Part shown: positions 1 to 64,000 of the stretch, one piece after another
Position numbering within the stretch: the stretch's first letter is position 1
How the letters are laid out: each line of letters opens with the position of its first letter
Virus record (IMG/VR): IMGVR_UViG_3300042691_053984
Span: 32,001-96,000 of that record
Source: a virus
DNA length: 64,000 nucleotides
Direction: 5' to 3' (one strand)
Translations under genes and position numbers: made by a program
Notes under the pieces: model-generated
The model's input: only the letters and a program-made list of their open reading frames with translations
Databases searched by the model: none
Told to the model about the DNA's origin: nothing

Positions 1-3000
1 GTTGTGTCCACCGCCCCGAGGTAGGTCCGCGACGACCCGCTGAGGGTGGTGAAGGTACCACCTACGTACAAGCTCGACCCAGACACTGCGAGGTCGTTGA
101 CTTGGCTTCCTACGCTTGTGTCTGCGGCAAAGGGCAGCAGGTTGCCAGTCGTTGTGTCCACCGCTCCGAGGCGGAGACGGGACGAGCCGCTGAGGGTGGT
201 GAATGAACCACCTACGAACAGGCTCGATCCCGACACTGCGAGGGCGAGGACGGTGCCACCTGCGTCTGCGGCAAATGGCAACAGGTTGCCAGTCGTTGTG
301 TCCACCGCGCCGAGGCGGTCTCGGGTTGACCCGCTGAGGGTGGTGAAGACTCCTCCGACGTACAGGCTCGACCCCGACACTGCGAGGGCGAGGACGGTGT
401 TGTTGGTGTCCACTTTGAACGTCGCATCCAGCTTTCCGTCAGATCGGATCTTTGCGAGCCTGAGTCTTTGCTCACCCAAGACACCGGTGAAAGATCCACC
501 GATGATGGTGCTGCCGTCAGGCAAAGTGACAGAATCATTAACGTCTCCTCCGCTTGCGGCGATTCCACCCAAGTATCCGGTTCTCTCCGGAGAGATCGCC
601 GTGTTAAAGAATGCACCTCGATCTGCGGCCTTAAACGGAGAGCCGAATGTGCCGGCCATGTAAAGATCTGAACCCGTGACGACGATGTTGTTGACGTTCA
701 GCGTCGCCAGGCTCGTGGATCCCACCCTGAGTCCCGACCGATTTATCTCTCCCGTTCCCGCGTTGACCGTTATGAGCCCGTTGAACTGTGTGGGTTCCAG
801 CGCGTTCGAGGCTCCCGTAAACTGCCCGCCGATGAACACCTTGCTTCCCAAGGAGGAGATTGTACTAACATCGGTTCCCCTAATTGATGGGTTGATGGTA
901 CGAGCCCCCAACGCCGTTGATGTTGCTCCGAAGAACGTGCGCGGGATAGTCGACGTAATCCTCGTGAACGAACCTCCCCAGTACAAGGTCGACCCAGACA
1001 GGGCCAAGGCAAGGACGGAACCATTAGCTCCAATATTACCCACGGGGGTGCCTGTCGTGGTGTTCACAGCACCACCGTAGAGTGCGCTTGAACCAGAGAG
1101 GGTGGTGAATGTACCTCCTACGAACAGGGTCGATCCAGATACCACCAGGGCCCTGACGCTGGTCGATGTGGTCATGTTTGCGGCAAAGGGCAGCAGGTTG
1201 CCAGTCGTTGTGTTCACCGCCCCGAGGCCGACCCGCGACGAGCCGCTGAGGGTGGTGAAGACTCCACCTACGTACAGGGCCGAGCCGGAAACGGCCAGGA
1301 CCCAGGGGACGGCGTTGGCGTCTGCGGCGAACGGCGTCGGTGCCCCTGTCGTCGTGTTCACAGCACCGAGGCTGTTCCGCGACGACCCGCTGAGGGTGGT
1401 GAAGGTACCACCTACGTACAAGCTTGATCCAGACACCTCTAGCGAGTAAACTGTGGACGGTGCGTTTGTGTTTGCGGCAAACGGCCTCAGGTTGCCAGTC
1501 GTTGTGTCCACCGCTCCGAGGCTGACTCGGGACGAGCCGCTGATGGTGGAGAAAAATCCTCCGATGAACAACGACGATCCGGACACCTTCAGGGCTTGGA
1601 CTGTGTTTCCTACGTTGGGATTAAACGCAAGGTCCAGCGTGCCATCAGATTTTATCTTTGCCACGTTGTTTCTTGCTACGCCGAGGACGCTGGAGAACGC
1701 TCCTCCGATGAACACGCTTCCTTCAGGTAAACCGGCAGACGCGTTGATGACGCCGAGAGCGCTGCCCGATGTCACGTCCACGTAGTTGGTGATCGCGCCC
1801 GGTAGCGTGGGATCCCCGTCAATCAACAATCCTGAGGCTGCGTTCTCCACGTAGTGTTGAAACATTCCGCCGATATAGAGATCCGAACCTGTGACGGCGA
1901 GGGTGCTGACGGACCCAGATAGACCAAACCTCGCATCAAATGATCCGTCGATGGCACCCGTAGTCGAATCAACAACGCCGAAGCGGTTCCTGTTTTGGTT
2001 GGAAATTCTGGTGAACTCTCCGCCTACATACAACCTAGAACCTGAAACCGCCAGAGCCCTGACTGCGCCGTTCGCGTCTGCGGCAAACGCCGTGGGCGCC
2101 CCCGTTGTGGTGTTCACAGCACCGGTGTAGGATTTTGTCGAACCGCTGAGGGTCGTGAAGTTACCCCCGACGTACAGGCTTGACCCCGACACTGCCAGGG
2201 CGAAGACGGCGCTATTTGTGGACGCAGCAAATGGCCTCAGGTTGCCAGTCGTTGTGTCCACCGCGGCGAGGCACAACCGGGTTGACCCGCTGAGGGTGTT
2301 GAAGATTCCACCCGCGTACAAAGCAGACCCAGACACTACGAGGGCGTAGACGCTACCGTTTGCGTTCGGGTTCCACGAAGAATTGAGCGTACCGTCCGCG
2401 TTGATCTTGGCCAGCCTGTTCCTTGTCTGTCCGAGGATGGTCGTGAAGTCTCCACCGACAATCACGCTGTTGTCAGGAAGAACGACAGAGGCAGAGACAG
2501 CCGCGTTGGTCGCGAGACTCTTGATGTTGAGGAACCCAGAATCTGACTTTCTCGCAGACATTCCACCCTGGACAACCCTGGTTTTTTGCCTGAAAGCCCC
2601 TCCCAAGAACACATCCGATCCCCAGATAGAAATGGAGTTCACTCCGCCGTCGACGGCGCTCGATGAAATAAATGTCCCTGTCGTCGTATCCACCACGGCA
2701 AAATTGTTTTGAAGCGTTCCGGTGATAGAGGTGAAAACTCCACCCACGTACAGTCTTGACCCCGACACCGCCAGGGCGTTGACGTTGCCGTTCGCGTCTG
2801 CGGCAAACGACGTCGGTGTTCCGGTGGTGGTGTTCACAGCACCGAGGTCGGAGCGTACAGAGCCGCTGAGAGCGGTGAAGTCTCCTCCTACGTACAAGGC
2901 GGATCCAGAGACCGCCAGAGCTCTGACAGCTGTTCCGCCTGTCGCACCAGCGGCAAAAGACCTCAAGTTGCCCGTCGTGGTGTCCACCGCGCCGAGGCGG

Positions 3001-5027
3001 TCTCGGGCTGAGCCGCTGAGGGTGGTGAAGTCTCCGCCTACGAATAGGCTCGACCCCGACACCGCCAGGGCGTAGACGAGGGAACCGGATGATACATCTG
3101 CGGAGAAATTCTGAAAAACCAGGCTCTTGTCTAGAACACCGGAACCGTATGTTTTTCTATAGTTGGCGTTGAGCGCTGCGAGCTTTTGTTTCCTTGAGAG
3201 GTATATGTGTTCTCCCGGTGACAGCCACAGCTCATTATTTCTCATGAAAAGATGGGAGATGCTGCCGCGGGTTCCCAGAATTTCCTGAGATTTTATGTTT
3301 CCCGTCGTGGTGTCCACGGCTCCAAAGCAGGCCTGCAACGACCCGCTGAGGGCGCCGAAAGTTCCGCCCACGTACAAGGTCGACCCCGACACCGCCAGGG
3401 CGTTGACTGTGTTGTTTGTGTCTGCGGCAAATGGAAGCAGGTTACCAGTCGTGGTGTCCACCGCGGCGAGGCGGTTTCGGGCTGAGCCACTGAGGGTGGT
3501 GAATGTACCACCTACGAACAGGCTCGACCCAGACAACGTCAGGAAGTTGACTGTGTTGTTTGTGTCTGCGGCAAATGGAAGCAGGTTACCAGTCGTGGTG
3601 TCCACCGCGGCGAGATCGAGGCGTTGTACGCCTTGTACGACTGAGAAAGCCCCTCCGACGAATAGCGTCGATCCTGACAACACCAGCTCGTTGACGTTGC
3701 CGTTCACGTATGGAACGAAGGCCTTCACGTTGCCCGTCGTGGTGTCCACCGCCCCGAGGAAGTCTCGGAATGATCCGCTGAGGGTGGAGAATGTACCTCC
3801 GACGAACAGGGTCGATCCAGATACCACCAGGGCGCTGACGGTGCTGTTGGCGGTTGCCTCAAACCTTGTGGCCTGACCTGTCGTGATGTCCACCGCCCCA
3901 AGACGGGTTCGAATTGAGCCACCCAAGGCGCTGAACTGTCCGCCCACGTACAAGGTCGACCCAGACACTGCGAGGGAGTTGACGGTGCTGCTCGGTTCCG
4001 GATTAAATATAGGATCCAGGGTATCATCGGCCCTTATCTTTACGAGGTTTCTCCTTACCTCCCCCAAGATATTTGTGAAGGAGCCTCCGACAATGGTGCT
4101 GCCGTCCGGCAGGTCGATTGACGTGAAAACTGTGCCGAAGGCGCCGAGAGGATATCTCTTTATTTGACCGTTTACCGTGTTGAGGGAGAACAACCTCTCG
4201 CCGTTCGTGCCGACGTAATCAAAGTCTCCGCCCGCAAACAACGTAGATCCGGACAACTTCAGCGCCCTTACAGTCGAGTTCGTCGTCACGTCCCAAGACG
4301 ATAGTTGTCCGTCGCTGCCTATGTGCGCAAGGTTGTTTCTGCGGTCTTCATTGCACCTCGTGAACGTACCTCCGACAAATGCGCCGCCCGTTCCGTCAGG
4401 CTCTATGGCCAGGACAGTTCCGTTGATTCCGACGAGGGCGTCCCTTGCTTGAGTTGAGATAGAGGCAAAATCAAAAGATCCCCTCCTCCCCTCGAGGGGT
4501 CTCGATCCCGTGAGGGCGACCCCAAACCCTTTGACATTTTCGTCGATATTGACGGAACCGTCTGACCCGGACGTCAACCGGATATTTCCGCCGGCCTTCA
4601 GGTAATCGCTGCCGTCGACGAGCCTCGCCAGAGAGCCTGAGATTGTGTCAACGACGAGTGCATTCGTGGTCTTGTTGAACGTGAACGTGGACGATCCGTT
4701 GACCGCAGTCCCACCGTCATTGAAAAACACACTCCCGTCGACGCCGGGCGGCGTCGACGGGGCTGCGGTGGATGAGATGGTGATCGATCCGTTTGAGGCA
4801 GAGGCGATCTGAACGTTCTCCCCTGCGATCAAGTATGATGATCCGTCTGAAAGCCGCGTCAAAGATCCTGACAGGCCTTCAGGTATGCTGATCGCGTGCA
4901 ACCCTTGGTTCAGTACCGTGTAGGGTGACTGTGTGACAGGTTCCGCTGTGTCTCTTTCTACCTGAGATTGAGATTCTACCGTTGATCTTTCTTGCTCTAT
5001 GACACTTAGGTTGTCTTCTCTTGACAT
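1..5027 (-). CDS. Giant beta-propeller repeat protein, probable tail fibre/adhesin (>=1675 aa, 3' end off the window)
   Basis: Translated by hand from ATG at 5027 (AGGAGG upstream); frame is consistent at position 3 and through 3180-3300, and I saw no stop. ~48-aa repeats of type V.ALAVSGS.L(F/Y)VGG.FTTLSGS.R..LGAVDTTTG.L.PFAAD. Absent from the ORF track because it is open-ended. Confidence 0.85.
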   Translation of the reverse strand, partial: MSREDNLSVIEQERSTVESQSQVERDTAEPVTQSPYTVLNQGLHAISIPEGLSGSLTRLSDGSSYLIAGENVQIASASNGSITISSTAAPSTPPGVDGSVFFNDGGTAVNGSSTFTFNKTTNALVVDTISGSLARLVDGSDYLKAGGNIRLTSGSDGSVNIDENVKGFGVALTGSRPLEGRRGSFDFASISTQARDALVGINGTVLAIEPDGTGGAFVGGTFTRCNEDRRNNLAHIGSDGQLSSWDVTTNSTVRALKLSGSTLFAGGDFDYVGTNGERLFSLNTVNGQIKRYPLGAFGTVFTSIDLPDGSTIVGGSFTNILGEVRRNLVKIRADDTLDPIFNPEPSSTVNSLAVSGSTLYVGGQFSALGGSIRTRLGAVDITTGQATRFEATANSTVSALVVSGSTLFVGGTFSTLSGSFRDFLGAVDTTTGNVKAFVPYVNGNVNELVLSGSTLFVGGAFSVVQGVQRLDLAAVDTTTGNLLPFAADTNNTVNFLTLSGSSLFVGGTFTTLSGSARNRLAAVDTTTGNLLPFAADTNNTVNALAVSGSTLYVGGTFGALSGSLQACFGAVDTTTGNIKSQEILGTRGSISHLFMRNNELWLSPGEHIYLSRKQKLAALNANYRKTYGSGVLDKSLVFQNFSADVSSGSLVYALAVSGSSLFVGGDFTTLSGSARDRLGAVDTTTGNLRSFAAGATGGTAVRALAVSGSALYVGGDFTALSGSVRSDLGAVNTTTGTPTSFAADANGNVNALAVSGSRLYVGGVFTSITGTLQNNFAVVDTTTGTFISSSAVDGGVNSISIWGSDVFLGGAFRQKTRVVQGGMSARKSDSGFLNIKSLATNAAVSASVVLPDNSVIVGGDFTTILGQTRNRLAKINADGTLNSSWNPNANGSVYALVVSGSALYAGGIFNTLSGSTRLCLAAVDTTTGNLRPFAASTNSAVFALAVSGSSLYVGGNFTTLSGSTKSYTGAVNTTTGAPTAFAADANGAVRALAVSGSRLYVGGEFTRISNQNRNRFGVVDSTTGAIDGSFDARFGLSGSVSTLAVTGSDLYIGGMFQHYVENAASGLLIDGDPTLPGAITNYVDVTSGSALGVINASAGLPEGSVFIGGAFSSVLGVARNNVAKIKSDGTLDLAFNPNVGNTVQALKVSGSSLFIGGFFSTISGSSRVSLGAVDTTTGNLRPFAANTNAPSTVYSLEVSGSSLYVGGTFTTLSGSSRNSLGAVNTTTGAPTPFAADANAVPWVLAVSGSALYVGGVFTTLSGSSRVGLGAVNTTTGNLLPFAANMTTSTSVRALVVSGSTLFVGGTFTTLSGSSALYGGAVNTTTGTPVGNIGANGSVLALALSGSTLYWGGSFTRITSTIPRTFFGATSTALGARTINPSIRGTDVSTISSLGSKVFIGGQFTGASNALEPTQFNGLITVNAGTGEINRSGLRVGSTSLATLNVNNIVVTGSDLYMAGTFGSPFKAADRGAFFNTAISPERTGYLGGIAASGGDVNDSVTLPDGSTIIGGSFTGVLGEQRLRLAKIRSDGKLDATFKVDTNNTVLALAVSGSSLYVGGVFTTLSGSTRDRLGAVDTTTGNLLPFAADAGGTVLALAVSGSSLFVGGSFTTLSGSSRLRLGAVDTTTGNLLPFAADTSVGSQVNDLAVSGSSLYVGGTFTTLSGSSRTYLGAVDT
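26..4170. repeat. Intragenic degenerate tandem repeats (~144-nt unit) encoding propeller blades
   Basis: Recurring GTTGTGTCCACCGC / CCGCTGAGGGTGGTGAA motifs. Exact 69-nt repeat at 3402-3470 and 3546-3614; exact 49-nt repeat at 26-74 and 1376-1424. Confidence 0.9.
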
Positions 5028-5050
5028 TTTTTATCCTCCTCGGTTTGGTA

Positions 5051-6004
5051 TTAAACGACTGGAATCGTTGCGATGAATGAGACGCGTAGGTTTTGTGTCT
5101 GCCCGATGTAAAAATTACCGGACCCCCACGCTAGAGGTTGAGAAACCGAGGAGAGATCTTGTCCCACGAGCACAAGCGTCGTTGCCGTGTCTGGCACCAC
5201 TGACCATCCTCCACCTGAGCCTGCTACGTCAGCCAGCAAGGCCGACATTCCAACGTGTGTACCGTCTACGTACTTTGGCGGCGTTCCCGCGGTCAAAGAC
5301 GTGGAGAAACCGGGAGGTAAGGAGATCTTGTATGTGCCGCTTCCCGCGGAAGAACCCGCAGACGCCTCGTACGAAAGACTGAACATCAGGGTCATCATTT
5401 TACCCTGCACCGCATACTTACCGTAAATGTTGTGCACGGTGGGTAAGGTCGGGGAGGTTGTCGTGGCAGTGACGGCGGGAGTGTATGAGAACCACGATGT
5501 CTCATTTGTCGCCGTGGACGTGATCGTGACCGAACCATTCGCACCAGTCACCAACAGGACGCCCGTTCCGCCTCTCAGGAAGGCAGTACCGTTTGCAAGA
5601 TTTGTCAAAGAGCCCGACAGATTTGTGACGCGGAGGGTGTTCGTGGCGCTGTTAAAGGTAAAATTTGAAGATCCACCAAAAGTGCCGCCATCGTTGAATT
5701 GAACCTCGGTGTCTGCACCCCCTGGCACTGGAACACCTGCCGTCGAAGAAATGGTGATCGACCCATTTGATCCTGTGCTCAGTACGACGTTAGTACCTGC
5801 GACGAGGTAGTCTTCGCCGGTCGCCAACCTTGTCAACGAGCCGCTGAGACCCAACGGGAAACTGGATGGGCCATCCGACGGTAGAACGATGACTCCTGGG
5901 TTTGGTGCGGCGAGGACTGGGTCTGGACCCCTCTCTGCCGAAGCCTGTTGTTCAGCAACGACTCTGTCTGTTTCGATCTGATCTAAACTGGATTCTCTTG
6001 ACAT
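5051..6004 (-). CDS. Short tail-fibre-like protein; N-terminus paralogous to the giant propeller protein
   Basis: GLSGSLTRL..G.DYL.AG.NV...TGSNGSITISST and QFNDGG motifs; C-terminal W.SYTP..T...G.Y..QGK fibre-like domain. Confidence 0.7.
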   Translation of the reverse strand: MSRESSLDQIETDRVVAEQQASAERGPDPVLAAPNPGVIVLPSDGPSSFPLGLSGSLTRLATGEDYLVAGTNVVLSTGSNGSITISSTAGVPVPGGADTEVQFNDGGTFGGSSNFTFNSATNTLRVTNLSGSLTNLANGTAFLRGGTGVLLVTGANGSVTITSTATNETSWFSYTPAVTATTTSPTLPTVHNIYGKYAVQGKMMTLMFSLSYEASAGSSAGSGTYKISLPPGFSTSLTAGTPPKYVDGTHVGMSALLADVAGSGGGWSVVPDTATTLVLVGQDLSSVSQPLAWGSGNFYIGQTQNLRVSFIATIPVV

Positions 6005-6034
6005 GACTTTGATCTCCTCGGTGATTTAATGGTT

Positions 6035-6460
6035 TTACTTTACGATCTTAGAAACCGGTCTCTTGCTCCACATCCTACATGACCAGTAGGCTGCCTTTGT
6101 CCTGTCAGAGGCACGACCTGTACCGCACCCGTGACGCGCTCTGAAACTCTTTCGCGCCTTCGGGTTGTCACGACGTATCTCCATGTTGGGGTCACCGAAG
6201 TTGACCTTCTTCACGTTCCCAGTCTTGGGATCTTTGACGAAGACCTTGAACTTCTTCACGTCGCCTCGCATGGGTTTGCCCAGCTGCACTTTGCGTCCCC
6301 TATATTCGGCTTCGTTTAACGTGTTCGATTCCTCATCGATCGATTCATTGATGATTGCCGCAAAATTCAACTCGTAGTCCTCAAACACACCAGTCATCTC
6401 TAACATGATGGCTTCGTCTATTATCGTGTTGAATATGTCCTGAGAAATCTTTAACTTCAT
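6035..6460 (-). CDS. Conserved hypothetical protein typical of T4-like/large phages
   Basis: EAEYRGRKVQLGKPMRGDVKKFKVFVKDPKTGNVKKVNFG...SFRARHGC...AAYWSCRMW motif recognised; start moved to ATG 6460. Confidence 0.7.
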   Translation of the reverse strand: MKLKISQDIFNTIIDEAIMLEMTGVFEDYELNFAAIINESIDEESNTLNEAEYRGRKVQLGKPMRGDVKKFKVFVKDPKTGNVKKVNFGDPNMEIRRDNPKARKSFRARHGCGTGRASDRTKAAYWSCRMWSKRPVSKIVK

Positions 6461-6509
6461 GTTACACCCCTTCACATTGGACCATAATTATGGCAGGGTG
6501 GTGATTGTC

Positions 6510-6941
6510 ATGGATAAAATAGACAGGTTCGTAGGTGAACACTCATTTTTGAACAATTTCCACAAGTCAACCTTGTATTTCAGGGGTAAAAAGTATCCGA
6601 CCGTGGAGCACGCATATCAGTCACATAAATCCTCAGAACCCGAGGTTCAAGAGATCATCAGGTGTGCAAGTGATCCGATGGAGGCAAAAAAATTGGGAAG
6701 GTCGATCACGTTGCCTCAAGATTGGGATACGATGAAGGTTTCCCTAATGAAGGAACTGCTCACTGCAAAGTTTGAAAATCCGCTGCTTCGTGAGCTCTTG
6801 AAGTCCACCGGAGACCGCGAGTTGGTCCATGACAATAGATTCAATGACAGATTTTGGGGAGTGTGTCGTGGGTCAGGAGAGAACTGGCTGGGACGGCTTC
6901 TTGAAGAAGTGAGGGCTGCCGCCCTCGAAGACGAGGGGTGA
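6510..6941 (+). CDS. NADAR (YbiA-like) family N-glycosidase / ADP-ribose hydrolase
   Basis: FLNNF, YPTVEHAYQSHK, AKKLGR, KF.NP.L...L..TG..ELV, DRFWG, GENWLGRLL motifs. Confidence 0.9.
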   Translation: MDKIDRFVGEHSFLNNFHKSTLYFRGKKYPTVEHAYQSHKSSEPEVQEIIRCASDPMEAKKLGRSITLPQDWDTMKVSLMKELLTAKFENPLLRELLKSTGDRELVHDNRFNDRFWGVCRGSGENWLGRLLEEVRAAALEDEG

Positions 6942-6944
6942 ATC

Positions 6945-7331
6945 ATGCAGAACACGAAGATGGTTGTGGTTGTGAGGAAGGACCTGAGCATGAGGAAGGG
7001 AAAGTTTGCGTCGCAGGTCGCGAACGCGGCGCTGCAGTTTCTTCTCGGAAACAACGAGTCTGAACGTGCCGATGAGATGCACGTGAAACTCTCACATGAA
7101 GAGGTCACCTGGTTGAGAGGTGGTATGTCACGCATCATCGCGACCGTCGATTCGGGTGATGCCTTGCAGGACCTGTTGCTGAAGGCTGAGGTAAATGGGA
7201 TACCTGCATTTCCTGTGTTCGACAACAGGGTCACCCTTGACGGTGACCGGACGTTGACGTGTGTTGCCTTCGGTCCGTGCGAAGGACAGGAACTATCGAT
7301 CCTAACGGGAAGACTCAAGATCATCCAGTGA
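6945..7331 (+). CDS. Peptidyl-tRNA hydrolase type 2 (Pth2)-like protein
   Basis: KMVVVVRKDLSMRKGKFASQ N-terminus, D-x-x-x-T (DNRVT), TCVAFGP, and LTGRLKII C-terminus. Confidence 0.85.
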   Translation: MQNTKMVVVVRKDLSMRKGKFASQVANAALQFLLGNNESERADEMHVKLSHEEVTWLRGGMSRIIATVDSGDALQDLLLKAEVNGIPAFPVFDNRVTLDGDRTLTCVAFGPCEGQELSILTGRLKIIQ

Positions 7332-7364
7332 ACACCGAAGCGTCACAGAATATGATGGTATGAT

Positions 7365-7685
7365 ATGTCAGACGATTTAAGAAATACCCTAAAATCAGTG
7401 ATCGACACCATACAGAGACAGCAACTCATCCTTCAGGCCATGTCTTCAGCCGTGAATAGCACGGTTTTTTTGTGCATGGATTCGAAGGAACGCTGTGGCA
7501 CTCAAGACTGTGAAAAGGTGGCGATTTGGACGGGTAAGTCAGGTGTCGCCTGTGATAGGCACCTTGCAGAAAACGTGTCGACCGGATCGACAACGTTGGA
7601 TGACTGGCAACAAGTTCCCAACTCTGAACACGTCAGGAACTTGGAGACTTTTTTGGACCTCTGGCGAGGTGTTGACATCAATTAA
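7365..7685 (+). CDS. Hypothetical protein with Cys/His cluster (possible Zn finger)
   Basis: ORF track; CGTQDC...ACDRH. Confidence 0.55.
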   Translation: MSDDLRNTLKSVIDTIQRQQLILQAMSSAVNSTVFLCMDSKERCGTQDCEKVAIWTGKSGVACDRHLAENVSTGSTTLDDWQQVPNSEHVRNLETFLDLWRGVDIN

Positions 7686-7912
7686 ATGTTTGTGAGCATC
7701 GCCTGAATGGCTGTCTCAACCTTTCTCCTGAGTTCTTCGGGAAGAGCCGACAGAAGAACATAGTGTTCAGGCTTGATGGGAGATATCTGGGGACCTTCTA
7801 CGGTATACTGATCGAGTCCTTGAACACCGACTTTCAAGACCAAAGGAGGCTTTCCCTTTCGTGATGAAAGGATTGGAGAATATAGGTCTACGTTTTGAAA
7901 TTTGTTGTTCAT
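7682..7912 (-). CDS. Hypothetical protein
   Basis: ORF track; packs into the minus-strand operon. Confidence 0.55.
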   Translation of the reverse strand: MNNKFQNVDLYSPILSSRKGKPPLVLKVGVQGLDQYTVEGPQISPIKPEHYVLLSALPEELRRKVETAIQAMLTNI

Positions 7913-7913
7913 A

Positions 7914-8093
7914 TCAACCCTTTAGAATCTGTCTGCTTTCATTTAACGCGGCTGACGCAGAAGCCAACCTCTTACTCAGTTCGTTTGCCTGATGCTCGAG
8001 TTCTGATACGTCAGACCCCTCTCTTCTTTTTACTGCGATCTTTTCTCTCAACATGGTTATCTGTTCTGTTAACATCTCTGTGGTTGCTGGCAT
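7914..8093 (-). CDS. Small coiled-coil hypothetical protein
   Basis: ORF track; likely start MPATTEML at 8093. Confidence 0.55.
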   Translation of the reverse strand: MPATTEMLTEQITMLREKIAVKRREGSDVSELEHQANELSKRLASASAALNESRQILKG

Positions 8094-8101
8094 TTTATAC
8101 C

Positions 8102-11100
8102 TCAATATCTTTTTAGGATTCCTGATAGTTGTTGTAGCAGCAGTACATCCCTGATTCTGCTTCTGTCTTCTTGACCCAAATACATTTCTGATCCAAGATA
8201 CTCTAGCTTGCTTCTTTCTAACATGTGAGATTCTATCGTAAAATTTGTGCCTTTAAATTGGGTCTTTCTTGGCACGAGTTGCTCGATGAATCTTCCAAAA
8301 GATTTGTCAAACCATCTAAAGAACTCAAAGAAGGACTGAAAATTTAATTTGTCTTTTATCCTGTTGAAGTAAACGTCTCTGAGTTTTTCAAGATCGGGAT
8401 AGTCCGGTGAATACAACAATTCCGGTGAGCCAATTGCGTTTTCTATTGCGTCAAATGTAGAGAACATAGTAACTATGTCTCTGTTTAGGGCATCAATGAG
8501 TGAAAACTCTATTGACATCCTCGTGTCATCTGTCGGACGTTCACTTTTTGTTATTTCGTGGACAGGTCCCAACTGAGACCATGGATTTTCCTGTACGAGT
8601 CCAAAATCTTCATATCCTCTCACTCTGATCTTTTCATCAGTTGCTGCTTCGTCAAAATACGGTGAAAGGTGACTGTAGTCAAAGATTTCTCCCACAAAAC
8701 TCTTCGTTGAACTCGGAAGTCCAGTACCGGACAGGTGTAAGTCATTTTGACTGAAATCAAGCACTGTTAATTGTCCATTTGAACTTGCGGTCCTTGACTC
8801 CTGTTTCATCATTGAATCTATTCTGACCTTTTCAAACGAACCCTCCCTGGTTGAAACGAAGTTGTAGTTCACGAGCGGATCTTGCACACCCAACGACTTG
8901 TAATTACGTGTGTGCTCTGTGAACTCAGATAACGTCAATCCCTTTGACCAAAACCTAACATTTGACGACTGTCCGTTAAACAAGGTTGTTCGTGCATCAC
9001 TTGGTACATTTGCTGTATCGTTTAGATGCCTTGATACAATTGAGAACGCCTGATTCTCTCCCATTGAGATGAAATTTTGCATGTTTGTTGAATTTTTTTC
9101 CCTTAATACGTTAATTTCACCTGTGGGATTTTCGTGAAACCAAGAACTAGTGGACGATATCCAAGCTATGTCTCCATCATTTTGGGAGGCAGCCATCAAA
9201 AAATAGGAAGACGAGTTAATAGAGTCAACAGAGTCATTCCTGTTGCAACCAAAAACAACGTTCCATCTTTCGTTGTCATAAAAAGAACTTTTGGGCAGGT
9301 CAAGCTGTAATCCTAATAAAGGAGATGAAGCTGAGTCACCTGTCCTTAAGTACAATTTAAGATAATTTCTATCTGCCAGCCTATCAAACACTAACAACAA
9401 ATTTGCAACAAGATTTGGTTCTAGAGTTCCAACAAAGCTCCACGGATGTTGTTCGCTTATGTCAAAGTTGCACAACCTCACAAGGCTTTGAACCTCAGAT
9501 GAAGGTTGTTGTCTATATTTGAATATTCCCTCTATTGACCAAGAACCTGACGTAAAAAGTCCATCATTTGGATTGTTTGAAATTCCATACGGTGGAAACA
9601 ATTCAGTGTTGACCATGTCACCAGAGATATTAGGAAAGCCTGGTTCTGTCCTTGATCCTGACAAAAACGGACTTAGCACCAGTGATCCGGATGAAAACTG
9701 CAACATCACTCCACTGTCTATTCTTTTTTCTCTTGCGAAAGAAATTGCCTTTGTTGTGGGACCTCCAAATTCTCTAATCCTCAGAGAATTATTTGGATCT
9801 ACCCCGATTGATCTCAGGAAAGATTTTATTGCGTGTTGAGTTCCCTTAGAACGAATTACTTCAGGCATATTTATGAGAATGCGTCTCATGATTTCATTTT
9901 GAACTTCACGCAGACTCAATGTGGAAGTTGAAATGTTTGAATCGATGTTTTCTCCATCTACGTATTGCTCTATGGTTGAGTTGTTGAAAAACGAAGGTAG
10001 ATAGACACCCCATGAACTCACCAAATCAGACAAAAAGTTGTCAGGTGCGCTATCAAATTTGTTGTAATCAACGTGTTTGATAGTACTAAATGCGTCCACA
10101 TACAACTTAATCTCATCAAAAAATTTGGACCAAATGTACAAAAATGACATAATAACTTGTGCAGATGTCATTTTCCCTTGTCTTGGTAATCCTGATCCAC
10201 CATAAAATTCTTTTGTGTCAGCAGCAAGAGGGGCTTCAATATTTTCAACAATTGAAGCTTCCTCAAAATAATGCTGAGGAATCAATCTTGTGATTATGTT
10301 TGGATTTTCTTGATCATACGCTGATGCACTTGATATTAAGTCTTCATTTAATGAAGTGACTCCAAGATATGCAGGAAACAGGATTGGTGAAAACAGTTTG
10401 TTTTCATATATCATCGGATTTTCATCTGATTCTTCAGCGTTTAGCCTCAATGGCCCTAAAAAATTTTGTATTAGACCGTGTAAAGAATTACCGGAAGAGT
10501 CAAGTACTATTGAGTTTATTTGATCATTCTCGTACTGAGTTAGAGGCGGAGGTGGTTCATTGAACTTGTAATACAATTTTAAATCTGGCGATGCAAACAC
10601 CGACTTCTTTGCATATGATTTTTGTTGTTGTATCGAACGAATTGAATGAAAGACCCTCAACTCATCAAGACTGCCGCTAAAGGTCTGCACGGGTTCATAG
10701 ATGGAACCATCCACCTTTGTTGAGCTACCCGAACCTATCGTTATGTCGGCATCTCTTAAGTCTAGATCGTGCATTGAATATGAGTGCTTAGAACTATTCA
10801 CAAGCGCTTCATTTACGAATAGGTCAAGTTTACCAAGTGATTTTTCTCTGTCCCAAACTGCACAAATGTGACTAAATTTGTTCTTGGAAATTGGAGCCTT
10901 AACATTTAAAGACACACTTCCAGAAACTACGGCAAACATCAATTCGCTTTCATTACTCGAATATCCACTGTCAATGTAAATGCCTATGTTAGATGTGTCA
11001 TCTCTTCTTTTCTGAAAGATAACTTGTTTTCCGCCTAATACATTTGATGGAAATACCTGAGCCTCAAAACTGATTGACGTTCCCTTTGGACTGATTATTG

Positions 11101-11596
11101 ATTCTCCGGTATTGTTTTTTGAAATTTCTGGGAACAAAGATCCTGCATAGTCTTTTGTTTTTATCCATGTTCCAAGTTCTTCGTCAAATCCATTGCTTGG
11201 TGTTTCGTTTATCAACGTTCCTGAAAACGCAAGATAACCCCTAAATTTTGGAAATTGATCAAACACCCACTTTTCAAATCCTGTTAGGTTTTCAAAAAAC
11301 CTTTCAACTTCTACTTTGCTTCCATCAAACGGATAAGAGTTAATAATCTGATCAAACGCAATGTTGACTTTTGTCTCGGCAGAAGAAAAGAAGGTATGAT
11401 TTTCAAATTTAGACCAATCTACATTGAGTTGCTGAGTGCTTTTTAGCGGGAAATTACCTGGTTCGTATTTAAATGACGCCGTGCTTGCGATGTTTGTATT
11501 TTTCACTTGAGAAAAATTCAACTGAAGAGGTCTTGAATCCTCAAGAGTTGATTTTAAAAATGATGGAATGTACTTTTTGAACATGAAATTTCTCAA
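8102..11596 (-). CDS. Large virion/baseplate-associated protein with LamG-like (ConA-like) domain(s)
   Basis: FSHICAVWD...LDLFVNE...FSGSLDELRVF LamG signature; DSAPDNFLSDLVSSWG resembles tail-protein-I-like segments; baseplate context. Confidence 0.7.
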   Translation of the reverse strand: MRNFMFKKYIPSFLKSTLEDSRPLQLNFSQVKNTNIASTASFKYEPGNFPLKSTQQLNVDWSKFENHTFFSSAETKVNIAFDQIINSYPFDGSKVEVERFFENLTGFEKWVFDQFPKFRGYLAFSGTLINETPSNGFDEELGTWIKTKDYAGSLFPEISKNNTGESIISPKGTSISFEAQVFPSNVLGGKQVIFQKRRDDTSNIGIYIDSGYSSNESELMFAVVSGSVSLNVKAPISKNKFSHICAVWDREKSLGKLDLFVNEALVNSSKHSYSMHDLDLRDADITIGSGSSTKVDGSIYEPVQTFSGSLDELRVFHSIRSIQQQKSYAKKSVFASPDLKLYYKFNEPPPPLTQYENDQINSIVLDSSGNSLHGLIQNFLGPLRLNAEESDENPMIYENKLFSPILFPAYLGVTSLNEDLISSASAYDQENPNIITRLIPQHYFEEASIVENIEAPLAADTKEFYGGSGLPRQGKMTSAQVIMSFLYIWSKFFDEIKLYVDAFSTIKHVDYNKFDSAPDNFLSDLVSSWGVYLPSFFNNSTIEQYVDGENIDSNISTSTLSLREVQNEIMRRILINMPEVIRSKGTQHAIKSFLRSIGVDPNNSLRIREFGGPTTKAISFAREKRIDSGVMLQFSSGSLVLSPFLSGSRTEPGFPNISGDMVNTELFPPYGISNNPNDGLFTSGSWSIEGIFKYRQQPSSEVQSLVRLCNFDISEQHPWSFVGTLEPNLVANLLLVFDRLADRNYLKLYLRTGDSASSPLLGLQLDLPKSSFYDNERWNVVFGCNRNDSVDSINSSSYFLMAASQNDGDIAWISSTSSWFHENPTGEINVLREKNSTNMQNFISMGENQAFSIVSRHLNDTANVPSDARTTLFNGQSSNVRFWSKGLTLSEFTEHTRNYKSLGVQDPLVNYNFVSTREGSFEKVRIDSMMKQESRTASSNGQLTVLDFSQNDLHLSGTGLPSSTKSFVGEIFDYSHLSPYFDEAATDEKIRVRGYEDFGLVQENPWSQLGPVHEITKSERPTDDTRMSIEFSLIDALNRDIVTMFSTFDAIENAIGSPELLYSPDYPDLEKLRDVYFNRIKDKLNFQSFFEFFRWFDKSFGRFIEQLVPRKTQFKGTNFTIESHMLERSKLEYLGSEMYLGQEDRSRIRDVLLLQQLSGILKRY

Positions 11597-13092
11597 GTTT
11601 TGTTGATTTTAAACACAGATGATGTGTTTTTGTAAATTTGCTTTTCATTCCCAACTATTAACATTACATCTATTACATAGGATTTTGTAGCAATAAGGTT
11701 TGACGCGTCAAGTTCAAAAAACATGGTGTTTAGGTCACTTGACAATCTCGTTGAACCCTTTTCATAATCAAAGGGAATGATTGCATAATCTGCATTGACG
11801 TCTCTAACGCTGTAAAATGCGTCAGTGACTAATCCTTGGAGATTTCCTAAAGAATTTACGGGAATTTTCTTGCTTTTCACAAATGGAGATTCATTGTCAA
11901 AGATGTTAACTTTGGTTACCACTTTTTCAAATGGTTCAATAAGATCTTTGAGGCCATAGGTGGATACCGTAAATCTCTTTGGCGCAAGATAATTTCCTGC
12001 AACATAAGAAGGATGTACCGTAATCGTAGATCCCGTGACAAAAACCTTGTTGCCATCAAGAGAAGTCCAGATAGGTGTAAAAAGCACTTTTTGCGCATCA
12101 ACGCTTAGTGCGTTTTTTATATGTACGTTATCAGAGGGAAGCAATATTGATGCAGAATACATTCCAGGAGTTTGAAAACTTCCTAAGTGATGCTGACTTC
12201 CGGTAAATATGAATTGCTCAACACCACCAGAAATAGGTAATTTTAAGATTAAGGCTATGCAGTTAGATCCCGTTAATTCATTAGAGTTTTGCGATAAATT
12301 ACGAGGTACACCTTTGTCATAATTAAATAAAAAGGAAGTGACCCTAGAATCAAATGTCATCCCCTGAGTAGTATCTTGTATTGAATCGTCGAATCCAACG
12401 ATAAGTTGAGGACGCTTTGTTTGATCGAAGGCATGTCGTGACGCAAATCTTTTTACGAAATACGTTCGCTGATCTTCTTCTTCTGATTGTGAAAAAGAAA
12501 TTCGAAATCCTGAATCTGGAATTTGTCCTGCAAGAACACCTGATAGCACCGGCGTGATATCAACATTAATGTCTTCTTCACCAGTCAAAAAGTATTGAGT
12601 TTCTTCAAGAGAACCTGTAAAAAAGTCACAAACAGTTCCCAATGAACCTGAATTATTACAACCGGGTGAAATCCACTTAGTTCCACCTAGGGATGCTGTA
12701 AAAAAATTTGATACATCAAGATCTGCGTAAAAAGTAACGTCTCTTCCGTGTCCTTCTTCAAAAGACTTTGACAAAGGGGAGACGATCAGGTTGAATTTAT
12801 TTGGCGTAGGTTGTCCTCCATATACGTCAAATAATTTTAAGTGTGCAAAGAAACTGGGATGGGTTGGGTCAATTTTACCTTTTTCAAATAAATTTTTTGC
12901 TTCACTGATATCGAAATGAATCAATCCTCTCGATAATTCAATGTTAGGAGAATCTCCTTCAAACGTAGCACCGTAAATCTTGAAAAGATCTATAGTTCCT
13001 GCGTTGCCTACGTTTGAATTGTAGGTCCTGATGCCGTTTATGACACGATTGGTTACGTAAGTGTCCTTATCTGACTTGAATATCTTGTACAT
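11593..13092 (-). CDS. Probable virion structural protein
   Basis: KDTY...SRGLIHFD...HLKLF...PLSKSFEEG pattern resembling DNRLRE-type beta-sandwich domains; coupled to baseplate genes. Confidence 0.55.
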   Translation of the reverse strand: MYKIFKSDKDTYVTNRVINGIRTYNSNVGNAGTIDLFKIYGATFEGDSPNIELSRGLIHFDISEAKNLFEKGKIDPTHPSFFAHLKLFDVYGGQPTPNKFNLIVSPLSKSFEEGHGRDVTFYADLDVSNFFTASLGGTKWISPGCNNSGSLGTVCDFFTGSLEETQYFLTGEEDINVDITPVLSGVLAGQIPDSGFRISFSQSEEEDQRTYFVKRFASRHAFDQTKRPQLIVGFDDSIQDTTQGMTFDSRVTSFLFNYDKGVPRNLSQNSNELTGSNCIALILKLPISGGVEQFIFTGSQHHLGSFQTPGMYSASILLPSDNVHIKNALSVDAQKVLFTPIWTSLDGNKVFVTGSTITVHPSYVAGNYLAPKRFTVSTYGLKDLIEPFEKVVTKVNIFDNESPFVKSKKIPVNSLGNLQGLVTDAFYSVRDVNADYAIIPFDYEKGSTRLSSDLNTMFFELDASNLIATKSYVIDVMLIVGNEKQIYKNTSSVFKINKT

Positions 13093-14933
13093 TAAATCAC
13101 CCTTCCGATGATATCAACTTCAGGATATCGAAATTCAAAGATTCCACCTGGGGGTGGAATGATTATTCCCTTTCTCGTGTTTTCACTTACATTAAATGAT
13201 GAGGAACTATATTGTCTATTACTGACGTTATTGCGGATGTTTCTAAATTCAACTGTTTCAATTGAAATTATTCCGCTGACCGCAGCAATAGCTCTAAGAA
13301 CGTCTGAGACTATGATGGGTTGGTCTATCTGAAAGTTTTTTATGTTCATCATTTCCTGCAATCTTACTAGAACCTGTTGTATGACAATGTTTTTATTGAG
13401 AGCAGGATCTAACACAACATCAAATTGACACGTTAGGTTTATCACCCTTGCGTCAAGTACGTCAATTGCGTCAGATATTAACCTGTAAGGATTTAAAAAT
13501 TTTTGAAGATTTTGTTTCAAAGTGTCAGGTGAAGTTATCAATCTTTGTTCTGGGTCTCTGGATATGATAAACAATTGAGTTGCAAGTGGGTTGTTTGCAT
13601 TGGATCTAACGGCGGCCCTAAACACTCTTCCAAAATTAGATGGTAACGAATACACCCTGGCTAGCAAGTCTTCACGTGTGACGATTCTGTCTTGTGAATT
13701 TTTGATAGACGGAATCAGACTTCTTAGATCGTTAACTGTTGGTGAATCCTCACCGCCGGAGGCATTTGAAGAATTTGACACAGATAGTGATGCTCTCACC
13801 CTTTCTGCAATGATTGCAGTTGGATTTTCTGGGAAACTTGCTATGAGTGATGATACCACAGATACTGACCCTGCTCGTACATTATGCGATAGTCCACCAC
13901 CGTATCGATATGTCACCGTAATGTTTGTGTTATTTGCAATGACACCAAGTGTTTTGGTTTGAAGTAGCTGTTGTGGGTTAACAGATATTCTTGAAAATGT
14001 TTTTGTATGAGGAAAAGAAATGGCAAATTCAGAAGGATCGGGTATTACGTCATCCTCTAACGTGTCAGCTGACCCACCTCCAAATGTTAGTGTTGTTTTT
14101 CTGCTTCCAAGTTCAGTATTTGCAATGAATCGATATGGAGCAGGAATTACCCTCAAGGTATCTTTGACAAGATCACTATCACCAGCAGTGTTTAAAACAT
14201 TTTTATAAACAACGTCATGAGTTAATGACTTCACTTGATGATACGTATTTCCAAATCCGTCGACTACATTGATGATGTCAGTAACGTTTGCATTTGATAA
14301 CGTGAATTCCCTGAATGGGATGAAACTGCTGCCAACGGAAAATAGTTCAGTTGTTTCGTTTCCGGAGATGCAGGTACCGCGTGCAGTCAATATAAATGAC
14401 CTTGCTGTTCCATCAGAATTTCTATTACCGATTTTTATGGTCGCATAATAACTGCCATCACTTCTTTTTTTTGCAAAATCTACGTCATCCATCAGGTTAA
14501 ACTTAGTTCCCGTGTCTGATTCAAACACACTTCCCATTTCAATAATTGGAAATGCCTCTGAATTTGGAACCACCTGACCTCCGACTTTTATGGCAGGCAC
14601 CTCTATGTAAAGATTGACCGCGACCAGCGCTGGTGCGGCCCCAACTATGGGAACACCGGCGTCTCTGAGGTGTCTTTGTATGTTTGACGTCTCAACCGCA
14701 ACGTCGGGTATTGTTTCACCATACTGGTGGTCTAGATAGAACGACATGTTGTCACCTACGTAGGCCGCCATGTCCAAAAACAATCCACCCAACGAGGATT
14801 CAGAAAAATCTCTCAGGCGATCAGGATAGTAGTTCCTTGCATATTCAAGTATTTGACTACGCAAAGAGTCAAAGTCCTTTGCAAGGTACTTTCTTTGCCT
14901 GATATTTTTTAATTCATCTGTTTTAAGAGACAT
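13092..14933 (-). CDS. Baseplate wedge protein (T4 gp6 / baseplate J-like)
   Basis: YLAKDFDSLR...DFSESSLGGLFLDMAAYVGD..SFYLD; SGGED...SQDRIVTREDL. Confidence 0.9.
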   Translation of the reverse strand: MSLKTDELKNIRQRKYLAKDFDSLRSQILEYARNYYPDRLRDFSESSLGGLFLDMAAYVGDNMSFYLDHQYGETIPDVAVETSNIQRHLRDAGVPIVGAAPALVAVNLYIEVPAIKVGGQVVPNSEAFPIIEMGSVFESDTGTKFNLMDDVDFAKKRSDGSYYATIKIGNRNSDGTARSFILTARGTCISGNETTELFSVGSSFIPFREFTLSNANVTDIINVVDGFGNTYHQVKSLTHDVVYKNVLNTAGDSDLVKDTLRVIPAPYRFIANTELGSRKTTLTFGGGSADTLEDDVIPDPSEFAISFPHTKTFSRISVNPQQLLQTKTLGVIANNTNITVTYRYGGGLSHNVRAGSVSVVSSLIASFPENPTAIIAERVRASLSVSNSSNASGGEDSPTVNDLRSLIPSIKNSQDRIVTREDLLARVYSLPSNFGRVFRAAVRSNANNPLATQLFIISRDPEQRLITSPDTLKQNLQKFLNPYRLISDAIDVLDARVINLTCQFDVVLDPALNKNIVIQQVLVRLQEMMNIKNFQIDQPIIVSDVLRAIAAVSGIISIETVEFRNIRNNVSNRQYSSSSFNVSENTRKGIIIPPPGGIFEFRYPEVDIIGRVI

Positions 14934-14961
14934 ATTTCACCATCTGTAAGTATGTAATGAA

Positions 14962-15432
14962 TTACATGGCATTTAGGTTTATTTGCAACATCTTGTTTTT
15001 TACACCAAGAGAAGGCACGTTATACGTGATTTTGATGTAAATCCTTGCAAGTGACCGATTGTCGATCTTTGTAGAGTCAGAAAGATAGTTTTCCAATGAA
15101 ACAAATGGCATCCACTTTTTCACCGCCGAATTTATCCTATCTATCGCAGCGGTGTCAAAGTCGTCCTGTGAAACAAGTTCAGAAAGAAGTGGTTTTAGGT
15201 TTGCTCCAAATTCATAGATTCCCAACCTCTCACCCCAGTTTGTTAATATCAAATTTCTCAAGTTATCGTGAACAACGTCTGACAGTTTGTCATATGTCAC
15301 AAATATTTCACCGTCATTTTCATTGATCTGTAACGGTGTTTTAATACCAATCGGTACCGGACTTGATTCTATCCTTTCTACGACTTTTTGCTCAAAAGTC
15401 TTTCCGGTGCTTTTAAAACTATATGATCCCAT
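14962..15432 (-). CDS. Baseplate wedge subunit, gp25/GPW-like
   Basis: NLRNLILTNWGERL...FGANLKPLL.E; W.PFV.L. Confidence 0.9.
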   Translation of the reverse strand: MGSYSFKSTGKTFEQKVVERIESSPVPIGIKTPLQINENDGEIFVTYDKLSDVVHDNLRNLILTNWGERLGIYEFGANLKPLLSELVSQDDFDTAAIDRINSAVKKWMPFVSLENYLSDSTKIDNRSLARIYIKITYNVPSLGVKNKMLQINLNAM

Positions 15433-15460
15433 GACATTTATATATGGGGAATCTCAAATA

Positions 15461-17104
15461 TCAAGATACCTTTACTTTTAAAGACCCTCTTTGAATAAAA
15501 CCATGTGGAGGAATCATGGGAACAGTAAGACCTGCTAAACTGACAGGTTGACCTGCCTGGCTTAGGGCGACCATATTGGCATATATTATACTCATGAACT
15601 TTATGACATCGTCTGAAAGGTAGATTGGATCGCCTTCTCTTGCACAAGGAAAAGGTGAATCATCGCCGATAATGATCGGACCATCAGAGTCTATAATAAA
15701 ATCAGTGACTGACGCCAACCTCCCGGTTTTTTGTGAAGTCACAGTTAAAAATTCATTAGAATTTATTTCTACATTTGCACCTGAATTAATCGTTGTGTTT
15801 CCCGCAGAATTAATTGTCACATTTCCGCCACTATCAATCGTGATTGATGAATTTTTTGCTTTTATAGTGACGTGACCCGTGGATTTTGCCATTACCGTTG
15901 TCACAACAGATCCAGCGTCATCTTTGACCAAAATTTGTGCGTCTTTTCTTCCTATCACTCTGATTTTATCAGACTTCATTAAAACAACTGCATCTCCATT
16001 TGGATCGTCAGACACAGAAAATTGCTTGTTTATGTCAGAAATTTGAAGGTTTCCATCAACCTTGGTTCTCTGTGAGATCAACAGCCGACTCTTGTCATTT
16101 ATCCAGTCTGGATCTCCTTCGTCCTTGACTACTTCACGTTCACTTTTTCCAATCTCTTTCTTAAAATTAGATCCGTCTATCAACTTTGAATCGACAACTT
16201 TTCCTAACGTCCTTTCAGTCTGTCCTCTTCCTGCGACCATATCGATCGAACCTGCACTTTCTGCAAAGTCATTCGTGGTTTTTTGTGGCACCTTACCTCT
16301 GCCATCATCTGTTTCTGTCGTTGTTCCTATTGGTCCCAATCTATCTGTTCCCAGGACTATCAAGGTATTATTGCTTCCTTCTATTGCAATATCACCGGGT
16401 CTTTTTTTAAATCTTGGAACTGGTTCATATGTCATCAATTTTGATGCATCACTATTTTTCAATAAATTTTCGTAGAAAAACTCATCATCGGAGTCAACAA
16501 CTGAAGTGTCTATTGATGTTTTTGTCCCTTGATCGGTTTTTCTGGCTTGACCTACGCGGTATTCGTAGACCGCCTTATCTCTTTCGTTTGCAATGTCTTT
16601 TGTAGCGGGAAAGAAGCTTTGTTCGTATGCTCGTGGAGGATGTGTGTGATTGACGTCATCAACATGCTTGATCTCTGTGATCTTGGAAACCCAATATCCA
16701 ATTTCTTGATCTTGAAAAGTTTCAAACATTACCCACACATGCTCGCCCGGCTTGCAAGGCAATGCAATATGAGACGATAAAAATGGAAAAAGAAACATCG
16801 GATTTTCTACAGACGTTGCATTTATGTCATAAATTCTTTTTCCGATGATTGTATTTCTGGGCAGGACACGAGCAAGCTCAAGATTTGATACGTTAATTGA
16901 CGCCCAATACGCCTTTTTCTTTTCATAGGCTTCATCATTACCATTGAAAAACATCTCTGCGTCAGGAATCACGTCAATCACAACAAATCTATGAAAAATT
17001 ACGTTGTTTCCTGGTACTTCAACCTGTTGGTCGGTGAAATTCCGACCCATTGCAATTGTTTTTGCAAATTCTGAATTGTTGTATTTACCGAGAAACTTGC
17101 TCAT
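15461..17104 (-). CDS. Baseplate central spike/hub (gp5/VgrG-like)
   Basis: LPCKPGEHVWV OB-fold motif; PGDIAIEGSNN; C-terminal beta-helix TIDSGGNVTINSAGNTTINSG; AREGD. Confidence 0.75.
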   Translation of the reverse strand: MSKFLGKYNNSEFAKTIAMGRNFTDQQVEVPGNNVIFHRFVVIDVIPDAEMFFNGNDEAYEKKKAYWASINVSNLELARVLPRNTIIGKRIYDINATSVENPMFLFPFLSSHIALPCKPGEHVWVMFETFQDQEIGYWVSKITEIKHVDDVNHTHPPRAYEQSFFPATKDIANERDKAVYEYRVGQARKTDQGTKTSIDTSVVDSDDEFFYENLLKNSDASKLMTYEPVPRFKKRPGDIAIEGSNNTLIVLGTDRLGPIGTTTETDDGRGKVPQKTTNDFAESAGSIDMVAGRGQTERTLGKVVDSKLIDGSNFKKEIGKSEREVVKDEGDPDWINDKSRLLISQRTKVDGNLQISDINKQFSVSDDPNGDAVVLMKSDKIRVIGRKDAQILVKDDAGSVVTTVMAKSTGHVTIKAKNSSITIDSGGNVTINSAGNTTINSGANVEINSNEFLTVTSQKTGRLASVTDFIIDSDGPIIIGDDSPFPCAREGDPIYLSDDVIKFMSIIYANMVALSQAGQPVSLAGLTVPMIPPHGFIQRGSLKVKVS

Positions 17105-17113
17105 AGCAACCTC

Positions 17114-17485
17114 TTATCTCTTGTTAATTTTGTCAAAAATGTCATCGACGTCAAGTTCTTCATTTTTTTTGTCGGCTTTGTCGATCAACTCCGCAAGTTT
17201 GATCAATTGATCATTTGCCTTACTCATTCTTTCAATGTACGTTGCCATTGTTTTTCCATGTACCGCGTGCTCTGAGCTTTTATCCTGAGATATCTTCACT
17301 AGTCTTGCAAACATTGCGTATGAATTTTGTCTGTCAGAAATTGCATTTTCGTATATTTCTGTCCACAATTGACGCTTCTTGTCGTTTAACGTCTCTATCT
17401 GTTTTAATAGACCACTAAAATCTTTGATTCTTTCTTCGACAGATTTATTGGAAATGCCAACGGTATCATCTTGACTTTCAGACAT
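17114..17485 (-). CDS. Conserved helical hypothetical protein
   Basis: ORF track; LW.EIYENA..DR...ERMSKANDQL; coupled to the sigma gene. Confidence 0.6.
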   Translation of the reverse strand: MSESQDDTVGISNKSVEERIKDFSGLLKQIETLNDKKRQLWTEIYENAISDRQNSYAMFARLVKISQDKSSEHAVHGKTMATYIERMSKANDQLIKLAELIDKADKKNEELDVDDIFDKINKR

Positions 17486-18303
17486 TATTCACTCCCAATT
17501 ATGTCAAATTCTGTTCCTACTTTGATTTTTTTATAATGTTTTTTGATAGTTTGCATTGTTGTTGTCAACAATTTGGGACTCAAACCAGACAGTTCTCTCA
17601 TATACAGTAATATTGCTCGCTTATTTAAAAGATCAATATCGTCTATGTTTTCAAAGATGGTTATGATTGAATTAATACACGAAAGCTCGTTTTCAGTTTT
17701 GATTTTTGATCTTATGTCGTGCAAAGTGTTAAGTATGTCATTTGATGCGTATCTAGACTCAAACAAAGAATCAACACCTGGAATTATGGATTGTTCTTCA
17801 ATTGACTTTAGTTCCAACGATGTTAATGAGTCCGGATCATCCAACGAGATTGAGCGCTTCACCTTTTGAAGTTTTTGTTTCGTCTTAGAAATGAGCCAAT
17901 TTTTTGCAACAACGTTGAAATAAGAGAATGCGTTTGTCCCGCGAGATCCATCAAATTTGTGTATTGTCTCAAAAAGGAAGTTGACACAGTCGCTTTTGAG
18001 GTCATCATAAGAATCGTGCATGCTAGAGAACTTGTGTATGTTGATCAAATTTTCTGCGAGTTTTTCAAACGCAGGCATTATCTCTTCCATGTAAAGTTTG
18101 TTTCTTTCTTTCTTTTCGTTTGTGAGCTGGTATGCTGTTATTGCAGCTTGTGTATTTTGGTTGAAATACATTTTTGTTAATTTTGCTGCTTTTTTTGCCT
18201 CTTCACTCAGGCGTTTCATTTCCTCTTGATATGCGGGCCCTGCTTTTGACTGCGTTTCATCTGAAGATTGTCGCCTCTTTAATTTTTTCCGTAATCCCAT
18301 CAC
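17485..18303 (-). CDS. Phage late sigma factor (gp55-like, region 2)
   Basis: MYFNQNTQAAI..Y; DLKSDCVNFLFETIHKFD...NAFSYFNVVAKN region-2 signature. Confidence 0.75.
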   Translation of the reverse strand: MMGLRKKLKRRQSSDETQSKAGPAYQEEMKRLSEEAKKAAKLTKMYFNQNTQAAITAYQLTNEKKERNKLYMEEIMPAFEKLAENLINIHKFSSMHDSYDDLKSDCVNFLFETIHKFDGSRGTNAFSYFNVVAKNWLISKTKQKLQKVKRSISLDDPDSLTSLELKSIEEQSIIPGVDSLFESRYASNDILNTLHDIRSKIKTENELSCINSIITIFENIDDIDLLNKRAILLYMRELSGLSPKLLTTTMQTIKKHYKKIKVGTEFDIIGSE

Positions 18304-18602
18304 TTCATTTCCTTCCCTATTTCATCTTGAAGCGGTTCAACCAACAGATTTGCAACCAACAAAACTGCATCACGTGACAATTGAATGTCGTCTAAAAGTT
18401 CTCTCACCACAGGTTCATCGCTTAATACTTCCAGTTTTGCCCTAATTGATGCACGATTGTAACACGCGTCAAGAACGTCAAGAGATTCTTCGATTTTATC
18501 AACAACATTTTCAAATCTCTCAGAAAATTCGAGGTTCTTTCTCACGCTTAACACGAGGAGAAATAACAAAATCGCGCAAAAAATAGACAAAAATATGATC
18601 AA
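18300..18602 (-). CDS. Hypothetical protein with N-terminal transmembrane helix
   Basis: MIIFLSIFCAILLFLLVLSV followed by a helical region. Confidence 0.6.
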   Translation of the reverse strand: MIIFLSIFCAILLFLLVLSVRKNLEFSERFENVVDKIEESLDVLDACYNRASIRAKLEVLSDEPVVRELLDDIQLSRDAVLLVANLLVEPLQDEIGKEMK

Positions 18603-19765
18603 ATCACTTCTCCCAAAATGGCATCGTACATACTACAAATAGACCCAAAGTTGTGTGTTGTACTTAGTTTCTCAGACAGGCTCATTGCCCACTGCTTGGG
18701 AATTGTGGGTGATTGTCTGAATTTCAACACTTTTTTCTTGAAGTCATCTTCATTTGGGAACGCCCACTGCATTCCGGGCAAAAATATCTTGTTGTCTATT
18801 CTAGAAGAATGCACATTTTCCATTTTGTAGTCAACGGAAATAAAGCGTCCTTGGTTCAAGAAGTCAAGATGTCCTGACCAGTTGGTTGCAATGACCGGAA
18901 GACCAGCAACAGACGCTTCCAAAAGCGGTAGTCCGTATCCTTCTCCTCGAGTCGCTGACACAAGAGCGTGGATCTTTGGGTGTTTATATAACGAGATCAC
19001 TTCGTCATCATTCATGTCCCCGTGAACCAAATAAACCTTTGGATATGGACCCTTTCTGACCTCTGACAACATTGTGTTAAAAATACTTAACACAGATTGT
19101 CTGTCAATCTTTGTATTCCGACTCGTGTTTGTCTTTACAAAGATTCCTACGTCTTTATCGTCCTTAAACGTTTCACATAGCCACTTGATTGAAAAAAACG
19201 TGTTCTTTCTATCGTTGTAAGGATTGTTTCCGGTCAATTGTCCAAAGACTAAAAAATTAAAGCCTGTTGGTACATCAAACAAATTATTGTCAACGTTCTC
19301 GTGATGATCCAGCCTTTCAAGATATGACTCTGGAACGACATGTATCTGCTTATTTGTTTTGCCCGTGGACTCAAAACATTTCTTTACATGTGTCGACGGT
19401 ACAATGACAGTATCCATCTTGTTTATGTCGTTCAGCCATGCCGGATTGCACCTATCTGTCTCTACGCCTGCAGTGAGACCTACGTTATGTCGGGCGATTT
19501 GAGTGTCCCATTCGTTTGGAAGTTGCAGCTGAACAGAAACATCGGCTGTACCCCTTAGATCGGTGGTCCTTTCCATCACCTTTCCAATAAATCCATTGTC
19601 ATGGTCAGGATTTATAAACCACGGAGTATCACCCCACGGCAATAACTGAAATTTCACGTCAATGTTGGGTTTTGATAAAAGCCACTTTGCCAACTGACGA
19701 CAGTGAACACCATAACCAGACTGCGTCAACACGGGGCCACGTAAGATCACACTTTTCTTCATCAT
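18599..19765 (-). CDS. Glycosyltransferase, GT-B (GT4-like)
   Basis: SGYGVH; RGEGYGLPLLEASVAGLPVIATNWSGH; ATGA-coupled start at 19765. Confidence 0.9.
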   Translation of the reverse strand: MMKKSVILRGPVLTQSGYGVHCRQLAKWLLSKPNIDVKFQLLPWGDTPWFINPDHDNGFIGKVMERTTDLRGTADVSVQLQLPNEWDTQIARHNVGLTAGVETDRCNPAWLNDINKMDTVIVPSTHVKKCFESTGKTNKQIHVVPESYLERLDHHENVDNNLFDVPTGFNFLVFGQLTGNNPYNDRKNTFFSIKWLCETFKDDKDVGIFVKTNTSRNTKIDRQSVLSIFNTMLSEVRKGPYPKVYLVHGDMNDDEVISLYKHPKIHALVSATRGEGYGLPLLEASVAGLPVIATNWSGHLDFLNQGRFISVDYKMENVHSSRIDNKIFLPGMQWAFPNEDDFKKKVLKFRQSPTIPKQWAMSLSEKLSTTHNFGSICSMYDAILGEVI

Positions 19766-21009
19766 ATCTCGGTTATCTCCCAACGCTTGTATGTCTGCTT
19801 CCACGTATCGATGCAGTTGGTCAAGGTTTCATCCCACCTTTTGATCATGTCGTTCATACCGTAATTTTTACGTGCGTGCTCCATTGCCTTCAGCCCGAGT
19901 TGCTCTCTATCTTCAGGACCTAATTCGTACATCTTCATGAAAGCATTTGCGACTGATTTGTGAGACACAAAGTCTTCATAAATGTATGGAACACTTTGGC
20001 TACCGGCTAAAGACCTCACTTCCGGCTCAAGGGCTACTCCGTATTCAAATCCGGTTTCGTGATCTTCCACCTGTCGCGTCAAACCACCTGTTTTAATTGC
20101 AATCACGGGAGTTCCACACATCTTTGCCTCAAGAACCCCAAGTCCAAATCCTTCGTTGCACGACCTATTGACAAGCACGTCAGATATGTTGTAAAGAGAT
20201 GACATTTCCTCAAACTCTATCCTTTCTTTCGAGAAGAGGACGTGTTTCTGTAGACCAAACAAGTTGACAACCTCGTGAAGATTTGGACCTTCATTATCAA
20301 AAGGTTCTGTATGCATGATCATGGTGGCATTCCTATGCCCATGTTTTGCCTCAAGTTCATCTAGGAAAATCTTCCACGAATTTATAATGTCACTCGCAAG
20401 TTTTCTTCTTGCATTTCTGCTCACGTACAGGCCGATGAAGTGATCCTTCTTTTCCTTCCCGAGGAGTTTGATTTTGAATTTTTCTTTTTCATCCCTGGGA
20501 AGAGGCTTGAATATCCATTCAGGAACTGAATGAGGTATGTAGTTGGTCTTGTCTGGAAATCTTTTGTGAACCATTTCATACGTCGGCCAGTTGATACAAT
20601 TGATCAGATCTGTACTTTCGTATAATACCCTGTTGAACTCCGGCCACGGAGGATTGTCCCAGAGGTGATTGTAAGTTATCGGGCAGATTTGGTGGATCTC
20701 ATCTTCCATCTGCCACACCCAAATAAAGAAACGTGGATCGGTGAACAATAACATTGCATCAGGTTTGATCTGTGCAAGCGCTTGCCTCAGCAGATTTCTG
20801 TCTCCGAAAGCATTTGTGGGCTTAATGATAAAATCGGGATTTACAACTTGTTCATCGTAGTTTGAATGCTTTATTGCACCACCAAAAACATAGAACTTGT
20901 ACTTGCCCGTAGAAATCAATCCGTTGATCAGCCATCTAGCCTGAGTTCCCACACCGCTAGCCGCCAAAGGATGATCACAAAGCATTAAAATTGTTTTCTT
21001 TTTTTCCAT
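19762..21009 (-). CDS. Glycosyltransferase, GT-B (GT4-like)
   Basis: SGVGTQAR; SRNARRK; NEGFGLGVLEAKMCGTPVIA. Confidence 0.9.
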   Translation of the reverse strand: MEKKKTILMLCDHPLAASGVGTQARWLINGLISTGKYKFYVFGGAIKHSNYDEQVVNPDFIIKPTNAFGDRNLLRQALAQIKPDAMLLFTDPRFFIWVWQMEDEIHQICPITYNHLWDNPPWPEFNRVLYESTDLINCINWPTYEMVHKRFPDKTNYIPHSVPEWIFKPLPRDEKEKFKIKLLGKEKKDHFIGLYVSRNARRKLASDIINSWKIFLDELEAKHGHRNATMIMHTEPFDNEGPNLHEVVNLFGLQKHVLFSKERIEFEEMSSLYNISDVLVNRSCNEGFGLGVLEAKMCGTPVIAIKTGGLTRQVEDHETGFEYGVALEPEVRSLAGSQSVPYIYEDFVSHKSVANAFMKMYELGPEDREQLGLKAMEHARKNYGMNDMIKRWDETLTNCIDTWKQTYKRWEITEI

Positions 21010-21028
21010 AAAAACCTATTTAGCAAAA

Positions 21029-21835
21029 TTATACGCAATGCTGTGTATTTTTATACTGACAATATGTGCAAGAGTCCCTGTTTTTTAGGGCAATTCCCTT
21101 TCTAACGGAAGAGATCATGCTATTAAGGGCCTTTAATGCACGTCCAGACGTTACGTCTCCAACGGAGACTTTGACCAATTCACAATGCGAGCCTCTCTTT
21201 GCGGATCTTTTAAGCAAGACAAATCCACACCTTACGTGTCGTGGGTCTATGTTTGTCTTGCCTGACCAAAAGTTTTTATAGAATATGAGTTGTTGCTGGA
21301 TTTTATGATCAGACTTTTTATCAGCCGTCCAACCCCACGCTGTGGTCTTCCAGTCTAATAACCAATATTGGTCTTCCCCTCTTTTCCCCTTTGTCTTGAT
21401 GATTCCATCAATAAATCCCTTGAATGCGTGATTCGGATGTTTTTCAATCGCCTCGTACAGGGCATGCTCTGCATCTACTGTTTCCCACGAAGGAAAATTA
21501 TCTTCAAGAAATTGTGGAATGTCAGCCAAAATGTCAATTGCCTCTCGCTTAAAAGAGTCAAGTAATTCAGTCTTGTATTCTGCAATTTCTTTGTTTTTTT
21601 CAAAAGACTCGATCAACAAATTGACCGCAACATCTGTGTTCATCACACGTGTTTTTAAAAAATCTTCGCATGAAGCGTGTACCGCGGTGCCAAAGTCCAA
21701 GATAGGTGAAGGAACAAAAAGGTCAATCTTATCGATGTGCCTCAGTTTGTGACGATAGGAACAGTCTTGCCACTCCTTCAATTCACTGAAACTTACGTGA
21801 GGTTTTCCTGTGGGAAGATTTTCAAAAGCGCTCAT
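21029..21835 (-). CDS. PD-(D/E)XK nuclease, AddB/RecB-like with probable Fe-S staple
   Basis: VSFSEL...C; FGTAVH; FKGFIDG...LLDWKT; QL.FY; C-terminal CTYCQYKNTQHC plus N-terminal Cys. Confidence 0.88.
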   Translation of the reverse strand: MSAFENLPTGKPHVSFSELKEWQDCSYRHKLRHIDKIDLFVPSPILDFGTAVHASCEDFLKTRVMNTDVAVNLLIESFEKNKEIAEYKTELLDSFKREAIDILADIPQFLEDNFPSWETVDAEHALYEAIEKHPNHAFKGFIDGIIKTKGKRGEDQYWLLDWKTTAWGWTADKKSDHKIQQQLIFYKNFWSGKTNIDPRHVRCGFVLLKRSAKRGSHCELVKVSVGDVTSGRALKALNSMISSVRKGIALKNRDSCTYCQYKNTQHCV

Positions 21836-21886
21836 TGTCAAAATTTAAACAAAAATAAAAAAAAGTTCAATCTAGTTAGATTGAAC
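21835..21886 (-). promoter_or_regulatory. Putative sigma-70-like promoter (TTGAAC-N17-TAAATT, leaderless) overlapped by a 10-bp inverted repeat
   Basis: GTTCAATCTA-gt-TAGATTGAAC at 21865-21886; -10 at 21847-21842 lies 6 nt before ATG 21835. The hairpin is followed by a U-tract on the minus strand, so it may also terminate the upstream operon. Confidence 0.5.
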
Positions 21887-21908
21887 CTTTAAGTTTAGTT
21901 GAAGTTAT

Positions 21909-22196
21909 TCAGCTTCTTTTTGAGACAGCACGCCCTAATTGTCTCTCCCAATCTTTGTCTTTTCTGACCTCCTTGTTCTTTTCCCAAGCGGCCTGCAGAA
22001 CGACTGGATTTACGTCTAAATTCTTAGAAAGCTTAATTAAAGCGTTGATATCTTTTGGAAAACAATTGTGGACAACAATGTTATTGCACACCCAAAACAA
22101 ATCATCATTTTTCTCATCAAGGGATGAAAGTTCTAAATTGTGAACTGTTCCGGTGTACGACAATCTTTCAATTTTTTCGATTTTTGCAGTTTTCAT
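21909..22196 (-). CDS. C-half of fractured UDP-glucose dehydrogenase: split-intein IntC (44 aa) + C-extein (51 aa)
   Basis: VHNLEL (block F) ... NNIVVHN|CFPKDINAL: intein HN terminus followed by the dehydrogenase catalytic Cys motif. Confidence 0.92.
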   Translation of the reverse strand: MKTAKIEKIERLSYTGTVHNLELSSLDEKNDDLFWVCNNIVVHNCFPKDINALIKLSKNLDVNPVVLQAAWEKNKEVRKDKDWERQLGRAVSKRS

Positions 22197-22900
22197 AAAA
22201 TGTTTTTTTCCTTGAGTTCATCATCAAAAACAAGTCTTATCTTCAACTCAGGATTAGACTTTTTTATATTTTCCCATTTTTTTTCATTTAAACTAAAGTG
22301 ATATTTATTTTTGATATCAATATATTCATCGGAATCAGGAAGGTAAAAATCTGGATAGTATGATTTCTCTGAACCGTTTTCATCCTTATACTTGATTCTT
22401 CCTTTGTGGGCTACAAAATTTACTCCTTCATTTTGTAGCCATCTTGCGTATGCAAGTTCCCATGTTCCCTGTAGCTTACAAATGGAGCCGTCAGATTTTT
22501 CAAAGTCAAACCATTTACACTTTCCTACTTTGACGCCATCAAACTTTCCTTCAGCCCAAGCCTTTTTTACAAGTTCACGTGTCATGTTTTTAAAATTTTC
22601 ATCTGACTTGAACCTTTCAGATCTTTTCTTCCCTGCTTTGACTGCAATCTCGGGATTTTTCATCGGATTTTTTTCACCTGAAATATATCCTTTTTCAAGG
22701 TGAGTCTTTGAAACCTTTTTTGCCCACTCAGGATGAGTTTCTTTTGTTCGATAAGTTTTTCCAAACGATGGATTTTTTTCTCCGGTTTGGAATAGGCTCA
22801 CACATTTTGTAGAACAAAATTTTCTTTTTCTTTCTTTGTAAGAAACTGTGAACAAAACTTGGCAGTTTTTACAACTTATGTCAATTTTTTTCATACCCAT
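22193..22900 (-). mobile_element. Free-standing homing-endonuclease-like gene (Zn finger + NUMOD3-like + PD-(D/E)XK) between split-intein halves
   Basis: CKNC...FCSTKC; GEKNPSFGK and GEKNPM; QGTWELAYARWL...YYPDFYLP...YIDIK. Confidence 0.8.
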
Positions 22901-22922
22901 AGGTATTGGCGGTCATTGCTTT

Positions 22923-23975
22923 TCATATGGTAAAAAGTTCATCTGTTTCTAAAATTTCAGATGCTTGAATGAGCAAAATTTGATTGTTTCTCTTGATTGG
23001 TAGGATATGACACGGTGTACAGGTTACTGACGTTTCAGTACCGTTGACAATGACTGTGAATTTGATCACTTCACCATGATAAGCACGAGCATGAATTTCT
23101 TCAACTCGCTTAGTGTTCGTTTCATTTAAAGTGTGATTTGAACTAATGACTGAATCATATGGTTTGATATCTTGAACTAAGACGCTGCCTTTTTCGGTTA
23201 GCACGGCGGTGTCACCGACAATACAATGCCCGCCGTACCCACGATCCCCATCGGGACCGGGAACTGACCAATGAGAATTTCCCAATCTTACATCATACTT
23301 TGCGTATTCAACGACTTTATCGTAGTCAATGTTTAGACCGTCCTTATCCAAAGCCTCACAAATTTGCGACATCTCGTTCGCAAATGAGACCTTTGTGGCT
23401 AAGAAACAATTAGTCACGTACTTCACCATTTCCGCAGTAGTTGAAGACGTTTTGATGAGCGGAACCTTGGGAAATGCTGTTTGAAACACTTGCTTTACCC
23501 TGTTGATCCAGGGCCGAGGTCCACCGAGGATTATTCGATTCTGGTTTCTCATGTCATCGAGGGCGTTTGCCTCTGTGAGGAACTCAGGATTGAAGACAAC
23601 CTTGAGACCGGTTCCTTCAAACTTTTTGTTCCAACTCTCTGTGGAACCGGGTGGTACTGTTGACTTTACTACCGCGATTCGTTCTCCGGGGATATCTGCC
23701 AGCTCCTGAAGCACACCACCCACGATGGACAGGTCGGCCTCTCCGTCCTCATACATGGGAGTGGGTAAACACACAAAGTAAACCCCTGAGAAATTATCTT
23801 GTGCCTCACAAGAGGCCACAAGATCACCCGTAGATGCTGCATTTCCAAGGCTGCCTTCGGCACACTTTCCCGCCTTGTCATATGTGTGAACCTTGAAACC
23901 TCTTTCCGAGAAAACAGTGGTGATTGAACCACCTACGAAACCTTGACCGATCACAGCGATAGAATTTTGAGACAT
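22923..23975 (-). CDS. ugd: N-half of fractured UDP-glucose/GDP-mannose dehydrogenase: N-extein (250 aa) + split-intein IntN (100 aa)
   Basis: IGQGFVGG, CLPTP, KSTVPPG, NPEFL, EMVKYVTNCFLATKVSFANE, PGPDG..GYGGH|CIVGDT..LT (block A), TCTPCH (block B); TGA at 22923. Confidence 0.92.
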   Translation of the reverse strand: MSQNSIAVIGQGFVGGSITTVFSERGFKVHTYDKAGKCAEGSLGNAASTGDLVASCEAQDNFSGVYFVCLPTPMYEDGEADLSIVGGVLQELADIPGERIAVVKSTVPPGSTESWNKKFEGTGLKVVFNPEFLTEANALDDMRNQNRIILGGPRPWINRVKQVFQTAFPKVPLIKTSSTTAEMVKYVTNCFLATKVSFANEMSQICEALDKDGLNIDYDKVVEYAKYDVRLGNSHWSVPGPDGDRGYGGHCIVGDTAVLTEKGSVLVQDIKPYDSVISSNHTLNETNTKRVEEIHARAYHGEVIKFTVIVNGTETSVTCTPCHILPIKRNNQILLIQASEILETDELFTI

Positions 23976-24005
23976 CACGACCACTCCTGATTTGTTAATC
24001 AACGT

Positions 24006-24034
24006 AATTTAAGACATTTAAATGTTCATGTGAA
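24006..24034 (-). promoter_or_regulatory. Putative sigma-70-like promoter upstream of split ugd
   Basis: TTCACA (24034-24029)-N17-TAAATT (24011-24006); AGGAG ribosome-binding site near 23985. Confidence 0.45.
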
Positions 24035-24976
24035 TCACGTTAATTCTACCCAGTCCAAAACCGTCGCCGTCTCCGGTCTGATTGGGTTCTTTAGCCAATT
24101 GCCGTTCTGATCGATTGGATTGTTGAAACCGATTGGTCTTGCGACTGCCTCAATTGAATTCGGGTAATTCAAATCATGGTCGCCTTCATTTATGTATTCG
24201 TAGTACTTCCACCCGGTTTCATCCTTTGCGGGCCAATATGCACCATAACGCTTGTTTCCTCTCACTCTGCCTTGCGTGCCTCTTATATCGGTGTATATTG
24301 CAACGGCCTGAGGAACGGCTGAAAGAGTGGCAACGTAATCTTTCATCTTACCCTCTGACATCAACTTCTTGACCTTGAATCGCATTTCATTCTCGGAATC
24401 CATTCCGCCTTCGTGATTTACGTTCTTTTCATGCCACGGTGCTATCTGTTCAATGACAGCTCTGCTGTAGATTGCATCTGCTGACGGACAGATCTTGTCG
24501 CGTGTCAGGTCGGCAAAAAACCTGTTCTTACCTGAGGCAGGTTGTCTTTCAGGTGAAAATTGCCTGATGTCATGGGATCTATGAGTGACCTGTCGTTGTG
24601 CGTCTAACGTGTAAGATCCCACGATGTCAACGTTCATTTCCAAAAATGACATCACGTCTTGCAACCAACCGTTCAAGACAAATTGCATGTCCCCCTGCAA
24701 CATGCAAATATAGTCCCCAGATGCCATCGAGACTATCTTATTTAATCCGATTGCAAACTCATTGGCGTAATTTCTCGTGCCTTGTCTGATCACCTTTACA
24801 CCTCTCTCTTCGAGGCTCAGAAGGTAATCTGACGTTCCATGCTCGATAGATGCATTATCGATGACGATCAATTCCTTGTTTTCGTAATCTTTGGTGGTGT
24901 CTATCAGCGACTCAAGGCAACTTTTAAGATAATAAAGCCTGTTGCAATTGACGATTCCAAAGGTGATCTTTTTCAA
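24035..24976 (-). CDS. Glycosyltransferase family 2
   Basis: ITFGIVNCNRL.YLKSCLESL; LIVIDNAS; likely TTG start overlapping the upstream TGA. Confidence 0.85.
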   Translation of the reverse strand: MKKITFGIVNCNRLYYLKSCLESLIDTTKDYENKELIVIDNASIEHGTSDYLLSLEERGVKVIRQGTRNYANEFAIGLNKIVSMASGDYICMLQGDMQFVLNGWLQDVMSFLEMNVDIVGSYTLDAQRQVTHRSHDIRQFSPERQPASGKNRFFADLTRDKICPSADAIYSRAVIEQIAPWHEKNVNHEGGMDSENEMRFKVKKLMSEGKMKDYVATLSAVPQAVAIYTDIRGTQGRVRGNKRYGAYWPAKDETGWKYYEYINEGDHDLNYPNSIEAVARPIGFNNPIDQNGNWLKNPIRPETATVLDWVELT

Positions 24977-26013
24977 TTTGTCCTCACTGAGTCGATTATT
25001 TCTGCAACGATTGTCGGGAGTGTCTTTGTGATATTCCAACTAGGATAGTGGGATCGAAACTTGGACATGTCACTTATGTAACATATGTGATCTCCGATAC
25101 GCGCTTTGTCCGACACATTAAAGTCTAGTTTATGACCCAAGCTACTCAGGATGCCTATTGTTTCGAGTATCGATGCGTTATTCTGCACTCCGCCGCCGAT
25201 GTTGTAGACTTCGCCCGGGCGTGGGTTTTTCATAAACTCATGGAATGCCGTGCAAACGTCGTATGAATGTATCTGGTCTCTGACCTGCTTTCCTTTGTGT
25301 CCATAAATTGTGTATGGGGTGCCTTTTACTGCACACTTTACGATGTACGACAAGAATCCATGTAATTCAACACCTGCATGCTGTGGGCCTGTGAGGCAGC
25401 CTCCTCTGAACACGCCTACGGGCATACCAAAGTATCGTGCATACTCCTGTGCCAGAAGATCAGCAGATGTCTTTGACACCCCAAATAGAGAGTGTGTCGT
25501 CTGGTCTATTGACATCGATTCGTTGATACCATTGCAATACTTTTCGTCTGCGTAATCGAATCTTGATTCTTTTTCGATCAAGTTCAAACGATTCGGAGTA
25601 TCACCATACACTTTATTGGTGCTGACGTGTACAAACGGAGATTCCGGAGTTGTTAGCCTAGCTGACTCTAGTACGTTTAGGGTACCCACTGCATTCGTGG
25701 CAAAGTCATCATGTGGAATTTTGGCCGCAAGATCGTGTGACGGTTGTGCAGCTGCGTGGACGATGTAGTCCGGCTTATGAATTCCAAATATCTCGAGGAT
25801 TTTTTTGAAATCCCTGATGTCTGAGTCTTCGTGAGTGTAATGAGGGGTTTTGCACAGCTCACTCGTCACAGATGACGTATCGCCGCCAATACCAAAAAAT
25901 GTTTTTCTCATGTTGTTGTCTATACCGACAACACGATGTCCTGCCGCAAGAAAGAATCTTGCGACTTCAGATCCAATCAAACCTGATGCGCCTGTGATTA
26001 AGATTGTTTTCAT
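24973..26013 (-). CDS. NAD-dependent epimerase, CDP-paratose 2-epimerase (tyvelose synthase)-like
   Basis: ITGASGLIG; HAAAQPSHD; STNKVYGD; FRGGCLTGP.H.GVELHGFLSY. Confidence 0.8.
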   Translation of the reverse strand: MKTILITGASGLIGSEVARFFLAAGHRVVGIDNNMRKTFFGIGGDTSSVTSELCKTPHYTHEDSDIRDFKKILEIFGIHKPDYIVHAAAQPSHDLAAKIPHDDFATNAVGTLNVLESARLTTPESPFVHVSTNKVYGDTPNRLNLIEKESRFDYADEKYCNGINESMSIDQTTHSLFGVSKTSADLLAQEYARYFGMPVGVFRGGCLTGPQHAGVELHGFLSYIVKCAVKGTPYTIYGHKGKQVRDQIHSYDVCTAFHEFMKNPRPGEVYNIGGGVQNNASILETIGILSSLGHKLDFNVSDKARIGDHICYISDMSKFRSHYPSWNITKTLPTIVAEIIDSVRTN

Positions 26014-26022
26014 ATCTTTGGT

Positions 26023-26679
26023 TTAAATCTTTGTCAGGTACGATGTGATGCTGGCGTTAAACGGCCTTTTTGGATTATTAGAAATAATTTTTTTGCTCCA
26101 GATTATTTCTACTTTGTCTACTGAACTCTTTATGTCTTCAAAAGAGGTCGCAGAGATGTACGAGCTCTGAAAACGCTCTTTTTGCAGCAAAGAAATAAAT
26201 AAATCATACGTTGTTGGTTGGTTCTCTACGTTATACTCCGGGTAGAATTCCTTGATACTCGTGTGCATATCTTCCATGATGAAGATTCCGCCTTTTTTTA
26301 GGTTTGGCCACAAAACCTCAAGCGCATTTTGCTGCTGTCTCATTGTGTGACCGCCGTCATCTATGATCACGTCAAATTCTCCCAATTTTTCTGCAAAAGA
26401 TTTCAAGGATTCTTTGCTATCACAGTCAACAATGTGCATGGTGACGTTGTTTAGATCTGACAAGTTGATCTCATTTATGTCAACGCAATGTATCTCAGCG
26501 TTTGGAAAATATTCCCTCCACATCCTGATGCTTGCACCCTTGAAGACCCCGATTTCAAGAATTTTAATGTGAGAGTCTCTTAGGTGAGATAAAATTTTTT
26601 CATAATGTGGAAGATAGAAATGTGTGACTTTGTCAGTTTCAAACTTTTTACCAATACTCAGCAGATCATTGTTTGACAT
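26023..26679 (-). CDS. Class I SAM-dependent methyltransferase (sugar O-methyltransferase-like)
   Basis: TDK...Y..HY; ILEIGV..GAS; FDVIIDDGGH; LKKGGIFIMED. Confidence 0.88.
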   Translation of the reverse strand: MSNNDLLSIGKKFETDKVTHFYLPHYEKILSHLRDSHIKILEIGVFKGASIRMWREYFPNAEIHCVDINEINLSDLNNVTMHIVDCDSKESLKSFAEKLGEFDVIIDDGGHTMRQQQNALEVLWPNLKKGGIFIMEDMHTSIKEFYPEYNVENQPTTYDLFISLLQKERFQSSYISATSFEDIKSSVDKVEIIWSKKIISNNPKRPFNASITSYLTKI

Positions 26680-26704
26680 AAGCTTTCCTTTAGTTGCCGT
26701 AGGA

Positions 26705-27388
26705 TTATAATCCGCACATTTTATGTGTTTCATCCATGTCTAGTAAACACACCCAAAGTTCAGGCAAATACCTCCAGTTATCAGAAGACGGGGACGATGG
26801 GTTCTTGTTTTTTCTAAAATCCACTAAAAATCCATGCGTTTTCATGAGATTTTCTTTACTAGGATACGGTAGGTTCTTTACGTGTGAAGCTGTCGTCCAC
26901 CAAAAATTTCCTGAATAGTTTCTTGCTACTTTATTTTTAACCTTATATGCTTCGGAGAATCTTGTTCCCACCGAATTGTGATGTGCCAACTTTTGCCGGC
27001 AAGTTTCGTGACTGTGCACCACACAATTAAGCATCGATTGTGTCCATTCACATTTCTTGTTGATCAGTGAAGGTTTTGAGGCATTTTTAAGGTGCATGTA
27101 AAGTATTTGATCGTCATCATTCATTTCACTTGCGTCACTTGCCATTTTTTCCAACGTGGGAAATTCATAAGAATACCTGTCGTTAACGTGATTAACGTGA
27201 AAAACTTTTTCGTAAGTAGAAAAATCAGTTTTTAAATCAGTCTTGTTTCCAACTGTTACAACTCGTATTTCTTGCAGGTCTTCTAGCAATTTTGCTTCGA
27301 CGATTTGCCTGTAAATATTTTGAAAAATTTCGTGTGAAAACTTTCCGCTATCGGAAGAAACGAGGTAGTGCATGTAGCAATAATTCAT
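26705..27388 (-). CDS. Putative glycosyltransferase-like protein of uncharacterised family
   Basis: YEFPTL; ILYMHLK; YSGNFWW; ELWV motifs; located inside the glycan cluster; ATGA-coupled start. Confidence 0.55.
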   Translation of the reverse strand: MNYCYMHYLVSSDSGKFSHEIFQNIYRQIVEAKLLEDLQEIRVVTVGNKTDLKTDFSTYEKVFHVNHVNDRYSYEFPTLEKMASDASEMNDDDQILYMHLKNASKPSLINKKCEWTQSMLNCVVHSHETCRQKLAHHNSVGTRFSEAYKVKNKVARNYSGNFWWTTASHVKNLPYPSKENLMKTHGFLVDFRKNKNPSSPSSDNWRYLPELWVCLLDMDETHKMCGL

Positions 27389-28359
27389 AAAATAAATAAT
27401 GCTTGACTCGTCATAGACGACACCTTTGTGTCTATTATGTTTATTGCCCGCTGGATCATGAAATCCATGGTTAGTTCTTGTTGAATTTCTGATACGTTTT
27501 TTTCTAATTCTTTCCATCTATCGTCGAGAAGCAGTTCATCAATCTTTCTTTCCATAGAAAGGAAGTCAAGATCGTATCCCATCGATGAATAGTGAATATT
27601 TTCTTGGCATGTCCATGGCGTGATTTGCTGTTTTAACGCCAAGACACACTTTTCAAGTACCATATATTCATAAAATTTTCTTGAAGAAAGGCCGATTCCA
27701 GGTAGATCTATACAAATCTTGCTTCTACTGATATAGTCATAAAATTCATGTGGTTGCAATATTTGATCAAAAATCTGAACGTTTAGATCTTTTCTTCTGC
27801 TTTTTATGTCATTAAGCACTTGATAGCCCCTGTTTGATGCACCGGGCCACCATCTTTTTGGGTCACGATTTTTAGGCCACGCATGTGGCTTTAATTTAGC
27901 AAACTTCGATCCTCCAGCAAAAAATACATCAATATCTTTGTCAGATTGTGACAACTTCTTCTTTGTACTTTGAATTGTGCGCGGGTCATTGCTAAAAATT
28001 CCTAATGCATGAACGTCTGATTTGAAAGGGTAGAATTGATTGTATTCTGGGTCTGTGTTTACTTGGGATTTCAGTACCAGCACGTCTTGCGGTTTATACG
28101 ATTCAAGGACGTTGTTGTAGGCAGACCAAATGATTTTGCAATCTGCGGTCGTGCCCCCACTCCCGTCATCGGCGTCTATCAGTACCAGTAACCTTTTTTC
28201 GTTTTTTTCGTAAATAAAGGCACCAAAATTTTTTCCTAAATTTTCAGTTGAAAGCCGGTGATCAAGTTTTGAATGGCCTGTCAATATTCTTTTATGCAGC
28301 TCTGATTGAAAATTTAAGATGTGATCTCGTGTATTAATTCCAAAGTGAGTGATCATCAA
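27385..28359 (-). CDS. Glycosyltransferase-like protein (GT-B C-terminal half)
   Basis: DIDVFFAG; YISRSKICIDLPGIG.SSRKFYEYM. Confidence 0.7.
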   Translation of the reverse strand: MMITHFGINTRDHILNFQSELHKRILTGHSKLDHRLSTENLGKNFGAFIYEKNEKRLLVLIDADDGSGGTTADCKIIWSAYNNVLESYKPQDVLVLKSQVNTDPEYNQFYPFKSDVHALGIFSNDPRTIQSTKKKLSQSDKDIDVFFAGGSKFAKLKPHAWPKNRDPKRWWPGASNRGYQVLNDIKSRRKDLNVQIFDQILQPHEFYDYISRSKICIDLPGIGLSSRKFYEYMVLEKCVLALKQQITPWTCQENIHYSSMGYDLDFLSMERKIDELLLDDRWKELEKNVSEIQQELTMDFMIQRAINIIDTKVSSMTSQALFIL

Positions 28360-29123
28360 GTTGTCCTGTTTTCAATTCTTCCAATTAACCTTAATTTTCT
28401 TAATTCATCAATTTCAGGTGCCTCTATTATTCCTGGTATTTTTTTGTAGTTTGTTGACCTATATTCGACTTTTTGCTCATTAGCAACGGGAACGTAGTAA
28501 TACGTAGCCAAAGACTTTCTAGATTTATCTTCTGGGCAGTTTAGAGGCTCTGGGTGTCCGTGGTTTGACGTCTGGTCTGTTCGAAAGATAACCATTCTTC
28601 CAAACAACGGTGAAATCTTTTTTACGCATTGCGACATCTTTGCGTCCCACATCTCAAGATCACCACCATATGATTCTTTCCAATCAGCATTCAAATATAA
28701 GATTACGTTTAATTTTCTAAACGCATTTAACTCTTTATGAATATTGAAGTCTTCATGAATGTCAAGTTTTCCGCCCCGCAAGATTTGGTGTAAGCCACCA
28801 CCGTTTAATTTGGGATCAGCTATTATCCCATAAATCCCAGAAATTTCTTCTAAAAAATTTATGAAGTCTTTTGACTTCATAAATTCAAAAAAATTATGAA
28901 ATATTACAGGTAATTTTTCAATTTCATTGAAAGCCAACTTTTTTTCTAGTGGGTTGTCGTACAACCACCACACTTTTTCAGTTGAGCTTGGAAAATTTTC
29001 CAACAATTCATGCAAAAATTCTTGTGTAAACAAATCATCTATTACGATGTGATTAAATGGTGTGGATGTTGCAAATATTTTTGCATACTGATTTGATAAA
29101 TTTTTTAAATTTTTTTTTAGCAT
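28356..29123 (-). CDS. 2OG-Fe(II) oxygenase (prolyl-hydroxylase-like fold)
   Basis: GGGLHQ...LDIHEDFN (HxD); LNVILYLN..W...GGDLE; HGHP; RKS. Confidence 0.9.
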   Translation of the reverse strand: MLKKNLKNLSNQYAKIFATSTPFNHIVIDDLFTQEFLHELLENFPSSTEKVWWLYDNPLEKKLAFNEIEKLPVIFHNFFEFMKSKDFINFLEEISGIYGIIADPKLNGGGLHQILRGGKLDIHEDFNIHKELNAFRKLNVILYLNADWKESYGGDLEMWDAKMSQCVKKISPLFGRMVIFRTDQTSNHGHPEPLNCPEDKSRKSLATYYYVPVANEQKVEYRSTNYKKIPGIIEAPEIDELRKLRLIGRIENRTT

Positions 29124-29130
29124 AAAGAAT

Positions 29131-29871
29131 TTAAACCTTATATTTTAAAATTAAATCTAATGCAATTGATTTAAATTGTTTATCTAACAGCTCTGCATTC
29201 TGTATCACACAGTGACCGCCAATACCATTAGTTGGTGGAGTTAAAACCGGCCTTACAACATTTGTTTTCCCAAGTTTTTTATAACCGTCATTGTAGGTAG
29301 AGTTATAAAACGTCATGACATCGCTAAAGTCTGCGTCAAAATGTTCGCAAGCCTTGAGCGCTTCGCCGTGATATGCAATGCATAATCCATAATAGCTTGT
29401 GTCAAGTAATTTGGCTAATTCGCTTGTTTCAGCATTTTTACACACACGATTTTTTATTCTTAAAAAATCAAAGTGTTCTGAAACTTTCGTGGCATCTGCA
29501 TGGACAGGCGAACCGATTAATTTTTCAAAAGTCAACAGTCCTTCATACAGGTGAGGATGCACCCCCCTGCACGGGGAGTGTGCAACAATTGTGTTTGGCA
29601 ACCTTTCTTTTATTTTTGAAGTTGTGCCTATTGCCACCGTAGAGTGAATAATCACGACCTTTGCGCAAGATTCAATGACATTTTGCACAACAGCTTCTAC
29701 AAAATCAAAAGATTCATTGTATGGAATTGAGACGTTTAAAACGTCTAATGATATTAGCCCATCATTTCTTTCGATGTCTTTGACAAAGATATTAAATTTT
29801 TCATCAGCTAGGTAAAGCTGATGGATGGCTTTTCCAATTTCTCCGTACCCTAAGATGCCAATTCTCATCAT
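29131..29871 (-). CDS. Second nucleotide-sugar 6-dehydrogenase (short, intein-free)
   Basis: GILGYGEIG; HSTV..GTT; ELAKL; GIGGHCV. Confidence 0.8.
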   Translation of the reverse strand: MMRIGILGYGEIGKAIHQLYLADEKFNIFVKDIERNDGLISLDVLNVSIPYNESFDFVEAVVQNVIESCAKVVIIHSTVAIGTTSKIKERLPNTIVAHSPCRGVHPHLYEGLLTFEKLIGSPVHADATKVSEHFDFLRIKNRVCKNAETSELAKLLDTSYYGLCIAYHGEALKACEHFDADFSDVMTFYNSTYNDGYKKLGKTNVVRPVLTPPTNGIGGHCVIQNAELLDKQFKSIALDLILKYKV

Positions 29872-29890
29872 AAAACCCCAAAGTTGATGA

Positions 29891-30778
29891 TCATAATAAT
29901 CTATGATCGTTAGCAATGTTTTTATAAAGTTTAACAATTTCATCTATGTGAAATCGTTTAGCAACCTCGTATGAAGAATCTGATAGGAATTTTCTTTGAT
30001 CAACGTCATCAATTAAAATATTTAGATTTTCTATCAATTCATCAATATTTTGAATTTTTATGTATGCGTTATAGCCAAACTGATCAAAGCTTTCATAAGG
30101 AATACTGATTGTTGGTATTCCATAACTTTGAAAGTTTGATAATTTGGTATTTGGTTTGTATTTTTTTATAGCCTCAATTACGGTACTAGAGTGTGATGAC
30201 TCATCTAAAAAGATGAGACCGATATCAAGAGACATAAAAATTTCATCGCATTTTTCTCTTGTGCTTGGGGAAACATTGACAAAATCAATGTTTTTTTCTT
30301 TACAAAAATTTATAATTTTGTCTGCCTGGCTTAATTGCTCGGGTAGACCTACGTAACCTATTTTAGTTACTTTTTTATTTAAATTTATTTTTTTATAATC
30401 AGTGTTTGTAGTGTGATGGGGAATAACAAAAATAGGCTTTTTTATGAATTGCTCTAATTCACTCTTGCATAAATCATTGTTGACAATGAAAAAATCATAA
30501 ACATCATGACAATAGTTTTTTAGCTGTATGTCTTTGGCTCCTCTAAAAAAAGCGTCGCCGACGGGCATGTCTAAAATGTCATAGCCTATGATTTTATTGT
30601 TTTTTTTATTTAGTTCAGCAATACCTGGAATGTGATTTCTAATCATTATTGAAAATTGATTTTTGCCAACCTTGGATTCATGACTGTTAAAAAATTCAGA
30701 GTTTTCAATTTTAGATGAAATCTGCTTGCCTCTAATGAGGCCTGATGTTCGATCGCTCAATCCTAAAAAATTGATCAT
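29891..30778 (-). CDS. Glycosyltransferase-like protein (GT-B-like)
   Basis: SGLIRG.QI; KIGYVG; KPNTKL.NFQSYGIP. Confidence 0.6.
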   Translation of the reverse strand: MINFLGLSDRTSGLIRGKQISSKIENSEFFNSHESKVGKNQFSIMIRNHIPGIAELNKKNNKIIGYDILDMPVGDAFFRGAKDIQLKNYCHDVYDFFIVNNDLCKSELEQFIKKPIFVIPHHTTNTDYKKINLNKKVTKIGYVGLPEQLSQADKIINFCKEKNIDFVNVSPSTREKCDEIFMSLDIGLIFLDESSHSSTVIEAIKKYKPNTKLSNFQSYGIPTISIPYESFDQFGYNAYIKIQNIDELIENLNILIDDVDQRKFLSDSSYEVAKRFHIDEIVKLYKNIANDHRLL

Positions 30779-31593
30779 ATTTCTGTTTTACTCGCGATGA
30801 TTACATGTTGGTAAGTTTTACCGCTCCACAACTTGACATACTCTTGCGAACGTAAATTTAGTTTAAATAAAAGTTTTGAAACTTGTTCGACATTTGGTTG
30901 ATAAATATGACCGAATGGTTCTTGATTAAGCGGTCTAGCATCTACAGGAAATGATAGCATCAATTTTCCAGTTGAAGAAATAATCTTTGATATATCAACC
31001 AATATTTGCTCACCTTGCTCTGGCGTTAAATGCTCTAGCACTTCTGCAAACATGATCAAATCAAAAAAATCGCCCTTATACAAGTTTGACAAAGACGTTC
31101 TGTCTGCATCAAAGTAACTTGCATTTATTCCAAAAATAGTCTGTAGCTCAAGATAGCATGGGAGTATATCTGCTGAGTAGAAATCAAAATTTGCCTTGTA
31201 AAATTCTTTGTAGAGAATGTTGCTATGAATTCCGTGGCATGGCCCAATATCTAAATAAGTTTTTGCATTTTCTTTTTTTGAAAGAAAGTTTTCCCATGAC
31301 CATTTAGGTCTAATCCCAAATCCTTTAGACCAAGCGGGTTCAATTAATTCTTTTAGAATCCATTGCTTAATGGACTGTTTTTCAAGCAAAGATAGATCAT
31401 TATAATTTTCAATGAAACTTTTGAACTCTTGCTCTAGTTCTTTAGACATAACATCTGTTCTGTTGTAGCAATAGTTCTCTAATTCTTGGTTTGTGTGTGG
31501 GCAAAAAGTTTTGCCCCATTTTTGAAAAAAATCATTATCAAAGTTCTTTGAATTTAATTTTCTGAAAATCTCTTCATGGGGCATATCAAACAC
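30775..31593 (-). CDS. Class I SAM-dependent methyltransferase
   Basis: YLDIGPCHG; FDLIMFAEVLEHL; GKLMLSFP. Confidence 0.85.
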   Translation of the reverse strand: MFDMPHEEIFRKLNSKNFDNDFFQKWGKTFCPHTNQELENYCYNRTDVMSKELEQEFKSFIENYNDLSLLEKQSIKQWILKELIEPAWSKGFGIRPKWSWENFLSKKENAKTYLDIGPCHGIHSNILYKEFYKANFDFYSADILPCYLELQTIFGINASYFDADRTSLSNLYKGDFFDLIMFAEVLEHLTPEQGEQILVDISKIISSTGKLMLSFPVDARPLNQEPFGHIYQPNVEQVSKLLFKLNLRSQEYVKLWSGKTYQHVIIASKTEI

Positions 31594-31608
31594 TCTTTGG
31601 TTTGCAAT

Positions 31609-32589
31609 TTAAATTTTTATTTGTTGATCAATCCAGTCATAGGTAATATTAACACCTTCTATTAAAGGTTGTTTAGGTTTCCAACCTACTTTTAAATAAA
31701 TTAAGTTGTTATCTGAATTTCTTCCCCTTACGCCCACTGGGCCGTCAATATTTTTAATATTGATATGCTTGCCAGCTATAAAGGCGACCATCTTCACAAG
31801 ATCATTTATTTTGATCATCTCTTCAGAACCGATGTTGACAGTAGATTGACAATCTGATCTCATCAGCCTGAGAACACCTTCTACACACTCATCGACATAA
31901 AGAAAGGATCGCGTCTGTTGTCCATCACCCCACACCTCTATGGTTCCACCATCGTCACATTCAGCGACTTTTCTACAGATGGCAGCTGGTGCTTTTTCTT
32001 TTCCGCCCCGCCACGTTCCCTCAGGACCAAATATGTTGTGGAATCTTGCAATTCTCACGTCCAAGCCGTAGTTTCTGGCGTGTGATAGATACAGCCTTTC
32101 GCTGAAAAGCTTTTCCCACCCATACTCGCTGTCTGGCGCAGCTGGGTATGCGGATTCTTCTGAACACAGGGGATTTTCTGGATCTGTCTGATTATACGCC
32201 GGATAGATGCACGCAGATGATGAATAGAATATTTTGGGCTTTTTAGCAAATTTCACCGCGTTTGAGACAACATTCAAATTGATTGTCGCCGAGTTGTGCA
32301 TCACATCGGCATCGTGGTCTCCCGTAAAGATATATCCAGCACCGCCCATGTCAGCAGCAAGCTGATAGATCTCATCAAATCCATCGTCCCATGCCTTATT
32401 AAGGTGCATCACGGTCATCACTGTACTATGATCGCGCAGGTCACCTATGACAAACTCATCGGCGGCAGTTTGAGAAAATTCAGGATATTTGAGGTCTACT
32501 CCCCTTACCCAATATCCTTCATTTTTTAACCTCTTCACAAGGTGGGAACCGATGAAACCGCCTGCACCGCAGACTAATACTTTTTTCAT
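31609..32589 (-). CDS. GDP-mannose 3,5-epimerase (GME)-like SDR
   Basis: LAADMGGAGYI; YSSSACIYP; AYPAAPDSEYGWEK; RFHNIFGP.GTW.GGKEKAPAA. Confidence 0.88.
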   Translation of the reverse strand: MKKVLVCGAGGFIGSHLVKRLKNEGYWVRGVDLKYPEFSQTAADEFVIGDLRDHSTVMTVMHLNKAWDDGFDEIYQLAADMGGAGYIFTGDHDADVMHNSATINLNVVSNAVKFAKKPKIFYSSSACIYPAYNQTDPENPLCSEESAYPAAPDSEYGWEKLFSERLYLSHARNYGLDVRIARFHNIFGPEGTWRGGKEKAPAAICRKVAECDDGGTIEVWGDGQQTRSFLYVDECVEGVLRLMRSDCQSTVNIGSEEMIKINDLVKMVAFIAGKHINIKNIDGPVGVRGRNSDNNLIYLKVGWKPKQPLIEGVNITYDWIDQQIKI

Positions 32590-33186
32590 TTATTGCCCCC
32601 TGAATTTTGCTTTTAACTGTAGGTGATTTAAACCATCACTTTGTAAGTGTTTAACTTTTTCCCAAGAAACATACTTGGTATTAATATACCAATCTTCAAA
32701 ATTATAGTCTATACCAGCGTGATGGTGATGAACGTCAGAGCATAAAAGAGTAAATCCGTGGTCAAGAAAGATTTTTCTTGATTCATTTTTTATTTTGCTG
32801 CCAAATCTATATTCATCATGTTCATATGTTATAGCCCCAAATTCAATTGAGTTAAATGGCATGTTTTGTAAACATTTCAAGGTTATTGATGCGGGCTCAA
32901 GGTCTAATGACAAATAATCATAATATGAATTCTGAAAATCAGAAAGTTGCAGATTAGTGCAATCTTTTATTCCAAAATGACAGTTTCTTTTTCCCTGAAA
33001 TCTTTTAATGAAATTTTCATCTATATCATAACAGGATCCATTCCAGCCGTATTCAGACTCTAGAAGAAAAGTATTTGAAATATTGGTGGGATCATTACAC
33101 CCAAGGTCTAAAAAAGTCCCATTTTTTTTATGATCAAAAACTTCAAGAACAAAAATATCTTGATTTGCCTGTGAATAGTTTGTCAT
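32590..33186 (-). CDS. FkbM-like methyltransferase
   Basis: YSQ..QD.FV; GTFLDLG; SNT.LLE...GW.G; DYLSLD.E. Confidence 0.8.
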   Translation of the reverse strand: MTNYSQANQDIFVLEVFDHKKNGTFLDLGCNDPTNISNTFLLESEYGWNGSCYDIDENFIKRFQGKRNCHFGIKDCTNLQLSDFQNSYYDYLSLDLEPASITLKCLQNMPFNSIEFGAITYEHDEYRFGSKIKNESRKIFLDHGFTLLCSDVHHHHAGIDYNFEDWYINTKYVSWEKVKHLQSDGLNHLQLKAKFRGQ

Positions 33187-33965
33187 TTTACTGTCCTGTG
33201 CAGAGTTTCTTTATTTGGCTTTAGCAAAAGATCGTAATATCTTTCGTAAAATATTTTTTGGTTTTTTTCATTAGAGGTTTTCCAAACGCTATGACTTTTT
33301 GGATTTTCTCTTGTAGTTCCCCATTGCTTTTCTGAAATAAATTTAACTGAATAAGAGCCGCAAAACCAGCCTTTTTCTTTTGCCCTGTAGCAAATGTCAT
33401 GATCATCCCAAACAAAAGGTGCATAAACTTCATCAAAAAAATTTAACGATAAAGCCTTATCACGATCAAGTGCAAGCGGTCCCCTGTTTACAGAATCTCT
33501 GATTTCGATTCTATCACGAGGGCCCTTAAGACCGTTAGTAATTTCACCATGTTTGATAAGATCGTGTCCTGAGCCTGGTTTTTTTCCGGTCAAGTAGTTA
33601 TTGTGCGCATTTTTTGCCGTAACTGCAAAAATATCATCATAAACTTGCAAGGGCTTTATTATCCTTGAGTCCCAACCTAATTCGTCAACAACTACGTCAT
33701 CTTGCACAAGTATAACATATTTTTGGGTTGCTTCTCTTAATCCTGCGTTATTTGCCTTTGTTTCAAAGACGTCGTCTGTAAAAACTACTTTATGAATAAT
33801 GTCGCAGTTTCCAAGTCGTTTTTCAACCAAATATTGAGAATTGTCAGTACAACCATCTAAGACAATTATTAATTCTGACATATCTTTTGACAAAGATAAA
33901 ATAGACCCAAGACAACGCTCAACGAGATTTTCTTTATTGTGTATTGTAAGGACTACACTTAACAT
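33183..33965 (-). CDS. Glycosyltransferase family 2
   Basis: SVVLTIHN; IVLDGCTDNS; LVQDD; DDHDIC. Confidence 0.88.
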   Translation of the reverse strand: MLSVVLTIHNKENLVERCLGSILSLSKDMSELIIVLDGCTDNSQYLVEKRLGNCDIIHKVVFTDDVFETKANNAGLREATQKYVILVQDDVVVDELGWDSRIIKPLQVYDDIFAVTAKNAHNNYLTGKKPGSGHDLIKHGEITNGLKGPRDRIEIRDSVNRGPLALDRDKALSLNFFDEVYAPFVWDDHDICYRAKEKGWFCGSYSVKFISEKQWGTTRENPKSHSVWKTSNEKNQKIFYERYYDLLLKPNKETLHRTVK

Positions 33966-34546
33966 TAGCGCCAAACCTCAAAATTCTTGCAAGTTTTTTT
34001 TATGGTTTCTATTAAGTCTAATTTAACGGCACGATAATCTTCTTCTTTGTCCATGAAAAATCTTTCGTGAAATTCAACATATAAATCGTCTATATAGCTT
34101 AATGAATCAGTGTCTATTAAGTCTTTCAATACGGCAAATTCAGCACCCTCAATATCTAGTTTAACAACTACTTTTTCTGAATTTTTTGATATTGACTTTA
34201 ATAGATCGCTTAGACGTAAACACTCAACATCCTCAACCGCCGCCCAGTTGTGAACAGATTTCCAGGTTTTATCAGTAGGAGGAGGAGCTGAAAGAACCGT
34301 AGATGAACAACCGGCCAAATTTGCTCCCTCACAATGAATTTTTATTTTTCCAACATCACACCAGACAGCCTTATTTTCGTGAATTAATTCATATTTTGCT
34401 GTCGGTCTGTGATTAAGAGATGACTTAAATACATGAGGATTTGCCTCAAATGAATAAACCATCCAATTATTGTCAAAACGATATTTCTTTTCAAATTCTT
34501 TAAGACCTTGAAAAAAATAAGTTCCGCAATCTATGAAATATTTCAT
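33965..34546 (-). CDS. FkbM-like methyltransferase
   Basis: FIDCG; YSFEANP; VKLDIEGAEF; YVEFH. Confidence 0.88.
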   Translation of the reverse strand: MKYFIDCGTYFFQGLKEFEKKYRFDNNWMVYSFEANPHVFKSSLNHRPTAKYELIHENKAVWCDVGKIKIHCEGANLAGCSSTVLSAPPPTDKTWKSVHNWAAVEDVECLRLSDLLKSISKNSEKVVVKLDIEGAEFAVLKDLIDTDSLSYIDDLYVEFHERFFMDKEEDYRAVKLDLIETIKKTCKNFEVWR

Positions 34547-34547
34547 T

Positions 34548-35252
34548 TCAACCTCTCACATTAAACCTAATACCAGGTATTCGTTGTAATTTTGTTAATT
34601 TGTGTTTTTCAAACAACACACTTAACACACTTTGATCATATCGATTAAATTTGTATTCTGGATAATTTGCAACATCTGTCATGATGTCATCTACGATACA
34701 TTCTTTTTCACAGCAAAAATTTAACCATTCATCTATTATTTCTTTTGTTGTCTTAGACGCGACAGCAACCAAAAAGCCTGCCTCAATCATTTGAGCATTT
34801 TTATATTTATCGTTATCACAATTCATCTTAATTAGACATTCACGCTTAGTAGATACCAGAATTTTATTCTTGCTTTTGTTTTGATGCCACGCTAAAATAA
34901 AAGTATCATTTTTTATAAGATAATCAATGATAAATTTAACTGTATCACTTGTGATGCTATCTGTGCTATCAACATATATGACAATATCGCCATCACTTGC
35001 TTGGTTTAATAATTTTTGTAGGAAATAAGGTTTCCAGATGCAAAAACCTGCACCTTTTTTGGATTGCGCAATTTCTTTGTGATTTTGGTAAAAATCGCTG
35101 TTAACAAATTCAAGATCAAGATTTAAGTGTTTTTCATCAAAAGAAATATGGCTTAAATCGTCATCTTTTATAATGAAAGAAATTTCATTTTGTATTTTTT
35201 GCTGCGAACTCAAGTGCGTTGCATTTGCGCACGTCAGAAACGTTAATTTCAT
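34548..35252 (-). CDS. Putative glycosyltransferase-like protein
   Basis: GAGFCIWKPY; IYVDS (DxD-like); RYDQSVLS. Confidence 0.6.
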   Translation of the reverse strand: MKLTFLTCANATHLSSQQKIQNEISFIIKDDDLSHISFDEKHLNLDLEFVNSDFYQNHKEIAQSKKGAGFCIWKPYFLQKLLNQASDGDIVIYVDSTDSITSDTVKFIIDYLIKNDTFILAWHQNKSKNKILVSTKRECLIKMNCDNDKYKNAQMIEAGFLVAVASKTTKEIIDEWLNFCCEKECIVDDIMTDVANYPEYKFNRYDQSVLSVLFEKHKLTKLQRIPGIRFNVRG

Positions 35253-36052
35253 GTTGTGGCCTTTTTCAGATGAGATGCGCGAATTATGCAATCTTTCTTT
35301 GCGTCATAGCTGTAACAATGGTGCTCAAACCACTCAGTCGACTCCATGACAGGCACGTCATTCTTGTGGAGAAAGTAGCAGTTTGCGACCTGATCGCTTG
35401 TATTGAATACTTTTGAGACAAGGGACGGATTTTCAGGAAACTTATTCACACTTGAGATGTCCACTGATATGAGTTTTTCACAAAACTCAGGTATCTGCCT
35501 TGCGACATCATTCCACTTGCTTGACAGTCCCCACGTGCCCGTGTTGTAGATGAAGAATTGATCAGTGCCGAAAGCTCCACGCGCCGCAAGCTTCTCGCCC
35601 CAGTAATCACGTCCGTTTGCACACAACCTTTCTTTCTTCCACACGATTGCACCGTCGTGCTTTAATAGGTCATCTATTGGCTTCAGGCACGTGAGGTCGT
35701 TGTCAAGCTTAAGCACGCTGTCGTTACTTTTCAATTGATGATCAAATACTTGAATGAGTGGCCAGAAGCAGTACCAGTGCTGCGTCCATTCATCGATGAG
35801 TTTTGTTGCATCAACAATCGACAAGTTGCGCCTATCAACCTTATACGATGACAATTTTTCATCCAACAGGTTGACATCGTCAGTCAAGATCTCATATGGT
35901 AGGTGAGGATTGTGATGTAGAAAGGTGGCGATAGATGCCGCTGAATATGTAAAAATATAATCCTTGTTCTTGTATGCTGTGTTGGCCCAAGGTCGACCGG
36001 TCTGTTGCATCTTTGCGATGTTGTAATCAAATATGAGGCTGAATATCTTCAT
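35249..36052 (-). CDS. Putative GT-A-fold glycosyltransferase
   Basis: VLKLDNDL (DxD); YNTG; DQ motif; cluster context. Confidence 0.55.
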   Translation of the reverse strand: MKIFSLIFDYNIAKMQQTGRPWANTAYKNKDYIFTYSAASIATFLHHNPHLPYEILTDDVNLLDEKLSSYKVDRRNLSIVDATKLIDEWTQHWYCFWPLIQVFDHQLKSNDSVLKLDNDLTCLKPIDDLLKHDGAIVWKKERLCANGRDYWGEKLAARGAFGTDQFFIYNTGTWGLSSKWNDVARQIPEFCEKLISVDISSVNKFPENPSLVSKVFNTSDQVANCYFLHKNDVPVMESTEWFEHHCYSYDAKKDCIIRASHLKKATT

Positions 36053-36780
36053 CTAATCCTGATCCCCCTCACTGCTGGGTTGATGTTGTATGTCAGGAAC
36101 ATGCTTCTCATCACTTCAGGATATTGATCCACGTTCCACTTCCCTTTATTTATCGCAGTGCACACGTAGGGGTACACGATTGAATCGTAGTGAGCGCTTC
36201 TGGCGACTTTAGGCTCTCCATTGTATATCATGGTGCCTTTGATCCCGAGCTCACGTGCACCATTGTTCCATTCCTCTGACTCAAGCCACTTTTGAGATTT
36301 GACGTGTTCGTACAACTTTCTGAGAGAGTCTTTTTTCCATAACGTGGCCTGCATCGAAAATGCGTCTCGACTTTCCATGTGAACCTCATAGAGGTCGTCC
36401 ACCACGTGTCTATCAAGTGGCATCTGATATCCACAACGTATCAATCGCACGTAATCATAACTGCTGGTGTTCAGGAAGTCTGCGTACTTCTCTATCTTGT
36501 CTGCCAAGATGTCAGAAAAAAGAATAAAGTCCTCCTGTGAATAGATGACGTAATCCTCCTTTACTGATTCAAGACATTTCGTGTACTGCGTCCAGTATGG
36601 ATCTGAATTGTTATAGGTGATCAGTTCGTGATTGTCGTGAGTCCACAATTTCCTCGACTCTTCGTCAGAGAACGCGTAACTCTTTGCGCCGCAAAGGTGC
36701 CTGTCAAGCTGACCGAAGTGCATGGGCCAGACGTCGTTGTACTTTGAAGTTGTGTAAGTGATGACTGCAAACCTTGACAT
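36049..36780 (-). CDS. Putative glycosyltransferase-like protein
   Basis: YVIYSQEDFIL; YVRL; QATLWKK; cluster context. Confidence 0.5.
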   Translation of the reverse strand: MSRFAVITYTTSKYNDVWPMHFGQLDRHLCGAKSYAFSDEESRKLWTHDNHELITYNNSDPYWTQYTKCLESVKEDYVIYSQEDFILFSDILADKIEKYADFLNTSSYDYVRLIRCGYQMPLDRHVVDDLYEVHMESRDAFSMQATLWKKDSLRKLYEHVKSQKWLESEEWNNGARELGIKGTMIYNGEPKVARSAHYDSIVYPYVCTAINKGKWNVDQYPEVMRSMFLTYNINPAVRGIRIR

Positions 36781-36782
36781 TT

Positions 36783-37718
36783 TTACCCCAGCTTGTTTGT
36801 TATTTCTTGTGCACGTTTGATAGAGGTGTGATGTCCCAAGGCGTGATTAAATCCAGCTACGCCTATTTTTCGAGACAAATATGAGTCCCTTAGCAACAAT
36901 TGCAACTTTACCTCAAATTCATTCATGTCAGAATATGTGACTGCATGCTCCATGTTGAGGAAAGGATTGGGAACGATTGTTTGGTACTTTTGGTACAAGC
37001 AGCACGATTTTGCTCCGACTGCTTCATAGAACCTGTCGCAGTTGTCTCCGCCTCCCCATGCATCAATCACAATCCGAGAGCGTGAGATCATGCTCTTGTA
37101 TTCCTCCGGATTCAGGGAGTTTCCCACACAGATCTTGTAGTTCGAAGACCGAGAAAGTTCTTGAAGTCTGCGAAAAATCGGTTCTCTTAGGCCTGTTGCT
37201 GTTTGACCAAACACACAGAACACATCTATGTCCTTTTCAAAGTCAGGGGTGATGTGCCTGTCCATCATACCAAAAGGTAGGGGTGTGATTCCCTTGTTTA
37301 AGTCTTCAGGATATGTCTCTCGTTTAAAGTAAAAATCGACAGCCTGTAACATTGGTTCATTTATCCAGTGAGCGCCTCGCCTCATTCTTGGGCAGACTAG
37401 CGAGGCTTTCATCTGATTCTGTTCTGGATAACCCGTGTTTGTCCATTCACTTCCGTCGACATAGACTTTTTTTACGTCATTTATGTCTGCAAATAAGTGA
37501 TGCTTGGGTGGCTTGTTGTCTCTCACTTTTCCAAAAAAATACACGATTGCATCTGCGTCGTGTAACTCGAGTCTCAAGACTTCATCAGCGCACGACTCTG
37601 TGATTCCGTTACCGACGTCCGATGCATACAATTCGCAGTTTAATTTTTTGAAACCTTCGATGACACACTCAGCGGTGTAATCTCGTTTTCTATCTGGGGT
37701 GATGAGTATGAGCTTCAT
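36783..37718 (-). CDS. Glycosyltransferase-like protein (GT-B)
   Basis: DIDVFCVFG; SRSRIVID.WGGGD...RFYEA. Confidence 0.7.
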   Translation of the reverse strand: MKLILITPDRKRDYTAECVIEGFKKLNCELYASDVGNGITESCADEVLRLELHDADAIVYFFGKVRDNKPPKHHLFADINDVKKVYVDGSEWTNTGYPEQNQMKASLVCPRMRRGAHWINEPMLQAVDFYFKRETYPEDLNKGITPLPFGMMDRHITPDFEKDIDVFCVFGQTATGLREPIFRRLQELSRSSNYKICVGNSLNPEEYKSMISRSRIVIDAWGGGDNCDRFYEAVGAKSCCLYQKYQTIVPNPFLNMEHAVTYSDMNEFEVKLQLLLRDSYLSRKIGVAGFNHALGHHTSIKRAQEITNKLG

Positions 37719-38650
37719 TTTTCCATGATTCTAAGGTATGAATTGAAAGAGGAAACTGAATTTAAAGATTCAGCATCTATTTTTGACGTCAGTTTTTTTC
37801 TCTGTTCAAACACTTTAAACACTGTGTTCAACACGTCATCAGGAGAGCCAAATTGAATTCCGTAGTTTTTGCACATTTCCACGATTCCACCACCATCTTT
37901 GTGATATGCAACCGGTAGCCCACATGCAGCCGCCTCAATGTGATGCATTCCACAGGCCTCCCAACGGGCGGCGGTGACGTACACATCGTGTTTCTTTAAC
38001 TCATTCCCCAATTCTTTTCCATATAAAGGCGAAATGACCTTTGTGTTTTGTGGTACGTAGTCCTTGTAGTACCGACCGATGTACGTGAACTCAATGTCTT
38101 TCCTACCTGATATTACTTTGTCAAGTTCAATATATGAGTCAAATCCCTTGTTGTAATTGTCAGACCAGTGATGAGTCACAACCTTGACAACATTATCTTC
38201 TTTTTCAGGCTTACCTAGTGGATTGAAGTGGTACAGATTCGTACCGTTTCTGATTACGTAAGAGTCTTTCCTGAATCCCTTTTCCTGATAGTGTTTTTGC
38301 AACCATTCGCTTATGAAGATGGTTTCATCCGCAATCGCAGCATTCGCCCTGATATTGAGATCCACCAAAAAATTGGTGCCTCTTGGAATGTCGCTATCGT
38401 TGATTCGATGTACGACTTTTACGTTCTTTCCGCTGCTTTTTAAATGGTGTTTAAATTGCAACAGTTGATTTATGTCACCAAAACCTTCATCATCACGTGG
38501 ATCGACCATGAATATGATGTCAACGTCTGGGTGATATTCATTTGTCACCTGATGCCCCAACTTTGTCAAATAATCTGCAAAGCCTGTGACAAAATGAACA
38601 CCGCCGCCCCAAGGAGTACGTCTGAATTTTCTGTTAAAAAATATTTTCAT
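37715..38650 (-). CDS. Glycosyltransferase GT4-like
   Basis: PWGGG..F; IRNG.N...F; EACGMHHIEAAACGLPV. Confidence 0.85.
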   Translation of the reverse strand: MKIFFNRKFRRTPWGGGVHFVTGFADYLTKLGHQVTNEYHPDVDIIFMVDPRDDEGFGDINQLLQFKHHLKSSGKNVKVVHRINDSDIPRGTNFLVDLNIRANAAIADETIFISEWLQKHYQEKGFRKDSYVIRNGTNLYHFNPLGKPEKEDNVVKVVTHHWSDNYNKGFDSYIELDKVISGRKDIEFTYIGRYYKDYVPQNTKVISPLYGKELGNELKKHDVYVTAARWEACGMHHIEAAACGLPVAYHKDGGGIVEMCKNYGIQFGSPDDVLNTVFKVFEQRKKLTSKIDAESLNSVSSFNSYLRIMEK

Positions 38651-39555
38651 GGTGTTAGTAAATTAATCATTTCGATGTAAGGTTTATAACCTAACGGTAA
38701 TAACCAGTCTGTTACATGCGGTATTTCAGGTTCCGCCAATCTTAAATCATTGTTTATCGCAGTGTCAGGCAGCACTTGTCTTGAAATTCCTACATCTCTC
38801 GAGACAACAGGAACCCTTAATAACCCACACTCAATCAATGCTTGTGGGCCACCCTCACATCGTGCAGATATTGGATACAAGTCTAAACACTGATATAAGT
38901 CATTAATAACTTCATGAGAGGGTCTTTCAAAGTAAGAAAAGCTTATTTTTGCATCTTGAAGTCTTTTTATGACATATTGACGTCGCCAACCTGCTAAAAC
39001 AACGTGAATGTCTCTTGGTACAGAGATAGAGCTTTTGTGCTCAACAAAATCAACAAATAAATCAGGGCCTTTCTCTAGCTTGGGACTGATTAAATCAAAT
39101 CCTTCGGTATCTCTTTGAAAAGAGCCAATCAAAAACTTATCTGCAGGAAGATCATACTTTAGTCTAAGACTAGACTTTGAACCAGTTTTTTTCCATATGT
39201 TTTGATTTGCCCAATAGTGGACAAGTTTGATATTTTTACTTGTTAGACTTTTGACAAATTCAAAAGTTTTTTCGTTGTATACATGGTAAAGGTCTGTGAC
39301 CTGATCACGTTTTTGAAAATCTTGTCTTTCTTTTTCTGAAAACTTTTCAGGAACTATGTGATGAACCGTTGTGATGACATGTTTTGATCGCAAAAGATCA
39401 TACGGAAGTTGATTCCAACACCAATCAGCCAATAACCAAATTACGTCTGCCTCAAGCACATTATAAGTGCTAATTTCAGCATTATCTGAATACCACTCTT
39501 TGACAAATCTGTCAACAATCCAGTCTTCGCCTGGGGGTAAAATGAAAACTTTCAT
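38647..39555 (-). CDS. Glycosyltransferase GT4-like
   Basis: IGSFQRD.EG; KGPD; EGGPQALIECG...VPVVS.DVG. Confidence 0.85.
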   Translation of the reverse strand: MKVFILPPGEDWIVDRFVKEWYSDNAEISTYNVLEADVIWLLADWCWNQLPYDLLRSKHVITTVHHIVPEKFSEKERQDFQKRDQVTDLYHVYNEKTFEFVKSLTSKNIKLVHYWANQNIWKKTGSKSSLRLKYDLPADKFLIGSFQRDTEGFDLISPKLEKGPDLFVDFVEHKSSISVPRDIHVVLAGWRRQYVIKRLQDAKISFSYFERPSHEVINDLYQCLDLYPISARCEGGPQALIECGLLRVPVVSRDVGISRQVLPDTAINNDLRLAEPEIPHVTDWLLPLGYKPYIEMINLLTP

Positions 39556-40583
39556 CAGTAAAAAAACCTTCTTTGAGCCCCACTCTGCCTAATTGCAAAC
39601 AATAGATTCACGTCCATGTAAGCAGATTTGCACGTGTAGCCGTCTGTATTTGATTTAATCGCATTAATGTTTTGCGTAAAAATCTCTCTCACGGCAACTT
39701 GCTGGTCATTTAAATGACCAATTTCATCATCTTTTGCCCATCTGAACTGGCGACCTGAAATAACTGCAGATATTTCTTTTGTACTCATGTATTCACCTAC
39801 AACATTAACATCAATCTTCTCTGTGTCATGAGAATCGCCCAATCTGTGTATCTCAAATACGTTATCATCATTTGTTATTGTACCTCTTGTACAATAAATC
39901 CTCATTGACCGTGGTTTTCTAAACTTAGCTCGATTGTAAATTGAACTAAAGTTATAGACTGCAGTCTGACCTGATGAAAACTTGATGACACCAAAATCCC
40001 AACCTTCTGTTTGATTTGAGATCATTCCGTTGTTGTCGGTATACGAGACTGGGTAGTGCGGGACGCTCGAGCCCACAACTTCAACTGGCTGTTTTTCAAA
40101 CCCAATATATCTTCTGAGTTGAGAGATTCCGTGATACTCAAACGTTCGACAATCATTCATTACTACGGTTGGCTGCCCGAAAAGGCCTGAATTCAGCAAA
40201 GTCATCTTAAATTCTTCGCAAGGAAGAAACGGCGTTTGCTCGTTTACAAAAACCTTTACGCCTGCATCAGACGATGCATCATGTATCTCAGAGTCCCACA
40301 CAGGAGTTTCCATGATGATAGGAATTCCGTACTTGATACAACTCAGCACGACTGATTTTATGGCGGATGAGTTTATCACAACTAAAAGTGCGTCAGGCCG
40401 GTTCTCAGAGATCATTAAATCGATGTCAGTGTATCTTTTCCACCCCCATGTCTTAGCAACAAGGTCCCCCTTGTGGTGATCACGGTTCCAGAACCCACAA
40501 ATCTCAAGATTTGGCATTGTTTTTGTGACAGGCCCATACATTTCGTGGATTCTTTTACCTGCCCCAAGTACACAAATTTTCAT
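39555..40583 (-). CDS. Gfo/Idh/MocA-family oxidoreductase
   Basis: KICVLGAG; PIIMETP; N-terminal Rossmann fold. Confidence 0.75.
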   Translation of the reverse strand: MKICVLGAGKRIHEMYGPVTKTMPNLEICGFWNRDHHKGDLVAKTWGWKRYTDIDLMISENRPDALLVVINSSAIKSVVLSCIKYGIPIIMETPVWDSEIHDASSDAGVKVFVNEQTPFLPCEEFKMTLLNSGLFGQPTVVMNDCRTFEYHGISQLRRYIGFEKQPVEVVGSSVPHYPVSYTDNNGMISNQTEGWDFGVIKFSSGQTAVYNFSSIYNRAKFRKPRSMRIYCTRGTITNDDNVFEIHRLGDSHDTEKIDVNVVGEYMSTKEISAVISGRQFRWAKDDEIGHLNDQQVAVREIFTQNINAIKSNTDGYTCKSAYMDVNLLFAIRQSGAQRRFFY

Positions 40584-41311
40584 TTTAGATCCTTTAATCT
40601 TTTTTCGTACAAATCATGAAGCACTTTGTGGTGCTCTTTTGACGCATACTTTCTTAGGTACTGATTTTCAGTTATGAAGTTGTATATCAATCTGATTGAT
40701 CCCCTTGGATGAACGTCTGGGATCACTCCGTGAAGCATGGAAGTATCAAACAACATCACCTGATCATTATTACTGAACAGTATTTCATTTTCAATTGAAT
40801 TTATCAGATTGTTGTCAAAAGCTTGATTATTTGCATAGCACCTGTGAGAAGAACGTATGAATTTTAGTCTTGGCTCAGGATGATCTACCATAGGATAAAA
40901 GATGATTTTATGTGCAGGAGGTGTGTTTCCAGCCCAGTGATTTATTCCGTTTTGATGGGTGTCTCTGTGCCAGTCTTGGTACGATCGCCCTGGTGCTGTT
41001 TTTACGACCTGAATATGTGAAAGAGTCAATCTCTTACAGGTGTATAACTCTAGCAAATTATAGAGTTTGTTGTCAAACAAAAGATCAAGGAAGCAATTAT
41101 CGTAACTGAAGACATCCGGTCTTAGATGGAACGAATTTTCCCGTTGCTCCCACGAAAAATTGCCTTTAATCTTGTCAAGAAAAAGCAATTCATTCAGCGA
41201 ATGAACAACTTCATCTTTGCTTTTTCCTCCTATGTTTAGCAGAGCAAAACCATCATGGTAATATTTTCCTGCTTCATCGAGTTCATCAGACGTGATTGGA
41301 GATAACTTCAT
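40580..41311 (-). CDS. PhyH-like 2OG-Fe(II) dioxygenase
   Basis: QDWHRD; LFDTSMLHG; R.RLI. Confidence 0.8.
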   Translation of the reverse strand: MKLSPITSDELDEAGKYYHDGFALLNIGGKSKDEVVHSLNELLFLDKIKGNFSWEQRENSFHLRPDVFSYDNCFLDLLFDNKLYNLLELYTCKRLTLSHIQVVKTAPGRSYQDWHRDTHQNGINHWAGNTPPAHKIIFYPMVDHPEPRLKFIRSSHRCYANNQAFDNNLINSIENEILFSNNDQVMLFDTSMLHGVIPDVHPRGSIRLIYNFITENQYLRKYASKEHHKVLHDLYEKRLKDLK

Positions 41312-42234
41312 TCTATTTCTCTCACATAATTAACGTAATGATTCATACACGTTTCCATTGAGACGTCTACGTCGTACTTTAGGTCATTTTTGTGTGGAAG
41401 CCTATCAACTTGGCACAAATCTATTTTAGGCGGATTTGTGTAGTCCACAAGGTCAAATTTGTATTCATCTTGCTCTTTTAAAACGACACCAAAGCTTTTT
41501 ACAAGTTCTTTTGTTCCACCGTGCTCAGAACAAATAACCGGTGTCCTTTGTGACAGGCACTCTACAACTGTGTTGGGGCAATGATCTAACCATGCAAGGT
41601 GGATCATCCAATCAGCAGCAGAAAACACCTCTAGACACACTTCGTGAGGCTGAGAGCCTGTATAAAATATGTGGGGGTCTGCAACCATGGTTGGATTGTT
41701 CCCCATCACGATCAACGCTGCGGAGTCATATGAATACCTAATGCGTTTAAAGAACTCAATGTTGTCAAGCAGTCTTTTTTGAGGATGCCAATTTGCTGAG
41801 CACACGAATAACGCCTGATATTGCTGTCGAATTTGTTCCAAAGAGGACACCTTGAATTCTTTAATTTCTGGTGCGTTTATTCCGTTATGGATTACCTTGC
41901 CTGATCGTGGTTGTCCCCACCATTTTGTCACCATGTGCCTGTCAAAATCTGATTGCCAGATCACTCCATCAGCGCGTTGATACAGGCTTTTGATGGCAAC
42001 ATTCTTTGTCTCAAATTCGTGAGGAGAAAACCAAATGCCGTCTAGTCTTTGAATGACCCTTTTAGCAAGAGGTCTACCAGAAGGCTCAATAAAAACGATG
42101 GAAACATCTGAATTAGAACCGTCCTCTAGTTCAATGTCATGTCCGGTTTCAAGCAACGCCATTGCAAGTCTTTTTCCAAAAGAGTTAGGCCCCGAGGATG
42201 ATGACATATCGACGTTGTCAAGGTGGATCTTCAT
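41308..42234 (-). CDS. Glycosyltransferase GT4-like
   Basis: SGPNSF; RLDG; IHNG; WRP-like ANWHPQKR; DHCPNTVVECL...PVI. Confidence 0.85.
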   Translation of the reverse strand: MKIHLDNVDMSSSSGPNSFGKRLAMALLETGHDIELEDGSNSDVSIVFIEPSGRPLAKRVIQRLDGIWFSPHEFETKNVAIKSLYQRADGVIWQSDFDRHMVTKWWGQPRSGKVIHNGINAPEIKEFKVSSLEQIRQQYQALFVCSANWHPQKRLLDNIEFFKRIRYSYDSAALIVMGNNPTMVADPHIFYTGSQPHEVCLEVFSAADWMIHLAWLDHCPNTVVECLSQRTPVICSEHGGTKELVKSFGVVLKEQDEYKFDLVDYTNPPKIDLCQVDRLPHKNDLKYDVDVSMETCMNHYVNYVREIE

Positions 42235-42593
42235 GATCTCTTTTTTACCTCTGCGATGAAAGGAACTGCGAATGGCGTCTTGTTGAACATCACTGCCATC
42301 AACGCAACTTCCTTAGTGTTGATGTTGGACAACTGTGCCCTTTCGGTGAAGATGTTAGGATCCAACTCCTGACCACCGTTGATCGTGACTGAATCATAGT
42401 ACATCTGGGCGATGTAATTGACTGATTCGTTAGACAGGGGCGTAGACGTTTGCTCAAAAACCTTTGACAAAGAGTAGAATATATCCTGATATATTTCAGA
42501 GCACACTTGCGAATTAAATTTTTCGCCCTTTCTTTTGGAAAGATTGTGAACTAAAAGACCTGTAATGGTTTCATTCAAATTGTTTTGCGTCAT
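42231..42593 (-). CDS. Hypothetical protein
   Basis: ORF track; overlaps both neighbours by ATGA. Confidence 0.6.
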   Translation of the reverse strand: MTQNNLNETITGLLVHNLSKRKGEKFNSQVCSEIYQDIFYSLSKVFEQTSTPLSNESVNYIAQMYYDSVTINGGQELDPNIFTERAQLSNINTKEVALMAVMFNKTPFAVPFIAEVKKRS

Positions 42594-43345
42594 TTAACAT
42601 ATCCCCTGTGTCTTAAAAAGACGGCTTCGTCCTTCTGAAATTTTGCATCCGGTGTTTGGTATGTTTCCGGTACGTCATCTATCGTGTAGTGATACATCAC
42701 CCTTGGGATGAAGCCTTTCATTTTTGCGTTGTGAAGCGCAGGAAGATATATCGCCTGATCTCCGGCCCTTTTTATGTAACTTCCGTCTTCACCCCTGAAG
42801 TTTTCGTCCTTTACGTCGTTCAACAATCTCTTGCGAAATGTCTTGAGGTGACTAGAAACCCATGGGTGCTCATAAGGATTGGAATCATTAGACATGGGAC
42901 CACTGATGTTTTTATCAGTGAAACCCCACCTATGCGCCGTCCATAACGCATCAGCGTTTGTCTGTTGATAAAATGAATTCAACATTGACAGTGCGTCAAC
43001 CTCAGTCAACCAATCGTCTGCGTCTATCCTACACACAATGTCGTCATCTTTACACTTTGAGATACCAAACAACACATTTGACACTTCCCACTGTTTACCA
43101 CGAATGGGATCATCAGAGTTCCAAAAAACCTGTATCTTTGATGGGTCACGATCCAGCGATTGTAGCAGCACCTGATGTGCTGCGATAATTGATCGGCACT
43201 TTTCTCTTTCAAGAGGTGACGAGACGTCGTCTATCAGGATCACCTGCCAGTCATCGTAAGACTGCGATACGATCGATGATAACATCTGTCCAACGTACGC
43301 AGACGCATTGTACATAGGAGCGACAAAAACAAATCTATTCTTCAT
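42590..43345 (-). CDS. Glycosyltransferase family 2
   Basis: FVAPMYNA; LIDDVS; RIDADDWL; SHLKTFR; AGDQA. Confidence 0.9.
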   Translation of the reverse strand: MKNRFVFVAPMYNASAYVGQMLSSIVSQSYDDWQVILIDDVSSPLEREKCRSIIAAHQVLLQSLDRDPSKIQVFWNSDDPIRGKQWEVSNVLFGISKCKDDDIVCRIDADDWLTEVDALSMLNSFYQQTNADALWTAHRWGFTDKNISGPMSNDSNPYEHPWVSSHLKTFRKRLLNDVKDENFRGEDGSYIKRAGDQAIYLPALHNAKMKGFIPRVMYHYTIDDVPETYQTPDAKFQKDEAVFLRHRGYVK

Positions 43346-44280
43346 CTTACGTCCGTCACAAATGATCTGATGGTCTCTTCGAGGGCGGACGAAAACTCCC
43401 TGTATTCGTGTCCCACGAGAGAATTGCTTTTCTCAGAAGAGATCCAATATTTCTTATCGTGACCTTTTCTATCTGTGACAAAATCTATCACATCATCAAT
43501 TTTAAGTTGTGATCCTGTGATTGTATTGTATCCCCTGATTATCTCACGGATGGTATCAAGATTGGACATTGAGTGACCCGAGGAAATGTTGTATGTGTTT
43601 CCATCGGCCCAATTATCGAGAAGCTTCCTGATGATTGAGACGGTGTCCTTTACGTAGGTCCATTCTCTTTCCTGCGAACCATCTCCGTACACGGGAAATT
43701 TCTTTCCGGATGAAATCAGCTGTAACAGTTTTGGAATTAACTTTTCCGGAAACTGCCTCGGACCAAAGTTGTTTGACGGGCGTACAATGAATGCCTTCAC
43801 TTTGTGGGTGTTCCTGTACGCAAAGATCATCATGTCTGCCGCAGCTTTTGTCGCCGAGTAGGGATTCATTGGATGAAGCCGATCATACTCTGTGAAGGGT
43901 CTTGTGTCCGCCGGGCCGTATACTTCATCGGTGGATACATGACACAATGGCACCGAGTGTTCAACACATACATCTAAAACAGACGTTGTGCCCAATACGT
44001 TAGAAAAGACAAACTGTCTTGACGCCTTGATCGAATTGTCAACGTGTGTCTCAGCGGCAAAATTGACGATCACGTCAGGGCTAAAACTTTTCACAACCTC
44101 TGATAGTCTTTTGGTGTCGCAGATATCAAACGTTTCAAGACGATGAATTCTGTTAAGTGATTTGATGTCTGAGGCATAGGTCATCTTATCGACAACTACG
44201 ACCTCATCGCCGACTGAGGTGAAATGATCATATGCATGGCCGCCGATGAAACCGGCACCACCCGTGAGTAGGATCTTCAT
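43342..44280 (-). CDS. rmlB: dTDP-glucose 4,6-dehydratase
   Basis: LTGGAGFIG; DKMTYA; NFAAETHVDNS; HVSTDEVYG; NPYSATKA; NNFGP.QFPEKLIP. Confidence 0.92.
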   Translation of the reverse strand: MKILLTGGAGFIGGHAYDHFTSVGDEVVVVDKMTYASDIKSLNRIHRLETFDICDTKRLSEVVKSFSPDVIVNFAAETHVDNSIKASRQFVFSNVLGTTSVLDVCVEHSVPLCHVSTDEVYGPADTRPFTEYDRLHPMNPYSATKAAADMMIFAYRNTHKVKAFIVRPSNNFGPRQFPEKLIPKLLQLISSGKKFPVYGDGSQEREWTYVKDTVSIIRKLLDNWADGNTYNISSGHSMSNLDTIREIIRGYNTITGSQLKIDDVIDFVTDRKGHDKKYWISSEKSNSLVGHEYREFSSALEETIRSFVTDVR

Positions 44281-44283
44281 AGT

Positions 44284-45105
44284 TCAACTCCCGTAGTTCT
44301 GGATACACCAGTTAAGCGCGGACTCTGCGTTACGAGGCAGGTAGCCTGTGGACGCAAGTTTTGAAAGATCCAGCAACGTATTGACACGCCTGACCTCAAG
44401 CGTCTTGACGTAATCTTCATAGTTTACGCTGTCCACAATTAGTGCAGGATTTAGTGACCTTACTCTCAAGGCAATGTCATATGGACTCATGAAACCGCTG
44501 TTTGCAACATTATAGATTCCATAGTGCTCACCGGAAATCAGGTGGTCAATCATATCTCCCATATCTTCAATACATGTCAACGAGTTTTTTGACGTGATGA
44601 ACTTGCCTGATGTCATTGACACGAATTTAGTGATCATGTTGGTGGGATAAGGTAACTTTGAGATCAATTGACGAGGTCTCACGATGATAGTTTTTCTGTG
44701 GTTCAACCTGACTATCGAACTATCTGCCTCTGCTTTTGTCTTGGTGTACCATGCAGCCGGCGTTGGTTCATCGTCTTCGGTGTATAACTTTTCCGTCTCG
44801 CCTCCGTCAAAAATGCACCCGCTGCTCACGTGCACGAGGCGTAGATCAAGTTCCTTGCAAACTTTTGCTACGTTGATTGCACCGATAACGTTGACGTCAT
44901 ACGCTTCAATCTTATTGGTCTCGCACCACTCAAGGTTTATCTTTGAGACCGTGTTGATAACGGTGACATCGTCTCCTGAAAATTCCCTGAGTCGATTCAT
45001 TACATTGTTAAAGTCTTTGATTTCAATGTCAGAATGTGACAAAACGACATCAGATTCTTTCCTGATCACTGTTGCAACTTTTCCTGCCCCTACAATCACC
45101 CTCAT
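44284..45105 (-). CDS. RmlD-fold enzyme resembling bifunctional 3,5-epimerase/4-reductase (UER1/NRS-ER type)
   Basis: NLEWCE; SSGCIF; WYTKTK; RPRQLIS; PTNMITK; NSLT; GIYNVAN; RRVNTLLD..KL. Confidence 0.75.
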   Translation of the reverse strand: MRVIVGAGKVATVIRKESDVVLSHSDIEIKDFNNVMNRLREFSGDDVTVINTVSKINLEWCETNKIEAYDVNVIGAINVAKVCKELDLRLVHVSSGCIFDGGETEKLYTEDDEPTPAAWYTKTKAEADSSIVRLNHRKTIIVRPRQLISKLPYPTNMITKFVSMTSGKFITSKNSLTCIEDMGDMIDHLISGEHYGIYNVANSGFMSPYDIALRVRSLNPALIVDSVNYEDYVKTLEVRRVNTLLDLSKLASTGYLPRNAESALNWCIQNYGS

Positions 45106-45821
45106 TTTTCACCCCACATCATAAGATTTGCCTTTTTGTACGAATCATGAGTCCCGGCGTCGACCCACCCACACGTCAATTCAACCGAAGAACCTGCGTC
45201 ATTTTTAACTAGATGAGAATTAACGTCGCTGATTTCGTACTCTCCTCGCGCCGAAGGCTTCAAGCGATTGATCACTCCAAAGACAGACGGTGAGTAACAA
45301 TAAAGACCGACTACTGCGTGATCGCTACTAGGAACAGCGGGTTTCTCTGCGATGTCAACGATCTTTCCTTCGTGGAATGTTGGAACGCCAAATCTTTCCG
45401 GGTCTGGTACACGTTTTGTAAATAGCTTAAACGTGTCATCAGACTCTGCGAATCTTTTCACGTGTGATGCGACTAAAGGTTGATCGTCAAAGATGTTGTC
45501 GCCGAGGATGACTGCAAACTTATCTCCTCCGACAAAGTCCTTACACAACTTCAAGGCTGCAGCGATTCCATTGGCGGAATCTTGGACCCTGTATGTCAAA
45601 GAACAGTTGTATTCCGCACCAGAACCCAGCATTGCAATCACGTGTCCCATGTGATCCGGTCCTGTGACAAGCATTACCTCTTTCACACCTGCCATTGTCA
45701 ACACATTGAGACAGTGATTTATGATCGGAAGTCCACCGACGGGAAGAAGACACTTGTTGGTCACCTTTGTGAGAGGCATGAGCCTTGATCCGGTGCCTCC
45801 GGCAAGAATGATTCCTTTCAT
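45102..45821 (-). CDS. rmlA: Glucose-1-phosphate thymidylyltransferase (short form)
   Basis: GIILAGGTGSRL.PLT...NKCLLPV; LGDNIF; PERFGV; EKP; ARGEYEISD; WVDAGT. Confidence 0.92.
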   Translation of the reverse strand: MKGIILAGGTGSRLMPLTKVTNKCLLPVGGLPIINHCLNVLTMAGVKEVMLVTGPDHMGHVIAMLGSGAEYNCSLTYRVQDSANGIAAALKLCKDFVGGDKFAVILGDNIFDDQPLVASHVKRFAESDDTFKLFTKRVPDPERFGVPTFHEGKIVDIAEKPAVPSSDHAVVGLYCYSPSVFGVINRLKPSARGEYEISDVNSHLVKNDAGSSVELTCGWVDAGTHDSYKKANLMMWGEK

Positions 45822-47734
45822 CTTTCACCTCTTGTCATTACCAGTGGTTGTTGCCTAAACACCACAATGTGTGGTGTACGTGTGAAACCATCCCACTTTC
45901 GGTGCCAAATCCAGCCACCGGTCTTTTCAGCGAGAGATCTTGCCCGTTCTGTCAGCATCTCATCAGTCACCTGAGACCAAGCAGCGTCAAACATCATATT
46001 GTTTTGAGCGGTGTCAGAAGTGTCCTTACCCCACAGACCATTCCAGTGATTTTGCCAGTAATCTCTGTATAACTTCATCTTTCTTGGAAGATCATACCAA
46101 GAATAGTGAAACACACAAGGGATGTTCGTTGCAACCTGATTGAACCAGTCTTGGTACTGCAATAATGCCTCGGTTGATCCTTGCATTGCCGCAATCCTAA
46201 CTTGCTCTGCGTCGTGAGAATAGAAGCTTAAGTGAGGAATTCTTTCTCCTGACTTTGCATCAATCATGTCGCAACCGTCGGTACCCTCTTTGGCCATTTG
46301 ACGGCCCTCAGAATCAATTGTCCTTAATTCAAGTGGTATTCCATGGGTGATATTTTTCTTATTCCTAGACAACCTCCATTTCCATGGTTGGATGTCAACT
46401 CTTGTCTTGTCAGGGCCACCCCAGTACTCTATCACTGGCAACGAGATCAGATCAACCTCCTTTGGGAAGGACTGACAAAGAATTATCACTTTTTCACAGT
46501 CTTCTTCGTGAACCACTTCATCTGAGTCCATTTGCCAACAAAAATTACCAGTGCACATTGCACGAGCTTCTGCTTTTTGCATTCCGTCGTAGACAGCGTG
46601 ACGTGGATTATCCCAATCTCTTGGTACTTGCTTGATTTTTACCCGTGGGTCTTTTTGTGAAAGCGAAACCAGAAGTTCCCATGTGCCATCGGTGGAGCCT
46701 CCGTCAACAATGCAAACTTCTTCACAGAATCCCAACATCGATTCGATCGATTGTTGAAATGGATATTGTTGTTTTATGGCGTTGTACGTTGTAGTGTACC
46801 CAGAGACGCTAGGCTTGAAGTTCATGATCTTTCCAATCGAGCTCCAAAACATTTGTCTTGATGACACAAGATAATCGTTGATGGAGTCTAGATCGTCAGT
46901 ATTAAACCATTCTTCGTCTTTATGTTGAACATTTTCATTTAGTTGTAACTTACAACCTAACAATTTTGCTTCAATCACCATTCTTGGGCAGGTGTCTTTG
47001 CCTGCAGGCAGATAAACAAAGCCTTCCGCCGCTGACAATTTTGCAATTACTTGATCATACGGAACGTTCCACACAACTTCAAATTGCTTATTGTTTTCTT
47101 CACACCACTGCTTGGCTGAATCAAACCCTTTGACCCAAGAATTAGATCCCAACACAATCCAACCACTTCTTTCTTGGGGAGGAATTTTATCACGTAAGAA
47201 CCTCATCATACCAAGTGTAGACTGGCTAAAAACGCTAGAAAGCACGATGTTATCTTTTTCACCCAAGAAAGGAAATAACTTCAAGTAATGAAGCTTCTGT
47301 CCCTCCGACATCCAGTAGATGGATTGGGCTCCGAAAAAGAAAGACGATACAATCTTTCCATTCATGTTTTCGCTACAATCACAGTCACTTCCAGTCTCTG
47401 ATTTATGTTTCTCTGGAGATCTGAATCTACAGTACTTATAGTCATATTCTAAAATTGAATATTTCAAGTTCCCAATTATGCTGGGGATTAACTCTGCATT
47501 AAGAGAGGCAAAATTTCCAAAGATCCAAAATCTGTCAAACCCTTGCTTCAATAAATCTAACGTCACAAATTTTGACTTGATTTTGAAGACGTTAAAGGGA
47601 CTTGATTCAATCAAAGCCTGAGTTGTCAACTCAGCGCCTCCGACGTAATCTTCGACAAATAAATCAGCAACCAGGATTATCTGGGCATCTTGAGGGATCT
47701 TTGCGCCAAACTGAAATACTGGATTTGAGAACAT
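45818..47734 (-). CDS. Two-domain glycosyltransferase (GT-B-like N-half fused to GT2 C-half)
   Basis: GGAELT; DTCPRMVIEAKLLGC; then SGYTTTYN, IVDGGSTDGT, QMDSDEV. Confidence 0.85.
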   Translation of the reverse strand: MFSNPVFQFGAKIPQDAQIILVADLFVEDYVGGAELTTQALIESSPFNVFKIKSKFVTLDLLKQGFDRFWIFGNFASLNAELIPSIIGNLKYSILEYDYKYCRFRSPEKHKSETGSDCDCSENMNGKIVSSFFFGAQSIYWMSEGQKLHYLKLFPFLGEKDNIVLSSVFSQSTLGMMRFLRDKIPPQERSGWIVLGSNSWVKGFDSAKQWCEENNKQFEVVWNVPYDQVIAKLSAAEGFVYLPAGKDTCPRMVIEAKLLGCKLQLNENVQHKDEEWFNTDDLDSINDYLVSSRQMFWSSIGKIMNFKPSVSGYTTTYNAIKQQYPFQQSIESMLGFCEEVCIVDGGSTDGTWELLVSLSQKDPRVKIKQVPRDWDNPRHAVYDGMQKAEARAMCTGNFCWQMDSDEVVHEEDCEKVIILCQSFPKEVDLISLPVIEYWGGPDKTRVDIQPWKWRLSRNKKNITHGIPLELRTIDSEGRQMAKEGTDGCDMIDAKSGERIPHLSFYSHDAEQVRIAAMQGSTEALLQYQDWFNQVATNIPCVFHYSWYDLPRKMKLYRDYWQNHWNGLWGKDTSDTAQNNMMFDAAWSQVTDEMLTERARSLAEKTGGWIWHRKWDGFTRTPHIVVFRQQPLVMTRGER

Positions 47735-47912
47735 AACGACCTCTTTTACGAAAATACTATTCTTTTTTCTGGGTCGTTGTTTAGTCAAAATTTAAAGAAT
47801 ATTTATTTAAAATAGTGCTTGTACATTTCTACAAATTTGGAGAAATTAAGTCTGTAGCTAAATCTAGCTAAATAAATTTATTTAAATTCTATCTGAAATA
47901 GAGGTTTTTCTT

Positions 47913-48467
47913 ATGGATAAGAAAATAGTAAAAGACATAGTTAGACCTCTGCAAAAAAAACAGCACCTGTATGCTGTGGCGTCGAGGCCTGCAGATGAAA
48001 CGTCTGCAGAAATCCTCCAGGACATTCAAAGAAAAGTAAATGAATCGTCAAATCTAAATTCAAAATTTGACGCTTTGATGTTTAAAGTCGAAAAGATAGA
48101 AGAAGAACAGTCAAAAGTATCAAAAACAGTGGGACTGATTCACAACGCTCTGTATGATCCAGATAACGGTCTTTTTTCAAGAATTGCAGCAGTTAAATCT
48201 ACACATTCAGAGGAGAAAGCCGACATAGAAAAACAACTGATTGAAATAAATGCATGGAAAAATCAATCAGAGAAAGATGAAAATCGTTCCTCGGCAGAGG
48301 GAAAAGAGATTCACAAAAAAGTTGAATCTCATCAGAACACTATTGAATCTCTTGAAAGATGGAAAGGCAACGTAAATTCATTGGGAAAGTGGACGCTTGC
48401 GGCAATTGCAGGTGGAACCATCACAATCATTTTTAGGGCAGTGTACGAACTTTTCATTGTTCAATGA
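47913..48467 (+). CDS. Coiled-coil protein with C-terminal transmembrane helix
   Basis: Helical heptads; C-terminal WTLAAIAGGTITIIF. Confidence 0.6.
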   Translation: MDKKIVKDIVRPLQKKQHLYAVASRPADETSAEILQDIQRKVNESSNLNSKFDALMFKVEKIEEEQSKVSKTVGLIHNALYDPDNGLFSRIAAVKSTHSEEKADIEKQLIEINAWKNQSEKDENRSSAEGKEIHKKVESHQNTIESLERWKGNVNSLGKWTLAAIAGGTITIIFRAVYELFIVQ

Positions 48468-48493
48468 CACCAGAAATGTGTTAAATTGTTGGA

Positions 48494-49726
48494 ATGAACT
48501 CAGAAGTTTTTACTGAAAATGACTTAAAAGTTGCAACAAAAGAACTGTTAAAAAACATCAAAAATCTACTCAAAGAAGTGGATTCTGTTGTTTTGACTGA
48601 CTCTAAAACCGGTTTGTCATTGTTGACAAAATATCAGTTCATGTTTGGTTGGAAACCGCGGTCTTTGTTACAAGCACGTTTGTATGAGCTCATACTGAGA
48701 CTTGCAGTCGATGCAGAAAAACTAGGCCCAGGGTCGTTTGATCGAGTGCTTGAGCGGTTATCTGAGCACCCGAATAATCTTACCAATGATTACAGTGATG
48801 ATTTTGATAATAAGGGACTGTCAACCGTTCCTGCGTCTCTCGCTGATCTTAAAACTTTCACCGAAGATTACTTCAAAAGTGCAGGAGAGCGTGCACATCA
48901 TATCTTCTTAGAGGCGCTTGATCTTGCCGGATTTGGGGGTAAAATTGTCGTAGAAAAGACACATGCCGGTGTTCCATCGGTTGAGCTTACTCATGGTTAT
49001 GCCTTTGACGTAAAACCTGCATGGGACGTTAATCTGAAGCTCGAAAATACCCGGATTTTTGTGATTGATGGATACGTAGAATCTGTCTCGGAAATTCATC
49101 ACCTGTTAGAATCGCAGGCCGTCAAGAAAGAAAACTCTGTCATATTTTTAAGAGGAATGTCTCAAGACGTGATTCACACCCTCAGGGTCAACTTTGACAG
49201 GGGGACTTTAACCGCAATTCCCGTAATCGTCAATTTTGACATTGAAGGCATCAATACGTTAAACGATGTGGCAATTATCACAGGTTGTGATGTTGTGTCA
49301 TCCAACAAGGGAAACCTAATAAGTTCCATTGACTACAACTCTGCAACAATTGTTGAGTCTGTGACTTTGTATCCTTCAAAGGTTGTGATTCAACATAAGA
49401 AAACTTCTTTGTCGATTGCAACACATGTGAATTTTTTGAAAAACAAAAGAATGGAAAAAAGTGCCGTAGAAGACATGGGGAAATTGTACGACAAAAGGAT
49501 TAGATCATTGACGCCAAATCAGGTGATCATTAGACTTTCTGACGACAAGGATTTCATTAAGACTTCACAGTCAATAGATCTTGCGCTACGTACCGTCAAG
49601 TCGTTAATAGAGTACGGAGTTTCAACAAAAAATAAGTTACCTGCAATGACTGAGTTCTCTACGCAAAAATATTTACGTTATTGCGTAGAGACTCTTTCAA
49701 ATTTAGGCGCTATTATTTGCGCTTAA
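48494..49726 (+). CDS. Degenerate GroEL/Cpn60-like protein (apical domain conserved, ATP motif lost)
   Basis: EALDLAGFGGKIVVEK...ELTHGYAFD; LENTRIFVIDG; LNDVAIITG..V; GPGSF at the position of GDGTT. Confidence 0.75.
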   Translation: MNSEVFTENDLKVATKELLKNIKNLLKEVDSVVLTDSKTGLSLLTKYQFMFGWKPRSLLQARLYELILRLAVDAEKLGPGSFDRVLERLSEHPNNLTNDYSDDFDNKGLSTVPASLADLKTFTEDYFKSAGERAHHIFLEALDLAGFGGKIVVEKTHAGVPSVELTHGYAFDVKPAWDVNLKLENTRIFVIDGYVESVSEIHHLLESQAVKKENSVIFLRGMSQDVIHTLRVNFDRGTLTAIPVIVNFDIEGINTLNDVAIITGCDVVSSNKGNLISSIDYNSATIVESVTLYPSKVVIQHKKTSLSIATHVNFLKNKRMEKSAVEDMGKLYDKRIRSLTPNQVIIRLSDDKDFIKTSQSIDLALRTVKSLIEYGVSTKNKLPAMTEFSTQKYLRYCVETLSNLGAIICA

Positions 49727-50846
49727 GTATTTCGCTTAAGGCTTTTTTGTCAATTGAGACCGTGATCATTCCTTTTTCCATTGCTTCGGTTAATTTGCCT
49801 TGAGATGCAAGCCATTGCATGATATTCTTCGTGGTGTTCATTGCAAATGATGAACGTCCAAGTTTTAAATCAACTCTTGCTTTGTCGATTAAAGCATCTA
49901 ATAATGGCGAATCAGGAGAGATTTTTTCCGGTGTCAGTGGTTTCTGAGGTTGTTCCACGTTTCGTGGGGGAGGAATCGGTCGCATCTCTCGAGCTGTGGG
50001 TTTGTAATCTTCATCGTCGGCAAACGAAAAATCATCCGTATCATCCAGTAATGACTTCGGATTTTTTGCGCCATAAGTGGGCCCACCCGTCTTCTTTGTA
50101 TTTTTTGATGGTTTGTCTACGTCAACAAAAACATCATCATCTTCCACAGATCCGATTACGCTTCCCAACTCATTTTCAATTGAAGGACCTTGCTCCCACT
50201 CTGCAATCATCTTCTGTACATCTTTCATTGACATGTGCATAATAGCACTTGTCATAATTTCATCAATGTCTTCGTTAAATTTTTTGTCAGCCGGATTTCC
50301 AAATCTAAAAAATTTTAATAAACCACTTGCAATATTTTTGACTGCATTTTTTGCCGTTTGCCAAGTGCTTGACTCCGCTGGAGAAAATGCGGTCATCAAA
50401 ACAGTCTTTAAGCTTTCAGACCCAACGTCCTCGAGGTATCTTGTCTCTCTTTCATCAGCAAGATACTTTATCTTTTCATTTGAATTTTTTATTTCTGTAA
50501 ATTTTCTACGTCCAAAAAAGTTGTTAAAAATGGTATTTAATTGACTTATACCCTGTTCAAGAACTGCAAGAAACGCACCTGCCGCGATGACGCTGCCGGT
50601 AAACTCTTTTTCGTTACCTCCTGCTTCAATTGCATTAAGGTGTTTGTCTATTTCAACCTCAAGAGCAGCCTTATAGGTTCCTGAAATTCTAATGCTTTTT
50701 AAAAACTCAAGTTTTTCTCTGTAGTTTTCTGCATCATCTAAAATCTTGGTTTCAATTCTTTCAACAAGAAGAACGCTTCTTTTGAATTCTTCCTTCAGAA
50801 GAAGCTCTTTTTTTGTCTCATAGTTTTCTTTTAGCGTTCTTGTCAT
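49713..50846 (-). CDS. Hypothetical protein, paralogue 1
   Basis: MTRTLKENYE start; C-terminal WLASQGKLTEAMEKG. Confidence 0.65.
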   Translation of the reverse strand: MTRTLKENYETKKELLLKEEFKRSVLLVERIETKILDDAENYREKLEFLKSIRISGTYKAALEVEIDKHLNAIEAGGNEKEFTGSVIAAGAFLAVLEQGISQLNTIFNNFFGRRKFTEIKNSNEKIKYLADERETRYLEDVGSESLKTVLMTAFSPAESSTWQTAKNAVKNIASGLLKFFRFGNPADKKFNEDIDEIMTSAIMHMSMKDVQKMIAEWEQGPSIENELGSVIGSVEDDDVFVDVDKPSKNTKKTGGPTYGAKNPKSLLDDTDDFSFADDEDYKPTAREMRPIPPPRNVEQPQKPLTPEKISPDSPLLDALIDKARVDLKLGRSSFAMNTTKNIMQWLASQGKLTEAMEKGMITVSIDKKALSEILKRK

Positions 50847-50884
50847 TTTGTCCTCATATTTCCTTAAGTATATAAGCAAAAGCC

Positions 50885-51892
50885 TCAAAGAAGCTGTGAA
50901 AGTTTTTTGTTAAATTTGATTTTTATTACACCTCTTTCAAGAGCTTCCACCAATTTTCCTTTGCTATTTAACCACATTAAAAAGTGCAAATGAGGTTTTT
51001 GATTTTTTAATGCTTTTTCATCTTCAGGCAGGTCTTTTCTCTTTATATTTAGGTACTCATTTTCCAACTTTTGGAGTTTGGTAGCGCTAAGTAATTTCCC
51101 CCCACCGGCTTCCGAACCTTGAGGCGGTGCACCCGTTGGACCACCCGCGGCAGCCCCGCCTCGAGTAGCTGCGGCTCCTCCTCTTACCGGACCACCTGCA
51201 GCGGCACCACCTCTTGCTGGACCACCCGCGGCAGGTGCACCACCACCACTTTCAGCCGCCGCCGTGGTAATTGCTCCACCTGCGGCCGACAAAAGCTCAG
51301 TATCGTCAATGTTGATGTAACTATTTGCCATTTCAACTACGTCACCAACAGCCATTTCCATCAATGAATTTGCAATCAATTTTCCGGTATTTTCAAATAC
51401 AGTTCCACCCGTAAAGAACTTTTTAATCTTTTTTCCAAGGTCGTCTTTTGATTTTTTGTCAAATAGATCAATCAGCGCTTCTTTGAATTTTTCTTCTCCT
51501 CCGTCAAATCTATTTTCTGCATAATCTTTTAACTTAGCGCCAGTCTCTGGTGCCACTGCTCCAATCTTCAAAGTTAATTTGAGAAATTTTGGAAGATTTT
51601 TTACGCCTTTTTGAAAAGAGTTGAGAAAGTGAACTGCTGCCGCAAAATCATCTTTGCCTTTGACTTTTTTAAAAAATTTAATGGGATTTATTCCGGAGTC
51701 TAACGCTGAAGAAGCATTGGAAACGCTTTGTACGTAACTACCAACCAGTTGCTTCAACTCACGGCCAAGTCCACGTAAATTTTGTATATCTTTTAAACGT
51801 TTGACTAACTTGTCAAGCTTGTCCAGTTGCTTTAGGTCAATTGCCTCAAGAATCAAACTTCCATGCTCATAGCTTTCTTTCAAAGTTTGCAT
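50885..51892 (-). CDS. Hypothetical protein, paralogue 2, with Gly/Ala/RGG low-complexity insert
   Basis: MQTLKESYE start; C-terminal WLNSKGKLVEALERG. Confidence 0.65.
   Translation of the reverse strand: MQTLKESYEHGSLILEAIDLKQLDKLDKLVKRLKDIQNLRGLGRELKQLVGSYVQSVSNASSALDSGINPIKFFKKVKGKDDFAAAVHFLNSFQKGVKNLPKFLKLTLKIGAVAPETGAKLKDYAENRFDGGEEKFKEALIDLFDKKSKDDLGKKIKKFFTGGTVFENTGKLIANSLMEMAVGDVVEMANSYINIDDTELLSAAGGAITTAAAESGGGAPAAGGPARGGAAAGGPVRGGAAATRGGAAAGGPTGAPPQGSEAGGGKLLSATKLQKLENEYLNIKRKDLPEDEKALKNQKPHLHFLMWLNSKGKLVEALERGVIKIKFNKKLSQLL
51120..51265 (-). repeat. GC-rich imperfect ~30-nt coding repeats (GGAAAGGPxR)
   Basis: GGACCACC(C/T)GC(G/A)GC recurs within an AT-rich gene. Confidence 0.7.
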
Positions 51893-51961
51893 AATTCCAT
51901 TCCTTATGTTTTACTCTTACACTAAATATGTAATTAATCTTCTTAAGAAGGAAAAATATAC

Positions 51962-52225
51962 ATGCACAAAGACAAGATCATCAAGGCGTCTTGGAATCAC
52001 TTTGAGGGCGCAAAGAACATTCTCATCAATAATATTCTCACTGCTGTGAGGGATCAAAAGATTAAAATCGACAACACTGAACTAAATCAGTTAGTGTTTT
52101 TGATGACAACTTCTCTTGAAGAGGGATATCATAAAGGATACAAGACATTTGACAGAGAGTTAACGTCTTGCCTCGCAGATACAAGCAAGTCGCAACCAAA
52201 GGTAGCTCAGTCGAAAAAAAACTGA
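51962..52225 (+). CDS. Hypothetical protein
   Basis: ORF track; AAGGA upstream. Confidence 0.6.
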   Translation: MHKDKIIKASWNHFEGAKNILINNILTAVRDQKIKIDNTELNQLVFLMTTSLEEGYHKGYKTFDRELTSCLADTSKSQPKVAQSKKN

Positions 52226-52265
52226 GAATTCTTGGTAAGATTTTATCTTTATTTAAAGTTGGATC

Positions 52266-52739
52266 ATGATGTCAACTGGTGTAAAACACTTAGTTAAATG
52301 TCGTTGCGTTTTACCGCAATTTAAAAGTTTACATGAACCTCCAGTTCATCAATTTGTCGTCTTTTCCGTCGTTGATGATTCAGACAAGGTTCAAATCAAG
52401 TTTGCTCAATGTAATAATTGCGGTGTGATTCACAAAGTGACAGACATATGCAGGTCTGAAATCTTGATGAATAAAGAGGACATGGGTTCGCTATTGAGCA
52501 TTAACGACATTAGTCAAGGTCTACCTCAAAATCTGGTCAAGATTCTTGAATCCAACAGTTGTGACCTTCCCACGTGGGAAGCATGCAGTTTCATTGTTGA
52601 AAACAAGCAATGGGGAAACTTTGTCGTGTTAACCACCGACGCTGAGCACGGAACGAGGCAAGGAAAATACGTGCAAATAATTGGTGAAAATATGTTTAAG
52701 GTAAATACATTCACTCGTGAAGAGTTTATTAAGGGATAA
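52266..52739 (+). CDS. Hypothetical Zn-binding protein
   Basis: HLVKCRC...CNNCG.IH...C. Confidence 0.65.
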   Translation: MMSTGVKHLVKCRCVLPQFKSLHEPPVHQFVVFSVVDDSDKVQIKFAQCNNCGVIHKVTDICRSEILMNKEDMGSLLSINDISQGLPQNLVKILESNSCDLPTWEACSFIVENKQWGNFVVLTTDAEHGTRQGKYVQIIGENMFKVNTFTREEFIKG

Positions 52740-52741
52740 GG

Positions 52742-52999
52742 ATGAATCAAGTTCAACTCTACGGACAGATGCAGTCAGAGAAGACTGCGGAAGAGAATAG
52801 GACAGTCAGGGACATTGTCAAAGAAATATCTAACTTTGGAATCAATGAAAGGCAGAGGTGGTTGATAATCTATCAACTTGCCCTGGAGTTTGAAAACGTT
52901 GATGACCTGAGAGAGGTCACGTCTTTTATCAAAGAGTACAAGGGTAGCGAATTGTTTTTATCAAGCAAGGAAGTGTTAGATGGGTCGTTCAACAAATAA
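52742..52999 (+). CDS. Hypothetical protein
   Basis: ORF track; operonic with the ClpP gene. Confidence 0.6.
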   Translation: MNQVQLYGQMQSEKTAEENRTVRDIVKEISNFGINERQRWLIIYQLALEFENVDDLREVTSFIKEYKGSELFLSSKEVLDGSFNK

Positions 53000-53639
53000 T
53001 ACAAACAGCGCAATCTCGGTCAGGGGACCCTCCGCTTCACCTGAAGACATGCTGATGCAGTCACTGATTGTTCAGCATGATAATGTTAGAATTGTGGTTC
53101 TCCACGGCGATGTAAATGAGCACACAATCTCACATGTCATTGTCCAGCTTCTGCAACTTGCAAACCAAAATCACAAGCCGATTCACCTTGTCATCTCTAC
53201 TTATGGAGGCTCGGTGGACGAAATGTTCTCCCTGTACGACACGATCAAATTCTTGCCGTGTCCGGTTCACACCATCGCCCTTGGTAAGGTAATGTCCGCT
53301 GGTGTGTTGTTGTTGGCCTCAGGTGTCAAAGGCAAAAGGTTGATCGGTCGATCTGCCCGTATCATGATCCATCCTATCTCTGGTGGATTGTACGGAAACG
53401 TGTTTGAGGCACTCAATGAGGTGAAGGAGCACGAAAGATTGCAGCGTCTCATGGCAGACGCACTTCTTAAGGAGACAAAGATGTCAGCCGAAGAGATCGA
53501 GAAGATCATGAAGGCGGGACACGACTGTTACCTTACACCGGAAGAGGCGATTAAGATGGGAATCGTGGACGGTTACATTGGCGATGATTCCATATCTGCA
53601 ATGACGTCTGAGAAGAAAAAGTCAAAACGAGCCAAGTGA
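52980..53639 (+). CDS. clpP: ClpP-family serine protease
   Basis: LVISTYGGSV; GKVMSAG (catalytic Ser); RIMIHP (His); HDCYLT.EEA...GIVD. Confidence 0.9.
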   Translation: MGRSTNNTNSAISVRGPSASPEDMLMQSLIVQHDNVRIVVLHGDVNEHTISHVIVQLLQLANQNHKPIHLVISTYGGSVDEMFSLYDTIKFLPCPVHTIALGKVMSAGVLLLASGVKGKRLIGRSARIMIHPISGGLYGNVFEALNEVKEHERLQRLMADALLKETKMSAEEIEKIMKAGHDCYLTPEEAIKMGIVDGYIGDDSISAMTSEKKKSKRAK

Positions 53640-53664
53640 TTCTTGTAAATTGAGGTTGTTATAG

Positions 53665-55344
53665 GTGTACGATACGATTCGTATGCCTCGACACAACTAC
53701 GATTGCTTCTTTCCTTTCTCAAAGATTCGTCCTGAACAGAGAAAGGCCATTGAATTTGCGCTTGATGCCTTTGAAAATGGCAAAAGATACGTTGTCTTGA
53801 ACATGGGGACCGGCTGTGGAAAGTCTGCCACGGCTGTCACAATTGCTCGTTACATGCAAGCTCACGGTGAACGTACCTTTGATGAAGACAACGTTCCACT
53901 GTCCGGAGCCTATGTTCTAACAACACAAAAGGTGTTGCAACAGCAATATCTTGATGATTTTGGACCAGGTGTAGGTCCATCAAAGAACCTGATGCTAAGC
54001 ATCAAGTCTTCATCCAACTATAAGTGTGGATTTTATCCTGATCAAACCTGTGCTGAATCAAGGCGCGTCCTGAATCAATTAGGGAAAAAAATACTCGGGA
54101 CAGAGTTTCACAAGCATTGCAAGGGATTTTGCGGTTATTCGAAGGACAAGCAAGATTTCATTGAATCTCCGATCAGCGTCACAAACTTTTCGTATTTTTT
54201 TGCAGAAACGATGTACAGCAAAAAGCTGACACCTCGTGACCTGCTCATCATTGACGAGTGTCATAACACTGAGACAGAACTAGGAAAGTTCGTTGAAGTG
54301 ACGTTTTCTGAAAAGTTTGCAAAAGAAATCTTGAAGTGTAAGATTCCTCAACATCTAAATTCGCAGATTGATGTCTTTGATTGGATTAAAAAGACTTACC
54401 AACCATCATTGGCAAAGTATTTTAAGCAGGTTGAAAAAGCAATATCGCAAAAGTTGAACGAAAATTCTGTGGGATTTAGCGACCTCAGCAAACAGTTTGA
54501 GATGCTAGATAAACACATCTGCAAAGTCGATAGGTTTTTGTCGACCTACACCAATGACAATTGGATCTGTAATATCGTACATCCTGATGATTTTAAAAAG
54601 AGAGCACAAAGAAAGTTTGAGTTCAAACCAGTTGACGTTTCACGCTTTAGTTACGAGAACTTATTTAAATTTGGTGGTAGATCTTTACTTTTGTCTGCAA
54701 CAATAATTGATAAGCACATCTTCTGTCAATCAATCGGTCTCAAACCCAATGATATTGAATACCTCAGCATTGAGTCGCCATTTCCCGCAGAGAATAGGCC
54801 GATACATTTTGTTCCTGTTGGCTCACTGTCAAAGGCAACGATAGACAATACCTTACCTAATCTCGTGGAAGCAGTGAAGATGTTGCTGGAGCAACATCAT
54901 GACCAAAAGGGGATCATTCACTGTGTGAACTTTCGTATTGCCCAACATCTCGTTGATTCATTAAAGTCTCCAAGATTGTTAAGCCATAACTCCGAGAATC
55001 GTGATGAAATCCTTAAATCCCACATAAGCTCAAAAGAGCCTACCGTTCTGGTGTCTCCATCTATGATGGAAGGCGTTGACCTTGCAGGTGATGCTTCAAG
55101 ATTTCAGATCCTCTGTAAGGTCCCGTTTCCTTATCTCGGAGATCAGGTCATTAAAAAGAGAATGGAAAATAATAAACAGTGGTACACCTACCAAACAATT
55201 AAATCAGTGGTTCAAGCAATGGGTAGATCCATCAGAAACGAAACAGATCATGCAAGTTCATACATTCTTGATGCAGATTGGGAGAGGTTTTTTAGGATGA
55301 ACAGGCACATGTTTCCCGCTGATTTCATTGTAGCGCTATCTTAA
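53665..55344 (+). CDS. DinG/Rad3-like SF2 helicase (probable Fe-S cluster)
   Basis: GTGCGKS; TTQK.LQ.QY; four Cys after motif Ia; IIDECH; LLSATI; SPSMMEGVDL; KVPFP; Q..GR.IR. Alternative ATG at 53683. Confidence 0.9.
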   Translation: MYDTIRMPRHNYDCFFPFSKIRPEQRKAIEFALDAFENGKRYVVLNMGTGCGKSATAVTIARYMQAHGERTFDEDNVPLSGAYVLTTQKVLQQQYLDDFGPGVGPSKNLMLSIKSSSNYKCGFYPDQTCAESRRVLNQLGKKILGTEFHKHCKGFCGYSKDKQDFIESPISVTNFSYFFAETMYSKKLTPRDLLIIDECHNTETELGKFVEVTFSEKFAKEILKCKIPQHLNSQIDVFDWIKKTYQPSLAKYFKQVEKAISQKLNENSVGFSDLSKQFEMLDKHICKVDRFLSTYTNDNWICNIVHPDDFKKRAQRKFEFKPVDVSRFSYENLFKFGGRSLLLSATIIDKHIFCQSIGLKPNDIEYLSIESPFPAENRPIHFVPVGSLSKATIDNTLPNLVEAVKMLLEQHHDQKGIIHCVNFRIAQHLVDSLKSPRLLSHNSENRDEILKSHISSKEPTVLVSPSMMEGVDLAGDASRFQILCKVPFPYLGDQVIKKRMENNKQWYTYQTIKSVVQAMGRSIRNETDHASSYILDADWERFFRMNRHMFPADFIVALS

Positions 55345-55395
55345 GCTTTACAATGGACAAAACGTTATTATAGATACCCAAGGAGGTATCACAAA

Positions 55396-55602
55396 ATGTC
55401 GACAGAACCAAATAGTCAGATATTGCTTACGTGGAGTGAAATTAAGAACATAATTGAAGGACTTGAATTTGATGTCCTAAAGAGTGCAAGGGGAGTTGCA
55501 GCTGCAGGAGTTAGGGCAAGGAAGGGTTTACGTGCATTGAAGGCAAGATCTCACGATCTAGTGAAGCTCACCTTTGAAGAAAAGCCAAAGAAGGAAGATT
55601 GA
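55396..55602 (+). CDS. Hc1-like (histone H1-like) small DNA-binding protein
   Basis: GVAAAGVRARKGLRALK motif; AGGAGG ribosome-binding site. Confidence 0.7.
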   Translation: MSTEPNSQILLTWSEIKNIIEGLEFDVLKSARGVAAAGVRARKGLRALKARSHDLVKLTFEEKPKKED

Positions 55603-55607
55603 TCCAG

Positions 55608-55636
55608 AAAAAACGCCTTTTAACGGGCGTTTTTTT
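55608..55636. terminator. Intrinsic (probably bidirectional) terminator
   Basis: AAAAAACGCC-ttttaacg-GGCGTTTTTTT immediately after the stop at 55602. Confidence 0.85.
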
Positions 55637-55671
55637 ATTTCTGTTGATTAATTACACGTAAAAGGAGATAA

Positions 55672-55992
55672 TTGATGCCATCACCTAGAGCCGTGTTAGC
55701 AGATCTAACAAAAATGTCGTTAAACACAAAGAAACCGTGGTCAACAATAGGAAAAAACGGTCACCTTTCCGGTAACGTACCAGTTCATGTAACTGAAACA
55801 CCTTTAGTTGTTAAAGAGGCTGAGGTTGCGGAATCCACTGTTGTTGCGGATGTTCATCCTGTTGTATTAGAAGTAGAAGATACCATAACGGTTCCAGAAC
55901 ACGTTGTTACAGAAACAATTGATGAAGTTCAAGATCTTGGCCTTGACATTGAGGATCCATTCAAGGCAAAGAAAAAGAAAAAATTAGTATGA
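55672..55992 (+). CDS. Hypothetical acidic protein
   Basis: ORF track; AGGAG upstream; Val/Glu-rich; KAKKKK tail. Confidence 0.6.
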   Translation: MMPSPRAVLADLTKMSLNTKKPWSTIGKNGHLSGNVPVHVTETPLVVKEAEVAESTVVADVHPVVLEVEDTITVPEHVVTETIDEVQDLGLDIEDPFKAKKKKKLV

Positions 55993-56325
55993 TTTCTTGA
56001 TCTTTTCATAAATGTTTTTTTCTATCTGACATATTCTCATTCTTGTCAGACCATATATCTTACCTATTTCCTGCAAAGTATGAGGTCCTTCGTTGGCGGT
56101 AATCATCACACAATTGTGTCCTTCCGGGTGTGAAATCCACTGTGAGCAGTTTTTCCGTTGACAATCAACATCATGTTTAGAAAGTATAGAGAAGCAAGTT
56201 ACGCCCTTCACAACTTCATCGTTTACATCGGTGCTTGACGGAGGGCGTTTTTTATTATTTTGCAATTGGTATCTCCTGATTTTTAACAAATTTAAAATAG
56301 CATAAATTTTTGTACAAGTTTTCAT
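55984..56325 (-). CDS. Stand-alone sigma-70 region-4 HTH protein with Cys-rich N-terminus
   Basis: TLQEIGKIYGLTRMRICQIEKN; C..C..C...HNC. Confidence 0.8.
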   Translation of the reverse strand: MKTCTKIYAILNLLKIRRYQLQNNKKRPPSSTDVNDEVVKGVTCFSILSKHDVDCQRKNCSQWISHPEGHNCVMITANEGPHTLQEIGKIYGLTRMRICQIEKNIYEKIKKSY

Positions 56326-56343
56326 TACAACACGGAGAATAAT

Positions 56344-57723
56344 GTGAGTAACATCAAAACGTATGTCCTGGATACAAACGTCCTACTGAGCGATCCTTCG
56401 TCTTTATTTTCCTTTGAGGAAAACAACGTCATCATACCACTTGCTGTTCTTGAAGAACTGGACAATCACAAAAGTAGACAAGATGAAGTCGGACAAAATG
56501 CAAGATCTGTCAGTCGTACGCTAGACGAACTGAGATTACAGGGAAGTTTGTTGGATGGAATCGGACTAAAAAATGGAGGAAATCTGCGGGTTGTTTCCAT
56601 TCCTCACGAAAAGTTCACAGAGCTTCCGATTGAACTGAGGTCAGTGGAATCCAAAGTTGACAATATGATCATTGCTTTGATGAATTCATATGACAAGGAT
56701 GCGATCCTTGTTTCCAAAGACATCAATGTAAGATTGAAATGTGATGCACTTGGCATCCGTTGTGAAGACTATTTAAAAATGAGAGTAGCTGATGACCCCA
56801 AGAATTTCTATAGGGGCGTAGAAGTGATTGAGCTACCATATGAACTGATAGAATCATTCTATGAAAATGACGAACTTGATCTACCTCAAGAGTATGTCAA
56901 CGGAAAACTTCACCCTAATCAGATTTTGATCCTGAAAAATTCCGTTGATGGAAAGACTGTAAAGTCAGCGATAGCAAAATACGTTTCGCACGATAAACCG
57001 GTAAAACCGATTCAAAAAATAGAGCAGGCGTTTAACCTGAAACCTAGAAATAAGGAACAAAGTTTTTCACTTGATCTATTGTTTGATGAAAGCATTAAGT
57101 TGCTTACACTGGTTGGACCGTCTGGCACTGGGAAAACATTACTTGCAATATCTGCGGCTCTTGCTCAATTGAAAGGACTGGGAGACGAACCAAGGTACGA
57201 CAAGTTGATTGTATCAAGGCCGGTACAACCCCTCGGGAAGGATATTGGCTTTCTTCCAGGTACAATGGAAGAAAAAATGGAGCCATGGGTCGCCCCTATA
57301 AGAGACAACATCAACTTTTTGATGGGTTCAGGTAAAAAGCAATCAAGAAGATCTCGACCAAATCATGATGAACATGAAAGTAAGATGCATTATCTCAACC
57401 TTTTGCAAGAAAAAGGCTTGATAGAAATAGAGGCCATCACTTTCATCAGAGGTCGTTCCATACCTAACGCATTTATCATCATTGATGAAGCCCAAAATTT
57501 GTCTATGCACGAATTAAAGACCATTGTGACACGTGTTGGAGATAACACAAAGATTGTATTGACAGGAGACGTAGAGCAGATTGACAACGTTCACGTTGAC
57601 GTATATTCAAATGGTCTAACTGTTGCAGTAGAAAAGTTCAAAGATTATTCAGTGGCTGGACACGTGACATTGATTAAGGGCGAACGTTCTGAACTGGCGA
57701 CACTTGCATCAAAGATTCTTTGA
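56344..57723 (+). CDS. phoH: PIN-PhoH fusion protein
   Basis: YVLDTNVLL...VLEELD..K; D..I; LVSKD.N.R; GPSGTGKT; DIGFLPG; FIRGRS; IIDEAQN; TGD..QID. Confidence 0.93.
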   Translation: MSNIKTYVLDTNVLLSDPSSLFSFEENNVIIPLAVLEELDNHKSRQDEVGQNARSVSRTLDELRLQGSLLDGIGLKNGGNLRVVSIPHEKFTELPIELRSVESKVDNMIIALMNSYDKDAILVSKDINVRLKCDALGIRCEDYLKMRVADDPKNFYRGVEVIELPYELIESFYENDELDLPQEYVNGKLHPNQILILKNSVDGKTVKSAIAKYVSHDKPVKPIQKIEQAFNLKPRNKEQSFSLDLLFDESIKLLTLVGPSGTGKTLLAISAALAQLKGLGDEPRYDKLIVSRPVQPLGKDIGFLPGTMEEKMEPWVAPIRDNINFLMGSGKKQSRRSRPNHDEHESKMHYLNLLQEKGLIEIEAITFIRGRSIPNAFIIIDEAQNLSMHELKTIVTRVGDNTKIVLTGDVEQIDNVHVDVYSNGLTVAVEKFKDYSVAGHVTLIKGERSELATLASKIL

Positions 57724-57767
57724 AATTAGGTCAATAGAATTATTTAGAAAAGGTATAATTTACAAAT

Positions 57768-58805
57768 ATGAGCGGAATTCTTGACAAAAAATCCAGAGTG
57801 CTTGACAGTATCATCACCCTGGAAGGCAGAAAGCAACTGTCTAATGGTGGAATTAACATACGCTATGTTACGTTTACTGATGGTGCAACTTTTTATAAAG
57901 CCGACATGGATAATGGTTCCGCTGATGCAACGCTAAGGCTTTATTTGGAGTCATGTCATTTACCACAGGATGAAATAACATTTCAATCAGATGATGATGG
58001 AAAACTTGTTTCATTTAAATCCTCTCTAGATAAACTCATAAAAGATGGAAAGTTATTAAACACAGACGTAATTTTACCCAGTGATTCTGAGATGCTCAGC
58101 GGATCATCTATTTTTGTTTCAACTCAAGAAAGAGGAACTTTTCTACAACAATCAGCAGAATCATTGCTCACTTCATCAATTGACAACCTGAAAAAAATGC
58201 AGATCATCGGCACAAAAGATTCTTTGTTCGATGATAATGATTTTTCTATCGGCAGCACAGATGTAGAATTTGTTATTACTGAAACCGGACCTATTCCCAT
58301 TGATTTTGGCGTTATCACTGATGTACGTCAACTAGAGAACATAATTGCAGATCCTAGGTTTAGTAACTTAGTTAATTTTAAATACTTACCACCAATTAAC
58401 AAGACTGATGAAATTGTTAATAAATCAAACGTAGACAACTTAAGTAAGTATTTGTTGGGAAGTTATCCTGCGTGGAATAGTATTCCCTCACGTGTTCTTT
58501 CACATCGTGAAGTGATAAATGAACACGCTTATTACGCAAGAAATGGATTCTCAAAAATTTTGAATTTTGATCCAACTTCATACTCAAATAACTTATTTTT
58601 TCAAGCGTTTGAAGTAACAAATGACACGATGTATAAGCTCGACATCATTGATTTTGGAATAAATCAATCAGTTGTAAGACAGAGCGAAGACACAAGGTTT
58701 TCACCAGGACCTATAACAAATATATTTTTTATAGGCAGATTAATAACAAAATCTGAAACAAACACTCACTCTTTTGTGCATCTTTTTACGCTAATTTTTG
58801 GATAA
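57768..58805 (+). CDS. Hypothetical (probably structural) protein
   Basis: MSGILDKKSRVLDSIIT.EGR; NFKYLPP; TFVHLFTL-type C-terminus. Confidence 0.6.
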   Translation: MSGILDKKSRVLDSIITLEGRKQLSNGGINIRYVTFTDGATFYKADMDNGSADATLRLYLESCHLPQDEITFQSDDDGKLVSFKSSLDKLIKDGKLLNTDVILPSDSEMLSGSSIFVSTQERGTFLQQSAESLLTSSIDNLKKMQIIGTKDSLFDDNDFSIGSTDVEFVITETGPIPIDFGVITDVRQLENIIADPRFSNLVNFKYLPPINKTDEIVNKSNVDNLSKYLLGSYPAWNSIPSRVLSHREVINEHAYYARNGFSKILNFDPTSYSNNLFFQAFEVTNDTMYKLDIIDFGINQSVVRQSEDTRFSPGPITNIFFIGRLITKSETNTHSFVHLFTLIFG

Positions 58806-58808
58806 ATT

Positions 58809-61208
58809 ATGTATTTTTCAAGTGAAAGAAATTTAAAATTATTGAAAATAAACGATAATTTTGCATCATTACGTAAAATTAACGAAGATGGTTCATATGA
58901 ATTTGAGTTTCGTTATTCAATAAGTCAAACAGAGGCCATAAAAAAGTCAACAATCAGCGTGAACGTAACGGTCTATTACGATAACTCCACTGTCAATAAC
59001 TCAAAAGATAAATATTTTCAAGTTAAAAATGAAAAAATTCATAATATTTTGACAGGATTTTCAAATCAAAAGCTAAACATAAAAAATCAAGATAATACCA
59101 CAGTATTCTCTACAAACAGTGACATCTCTGCGTTTATAGACAATAGTTACGTATCTGAAGTTTTGAGATCGAAATCAATAAAAAAAACTCAATCAAAACT
59201 TGTTTTAAAAAATGTAGGCTTATTGAAAAAAAATAGGCAAAACATTCGTCACTTACAGCAAGTTCTCATAAAAGAAGATCAACTACAACAAAAGTCAGTA
59301 CAAAAATCAAATAAAAAATTGTGTCACAGTCTTTTATTTGAGCACTGTATAGATCCATCTGAAATAAAAGAGTTATCATCTTACGTAATTGATCCATATC
59401 AGCTTTCACAAGGTGTTTTAAGTCCACGAAACAATCGTAGGCCTCAAGTGCTCACTGAGTTATATGATCAATTTGTACTCGGCGGAATATCAAAATTTGA
59501 TGAATCATCTACAAGTGACTCAAGCTATGTAGTCACCCTTGACAACGTAGAGGCAGATCAACTAGAGATTCCTGTTAATGCAACTTTTAAGTTGCCAAAA
59601 AACACTTCTGTTCAAAATTCATTAAATCTATTTGTTAAGTTTGAACTAATAGATGTGAGCAACAATGTTCCCACTGAGACAATTGTAAAAGAGCTAAATG
59701 TCCTTAAATACGATATTTCTTACTGGAAACCTGATGACGCTCCTGAGGTCACAGTTGATTACATTGATAGATCTAATGCGTTGATAAACATAAAACAGAT
59801 TGCAAAAAATGCAAACTTTGTTAATGTCTATAAAAAAAGCTTGTCTGACGTGCTAAACCCAGACGAGTATTCTTTTGTTCAAAGACTAAACCTGGAACAA
59901 GGCCAATCTGTCAGCCTTAACGTTTTGTCTTCAGAAAGTCCAACAATATACAGGGTCATATCTGCACACAATAACTTACTTAGCGACAAGTTCAAAAATG
60001 TTGTCATCTGTTCACAACTTACAAATGTGACAAGACAAATTTCCATAACCAGCGTTTCCACTGAAAGCGGGGTTATGCTAGAGGCAAGGAATTTACCTTT
60101 TGATGCAATTGAGTTGCAATTCTTAAAAAAGAATTTGTCTCAATTTGATTCTAAATTTGACACAATTAACGAAAAAAGATTCTTGATTAAGCAAGAAGAT
60201 GATCTGATTGTTGAAAATTTGATAAACAGCGAATTAAACGAAGGAGACATTTATGAGTTCTCTGCGAGGGTGTATTTTTCAAATGGATCAAGTATTGACA
60301 CAGGATCAGAAATTATCGAATATGCCAAAAATAGCTCAACAAACTACTTGAACATGTTGATTGAAAATGTCATCATAGACGGAGATGATGATGTAAAATT
60401 TAACGTAAAGTTTTCACCAACTGAAAGTGGGATTGATCAAATAAAAAATATACTCAAAAGCCAAGGTAATATTTCATTTTTTGAAAAAAACATAGCCTCT
60501 CAAAAAGATGAATTGCAAAAATTACTTGCGTACTCTGTGCAAAGAATCAACCTAACAACTGGCGATAGAGAGGATTTTGGAATAATAACGAAGGGATTTT
60601 TTTCAGACAGAGGATTAAGAAATTCTGCCGGAATAAAAAAACTAAATCCCAAGAACAATTACAGATATGTAATAACAGCTTTTGTTAGAGACACAACAAC
60701 GGTTTTATCGTCATATAAAGAGAAAAAAACAGATCCATTAACAAATAAAAGTTATCTTTATCGACCTGCTAAATTTCTTCAACCTTACACGTTAAAGACG
60801 GGTACGATTATATCAGAATCAACGAATCTTTCTTACGTAAATGGTAAAAGCGTCTTTGAACAAGGTGACTCCGGAATAACATCTAAGTTAGATGTTACGT
60901 TCAACAAAAAAAAGTTTGAAGTAAAAAATGCCAGTGTATCAAGATTTGACTTATCTACCCTGCTTATAAAATGTAATTACGTTAACAACTTATCTGACGT
61001 TGATCATTTTGTAATTTCTAAAGAAATATTAGGAATAAGGTCAATCATAACTTGCATACACTCTCAATTTGAGAATGGATTAGTGTTTCACTACAAGTTA
61101 TCAACTGATGATTTGGGTTATGTAAAATTTGTAATAACACCTGTGCTAAAAGATTACTCTTTGAGCAAAGAGTCCACAACAAACGAGATATTGATTGAGG
61201 CACTATGA
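58809..61208 (+). CDS. Large hypothetical protein, beta-rich
   Basis: 799-aa ORF in track. Confidence 0.7.
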   Translation: MYFSSERNLKLLKINDNFASLRKINEDGSYEFEFRYSISQTEAIKKSTISVNVTVYYDNSTVNNSKDKYFQVKNEKIHNILTGFSNQKLNIKNQDNTTVFSTNSDISAFIDNSYVSEVLRSKSIKKTQSKLVLKNVGLLKKNRQNIRHLQQVLIKEDQLQQKSVQKSNKKLCHSLLFEHCIDPSEIKELSSYVIDPYQLSQGVLSPRNNRRPQVLTELYDQFVLGGISKFDESSTSDSSYVVTLDNVEADQLEIPVNATFKLPKNTSVQNSLNLFVKFELIDVSNNVPTETIVKELNVLKYDISYWKPDDAPEVTVDYIDRSNALINIKQIAKNANFVNVYKKSLSDVLNPDEYSFVQRLNLEQGQSVSLNVLSSESPTIYRVISAHNNLLSDKFKNVVICSQLTNVTRQISITSVSTESGVMLEARNLPFDAIELQFLKKNLSQFDSKFDTINEKRFLIKQEDDLIVENLINSELNEGDIYEFSARVYFSNGSSIDTGSEIIEYAKNSSTNYLNMLIENVIIDGDDDVKFNVKFSPTESGIDQIKNILKSQGNISFFEKNIASQKDELQKLLAYSVQRINLTTGDREDFGIITKGFFSDRGLRNSAGIKKLNPKNNYRYVITAFVRDTTTVLSSYKEKKTDPLTNKSYLYRPAKFLQPYTLKTGTIISESTNLSYVNGKSVFEQGDSGITSKLDVTFNKKKFEVKNASVSRFDLSTLLIKCNYVNNLSDVDHFVISKEILGIRSIITCIHSQFENGLVFHYKLSTDDLGYVKFVITPVLKDYSLSKESTTNEILIEAL

Positions 61209-64000
61209 AAGACACGTTCTTGATATCATCGCAAAGATCACAGGTTAAAACCGGTAATGTTGAAACTCAACCGTTGCCAATAATTCTTGACGATAAAAAT
61301 AGATTATCAGCAGACGTTTCTTTAAATAACGTGTCTTATGTTGTAAGGCGAGATGAGACATCTCAGGTAACAAGAGGCCAGTCAATTACGTCAATCGTTA
61401 ATGACATCAAGATCAACAATCCAATCCTTACTACCTTAAGGGGAGAAAACATCAATAGAGTTGATTTTGATGATGCAAACGCAGTCCAACAAGATCAACC
61501 GATCGTAAGCAACGATACCATTTCATATTCTGAATATGAATCACTGGCGGGTATGTCACAGTCTGAGCCTCAAATTATTTTGTTGACTGATTTTAAGCCA
61601 ATATATTCTTTACAAAGATTAAACGAAAATGGTGTTTTTTTTGATAAGCAAAATAACATAAAAAAAGTAAAAAATCACAACATAAAGCACATAATTGATT
61701 TTAATAAAAAAATATCAGACAAGTTTGAGACGCAACTACAAAATCGTGTGATTGACTTTAATTCAAAAATAAGTCACATTGAAAATTATTTGTCGTTTAT
61801 AAAACTTGTAATTCTTGAATCAGACAACACAAACGTTTTTTCAAAACAAATATTATTGTCAACAACATACGATGAATCGTACGTTCCAACAAATTACAGT
61901 GAAAACATGATTACTTCTTTGGAGGTTAAGGAGACATTAACACCGAAGCTATTTCTAAAGAACATGGGCTTTGATGAAGAAGCAGTAAGCGAAAATTTCC
62001 TTTCTACAAAAATTGGATTTCAATTTCTGACTGAGACTAAAGACGCGGTGAAATTCCACTCACCAGTACTAATAAATCTTCAAGATGAAAACAAACGCAA
62101 CGACTCTTCAAAAGAGACAATAATAAATAAACCAATTAACTACTATCAATTTAGCGATAGGCTTTATTTGAAAGATAGTTCAATTCCAAGTTTAAATTTT
62201 TTTCGTAGCTATGACCCACAGGACACAGAAGCAATAAAAAATGCAACACCATCACAATGGTCAGACGGAGAAACTGTGTATGGTCAACCATTTTATGGGT
62301 TTGATGTCATAACTCCTGAGGCTCGTGAATATTTTTCAAAGCTACAAACTGAATTTGGATCATTGCAACAAAATTCATTTGAAAACTTGGAAAGTGATTT
62401 AGCTGCAAATATTTACGACATATCAAAAGAGTTTGATATGTCAAATCGATTGAATCTTAATGAAACAAAAGTTTTTTTAAAAACAAAATTTAATTACGAT
62501 GTTGACCTTGAAGAGGTCAAAACTTCAATATTTGATTCTATTTTTGGGTATTCTGGTGATGACGTTGCAACTGCTGCAGCGAATACAGTGAAGACCTCTC
62601 TTGGTTCAGTGTTTTCATATCAGGAAGGAAATATACGTGTACTTCCATTTGAAAAAAAGTTGCCCGCCTCATTAGAAACAAGTTTTGTCTCAGGCTTTTC
62701 TACAAATCTAGCGCGTCAAAAAGAAAGAATTGAACAATATGCTGAAAACTTAAGGTTATTAATTGATAACTTTAGTCAAGCAATAAATAAATTAAATTTA
62801 CTATCCATACGTGATTCTAATTTTAGCGTTTCACAGTTGTTTTACGGGGATTTAATTAATGATCTAGGTCTAGAATACGACAATAACACCGCTTTAAATT
62901 TGTCTAATTCCGACAAACTTATATTTTCTTTGTTTGAATGGTCTTTCAAAGATTCCTACATGTCGTTTTTACTGTTTTTGTATTGCATAATTAATGACAA
63001 TAATGAAAAATTTCGTGTTGTAATTGAGGGTCAAATTACAAAATGGATAACAGAGAACGTGAGGTATAGGCTTCCTAGCGTTTCACAAGAAACTCTATCG
63101 CTCCAGGCCTTTGAGACAGTAAGTACAATTCGTTCTTTAGATTTTATTGCCGGAAGCAATAACTTGCTTGACGTCATGTATGTTACTAAATTTGATTTAT
63201 CAGAGCACTTGAGAAATTCACCTTTAATCAAGTCGATCAAGTCAAGGTTGATGCTTCCGGAATTGCAACAGATTGGTCAGATTGGTGAGGCGACTTTTTA
63301 CAGAAATTATCCTGCGTTGAAAGTTGCAATGTCGCTATTTCAGTCAATATTAAAAATGATTCAAACCGAAAACCCCGTCAACAAGTATTCTTTTTACGGA
63401 ATGTTTTTCTCAGATGGTGTTGACACAAGTGATGGATTTTTTATTGGACGAAAACAATCTCAATACAATGGTGCCAACGTTATTCAATTAATGAAAAATG
63501 AATGTCTTTCCGTTAGAACATCAGTTTTGTGCTTGTTGAACGTGTTAAAGACTTTACACGTTAATTGTGTCAATTACAAAAATTTTTTAAACTCACTGGT
63601 TTCATCAACTCAGTATCGTGAAATCAGTCAAATTTTTTCTTCTGACGAAAAACTCATTAACTTGCTATTTGACAATCGACAGCACTTGTCATTAATAAAA
63701 AATCAATTTAATCTAATTAAAGATTCCCTAGTCAAACCTGTAACAAATATTCAAAATCAATCCTTATCATGGGAAAGTACTTCAGATCTGACAACAGCAC
63801 CTGGTCAGGTGCAAACTGATTCAAGTGAAATAAAGTCAATAGATGAATCGTTGACTGGGGATCGCCTCTATGAGATTTTGCGGGCATATCTTAAAGAAGA
63901 TGTTTTGTCTTCTCATGAAGCCACAAATTTGAAAATAATGACAATTGGAATTCCTCACAAACTTTTTCAAAATTTTCTTTTTGACGAAAATGCAAGAAAT
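61205..64000 (+). CDS. Large hypothetical protein (>=932 aa, runs off the right edge)
   Basis: ATGA overlap with the upstream gene; read by hand (MKDTFLISSQ...) with no stop seen to 64000; not in the ORF track. Confidence 0.75.
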   Translation, partial: MKDTFLISSQRSQVKTGNVETQPLPIILDDKNRLSADVSLNNVSYVVRRDETSQVTRGQSITSIVNDIKINNPILTTLRGENINRVDFDDANAVQQDQPIVSNDTISYSEYESLAGMSQSEPQIILLTDFKPIYSLQRLNENGVFFDKQNNIKKVKNHNIKHIIDFNKKISDKFETQLQNRVIDFNSKISHIENYLSFIKLVILESDNTNVFSKQILLSTTYDESYVPTNYSENMITSLEVKETLTPKLFLKNMGFDEEAVSENFLSTKIGFQFLTETKDAVKFHSPVLINLQDENKRNDSSKETIINKPINYYQFSDRLYLKDSSIPSLNFFRSYDPQDTEAIKNATPSQWSDGETVYGQPFYGFDVITPEAREYFSKLQTEFGSLQQNSFENLESDLAANIYDISKEFDMSNRLNLNETKVFLKTKFNYDVDLEEVKTSIFDSIFGYSGDDVATAAANTVKTSLGSVFSYQEGNIRVLPFEKKLPASLETSFVSGFSTNLARQKERIEQYAENLRLLIDNFSQAINKLNLLSIRDSNFSVSQLFYGDLINDLGLEYDNNTALNLSNSDKLIFSLFEWSFKDSYMSFLLFLYCIINDNNEKFRVVIEGQITKWITENVRYRLPSVSQETLSLQAFETVSTIRSLDFIAGSNNLLDVMYVTKFDLSEHLRNSPLIKSIKSRLMLPELQQIGQIGEATFYRNYPALKVAMSLFQSILKMIQTENPVNKYSFYGMFFSDGVDTSDGFFIGRKQSQYNGANVIQLMKNECLSVRTSVLCLLNVLKTLHVNCVNYKNFLNSLVSSTQYREISQIFSSDEKLINLLFDNRQHLSLIKNQFNLIKDSLVKPVTNIQNQSLSWESTSDLTTAPGQVQTDSSEIKSIDESLTGDRLYEILRAYLKEDVLSSHEATNLKIMTIGIPHKLFQNFLFDENARN

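Follow-up and report, generated by a model that had tools for sequence, protein, structure and literature searches.

A putative 29-kb glycan-assembly island with conserved ends in an uncultured jumbo T4-like phage

The window analyzed here is a 64,000-nucleotide stretch of a 133-kb IMG/VR contig (123 ORFs; estimated completeness, ~40%) from an uncultured jumbo T4-like phage. An island of ~29 kb in this window (positions 18599 to 47788) contains 34 ORFs of at least 95 aa, all on the minus strand, and the ORF list revealed no credible plus-strand gene between these positions. Fourteen junctions have a 4-nt overlap of the ATGA type, one has a 1-nt overlap, and one pair of genes abuts, in agreement with the initial annotation, which had reported about 33 co-oriented genes with such overlaps. 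The end coordinate given at that stage, 47734, is probably the true ATG of the first island gene, the ORF model of which reaches 47788. The features are as follows, each block preceding the genes that it contains.

13095-14933, minus: baseplate wedge, downstream of the island
17485-18303, minus: gp55-like late sigma factor (phrog_234), downstream neighbor
18300-18602, minus: conserved 100-aa protein with an N-terminal transmembrane helix, downstream flank
18599-21841, minus: clade-wide core block
18599-19804, minus: GT-a, GT4/GT-B type, invariant EX7E motif
19762-21009, minus: GT-b, GT4/GT-B type, invariant EX7E motif
21029-21841, minus: PD-(D/E)XK exonuclease, not a glycan gene
21861-21890, minus: intrinsic-terminator-like hairpin, 13-bp stem and T-run, the strongest of the region
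22923-24002 plus 21909-22196, minus: split UDP-glucose/NDP-sugar 6-dehydrogenase (UGDH)
22193-22900, minus: endonuclease-like ORF splitting UGDH, not a glycan gene
24035-37718, minus: cassette-specific variable block, 17 genes, low and mosaic GC (30-46%)
24035-25039, minus: GT2
24973-26013, minus: tyvelose-2-epimerase-like SDR (3.5e-35)
26023-26733, minus: methyltransferase
26705-27517, 29891-30778, and 32590-33186, minus: unassigned ORFs
27385-28359, minus: GT-B paralogue, assigned only by similarity to the GT-B at 36783-37718
28356-29123, minus: prolyl-hydroxylase/OGFOD1-like 2OG oxygenase (PDB search)
29131-29943, minus: second, divergent UGDH-like gene
30775-31593, minus: methyltransferase
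31609-32589, minus: GDP-mannose 3,5-epimerase (GME; 3e-91 to 2c59)
33183-33974, minus: GT2
33965-34546, minus: FkbM methyltransferase
34548-35291, 35249-36052, and 36049-36780, minus: unassigned ORFs
36783-37718, minus: GT4/GT-B type
37715-43345, minus: semi-conserved GT block, 7 genes
37715-38650, minus: GT4
38647-39555, minus: GT4-like (weak call)
39555-40583, minus: GFO/IDH/MocA oxidoreductase
40580-41311, minus: PhyH-like 2OG oxygenase (Atlas PhyH score 0.97, TM 0.80)
41308-42234, minus: GT4
42231-42593, minus: conserved 120-aa protein
42590-43345, minus: GT2
43342-44280, minus: RmlB
44284-45105, minus: RmlD-like protein, bifunctional 3,5-epimerase/4-reductase type (PDB search)
45102-45821, minus: RmlA
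45818-47734, minus: fused GT-B and GT-A, conserved 5'-end anchor, Pfam GT2 at residues 344-453
47735-47912, minus: island promoter region, divergent from a plus-strand gene at 47913

Twelve glycosyltransferase (GT) domains were assigned to 11 island proteins by Pfam, NCBIfam, and PDB searches, the Atlas, paralogy comparison, and fold comparison, and seven ORFs within the island coordinates received no assignment. GT4-like, GT2, and fused GT genes had been proposed initially, and all were recovered by the Pfam, NCBIfam, PDB, and fold analyses. In the AlphaFold model of the fused enzyme (656-aa ORF model; pLDDT 80), residues 33 to 324 form a compact GT-B fold matching GT4 enzymes (VIA Z 17), followed in the C-terminal half by a GT-A/GT2 domain that carries a DSDE motif. 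The GT-A domain matched the peptide S-glycosyltransferases ThuS and SunS (VIA Z 16.6, rmsd 2.5, 181 aa), SunS was the top Foldseek match of the fused enzyme (1e-9), and, among solved structures, the GT-b family profile matched the chlorovirus GT B736L best (3.4e-11); in both fold and profile comparisons, the matches to protein-modifying GTs lie within the noise of those to teichoic-acid, capsule, and small-molecule GTs.

RmlA, RmlB, an epimerase-reductase, GME-like and tyvelose-epimerase-like enzymes, and an oxidoreductase, all named in the initial annotation, were retrieved by profile and PDB matches, and its two 6-dehydrogenases correspond to the two UGDH-family genes, one split and one divergent. 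Both 2OG oxygenases were also found, and only three of the four reported methyltransferases could be verified. The description of the interval from 18599 to 47734 as glycan assembly holds for most of its genes and fails for the PD-(D/E)XK exonuclease, the endonuclease-like ORF, and the intein-like parts of the split UGDH, a gene that is uninterrupted in about 30 relatives. RmlA, the RmlD-like protein, and RmlB form an NDP-L-rhamnose block (43342-45821, minus strand) without RmlC. The best solved relative of the RmlD-like protein was the Arabidopsis 3,5-epimerase/4-reductase (4qqr, 1e-20), with further matches to RmlD (1vl0, 1e-13) and Mimivirus L780 (7jid, 1e-12). At the level of sequence, the enzyme set establishes a predicted phage-encoded supply of activated sugars, comprising NDP-L-rhamnose formed by a two-step RmlC-free route, GDP-L-galactose or L-gulose formed by GME, a uronic acid formed by UGDH, and a C2-epimerized hexose. 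The rhamnose route would resemble the two-enzyme route of plants and Mimivirus (PMC9614988).

The first island gene (ATG at 47734, AAGAGG Shine-Dalgarno sequence) is preceded by a sigma-70-type promoter composed of TTGACT (47788-47783), an 18-nt spacer, and AAGAAT (47764-47759). The sequence TGAACA-N16-18-TA(G/C)AAT occupies the same place in at least 8 of 14 relatives, and the promoter is sigma-70-like rather than of the gp55 late type. The hairpin at 21861-21890 is a predicted terminator that would close the variable transcription unit ahead of the nuclease-GT-GT-sigma unit. Because of this promoter and of the terminator before the sigma/baseplate unit, co-expression of the island with structural genes is not supported. 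Thus, the location directly upstream of the late sigma and baseplate genes on the same strand was correctly described initially, but its value as an argument is weakened.

The locus is kept in more than 80 relatives, bounded by the fused GT at one end and by the exonuclease-GT-GT-late sigma block at the other, with an interior of 18 to 29 kb in which the sugar genes are partly swapped. Of 80 related loci, 57 contain the exonuclease gene, 69 contain GT-b, and 75 contain GT-a. Identity of GT-b orthologues in these loci is 62 to 70%, and orthologues of the fused GT (54 to 65% identity) occur in 14 IMG/VR contigs plus relative G004. Relatives G001 to G003 have orthologues (at least 35% identity) for five of the seven genes that make up the semi-conserved block. 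None of the 17 variable-block genes has an orthologue in G001 to G004, from which the cassette-specific rhamnose block is also absent; a few of the 17 recur in other relatives (L036, L075, and L084). Each relative shares just 4 to 11 of the 34 ORFs, a diversification pattern expected of a surface-exposed glycan. The interiors in four relatives contain ~15 GT1/GT4 and 9 GT2 genes, together with GDP-mannose dehydratase, CapD-type dehydratase, DegT aminotransferase, and O-methyltransferase genes. Variable islands at this locus, raised initially as something to look for in relatives, are therefore present, with conserved anchors and a swapped interior. The comparisons define two predicted tiers, namely, clade-conserved GTs (the fused anchor, four further GTs, and GT-b/GT-a) and a lineage-varying cassette of genes for sugar supply, decoration, and additional GTs.

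The GC content of the contig drops from 50 to 60% over the first 40 kb to 33 to 46%, and the gene content looks bacterial, as would be expected of cellular DNA misassembled onto a phage contig. The GT4 relatives also include small-molecule GTs (BshA, MshA, and the tetrahydrobiopterin GT), as would be expected if the product were a soluble small-molecule glycoconjugate with no connection to the virion. We consider an explanation of either kind highly improbable. One complete relative, G004, has homologues of genes from both sides of the GC change, and GC swings also occur within single genomes of the clade, which ranges from 33 to 58% GC. Synteny of the two island ends and of five or six interior genes extends to many independent viral contigs, which come from different samples, and the junctions are gene dense, with overlapping stop and start codons. 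Synteny with relatives across the GC change and at both island ends disfavors the cellular chimera envisaged in the initial annotation and supports the phage identity of the contig.

Kyte-Doolittle scans detected no transmembrane protein in the island and no multipass protein among the 123 ORFs of the contig, and no multipass ORF resembling Wzx, Wzy, ABC, or PGT proteins was found in the complete relatives G003 and G004 (298 and 369 kb). The initial report that the island lacks a Wzx/Wzy/ABC exporter, an initiating transferase, and multi-TM proteins therefore extends to the contig and to two complete relatives. Because lipid-carrier, flippase, polymerase, and ABC membrane proteins are missing from the contig (~40% complete) and from both relatives, the soluble cytoplasmic pathway predicted at that stage is supported, now on stronger grounds. 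Soluble GTs are equally typical of ABC-transporter-dependent O-antigen and capsule synthesis and of LPS-core synthesis, both of which proceed on host carriers. The phage GTs might thus extend or replace the LPS core, ABC-type O-antigen, capsule, teichoic acid, or S-layer glycan of the host at the cytoplasmic face, using its primed lipid carrier and exporter, with the aim of blocking superinfection or grazing during the latent period. GT4, GT2, rml, GME, UGDH, and FkbM/O-methyltransferase genes are standard in the O-antigen and capsule loci of bacteria, GME homologues with 67 to 74% identity are widespread in bacteria, and terminal methylation is a chain-terminating signal in ABC-type O-antigen synthesis. 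The promoter at the head of the island looks early, and the small conserved protein adjoining GT-a (18300-18602) is membrane anchored. Comparable clusters of large cyanomyoviruses were read as envelope remodeling by the authors who reported 13 GTs and 22 cell-wall genes in S-SCSM2R (PMC12801897). We nevertheless regard host-envelope remodeling as rather unlikely here, since initiating transferases, flippases, polymerases, ligases, and ABC components are all lacking from the contig and the two complete relatives, no integrase was seen among the annotated genes of this lytic, T4-like phage, and the prolyl-hydroxylase-like enzyme has no role in such a scheme. In addition, the same seven core GTs persist across a clade of 33 to 58% GC, hence in very different hosts, which is hard to square with a host-specific acceptor or exporter.

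The GT-b/GT-a pair lies between nuclease and gp55-like sigma genes, a neighborhood similar to that of the T4 α-gt gene, located between genes 47 and 55. The nuclease-GT-GT order is also found in Flavobacterium phage immuto and Microcystis phage Mel-JY01, the pair being surrounded by replication genes in the latter, as is GT-b in phage RM378, which carries a PolI-like gene, GT-b, and then an unassigned ORF. Some of the GTs, most plausibly this pair, might glycosylate a hydroxymethyl- or hydroxypyrimidine in phage DNA, with the island feeding nucleotide sugars, on the model of T4 (α- and β-GT), RB69/DLP3 (arabinosyl-5hoC), and the MT/TET-GT (MT/5mYOX-GT) clusters, the known phage DNA GTs being GT4-like GT-B enzymes. 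Five of five near-complete relatives encode a MilA-like thymidylate synthase (TS) homologue paired with a sugar SDR, and part of the system may therefore glycosylate DNA. This homologue is closest to the CMP 5-hydroxymethylase MilA (1e-41, versus 1e-23 for ThyA), as are the 5hodCMP synthases of RB69 and DLP3 (PMC13326640), and its gene always adjoins that of a conserved NDP-sugar SDR and, in G004, also a carbamoyltransferase gene. However, the TS-SDR pair is unlinked to the island (110 to 150 kb away), and no TS, TET/JBP, or C5-MTase gene was found in the 133 kb of the contig. Profile comparison detected no homology to T4 α-GT (hhalign probabilities of 0.3% and 0.1%), and a tblastn search of phages with GT-b matched no T-even, RB69, or DLP3 GT. 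LC-MS showed that DNA of immuto, which has a homologous nuclease-GT-GT module, contains unmodified dA, dC, and dT plus fdPreQ1. Finally, the DNA glycans described so far are base adducts ranging from mono- to trisaccharides, which the island far exceeds in scale and chemistry, its 12 GT domains, O-methyltransferases, 6-deoxy and uronic sugars, and prolyl hydroxylase being a misfit for a nucleobase adduct. Modification of DNA appears clearly unlikely.

Our best reading, a tentative one, is that this lytic, T4-like jumbo phage uses the island to assemble glycans with which its virion proteins are glycosylated. Hints of a protein-directed activity come from the resemblance of one 2OG oxygenase to OGFOD1 and prolyl hydroxylases, from the modeled proximity of the GT-A domain of the fused GT to SunS and ThuS, and from the closeness of the GT-b profile to B736L among solved structures. 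The pathway part of the initial proposal stands; the virion-protein substrate we infer from the oxygenase, the chlorovirus GT match, and the canonical dC and dT of immuto. After infection, the island block would be transcribed from the sigma-70-type promoter, and the glycan would be built stepwise in the cytoplasm on a phage-made acceptor rather than on undecaprenyl phosphate. Conserved GTs would lay a common core, which the cassette enzymes would extend with 6-deoxy and L-sugars that are specific to the lineage and partly O-methylated. The likeliest acceptor would be a virion surface protein (giant beta-propeller fibers, other fibers, or a capsid decoration), some attachment sites perhaps being made by proline hydroxylation. 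If so, the phage would carry a variable sugar coat altering particle adsorption, stability, or recognition. Enrichment of (S/T)GS in the fibers is accounted for by the DUF5122 repeat consensus, and collagen-like repeats were not found in the contig.

The locus is a variant of glycan clusters already known in phages and giant viruses. The GTs of chloroviruses (PBCV-1 A064R, A061L, A075L, and A111/114R; NY-2A B736L) are virus encoded and mostly soluble and cytoplasmic, act without a host secretory or lipid-carrier route, and include multidomain enzymes, with dedicated methyltransferases for O-methylated rhamnose, early expression, and a conserved glycan core bearing strain-specific decorations (PMC9614988), features that the island would share. 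Unlike the chlorovirus genes, which are scattered, those described here form a contiguous 29-kb block in a tailed phage of bacteria, and their sequence relationship to the chlorovirus genes goes no further than the GT4 superfamily. The Mimivirus fibril clusters (R141/L780 for UDP-L-rhamnose, L136 for viosamine, and the L230 collagen hydroxylase-GT) likewise combine a 4,6-dehydratase with a single bifunctional epimerase-reductase, differ between clades to give different fibril glycans, and link a protein hydroxylase to glycosylation. In contrast to Mimivirus, an RmlA-type nucleotidyltransferase is present, and the carrier may therefore be dTDP; the hydroxylase is OGFOD1/P4H-like rather than a lysyl hydroxylase fused to a GT. 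GT clusters of lytic T4-like phages also combine many GTs and NDP-sugar epimerases, without exporters and with a putative role; immuto has the orthologous nuclease, GT-b, and GT-a in the same order, with GT2, aminotransferase, and methyltransferase genes coming next. Compared with these clusters, the island is larger, contiguous, and bounded by two conserved anchors, is a site of gene swapping among more than 80 relatives, and has a different sugar set (L-Rha by a UER1-type route, GME, and split UGDH). In mycobacteriophages Che8, Corndog, and Myrna, subunits of the capsid and tail tube are reported to be glycosylated by GTs that the phages encode, with the glycans shielding the virion (Freeman et al. 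2023, as cited in PMC12619734). Those actinophages of 50 to 150 kb carry one to four GTs inside the late structural operon, whereas the T4-like jumbo phage combines 11 GT proteins with complete sugar-nucleotide pathways and a sigma-70-type promoter.

The glycan-assembly island (18599 to 47788) is a real, well-delimited feature whose target is putative. It comprises 34 minus-strand open reading frames (ORFs), with no credible plus-strand gene; 14 internal junctions are 4-nt overlaps and one is a 1-nt overlap. The following elements define its organization.

45818 to 47734, minus strand: anchor glycosyltransferase (GT), a fused GT-B plus GT-A gene at the 5' end of the island
24035 to 37718, minus strand: block of 17 genes
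21909 to 24002, minus strand: UGDH gene
21861 to 21890: terminator
21029 to 21841, minus strand: PD-(D/E)XK exonuclease gene
19762 to 21009, minus strand: GT-b, one gene of the core pair
18599 to 19804, minus strand: GT-a, the other gene of the core pair
18300 to 18602, minus strand: gene for a 100-aa protein

The window covers positions 32001 to 96000 of one linear 132,858-bp IMG/VR viral contig (~40% complete according to CheckV), in which genes for a gp55-like late sigma factor and a baseplate wedge protein resembling gp6 lie downstream of the island on the same strand, and those for a prohead protease, a helicase, and PhoH on the opposite flank. The helicase is ~30% identical to jumbo-phage helicases. 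Stretches of 12 kb and 25 kb from the region had no megablast match among 50,697 phage records, and the anchor GT had none in a tblastn search of phages. The GC content is 47 to 61% in the first 40 kb of the contig versus 33 to 46% in the remainder. A cellular chimera is unlikely, since one complete relative (G004) has homologues of genes from both sides of the GC change and since the GC content of relatives itself ranges from 0.37 to 0.50 inside a single genome and reaches 0.58 between genomes; the chimera was rejected on synteny. An artefact, or some other explanation of the locus, is given very little credence. Much of the GC jump is explained by three giant minus-strand ORFs of 2054, 2147, and 1252 aa (GC content, 55 to 58%), located at positions 1 to 5027 of the window and, to the left of the window, at positions 16484 to 26718 of the contig. 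They probably encode fibers or receptor-binding proteins, and the 2054-aa ORF consists of DUF5122/Rax2 beta-propeller repeats.

Gene content was analyzed by Pfam, NCBIfam, PDB, and ESM Atlas searches, paralogy, and fold comparison. Family and structure searches revealed 11 GT proteins carrying 12 GT domains, eight of the GT-B/GT4-like type and four of the GT-A/GT2 type, and agreed with the inventory of the initial annotation apart from small corrections, such as the verification of only three of four proposed methyltransferases. The other products are as follows.

RmlA and RmlB: family searches
GDP-mannose 3,5-epimerase (GME): 3e-91 to the plant enzyme
CDP-tyvelose-2-epimerase-like SDR: 3.5e-35
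UGDH and a second, divergent UGDH-like protein: family searches
GFO/IDH/MocA oxidoreductase: family searches
Three methyltransferases, one of the FkbM type: family searches
2OG oxygenase: nearest to OGFOD1 and prolyl hydroxylases
PhyH-like oxygenase: ESM Atlas score 0.97, TM 0.80
Inside the coordinates and not glycan genes: the PD-(D/E)XK exonuclease, an endonuclease-like ORF, and intein-like parts of the split UGDH

Seven ORFs had no match in Pfam or PHROGs, and a conserved 120-aa protein had none in the ESM Atlas. The GME sequence gave no signal as to a donor or host, because homologues with 67 to 74% identity occur in many phyla. The UGDH gene, unbroken in ~30 relatives, is here represented by genes for 359 and 95 aa, separated by the endonuclease-like ORF (Phage_endo_I/DUF7487); ~100 aa and ~44 aa at the break are without counterpart in the relatives, which would be consistent with a split intein.

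A Kyte-Doolittle scan detected no transmembrane (TM) protein in the island and no ORF with three or more hydrophobic segments among the 123 ORFs of the contig. Since the contig is incomplete, the search for an exporter or flippase leans on relatives, and two complete ones were examined (G003 and G004, 298 and 369 kb). Their ORFs with at least three hydrophobic segments comprised two of ~140 aa (4 to 5 segments), two tape-measure-like giants, and four of 169 to 399 aa (3 to 4 segments), among which no Wzx, Wzy, ABC permease, polyprenyl-phosphate transferase, or oligosaccharyltransferase was recognizable. Hydrophobicity scans of the island, the contig, G003, and G004 revealed neither a Wzx/Wzy flippase/polymerase, a Wzm/Wzt exporter, nor a PglB/PglL/STT3-like multi-TM protein, and an initiating polyprenyl-phosphate sugar transferase of the WecA/WbaP type was found neither by Pfam in the 34 ORFs nor as a multi-TM ORF in the contig. 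On the basis of these scans, the prediction of a soluble, stepwise, cytoplasmic pathway holds, with no multi-pass glycan protein in the contig or the two complete relatives. Soluble virus-encoded GTs that do not depend on en bloc transfer from a lipid carrier, with no oligosaccharyltransferase, are also a feature of virion-protein glycosylation of the chlorovirus, mimivirus, or mycobacteriophage type.

Soluble GTs are likewise the rule in LPS-core and ABC-type O-antigen synthesis, which favors remodeling of the host envelope by soluble phage GTs, and NDP-sugar pathway genes are clustered with GT2/GT4 enzymes in the island, as in O-antigen and capsule loci. Cyanophage clusters of similar content have also been interpreted as envelope directed (PMC12801897). 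However, the same core GTs are kept across a clade of very different GC contents, implying different hosts, and a protein hydroxylase has no place in an envelope scheme. We consider this alternative unlikely.

A search with the late sigma factor recovered at least 80 related loci from IMG/VR, the largest contig measuring 369 kb. In nearly all of them, the genes occur in the order exonuclease, GT-b, GT-a, 100-aa TM protein, sigma, and baseplate. Clade-wide identity of GT-b is 62 to 70%, above that of sigma, and the EX7E motif is invariant in GT-b and GT-a. The anchor GT is also kept in G004 and 14 further contigs (54 to 65% identity), at a distance of 18 to 29 kb from the other anchor where one contig holds both. 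A Pfam census of the 122 island ORFs of four relatives again revealed glycan genes but a different set, including ~15 GT1/GT4 and 9 GT2 enzymes, GDP-mannose 4,6-dehydratase, a CapD-type dehydratase, DegT aminotransferases, and O-methyltransferases. Each of these relatives has orthologues (at least 35% identity) of 4 to 11 of the 34 island ORFs, and none for the 17-gene block, which has a low, mosaic GC content (30 to 46%), or for the rml trio. The conserved end genes, the small number of shared ORFs, and the differing interior genes indicate, at the level of sequence comparison, that the locus combines a scaffold of conserved GTs with a cassette that can be exchanged. The question raised initially, whether relatives carry variable islands at this position, is thereby answered positively: the core GTs are conserved and the interior is partly swapped. 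The "moraphage" lineage, for which four core GT orthogroups have been described (PMC12619734), may be the same or a neighboring clade. The islands of three near-complete relatives (L106, L108, and L125; G001 to G003) contain NAD-salvage genes (NAMPT, NMNAT-like cytidylyltransferase, and NUDIX) as well as genes for a protein with a tRNA-binding domain, PTH2, and a dual-specificity phosphatase, all absent from the island of the window.

The likely true start of the anchor gene is the ATG at 47734, preceded by AAGAGG and TTGACT-N18-AAGAAT, so that the end coordinate originally assigned to the island probably corresponds to the true ATG of its first gene. At least 8 of 14 relatives carry TGAACA-N16-18-TA(G/C)AAT at the same position. 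A terminator with a 13-bp stem (21861 to 21890), the best in the region, divides the variable block from the exonuclease-GT-GT-sigma unit. Based on this promoter and this terminator, the island looks like a separate sigma-70-driven unit, outside the late operon, and its expression is probably early or middle. The island does adjoin the late sigma and baseplate genes and is co-oriented with them, as originally noted, but the value of this position as an argument for co-regulation with structural genes is weakened by the island's own sigma-70-like promoter and by the terminator. Such expression is compatible with protein, envelope, and DNA alike as the target, since the GTs of chloroviruses and a-gt of T4 are also early genes. 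The T4 late-promoter motif TATAAATA has no copy in the window. WTATTTAR and TTTAAATW were rejected as promoter motifs, their mild intergenic enrichment being judged a composition effect. The intergenic fraction of TAAGTA copies is 19/32 in G003 and 18/46 in G004, versus 8 to 9% non-coding sequence, and only 2/26 in this contig; in relatives, the sigma-70-like promoter of the anchor GT is also preceded by the motif, at a distance of ~50 nt. TAAGTA may thus serve the relatives as a phage-specific promoter or regulatory element, but it is not conserved in the phage of the window.

In the AlphaFold model of the anchor GT (pLDDT 80), residues 33 to 324 form a compact GT-B domain (VIA Z 17), to which a GT-A domain is fused. 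The N-terminal domain matched T4 AGT with a Z score of 15.5, level with dozens of GT4 enzymes, the shared GT-B fold being unspecific. ThuS and SunS, which are peptide S-glycosyltransferases, were the nearest chains to the GT-A domain (Z 16.6; Foldseek 1e-9), with TarS, TarP, RmlT, and capsule polymerases ranking close behind. This resemblance to SunS and ThuS, the prolyl-hydroxylase-like enzyme, and the chlorovirus GT B736L, which among solved structures gave the best match to the GT-b profile (3.4e-11, spanning both domains), point to a virion protein as the acceptor. So does the RmlC-free rhamnose route, as in plants and Mimivirus: the best solved match of the RmlD-like protein is the bifunctional Arabidopsis 3,5-epimerase/4-reductase 4qqr (1e-20), versus 1e-13 for bacterial RmlD and 1e-12 for Mimivirus L780, and no island ORF had a Pfam match to RmlC (cupin, PF00908; dTDP_sugar_isom), so that the bacterial RmlABCD arrangement, with a separate RmlC and an RmlD reductase, is not found. 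The island also mirrors the core-plus-variable architecture of chlorovirus capsid glycans, which are made by soluble, early-expressed, multidomain GTs and methyltransferases (PMC9614988). None of the supporting matches is specific to virion proteins, however, and no acceptor can be named. Glycosylation of virion or other phage proteins is a tentative assignment, to which we give a little less than an even chance. The (S/T)GS motif is enriched in the giant fiber proteins (47 observed versus 7.8 expected), but it was rejected as a sequon because the copies sit in the DUF5122 repeats, whose consensus the enrichment reflects. Collagen-like GXY runs were not found.

A more specific and somewhat doubtful proposal is that a virion "serotype locus," equivalent in viruses to the O-antigen locus of bacteria, is present throughout the lytic jumbo clade. 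Some seven conserved soluble GTs would assemble a core glycan in the cytoplasm, attached directly to virion proteins and possibly at hydroxyprolines, and the horizontally exchanged cassette, providing sugar supply, methylation, and extra GTs, would make the glycan differ between lineages.

A role in DNA modification, mainly for the GT-b/GT-a core pair, is a stronger rival than the initial annotation assumed, given a thymidylate synthase (TS) homologue and an SDR in the relatives. All five near-complete relatives encode this TS homologue, whose closest solved structure is the CMP hydroxymethylase MilA (1e-41, versus 1e-23 for ThyA); MilA is likewise the top match of the 5-hydroxy-dCMP synthases of RB69 and DLP3 (PMC13326640). 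The gene always adjoins that of a conserved NDP-sugar SDR (L085 to L089 in G004 [C1:179396-183085], G005, G003, G001, and G002, outside the contig of the window), accompanied in G004 by a NodU/CmcH-type carbamoyltransferase gene. The pair suggests that the DNA of the clade contains a hypermodified pyrimidine. In addition, the exonuclease, GT, GT, and sigma neighborhood resembles the T4 order 47, a-gt, 55, and the GT pair of the Microcystis phage Mel-JY01 and GT-b of RM378 lie among replication genes. However, GT-b and GT-a were not homologous to a characterized DNA glycosyltransferase: hhalign comparison with T4 a-GT gave probabilities of 0.3% and 0.1% for the respective profiles, and a tblastn search of the 50,697 phage records with GT-b found nothing from T-even phages, RB69, or DLP3. 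The 133-kb contig contains no TS homologue or C5-MTase (the Tet_JBP profile was uninformative, its control matching nowhere), and the TS-SDR pair of the relatives is 110 to 150 kb distant from the island. Twelve GT domains, O-methylation, and 6-deoxy and uronic sugars also far exceed the described mono- to trisaccharide base adducts. Finally, in the Flavobacterium phage immuto, an orthologous nuclease-GT-GT module precedes a sugar cluster peculiar to that phage, yet LC-MS of the phage DNA revealed canonical dA, dC, and dT plus a non-sugar deazaguanine (bioRxiv 10.1101/2023.04.13.536721). DNA as the target appears improbable.

Phage-encoded glycan clusters and viral self-glycosylation are already known. 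What is new is that the block is so large and uninterrupted (29 kb, or 22% of the contig), as well as the fused GT-B plus GT-A anchor, the two-anchor, swap-cassette organization documented in more than 80 uncultured jumbo phages, the predicted eukaryote/giant-virus-type rhamnose route in a phage, and the putative link to a protein hydroxylase. If the serotype-locus proposal is true, this would be the first autonomous glycosylation machinery of a prokaryotic virus at the scale of chloroviruses or mimiviruses. If the product coats the virion, self-sufficient viral glycosylation would reach phages, beyond giant eukaryotic viruses, and glycan diversity would be a major determinant of host range, particle stability, and recognition in environmental jumbo phages. 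If the target is DNA or the host envelope, the comparison of relatives still delineates a phage glycan system that is new, large, and modular. The conserved anchors make the cassettes easy to find and compare in metagenomes. The locus is also apt for experiment, since the enzymes are soluble and the core module has a cultured carrier, immuto; the RmlC-free rhamnose route, the phage GME, and the fused GT are of practical interest.

Two genes flanking the island are shared with relatives. A 410-aa protein that partially matches a GroEL-like PHROG (48494 to 49726, plus strand) adjoins the anchor in G003 and G004 as well. The 100-aa protein between GT-a and the late sigma factor shares with its counterparts in relatives a TM helix at the N terminus and the motif SDEPVV, and is the sole membrane-anchored product adjoining the island.

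Follow-up and report, generated by a model that had tools for sequence, protein, structure and literature searches.

A phage gene for a short enzyme of the UDP-glucose dehydrogenase (UGDH) family is very probably fractured, directly ahead of the catalytic cysteine, by a class-1 intein that is naturally split, with an endonuclease gene lying between the halves and with an active product that would depend on protein trans-splicing. We identified this arrangement on the minus strand of a 64,000-nucleotide stretch of viral DNA (hereafter, the window), which spans bases 32001-96000 of a 132.9-kb IMG/VR record with a CheckV completeness of about 40%. Its genes include those for PhoH, a helicase of phage type and a protein of the baseplate wedge, and a blastn search against GenBank phages returned no close relative.

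Organization of the locus

The locus consists of three co-oriented open reading frames (ORFs), all on the minus strand: an N gene, an endonuclease gene and a C gene. The N gene (22923-23975) encodes 350 aa from the ATG at 23975, or occupies 22923-24002 if a TTG start is used. Its product comprises a 250-aa N-extein (23226-23975) that ends in GYGGH and a 100-aa IntN (22926-23225) with CIVGDT as block A, TCTPCH as block B (TxxH) and ETDELFTI at its end, immediately followed by the TGA stop codon (22923-22925). The free-standing homing-endonuclease gene (22193-22900, 235 aa) begins 22 nt after this stop, in another frame and with its own start, and its stop codon overlaps the ATG of the C gene by 4 nt (ATGA). 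The C gene (21909-22196) encodes 95 aa reading MKTAKIEKIER...NNIVVHN and then CFPKD, and is made up of a 44-aa IntC (22065-22196; block F VHNLEL...DDLFWV, block G NNIVVHN) and a C-extein of 51 aa plus stop (21909-22064) that begins with CFPKD and matches positions 62-93 of PF00984. The precursors would have masses of 38 kDa (N-extein with IntN) and 11 kDa (IntC with C-extein).

An earlier note on this DNA, made from the sequence alone, had placed IntN at 23225-22926 and IntC at 22196-22065 with lengths of 100 and 44 aa, and the ORFs reproduced these values. It had also described an acidic tail on IntN and a basic start on IntC. This holds mildly for the ends themselves (net charge -2 over the last 30 residues of IntN and +2 over the 20 residues that open IntC), but the net charge of the complete IntC is -2.

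A consensus scan, on which the assignment of hairpins rests, found a terminator-like hairpin (21861-21890, minus strand; 13-bp stem and T run) directly 3' of the C gene and none between the three genes. The lack of hairpins within the locus, together with a strong one right after it, suggests a single transcript, and the N, endonuclease and C genes are probably transcribed together. The count of promoter-like sites in the region was not above that in shuffled sequence.

The fractured gene sits amid glycosyltransferase and short-chain dehydrogenase (SDR) genes for sugar modification, with a neighboring SDR encoded at 24973-26013. After the dehydrogenase gene comes a gene for a PD-(D/E)XK (Cas4/RecB-like) exonuclease (21029-21841), whose position is kept in L005, L034/L035 and L041/L042 whatever the intein state; we considered this gene as a second insertion and rejected the idea in favor of a conserved exonuclease-like neighbor. 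Positions 1-6000 of the window have a G+C content of 54-59%, compared to 32-46% over most of the remaining window, and are mostly taken up by one open-ended ORF of 1675 aa (3-5027, minus strand).

Splicing residues, junction and predicted fold of the intein

Cys1, TxxH, the terminal His-Asn and Cys+1 are the standard splicing residues of class-1 inteins. Across three IMG/VR loci with both halves (the window, L005 and L006), the IntN residues C1, D5, T6, T70 and H73 (T70-P-C-H73) were invariant, as were the terminal HN of IntC and the +1 cysteine (VVHN then CFPKD), and the same junction motifs were recognized by eye in four further contigs. With all of these residues present, the window intein is, as judged from its sequence, a class-1 intein. 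Removing it would be seamless, given that the intein-less homologue L001 reads GDRGYGGHCFPKDINA over the exact junction, with GYGGHCFPKD unbroken. Joining the exteins in silico yields 250 + 51 = 301 aa with a computed mass of 32.9 kDa and restores the UGDH-family signature GGxCxxKD as GGH-CFPKD, as the earlier note had proposed. Along with an identical N-half in a separate ENA contig, the exact junction in L001 makes coincidence a poor explanation for the arrangement.

Neither half of the window intein matched the Pfam intein models or NCBIfam at E <= 0.01, although Pfam intein models matched relatives weakly. A single-sequence PDB search with IntN gave a weak match to a bacterial intein-like domain (E 0.053), and the sole match of a word-index search with the IntN region was the window's own protein. 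Because the Pfam models had missed the window's halves, we tested the fold instead, using the homologue L006, in which the N and C genes lie in the same frame 195 nt apart. IntN, linker and IntC of L006 were read through with 16 stop codons rendered as Gly or Ser, and the halves from the window and L005 served as alignment rows. The best AF2 model of this read-through had pLDDT values of 70-90 over IntN and IntC and a disordered linker; it was the only one of five models that folded well (mean pLDDT 56.8), the other four being unfolded at 28-34. Its top Foldseek matches were Hint domains, with target TM-scores of 0.79 for NpuDnaB, 0.76 for gp41-1 and 0.73 for NrdJ-1. The splicing residues, the seamless junction and the Hint fold of the L006 homologue thus agree with the earlier proposal of a split intein at the catalytic cysteine.

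The same residues bear on whether the halves splice at all. They might instead assemble non-covalently through intein-derived interaction domains, for which a report on a fragmented phage NrdA offers a precedent (PMC3045599). If binding alone were selected, however, the invariance of C1, TxxH, HN and C+1 would be unexpected, and an unspliced Hint domain of 144 aa would sit directly on the catalytic cysteine. We therefore consider assembly without splicing highly unlikely and favor trans-splicing.

The host enzyme is a short form of the UGDH family

The earlier note had called the enzyme a UDP-glucose dehydrogenase, which stands as a family assignment but not as a substrate label. The N-extein matched Pfam PF03721 (6.5e-24) and PF00984 (8.7e-19), which together cover the NAD-binding domain and the greater part of the central domain, and aligned with positions 2-314 of 413 in TIGR03026; the C-extein aligned with positions 267-299 of 429 in NF041297, at the end of the central domain. 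The N-extein was also 62-74% identical to contiguous intein-less homologues in L001-L004. The catalytic cysteine of CFPKD opens the C-extein and would double as the +1 splicing nucleophile. There was no match to the UDP-binding C-terminal domain (PF03720) in the ORFs or elsewhere in the 133-kb record. Hence, we filed the enzyme as a short UGDH-family form, with 'UDP-glucose dehydrogenase' naming the family and leaving the substrate presumptive. A second fracture that had moved the missing domain elsewhere in the record was considered and rejected, as none was found.

Absence of the C-terminal domain does not indicate damage, because the short form is standard in intein-less viral homologues: 28 of them terminate at the corresponding position, measure about 263-375 aa and retain GG[HSTAY]CF[PS]KD. 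The viral short-form enzymes (the window and L001-L031) end in ...DWE..GRAVS. Fusions of the short form were seen in metagenome proteins, with a C-terminal SDR/UXS-like domain in P0094 and P0099 and with an N-terminal methyltransferase in P0087.

The split allele is real, conserved and widespread

Since the record is a metagenome assembly, the interruption could in principle be an assembly or sequencing artifact that conceals either an unbroken gene or an intein in one piece with the endonuclease nested inside it. Against this, the endonuclease lies in a different frame and has its own start, an identical 350-aa N-half was found in a separate ENA contig (P0001), and the same stop-and-restart layout recurs in L005 and L006 at 59-74% nucleotide identity, as well as in Logan and ENA contigs. 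These observations rule out that the stop at 22923 and the frame changes are errors, a concern raised in the earlier note, and leave the artifact explanation with a negligible probability. Locus L005 has the complete layout of the window, from the two halves and the endonuclease to the PD-(D/E)XK and GT4 genes that lie downstream, and L006 has both halves with only a 72-residue endonuclease remnant between them.

To what extent the allele occurs elsewhere was assessed with an exhaustive IntN profile search, which yielded 84 representative clusters that we classified locally with a Pfam check. UGDH-family N-halves that end within a few residues of IntN, after a (T/S)DELF-type motif, made up 27 of the 84 clusters. 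The remainder comprised contiguous mini-inteins in the same enzyme (n = 6), short fragments (n = 13), other or unidentified exteins that end in IntN, including DnaE, RNR and RNA polymerase beta (n = 5), and clusters that fit none of these classes (n = 33). In contigs of five split clusters, a matching IntC-C-extein gene was located downstream in every case. The split UGDH-family allele is therefore widespread, and not rare, in viral metagenomes.

Split loci differ in what lies between the halves. An intact endonuclease of the same family is present in L005, L043 and L045; it has decayed in L006 (the remnant) and L032 (frameshifted), and L041/L042 have only a 63-nt spacer without an endonuclease. 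In L044, an unrelated or unrecognized ORF separates the halves and the C-half carries PF03720. In L032 (2130-2900), a domain resembling dual-specificity phosphatases extends the IntC-C-extein gene of the split allele; L002 and L003 encode this phosphatase in a downstream gene of its own.

Some of these features would also be expected if a mobile element had inactivated the dehydrogenase gene and left a decaying pseudogene whose halves are relics from which no enzyme is made: the enzyme lacks its UDP-binding domain, and copies of the endonuclease decay in the relatives L006 and L032. However, the exteins and intein halves are intact and under purifying selection, with dN/dS values of 0.10-0.24 for IntN and 0.07-0.18 for IntC among the window, L005 and L006, despite divergence that has saturated synonymous sites. 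The short form is moreover the norm among the 28 intein-less viral homologues, and both intein halves are also preserved in loci whose endonuclease has decayed or is absent. Taken together, we give very little credence to the pseudogene explanation. Of the indirect evidence for a dependence of the phages on trans-splicing, this persistence of intact halves after endonuclease loss is the strongest.

The intervening gene encodes a T7-endonuclease-I-like nuclease

The 235-aa product of the intervening ORF combines an N-terminal Cys4 zinc ribbon, NUMOD3-like GEKNP repeats and a C-terminal PD-(D/E)XK nuclease domain (WEL...PDF...DIK). Its C-terminal 80 residues align with the core of T7 endonuclease I, with the PDF and DIK motifs intact, and PDB entry 3cae was matched at E 6.3e-5 with the single sequence and at 4.4e-8 with a six-sequence profile. 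The Pfam model PF05367 scored 26.9 bits, just under its cut-off of 29.1; DUF7487 was also matched, as was the endonuclease family phrog_945 (6.7e-11). The L005 orthologue, in the same position, is 64% identical. Based on these matches and motifs, the endonuclease is a T7-endonuclease-I-like member of the PD-(D/E)XK nucleases. We rejected a Vsr-like or GIY-YIG identity, as there was no Pfam match to Vsr, I-Bth0305I or GIY-YIG, and PDB searches returned no Vsr or I-Bth0305I chains at E <= 10 (single sequence) or E <= 1 (profile).

T7 endonuclease I itself is a junction resolvase and not a mobile gene. Its structures (PDB 3cae, 1m0d, 1fzr and 2pfj) share the PD-(D/E)XK core and the PDF and (D/E)xK motifs with the window ORF but lack the zinc ribbon and the NUMOD3-like DNA-binding repeats, both of which the window endonuclease has.

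Related nucleases were seen in other contexts. The same phage has a free-standing paralogue upstream of the window (L040 961-1797; G000:C1 about 27828-28664), a 278-aa protein with several zinc fingers and the same nuclease domain (WEL...PDFY...EVK); it is flanked by opposite-strand ORFs (745-1038 and 1802-2056) that are putative tRNA genes, going by the look of their translations only. In L002 (3216-4004), the gene of a free-standing endonuclease with NUMOD3 and TnsA-N-like domains immediately precedes a UGDH-family gene that has no intein, and the two overlap at the start of the latter. The encoded protein is a distant relative of the window endonuclease (25% identity, pairwise E 1e-5), and the pair may represent an intron-less or collaborative homing arrangement. 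In a fractured PolB gene (L033 265-1910), a single ORF (P0052, 321 aa) joins an IntN-like domain to a homologous endonuclease domain, IntC and the C-extein of PolB come next (HN then SLYPHIM), and P0036 combines PolB-exo, IntN and endonuclease in one chain. These fusions may be intermediates in the merging of an endonuclease into an intein.

Intein states at the insertion site

The insertion site is empty in most viral homologues, with 28 of 31 IMG/VR loci being intein-less. Where it is occupied, cis mini-inteins and LAGLIDADG maxi-inteins are found at the identical position, the LAGLIDADG-bearing ones among the longer homologues and in both short and full-length UGDHs. Every retrieved intein-bearing UGDH in which both junctions could be read had the insertion as GGx / C...HN / CFPKD.

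A contiguous intein of UDP-glucose 6-dehydrogenase, named 'udp' (UDP-GD), has been described from Methanocaldococcus jannaschii, Halobacteria and Dictyoglomus (PMC4071816). As UGDH relatives share the insertion point, the split intein occupies the site of the contiguous 'udp' intein, and database relatives of the same architecture suggest that the M. jannaschii intein itself lies at exactly this position. The two have in common the host family and insertion directly before the catalytic cysteine. They differ in that 'udp' inteins are a single piece of about 350-480 aa with a nested LAGLIDADG endonuclease, whereas the window intein is split and its endonuclease is a separate gene.

The cis mini-inteins (P0020, P0022, P0037, P0038, P0043 and P0056) share both site and lineage with the split intein of the window, and their loci have a similar phage neighborhood with GT2 and PD-(D/E)XK genes. 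In contrast to the window intein, each is a single polypeptide of about 140-165 aa without an endonuclease, and would hence splice in cis. A tree of IntN, which at 102 columns can be read only coarsely, placed the maxi-inteins in their own clade (99/95), apart from the mini- and split inteins, and grouped the window with L005, L006 and P0003 (98/97). Cis mini-inteins were scattered among the split ones, and the branches with good support require a minimum of two switches between cis and split forms.

Proposed mechanism

We propose that IntN and IntC would associate into a Hint fold and so bring the two precursors together. In the standard four-step reaction of class-1 inteins, Cys1 would then start an N-S acyl shift, the N-extein would pass to the +1 cysteine, itself the nucleophile of the enzyme, and cyclization of Asn44 in IntC would follow, releasing a seamless 301-aa enzyme of 33 kDa that reads GGH-CFPKD. 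The selfish endonuclease presumably cuts intein-less alleles and would in this way spread the cassette. With the intein split and both halves needed by the phage, the halves would remain under selection even after the endonuclease had decayed. Overall, the observations are consistent with a selfish element that has been fixed in its split form.

A more elaborate possibility is that the split state is put to use, with trans-splicing acting as a timed or redox-sensitive gate on the glycan pathway and, separately, with the short dehydrogenase representing an undescribed type that needs a partner SDR, such as the one fused to it in other contigs. The gate is suggested by the identity of the +1 nucleophile with the catalytic cysteine and by the translational coupling of the C-half to the endonuclease gene. 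The earlier note had likewise suggested that sugar supply might be switched post-translationally; none of our results hints at regulation, and we regard this combined reading as very unlikely.

With this locus, the fractured-gene layout extends from enzymes of DNA metabolism to a phage pathway for glycan synthesis, and a T7-endonuclease-I-like family joins the types of endonuclease that accompany split inteins. All stages are found at one site (empty, cis mini-intein, LAGLIDADG maxi-intein, and split with a live, a dead or no endonuclease), which makes the site well suited, as a natural series, to studies of how inteins come to be split and are later fixed in that form. In addition, at least 27 diverged IntN/IntC pairs with Cys1 and Cys+1 and a native GGH/CFP junction are candidate orthogonal tools for trans-splicing.

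Comparison with known fractured genes

Dassa et al. (2009, PMC2677866) described genes fractured by split inteins and accompanied by a homing endonuclease that is encoded separately; these include gp41-1, NrdJ-1, IMPDH-1, NrdA-2, DnaE, ligase and terminase. The gene order is identical in those loci and in the window (N-extein-IntN, endonuclease ORF, IntC-C-extein), the split falls at the canonical point of endonuclease insertion, and the setting is phage or metagenomic in each case. Alleles that are free of an endonuclease also occur in both sets (gp41-7 in Dassa et al. 2009; L041/L042 here), and the Hint fold of the L006 homologue resembles gp41-1 and NrdJ-1.

Three differences stand out. The eight types of host enzyme reported in 2009 were all presented as enzymes of DNA synthesis or repair (PMC2677866), whereas the window enzyme belongs to sugar-nucleotide metabolism. 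The earlier endonucleases were Vsr-like (I-Bth0305I type) or GIY-YIG (PMC2677866), whereas that of the window is T7-endonuclease-I-like and, having no Vsr or GIY-YIG similarity, differs in family from both. Finally, the 22-nt spacer of the window shows no sign of a leader with a hairpin, unlike the 2009 loci.

Full-text literature, searched mostly among non-subscription papers and so not proof of absence, contained no description of a UGDH-family gene broken by a split intein and none of a T7-endonuclease-I-like endonuclease in such a layout. The novelty suggested in the earlier note therefore stands in part: we found no published account of a split UGDH intein, but the allele itself is common in viral metagenomes. 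The layout is thus of a known kind, to which the host enzyme and the family of the accompanying endonuclease are real additions.
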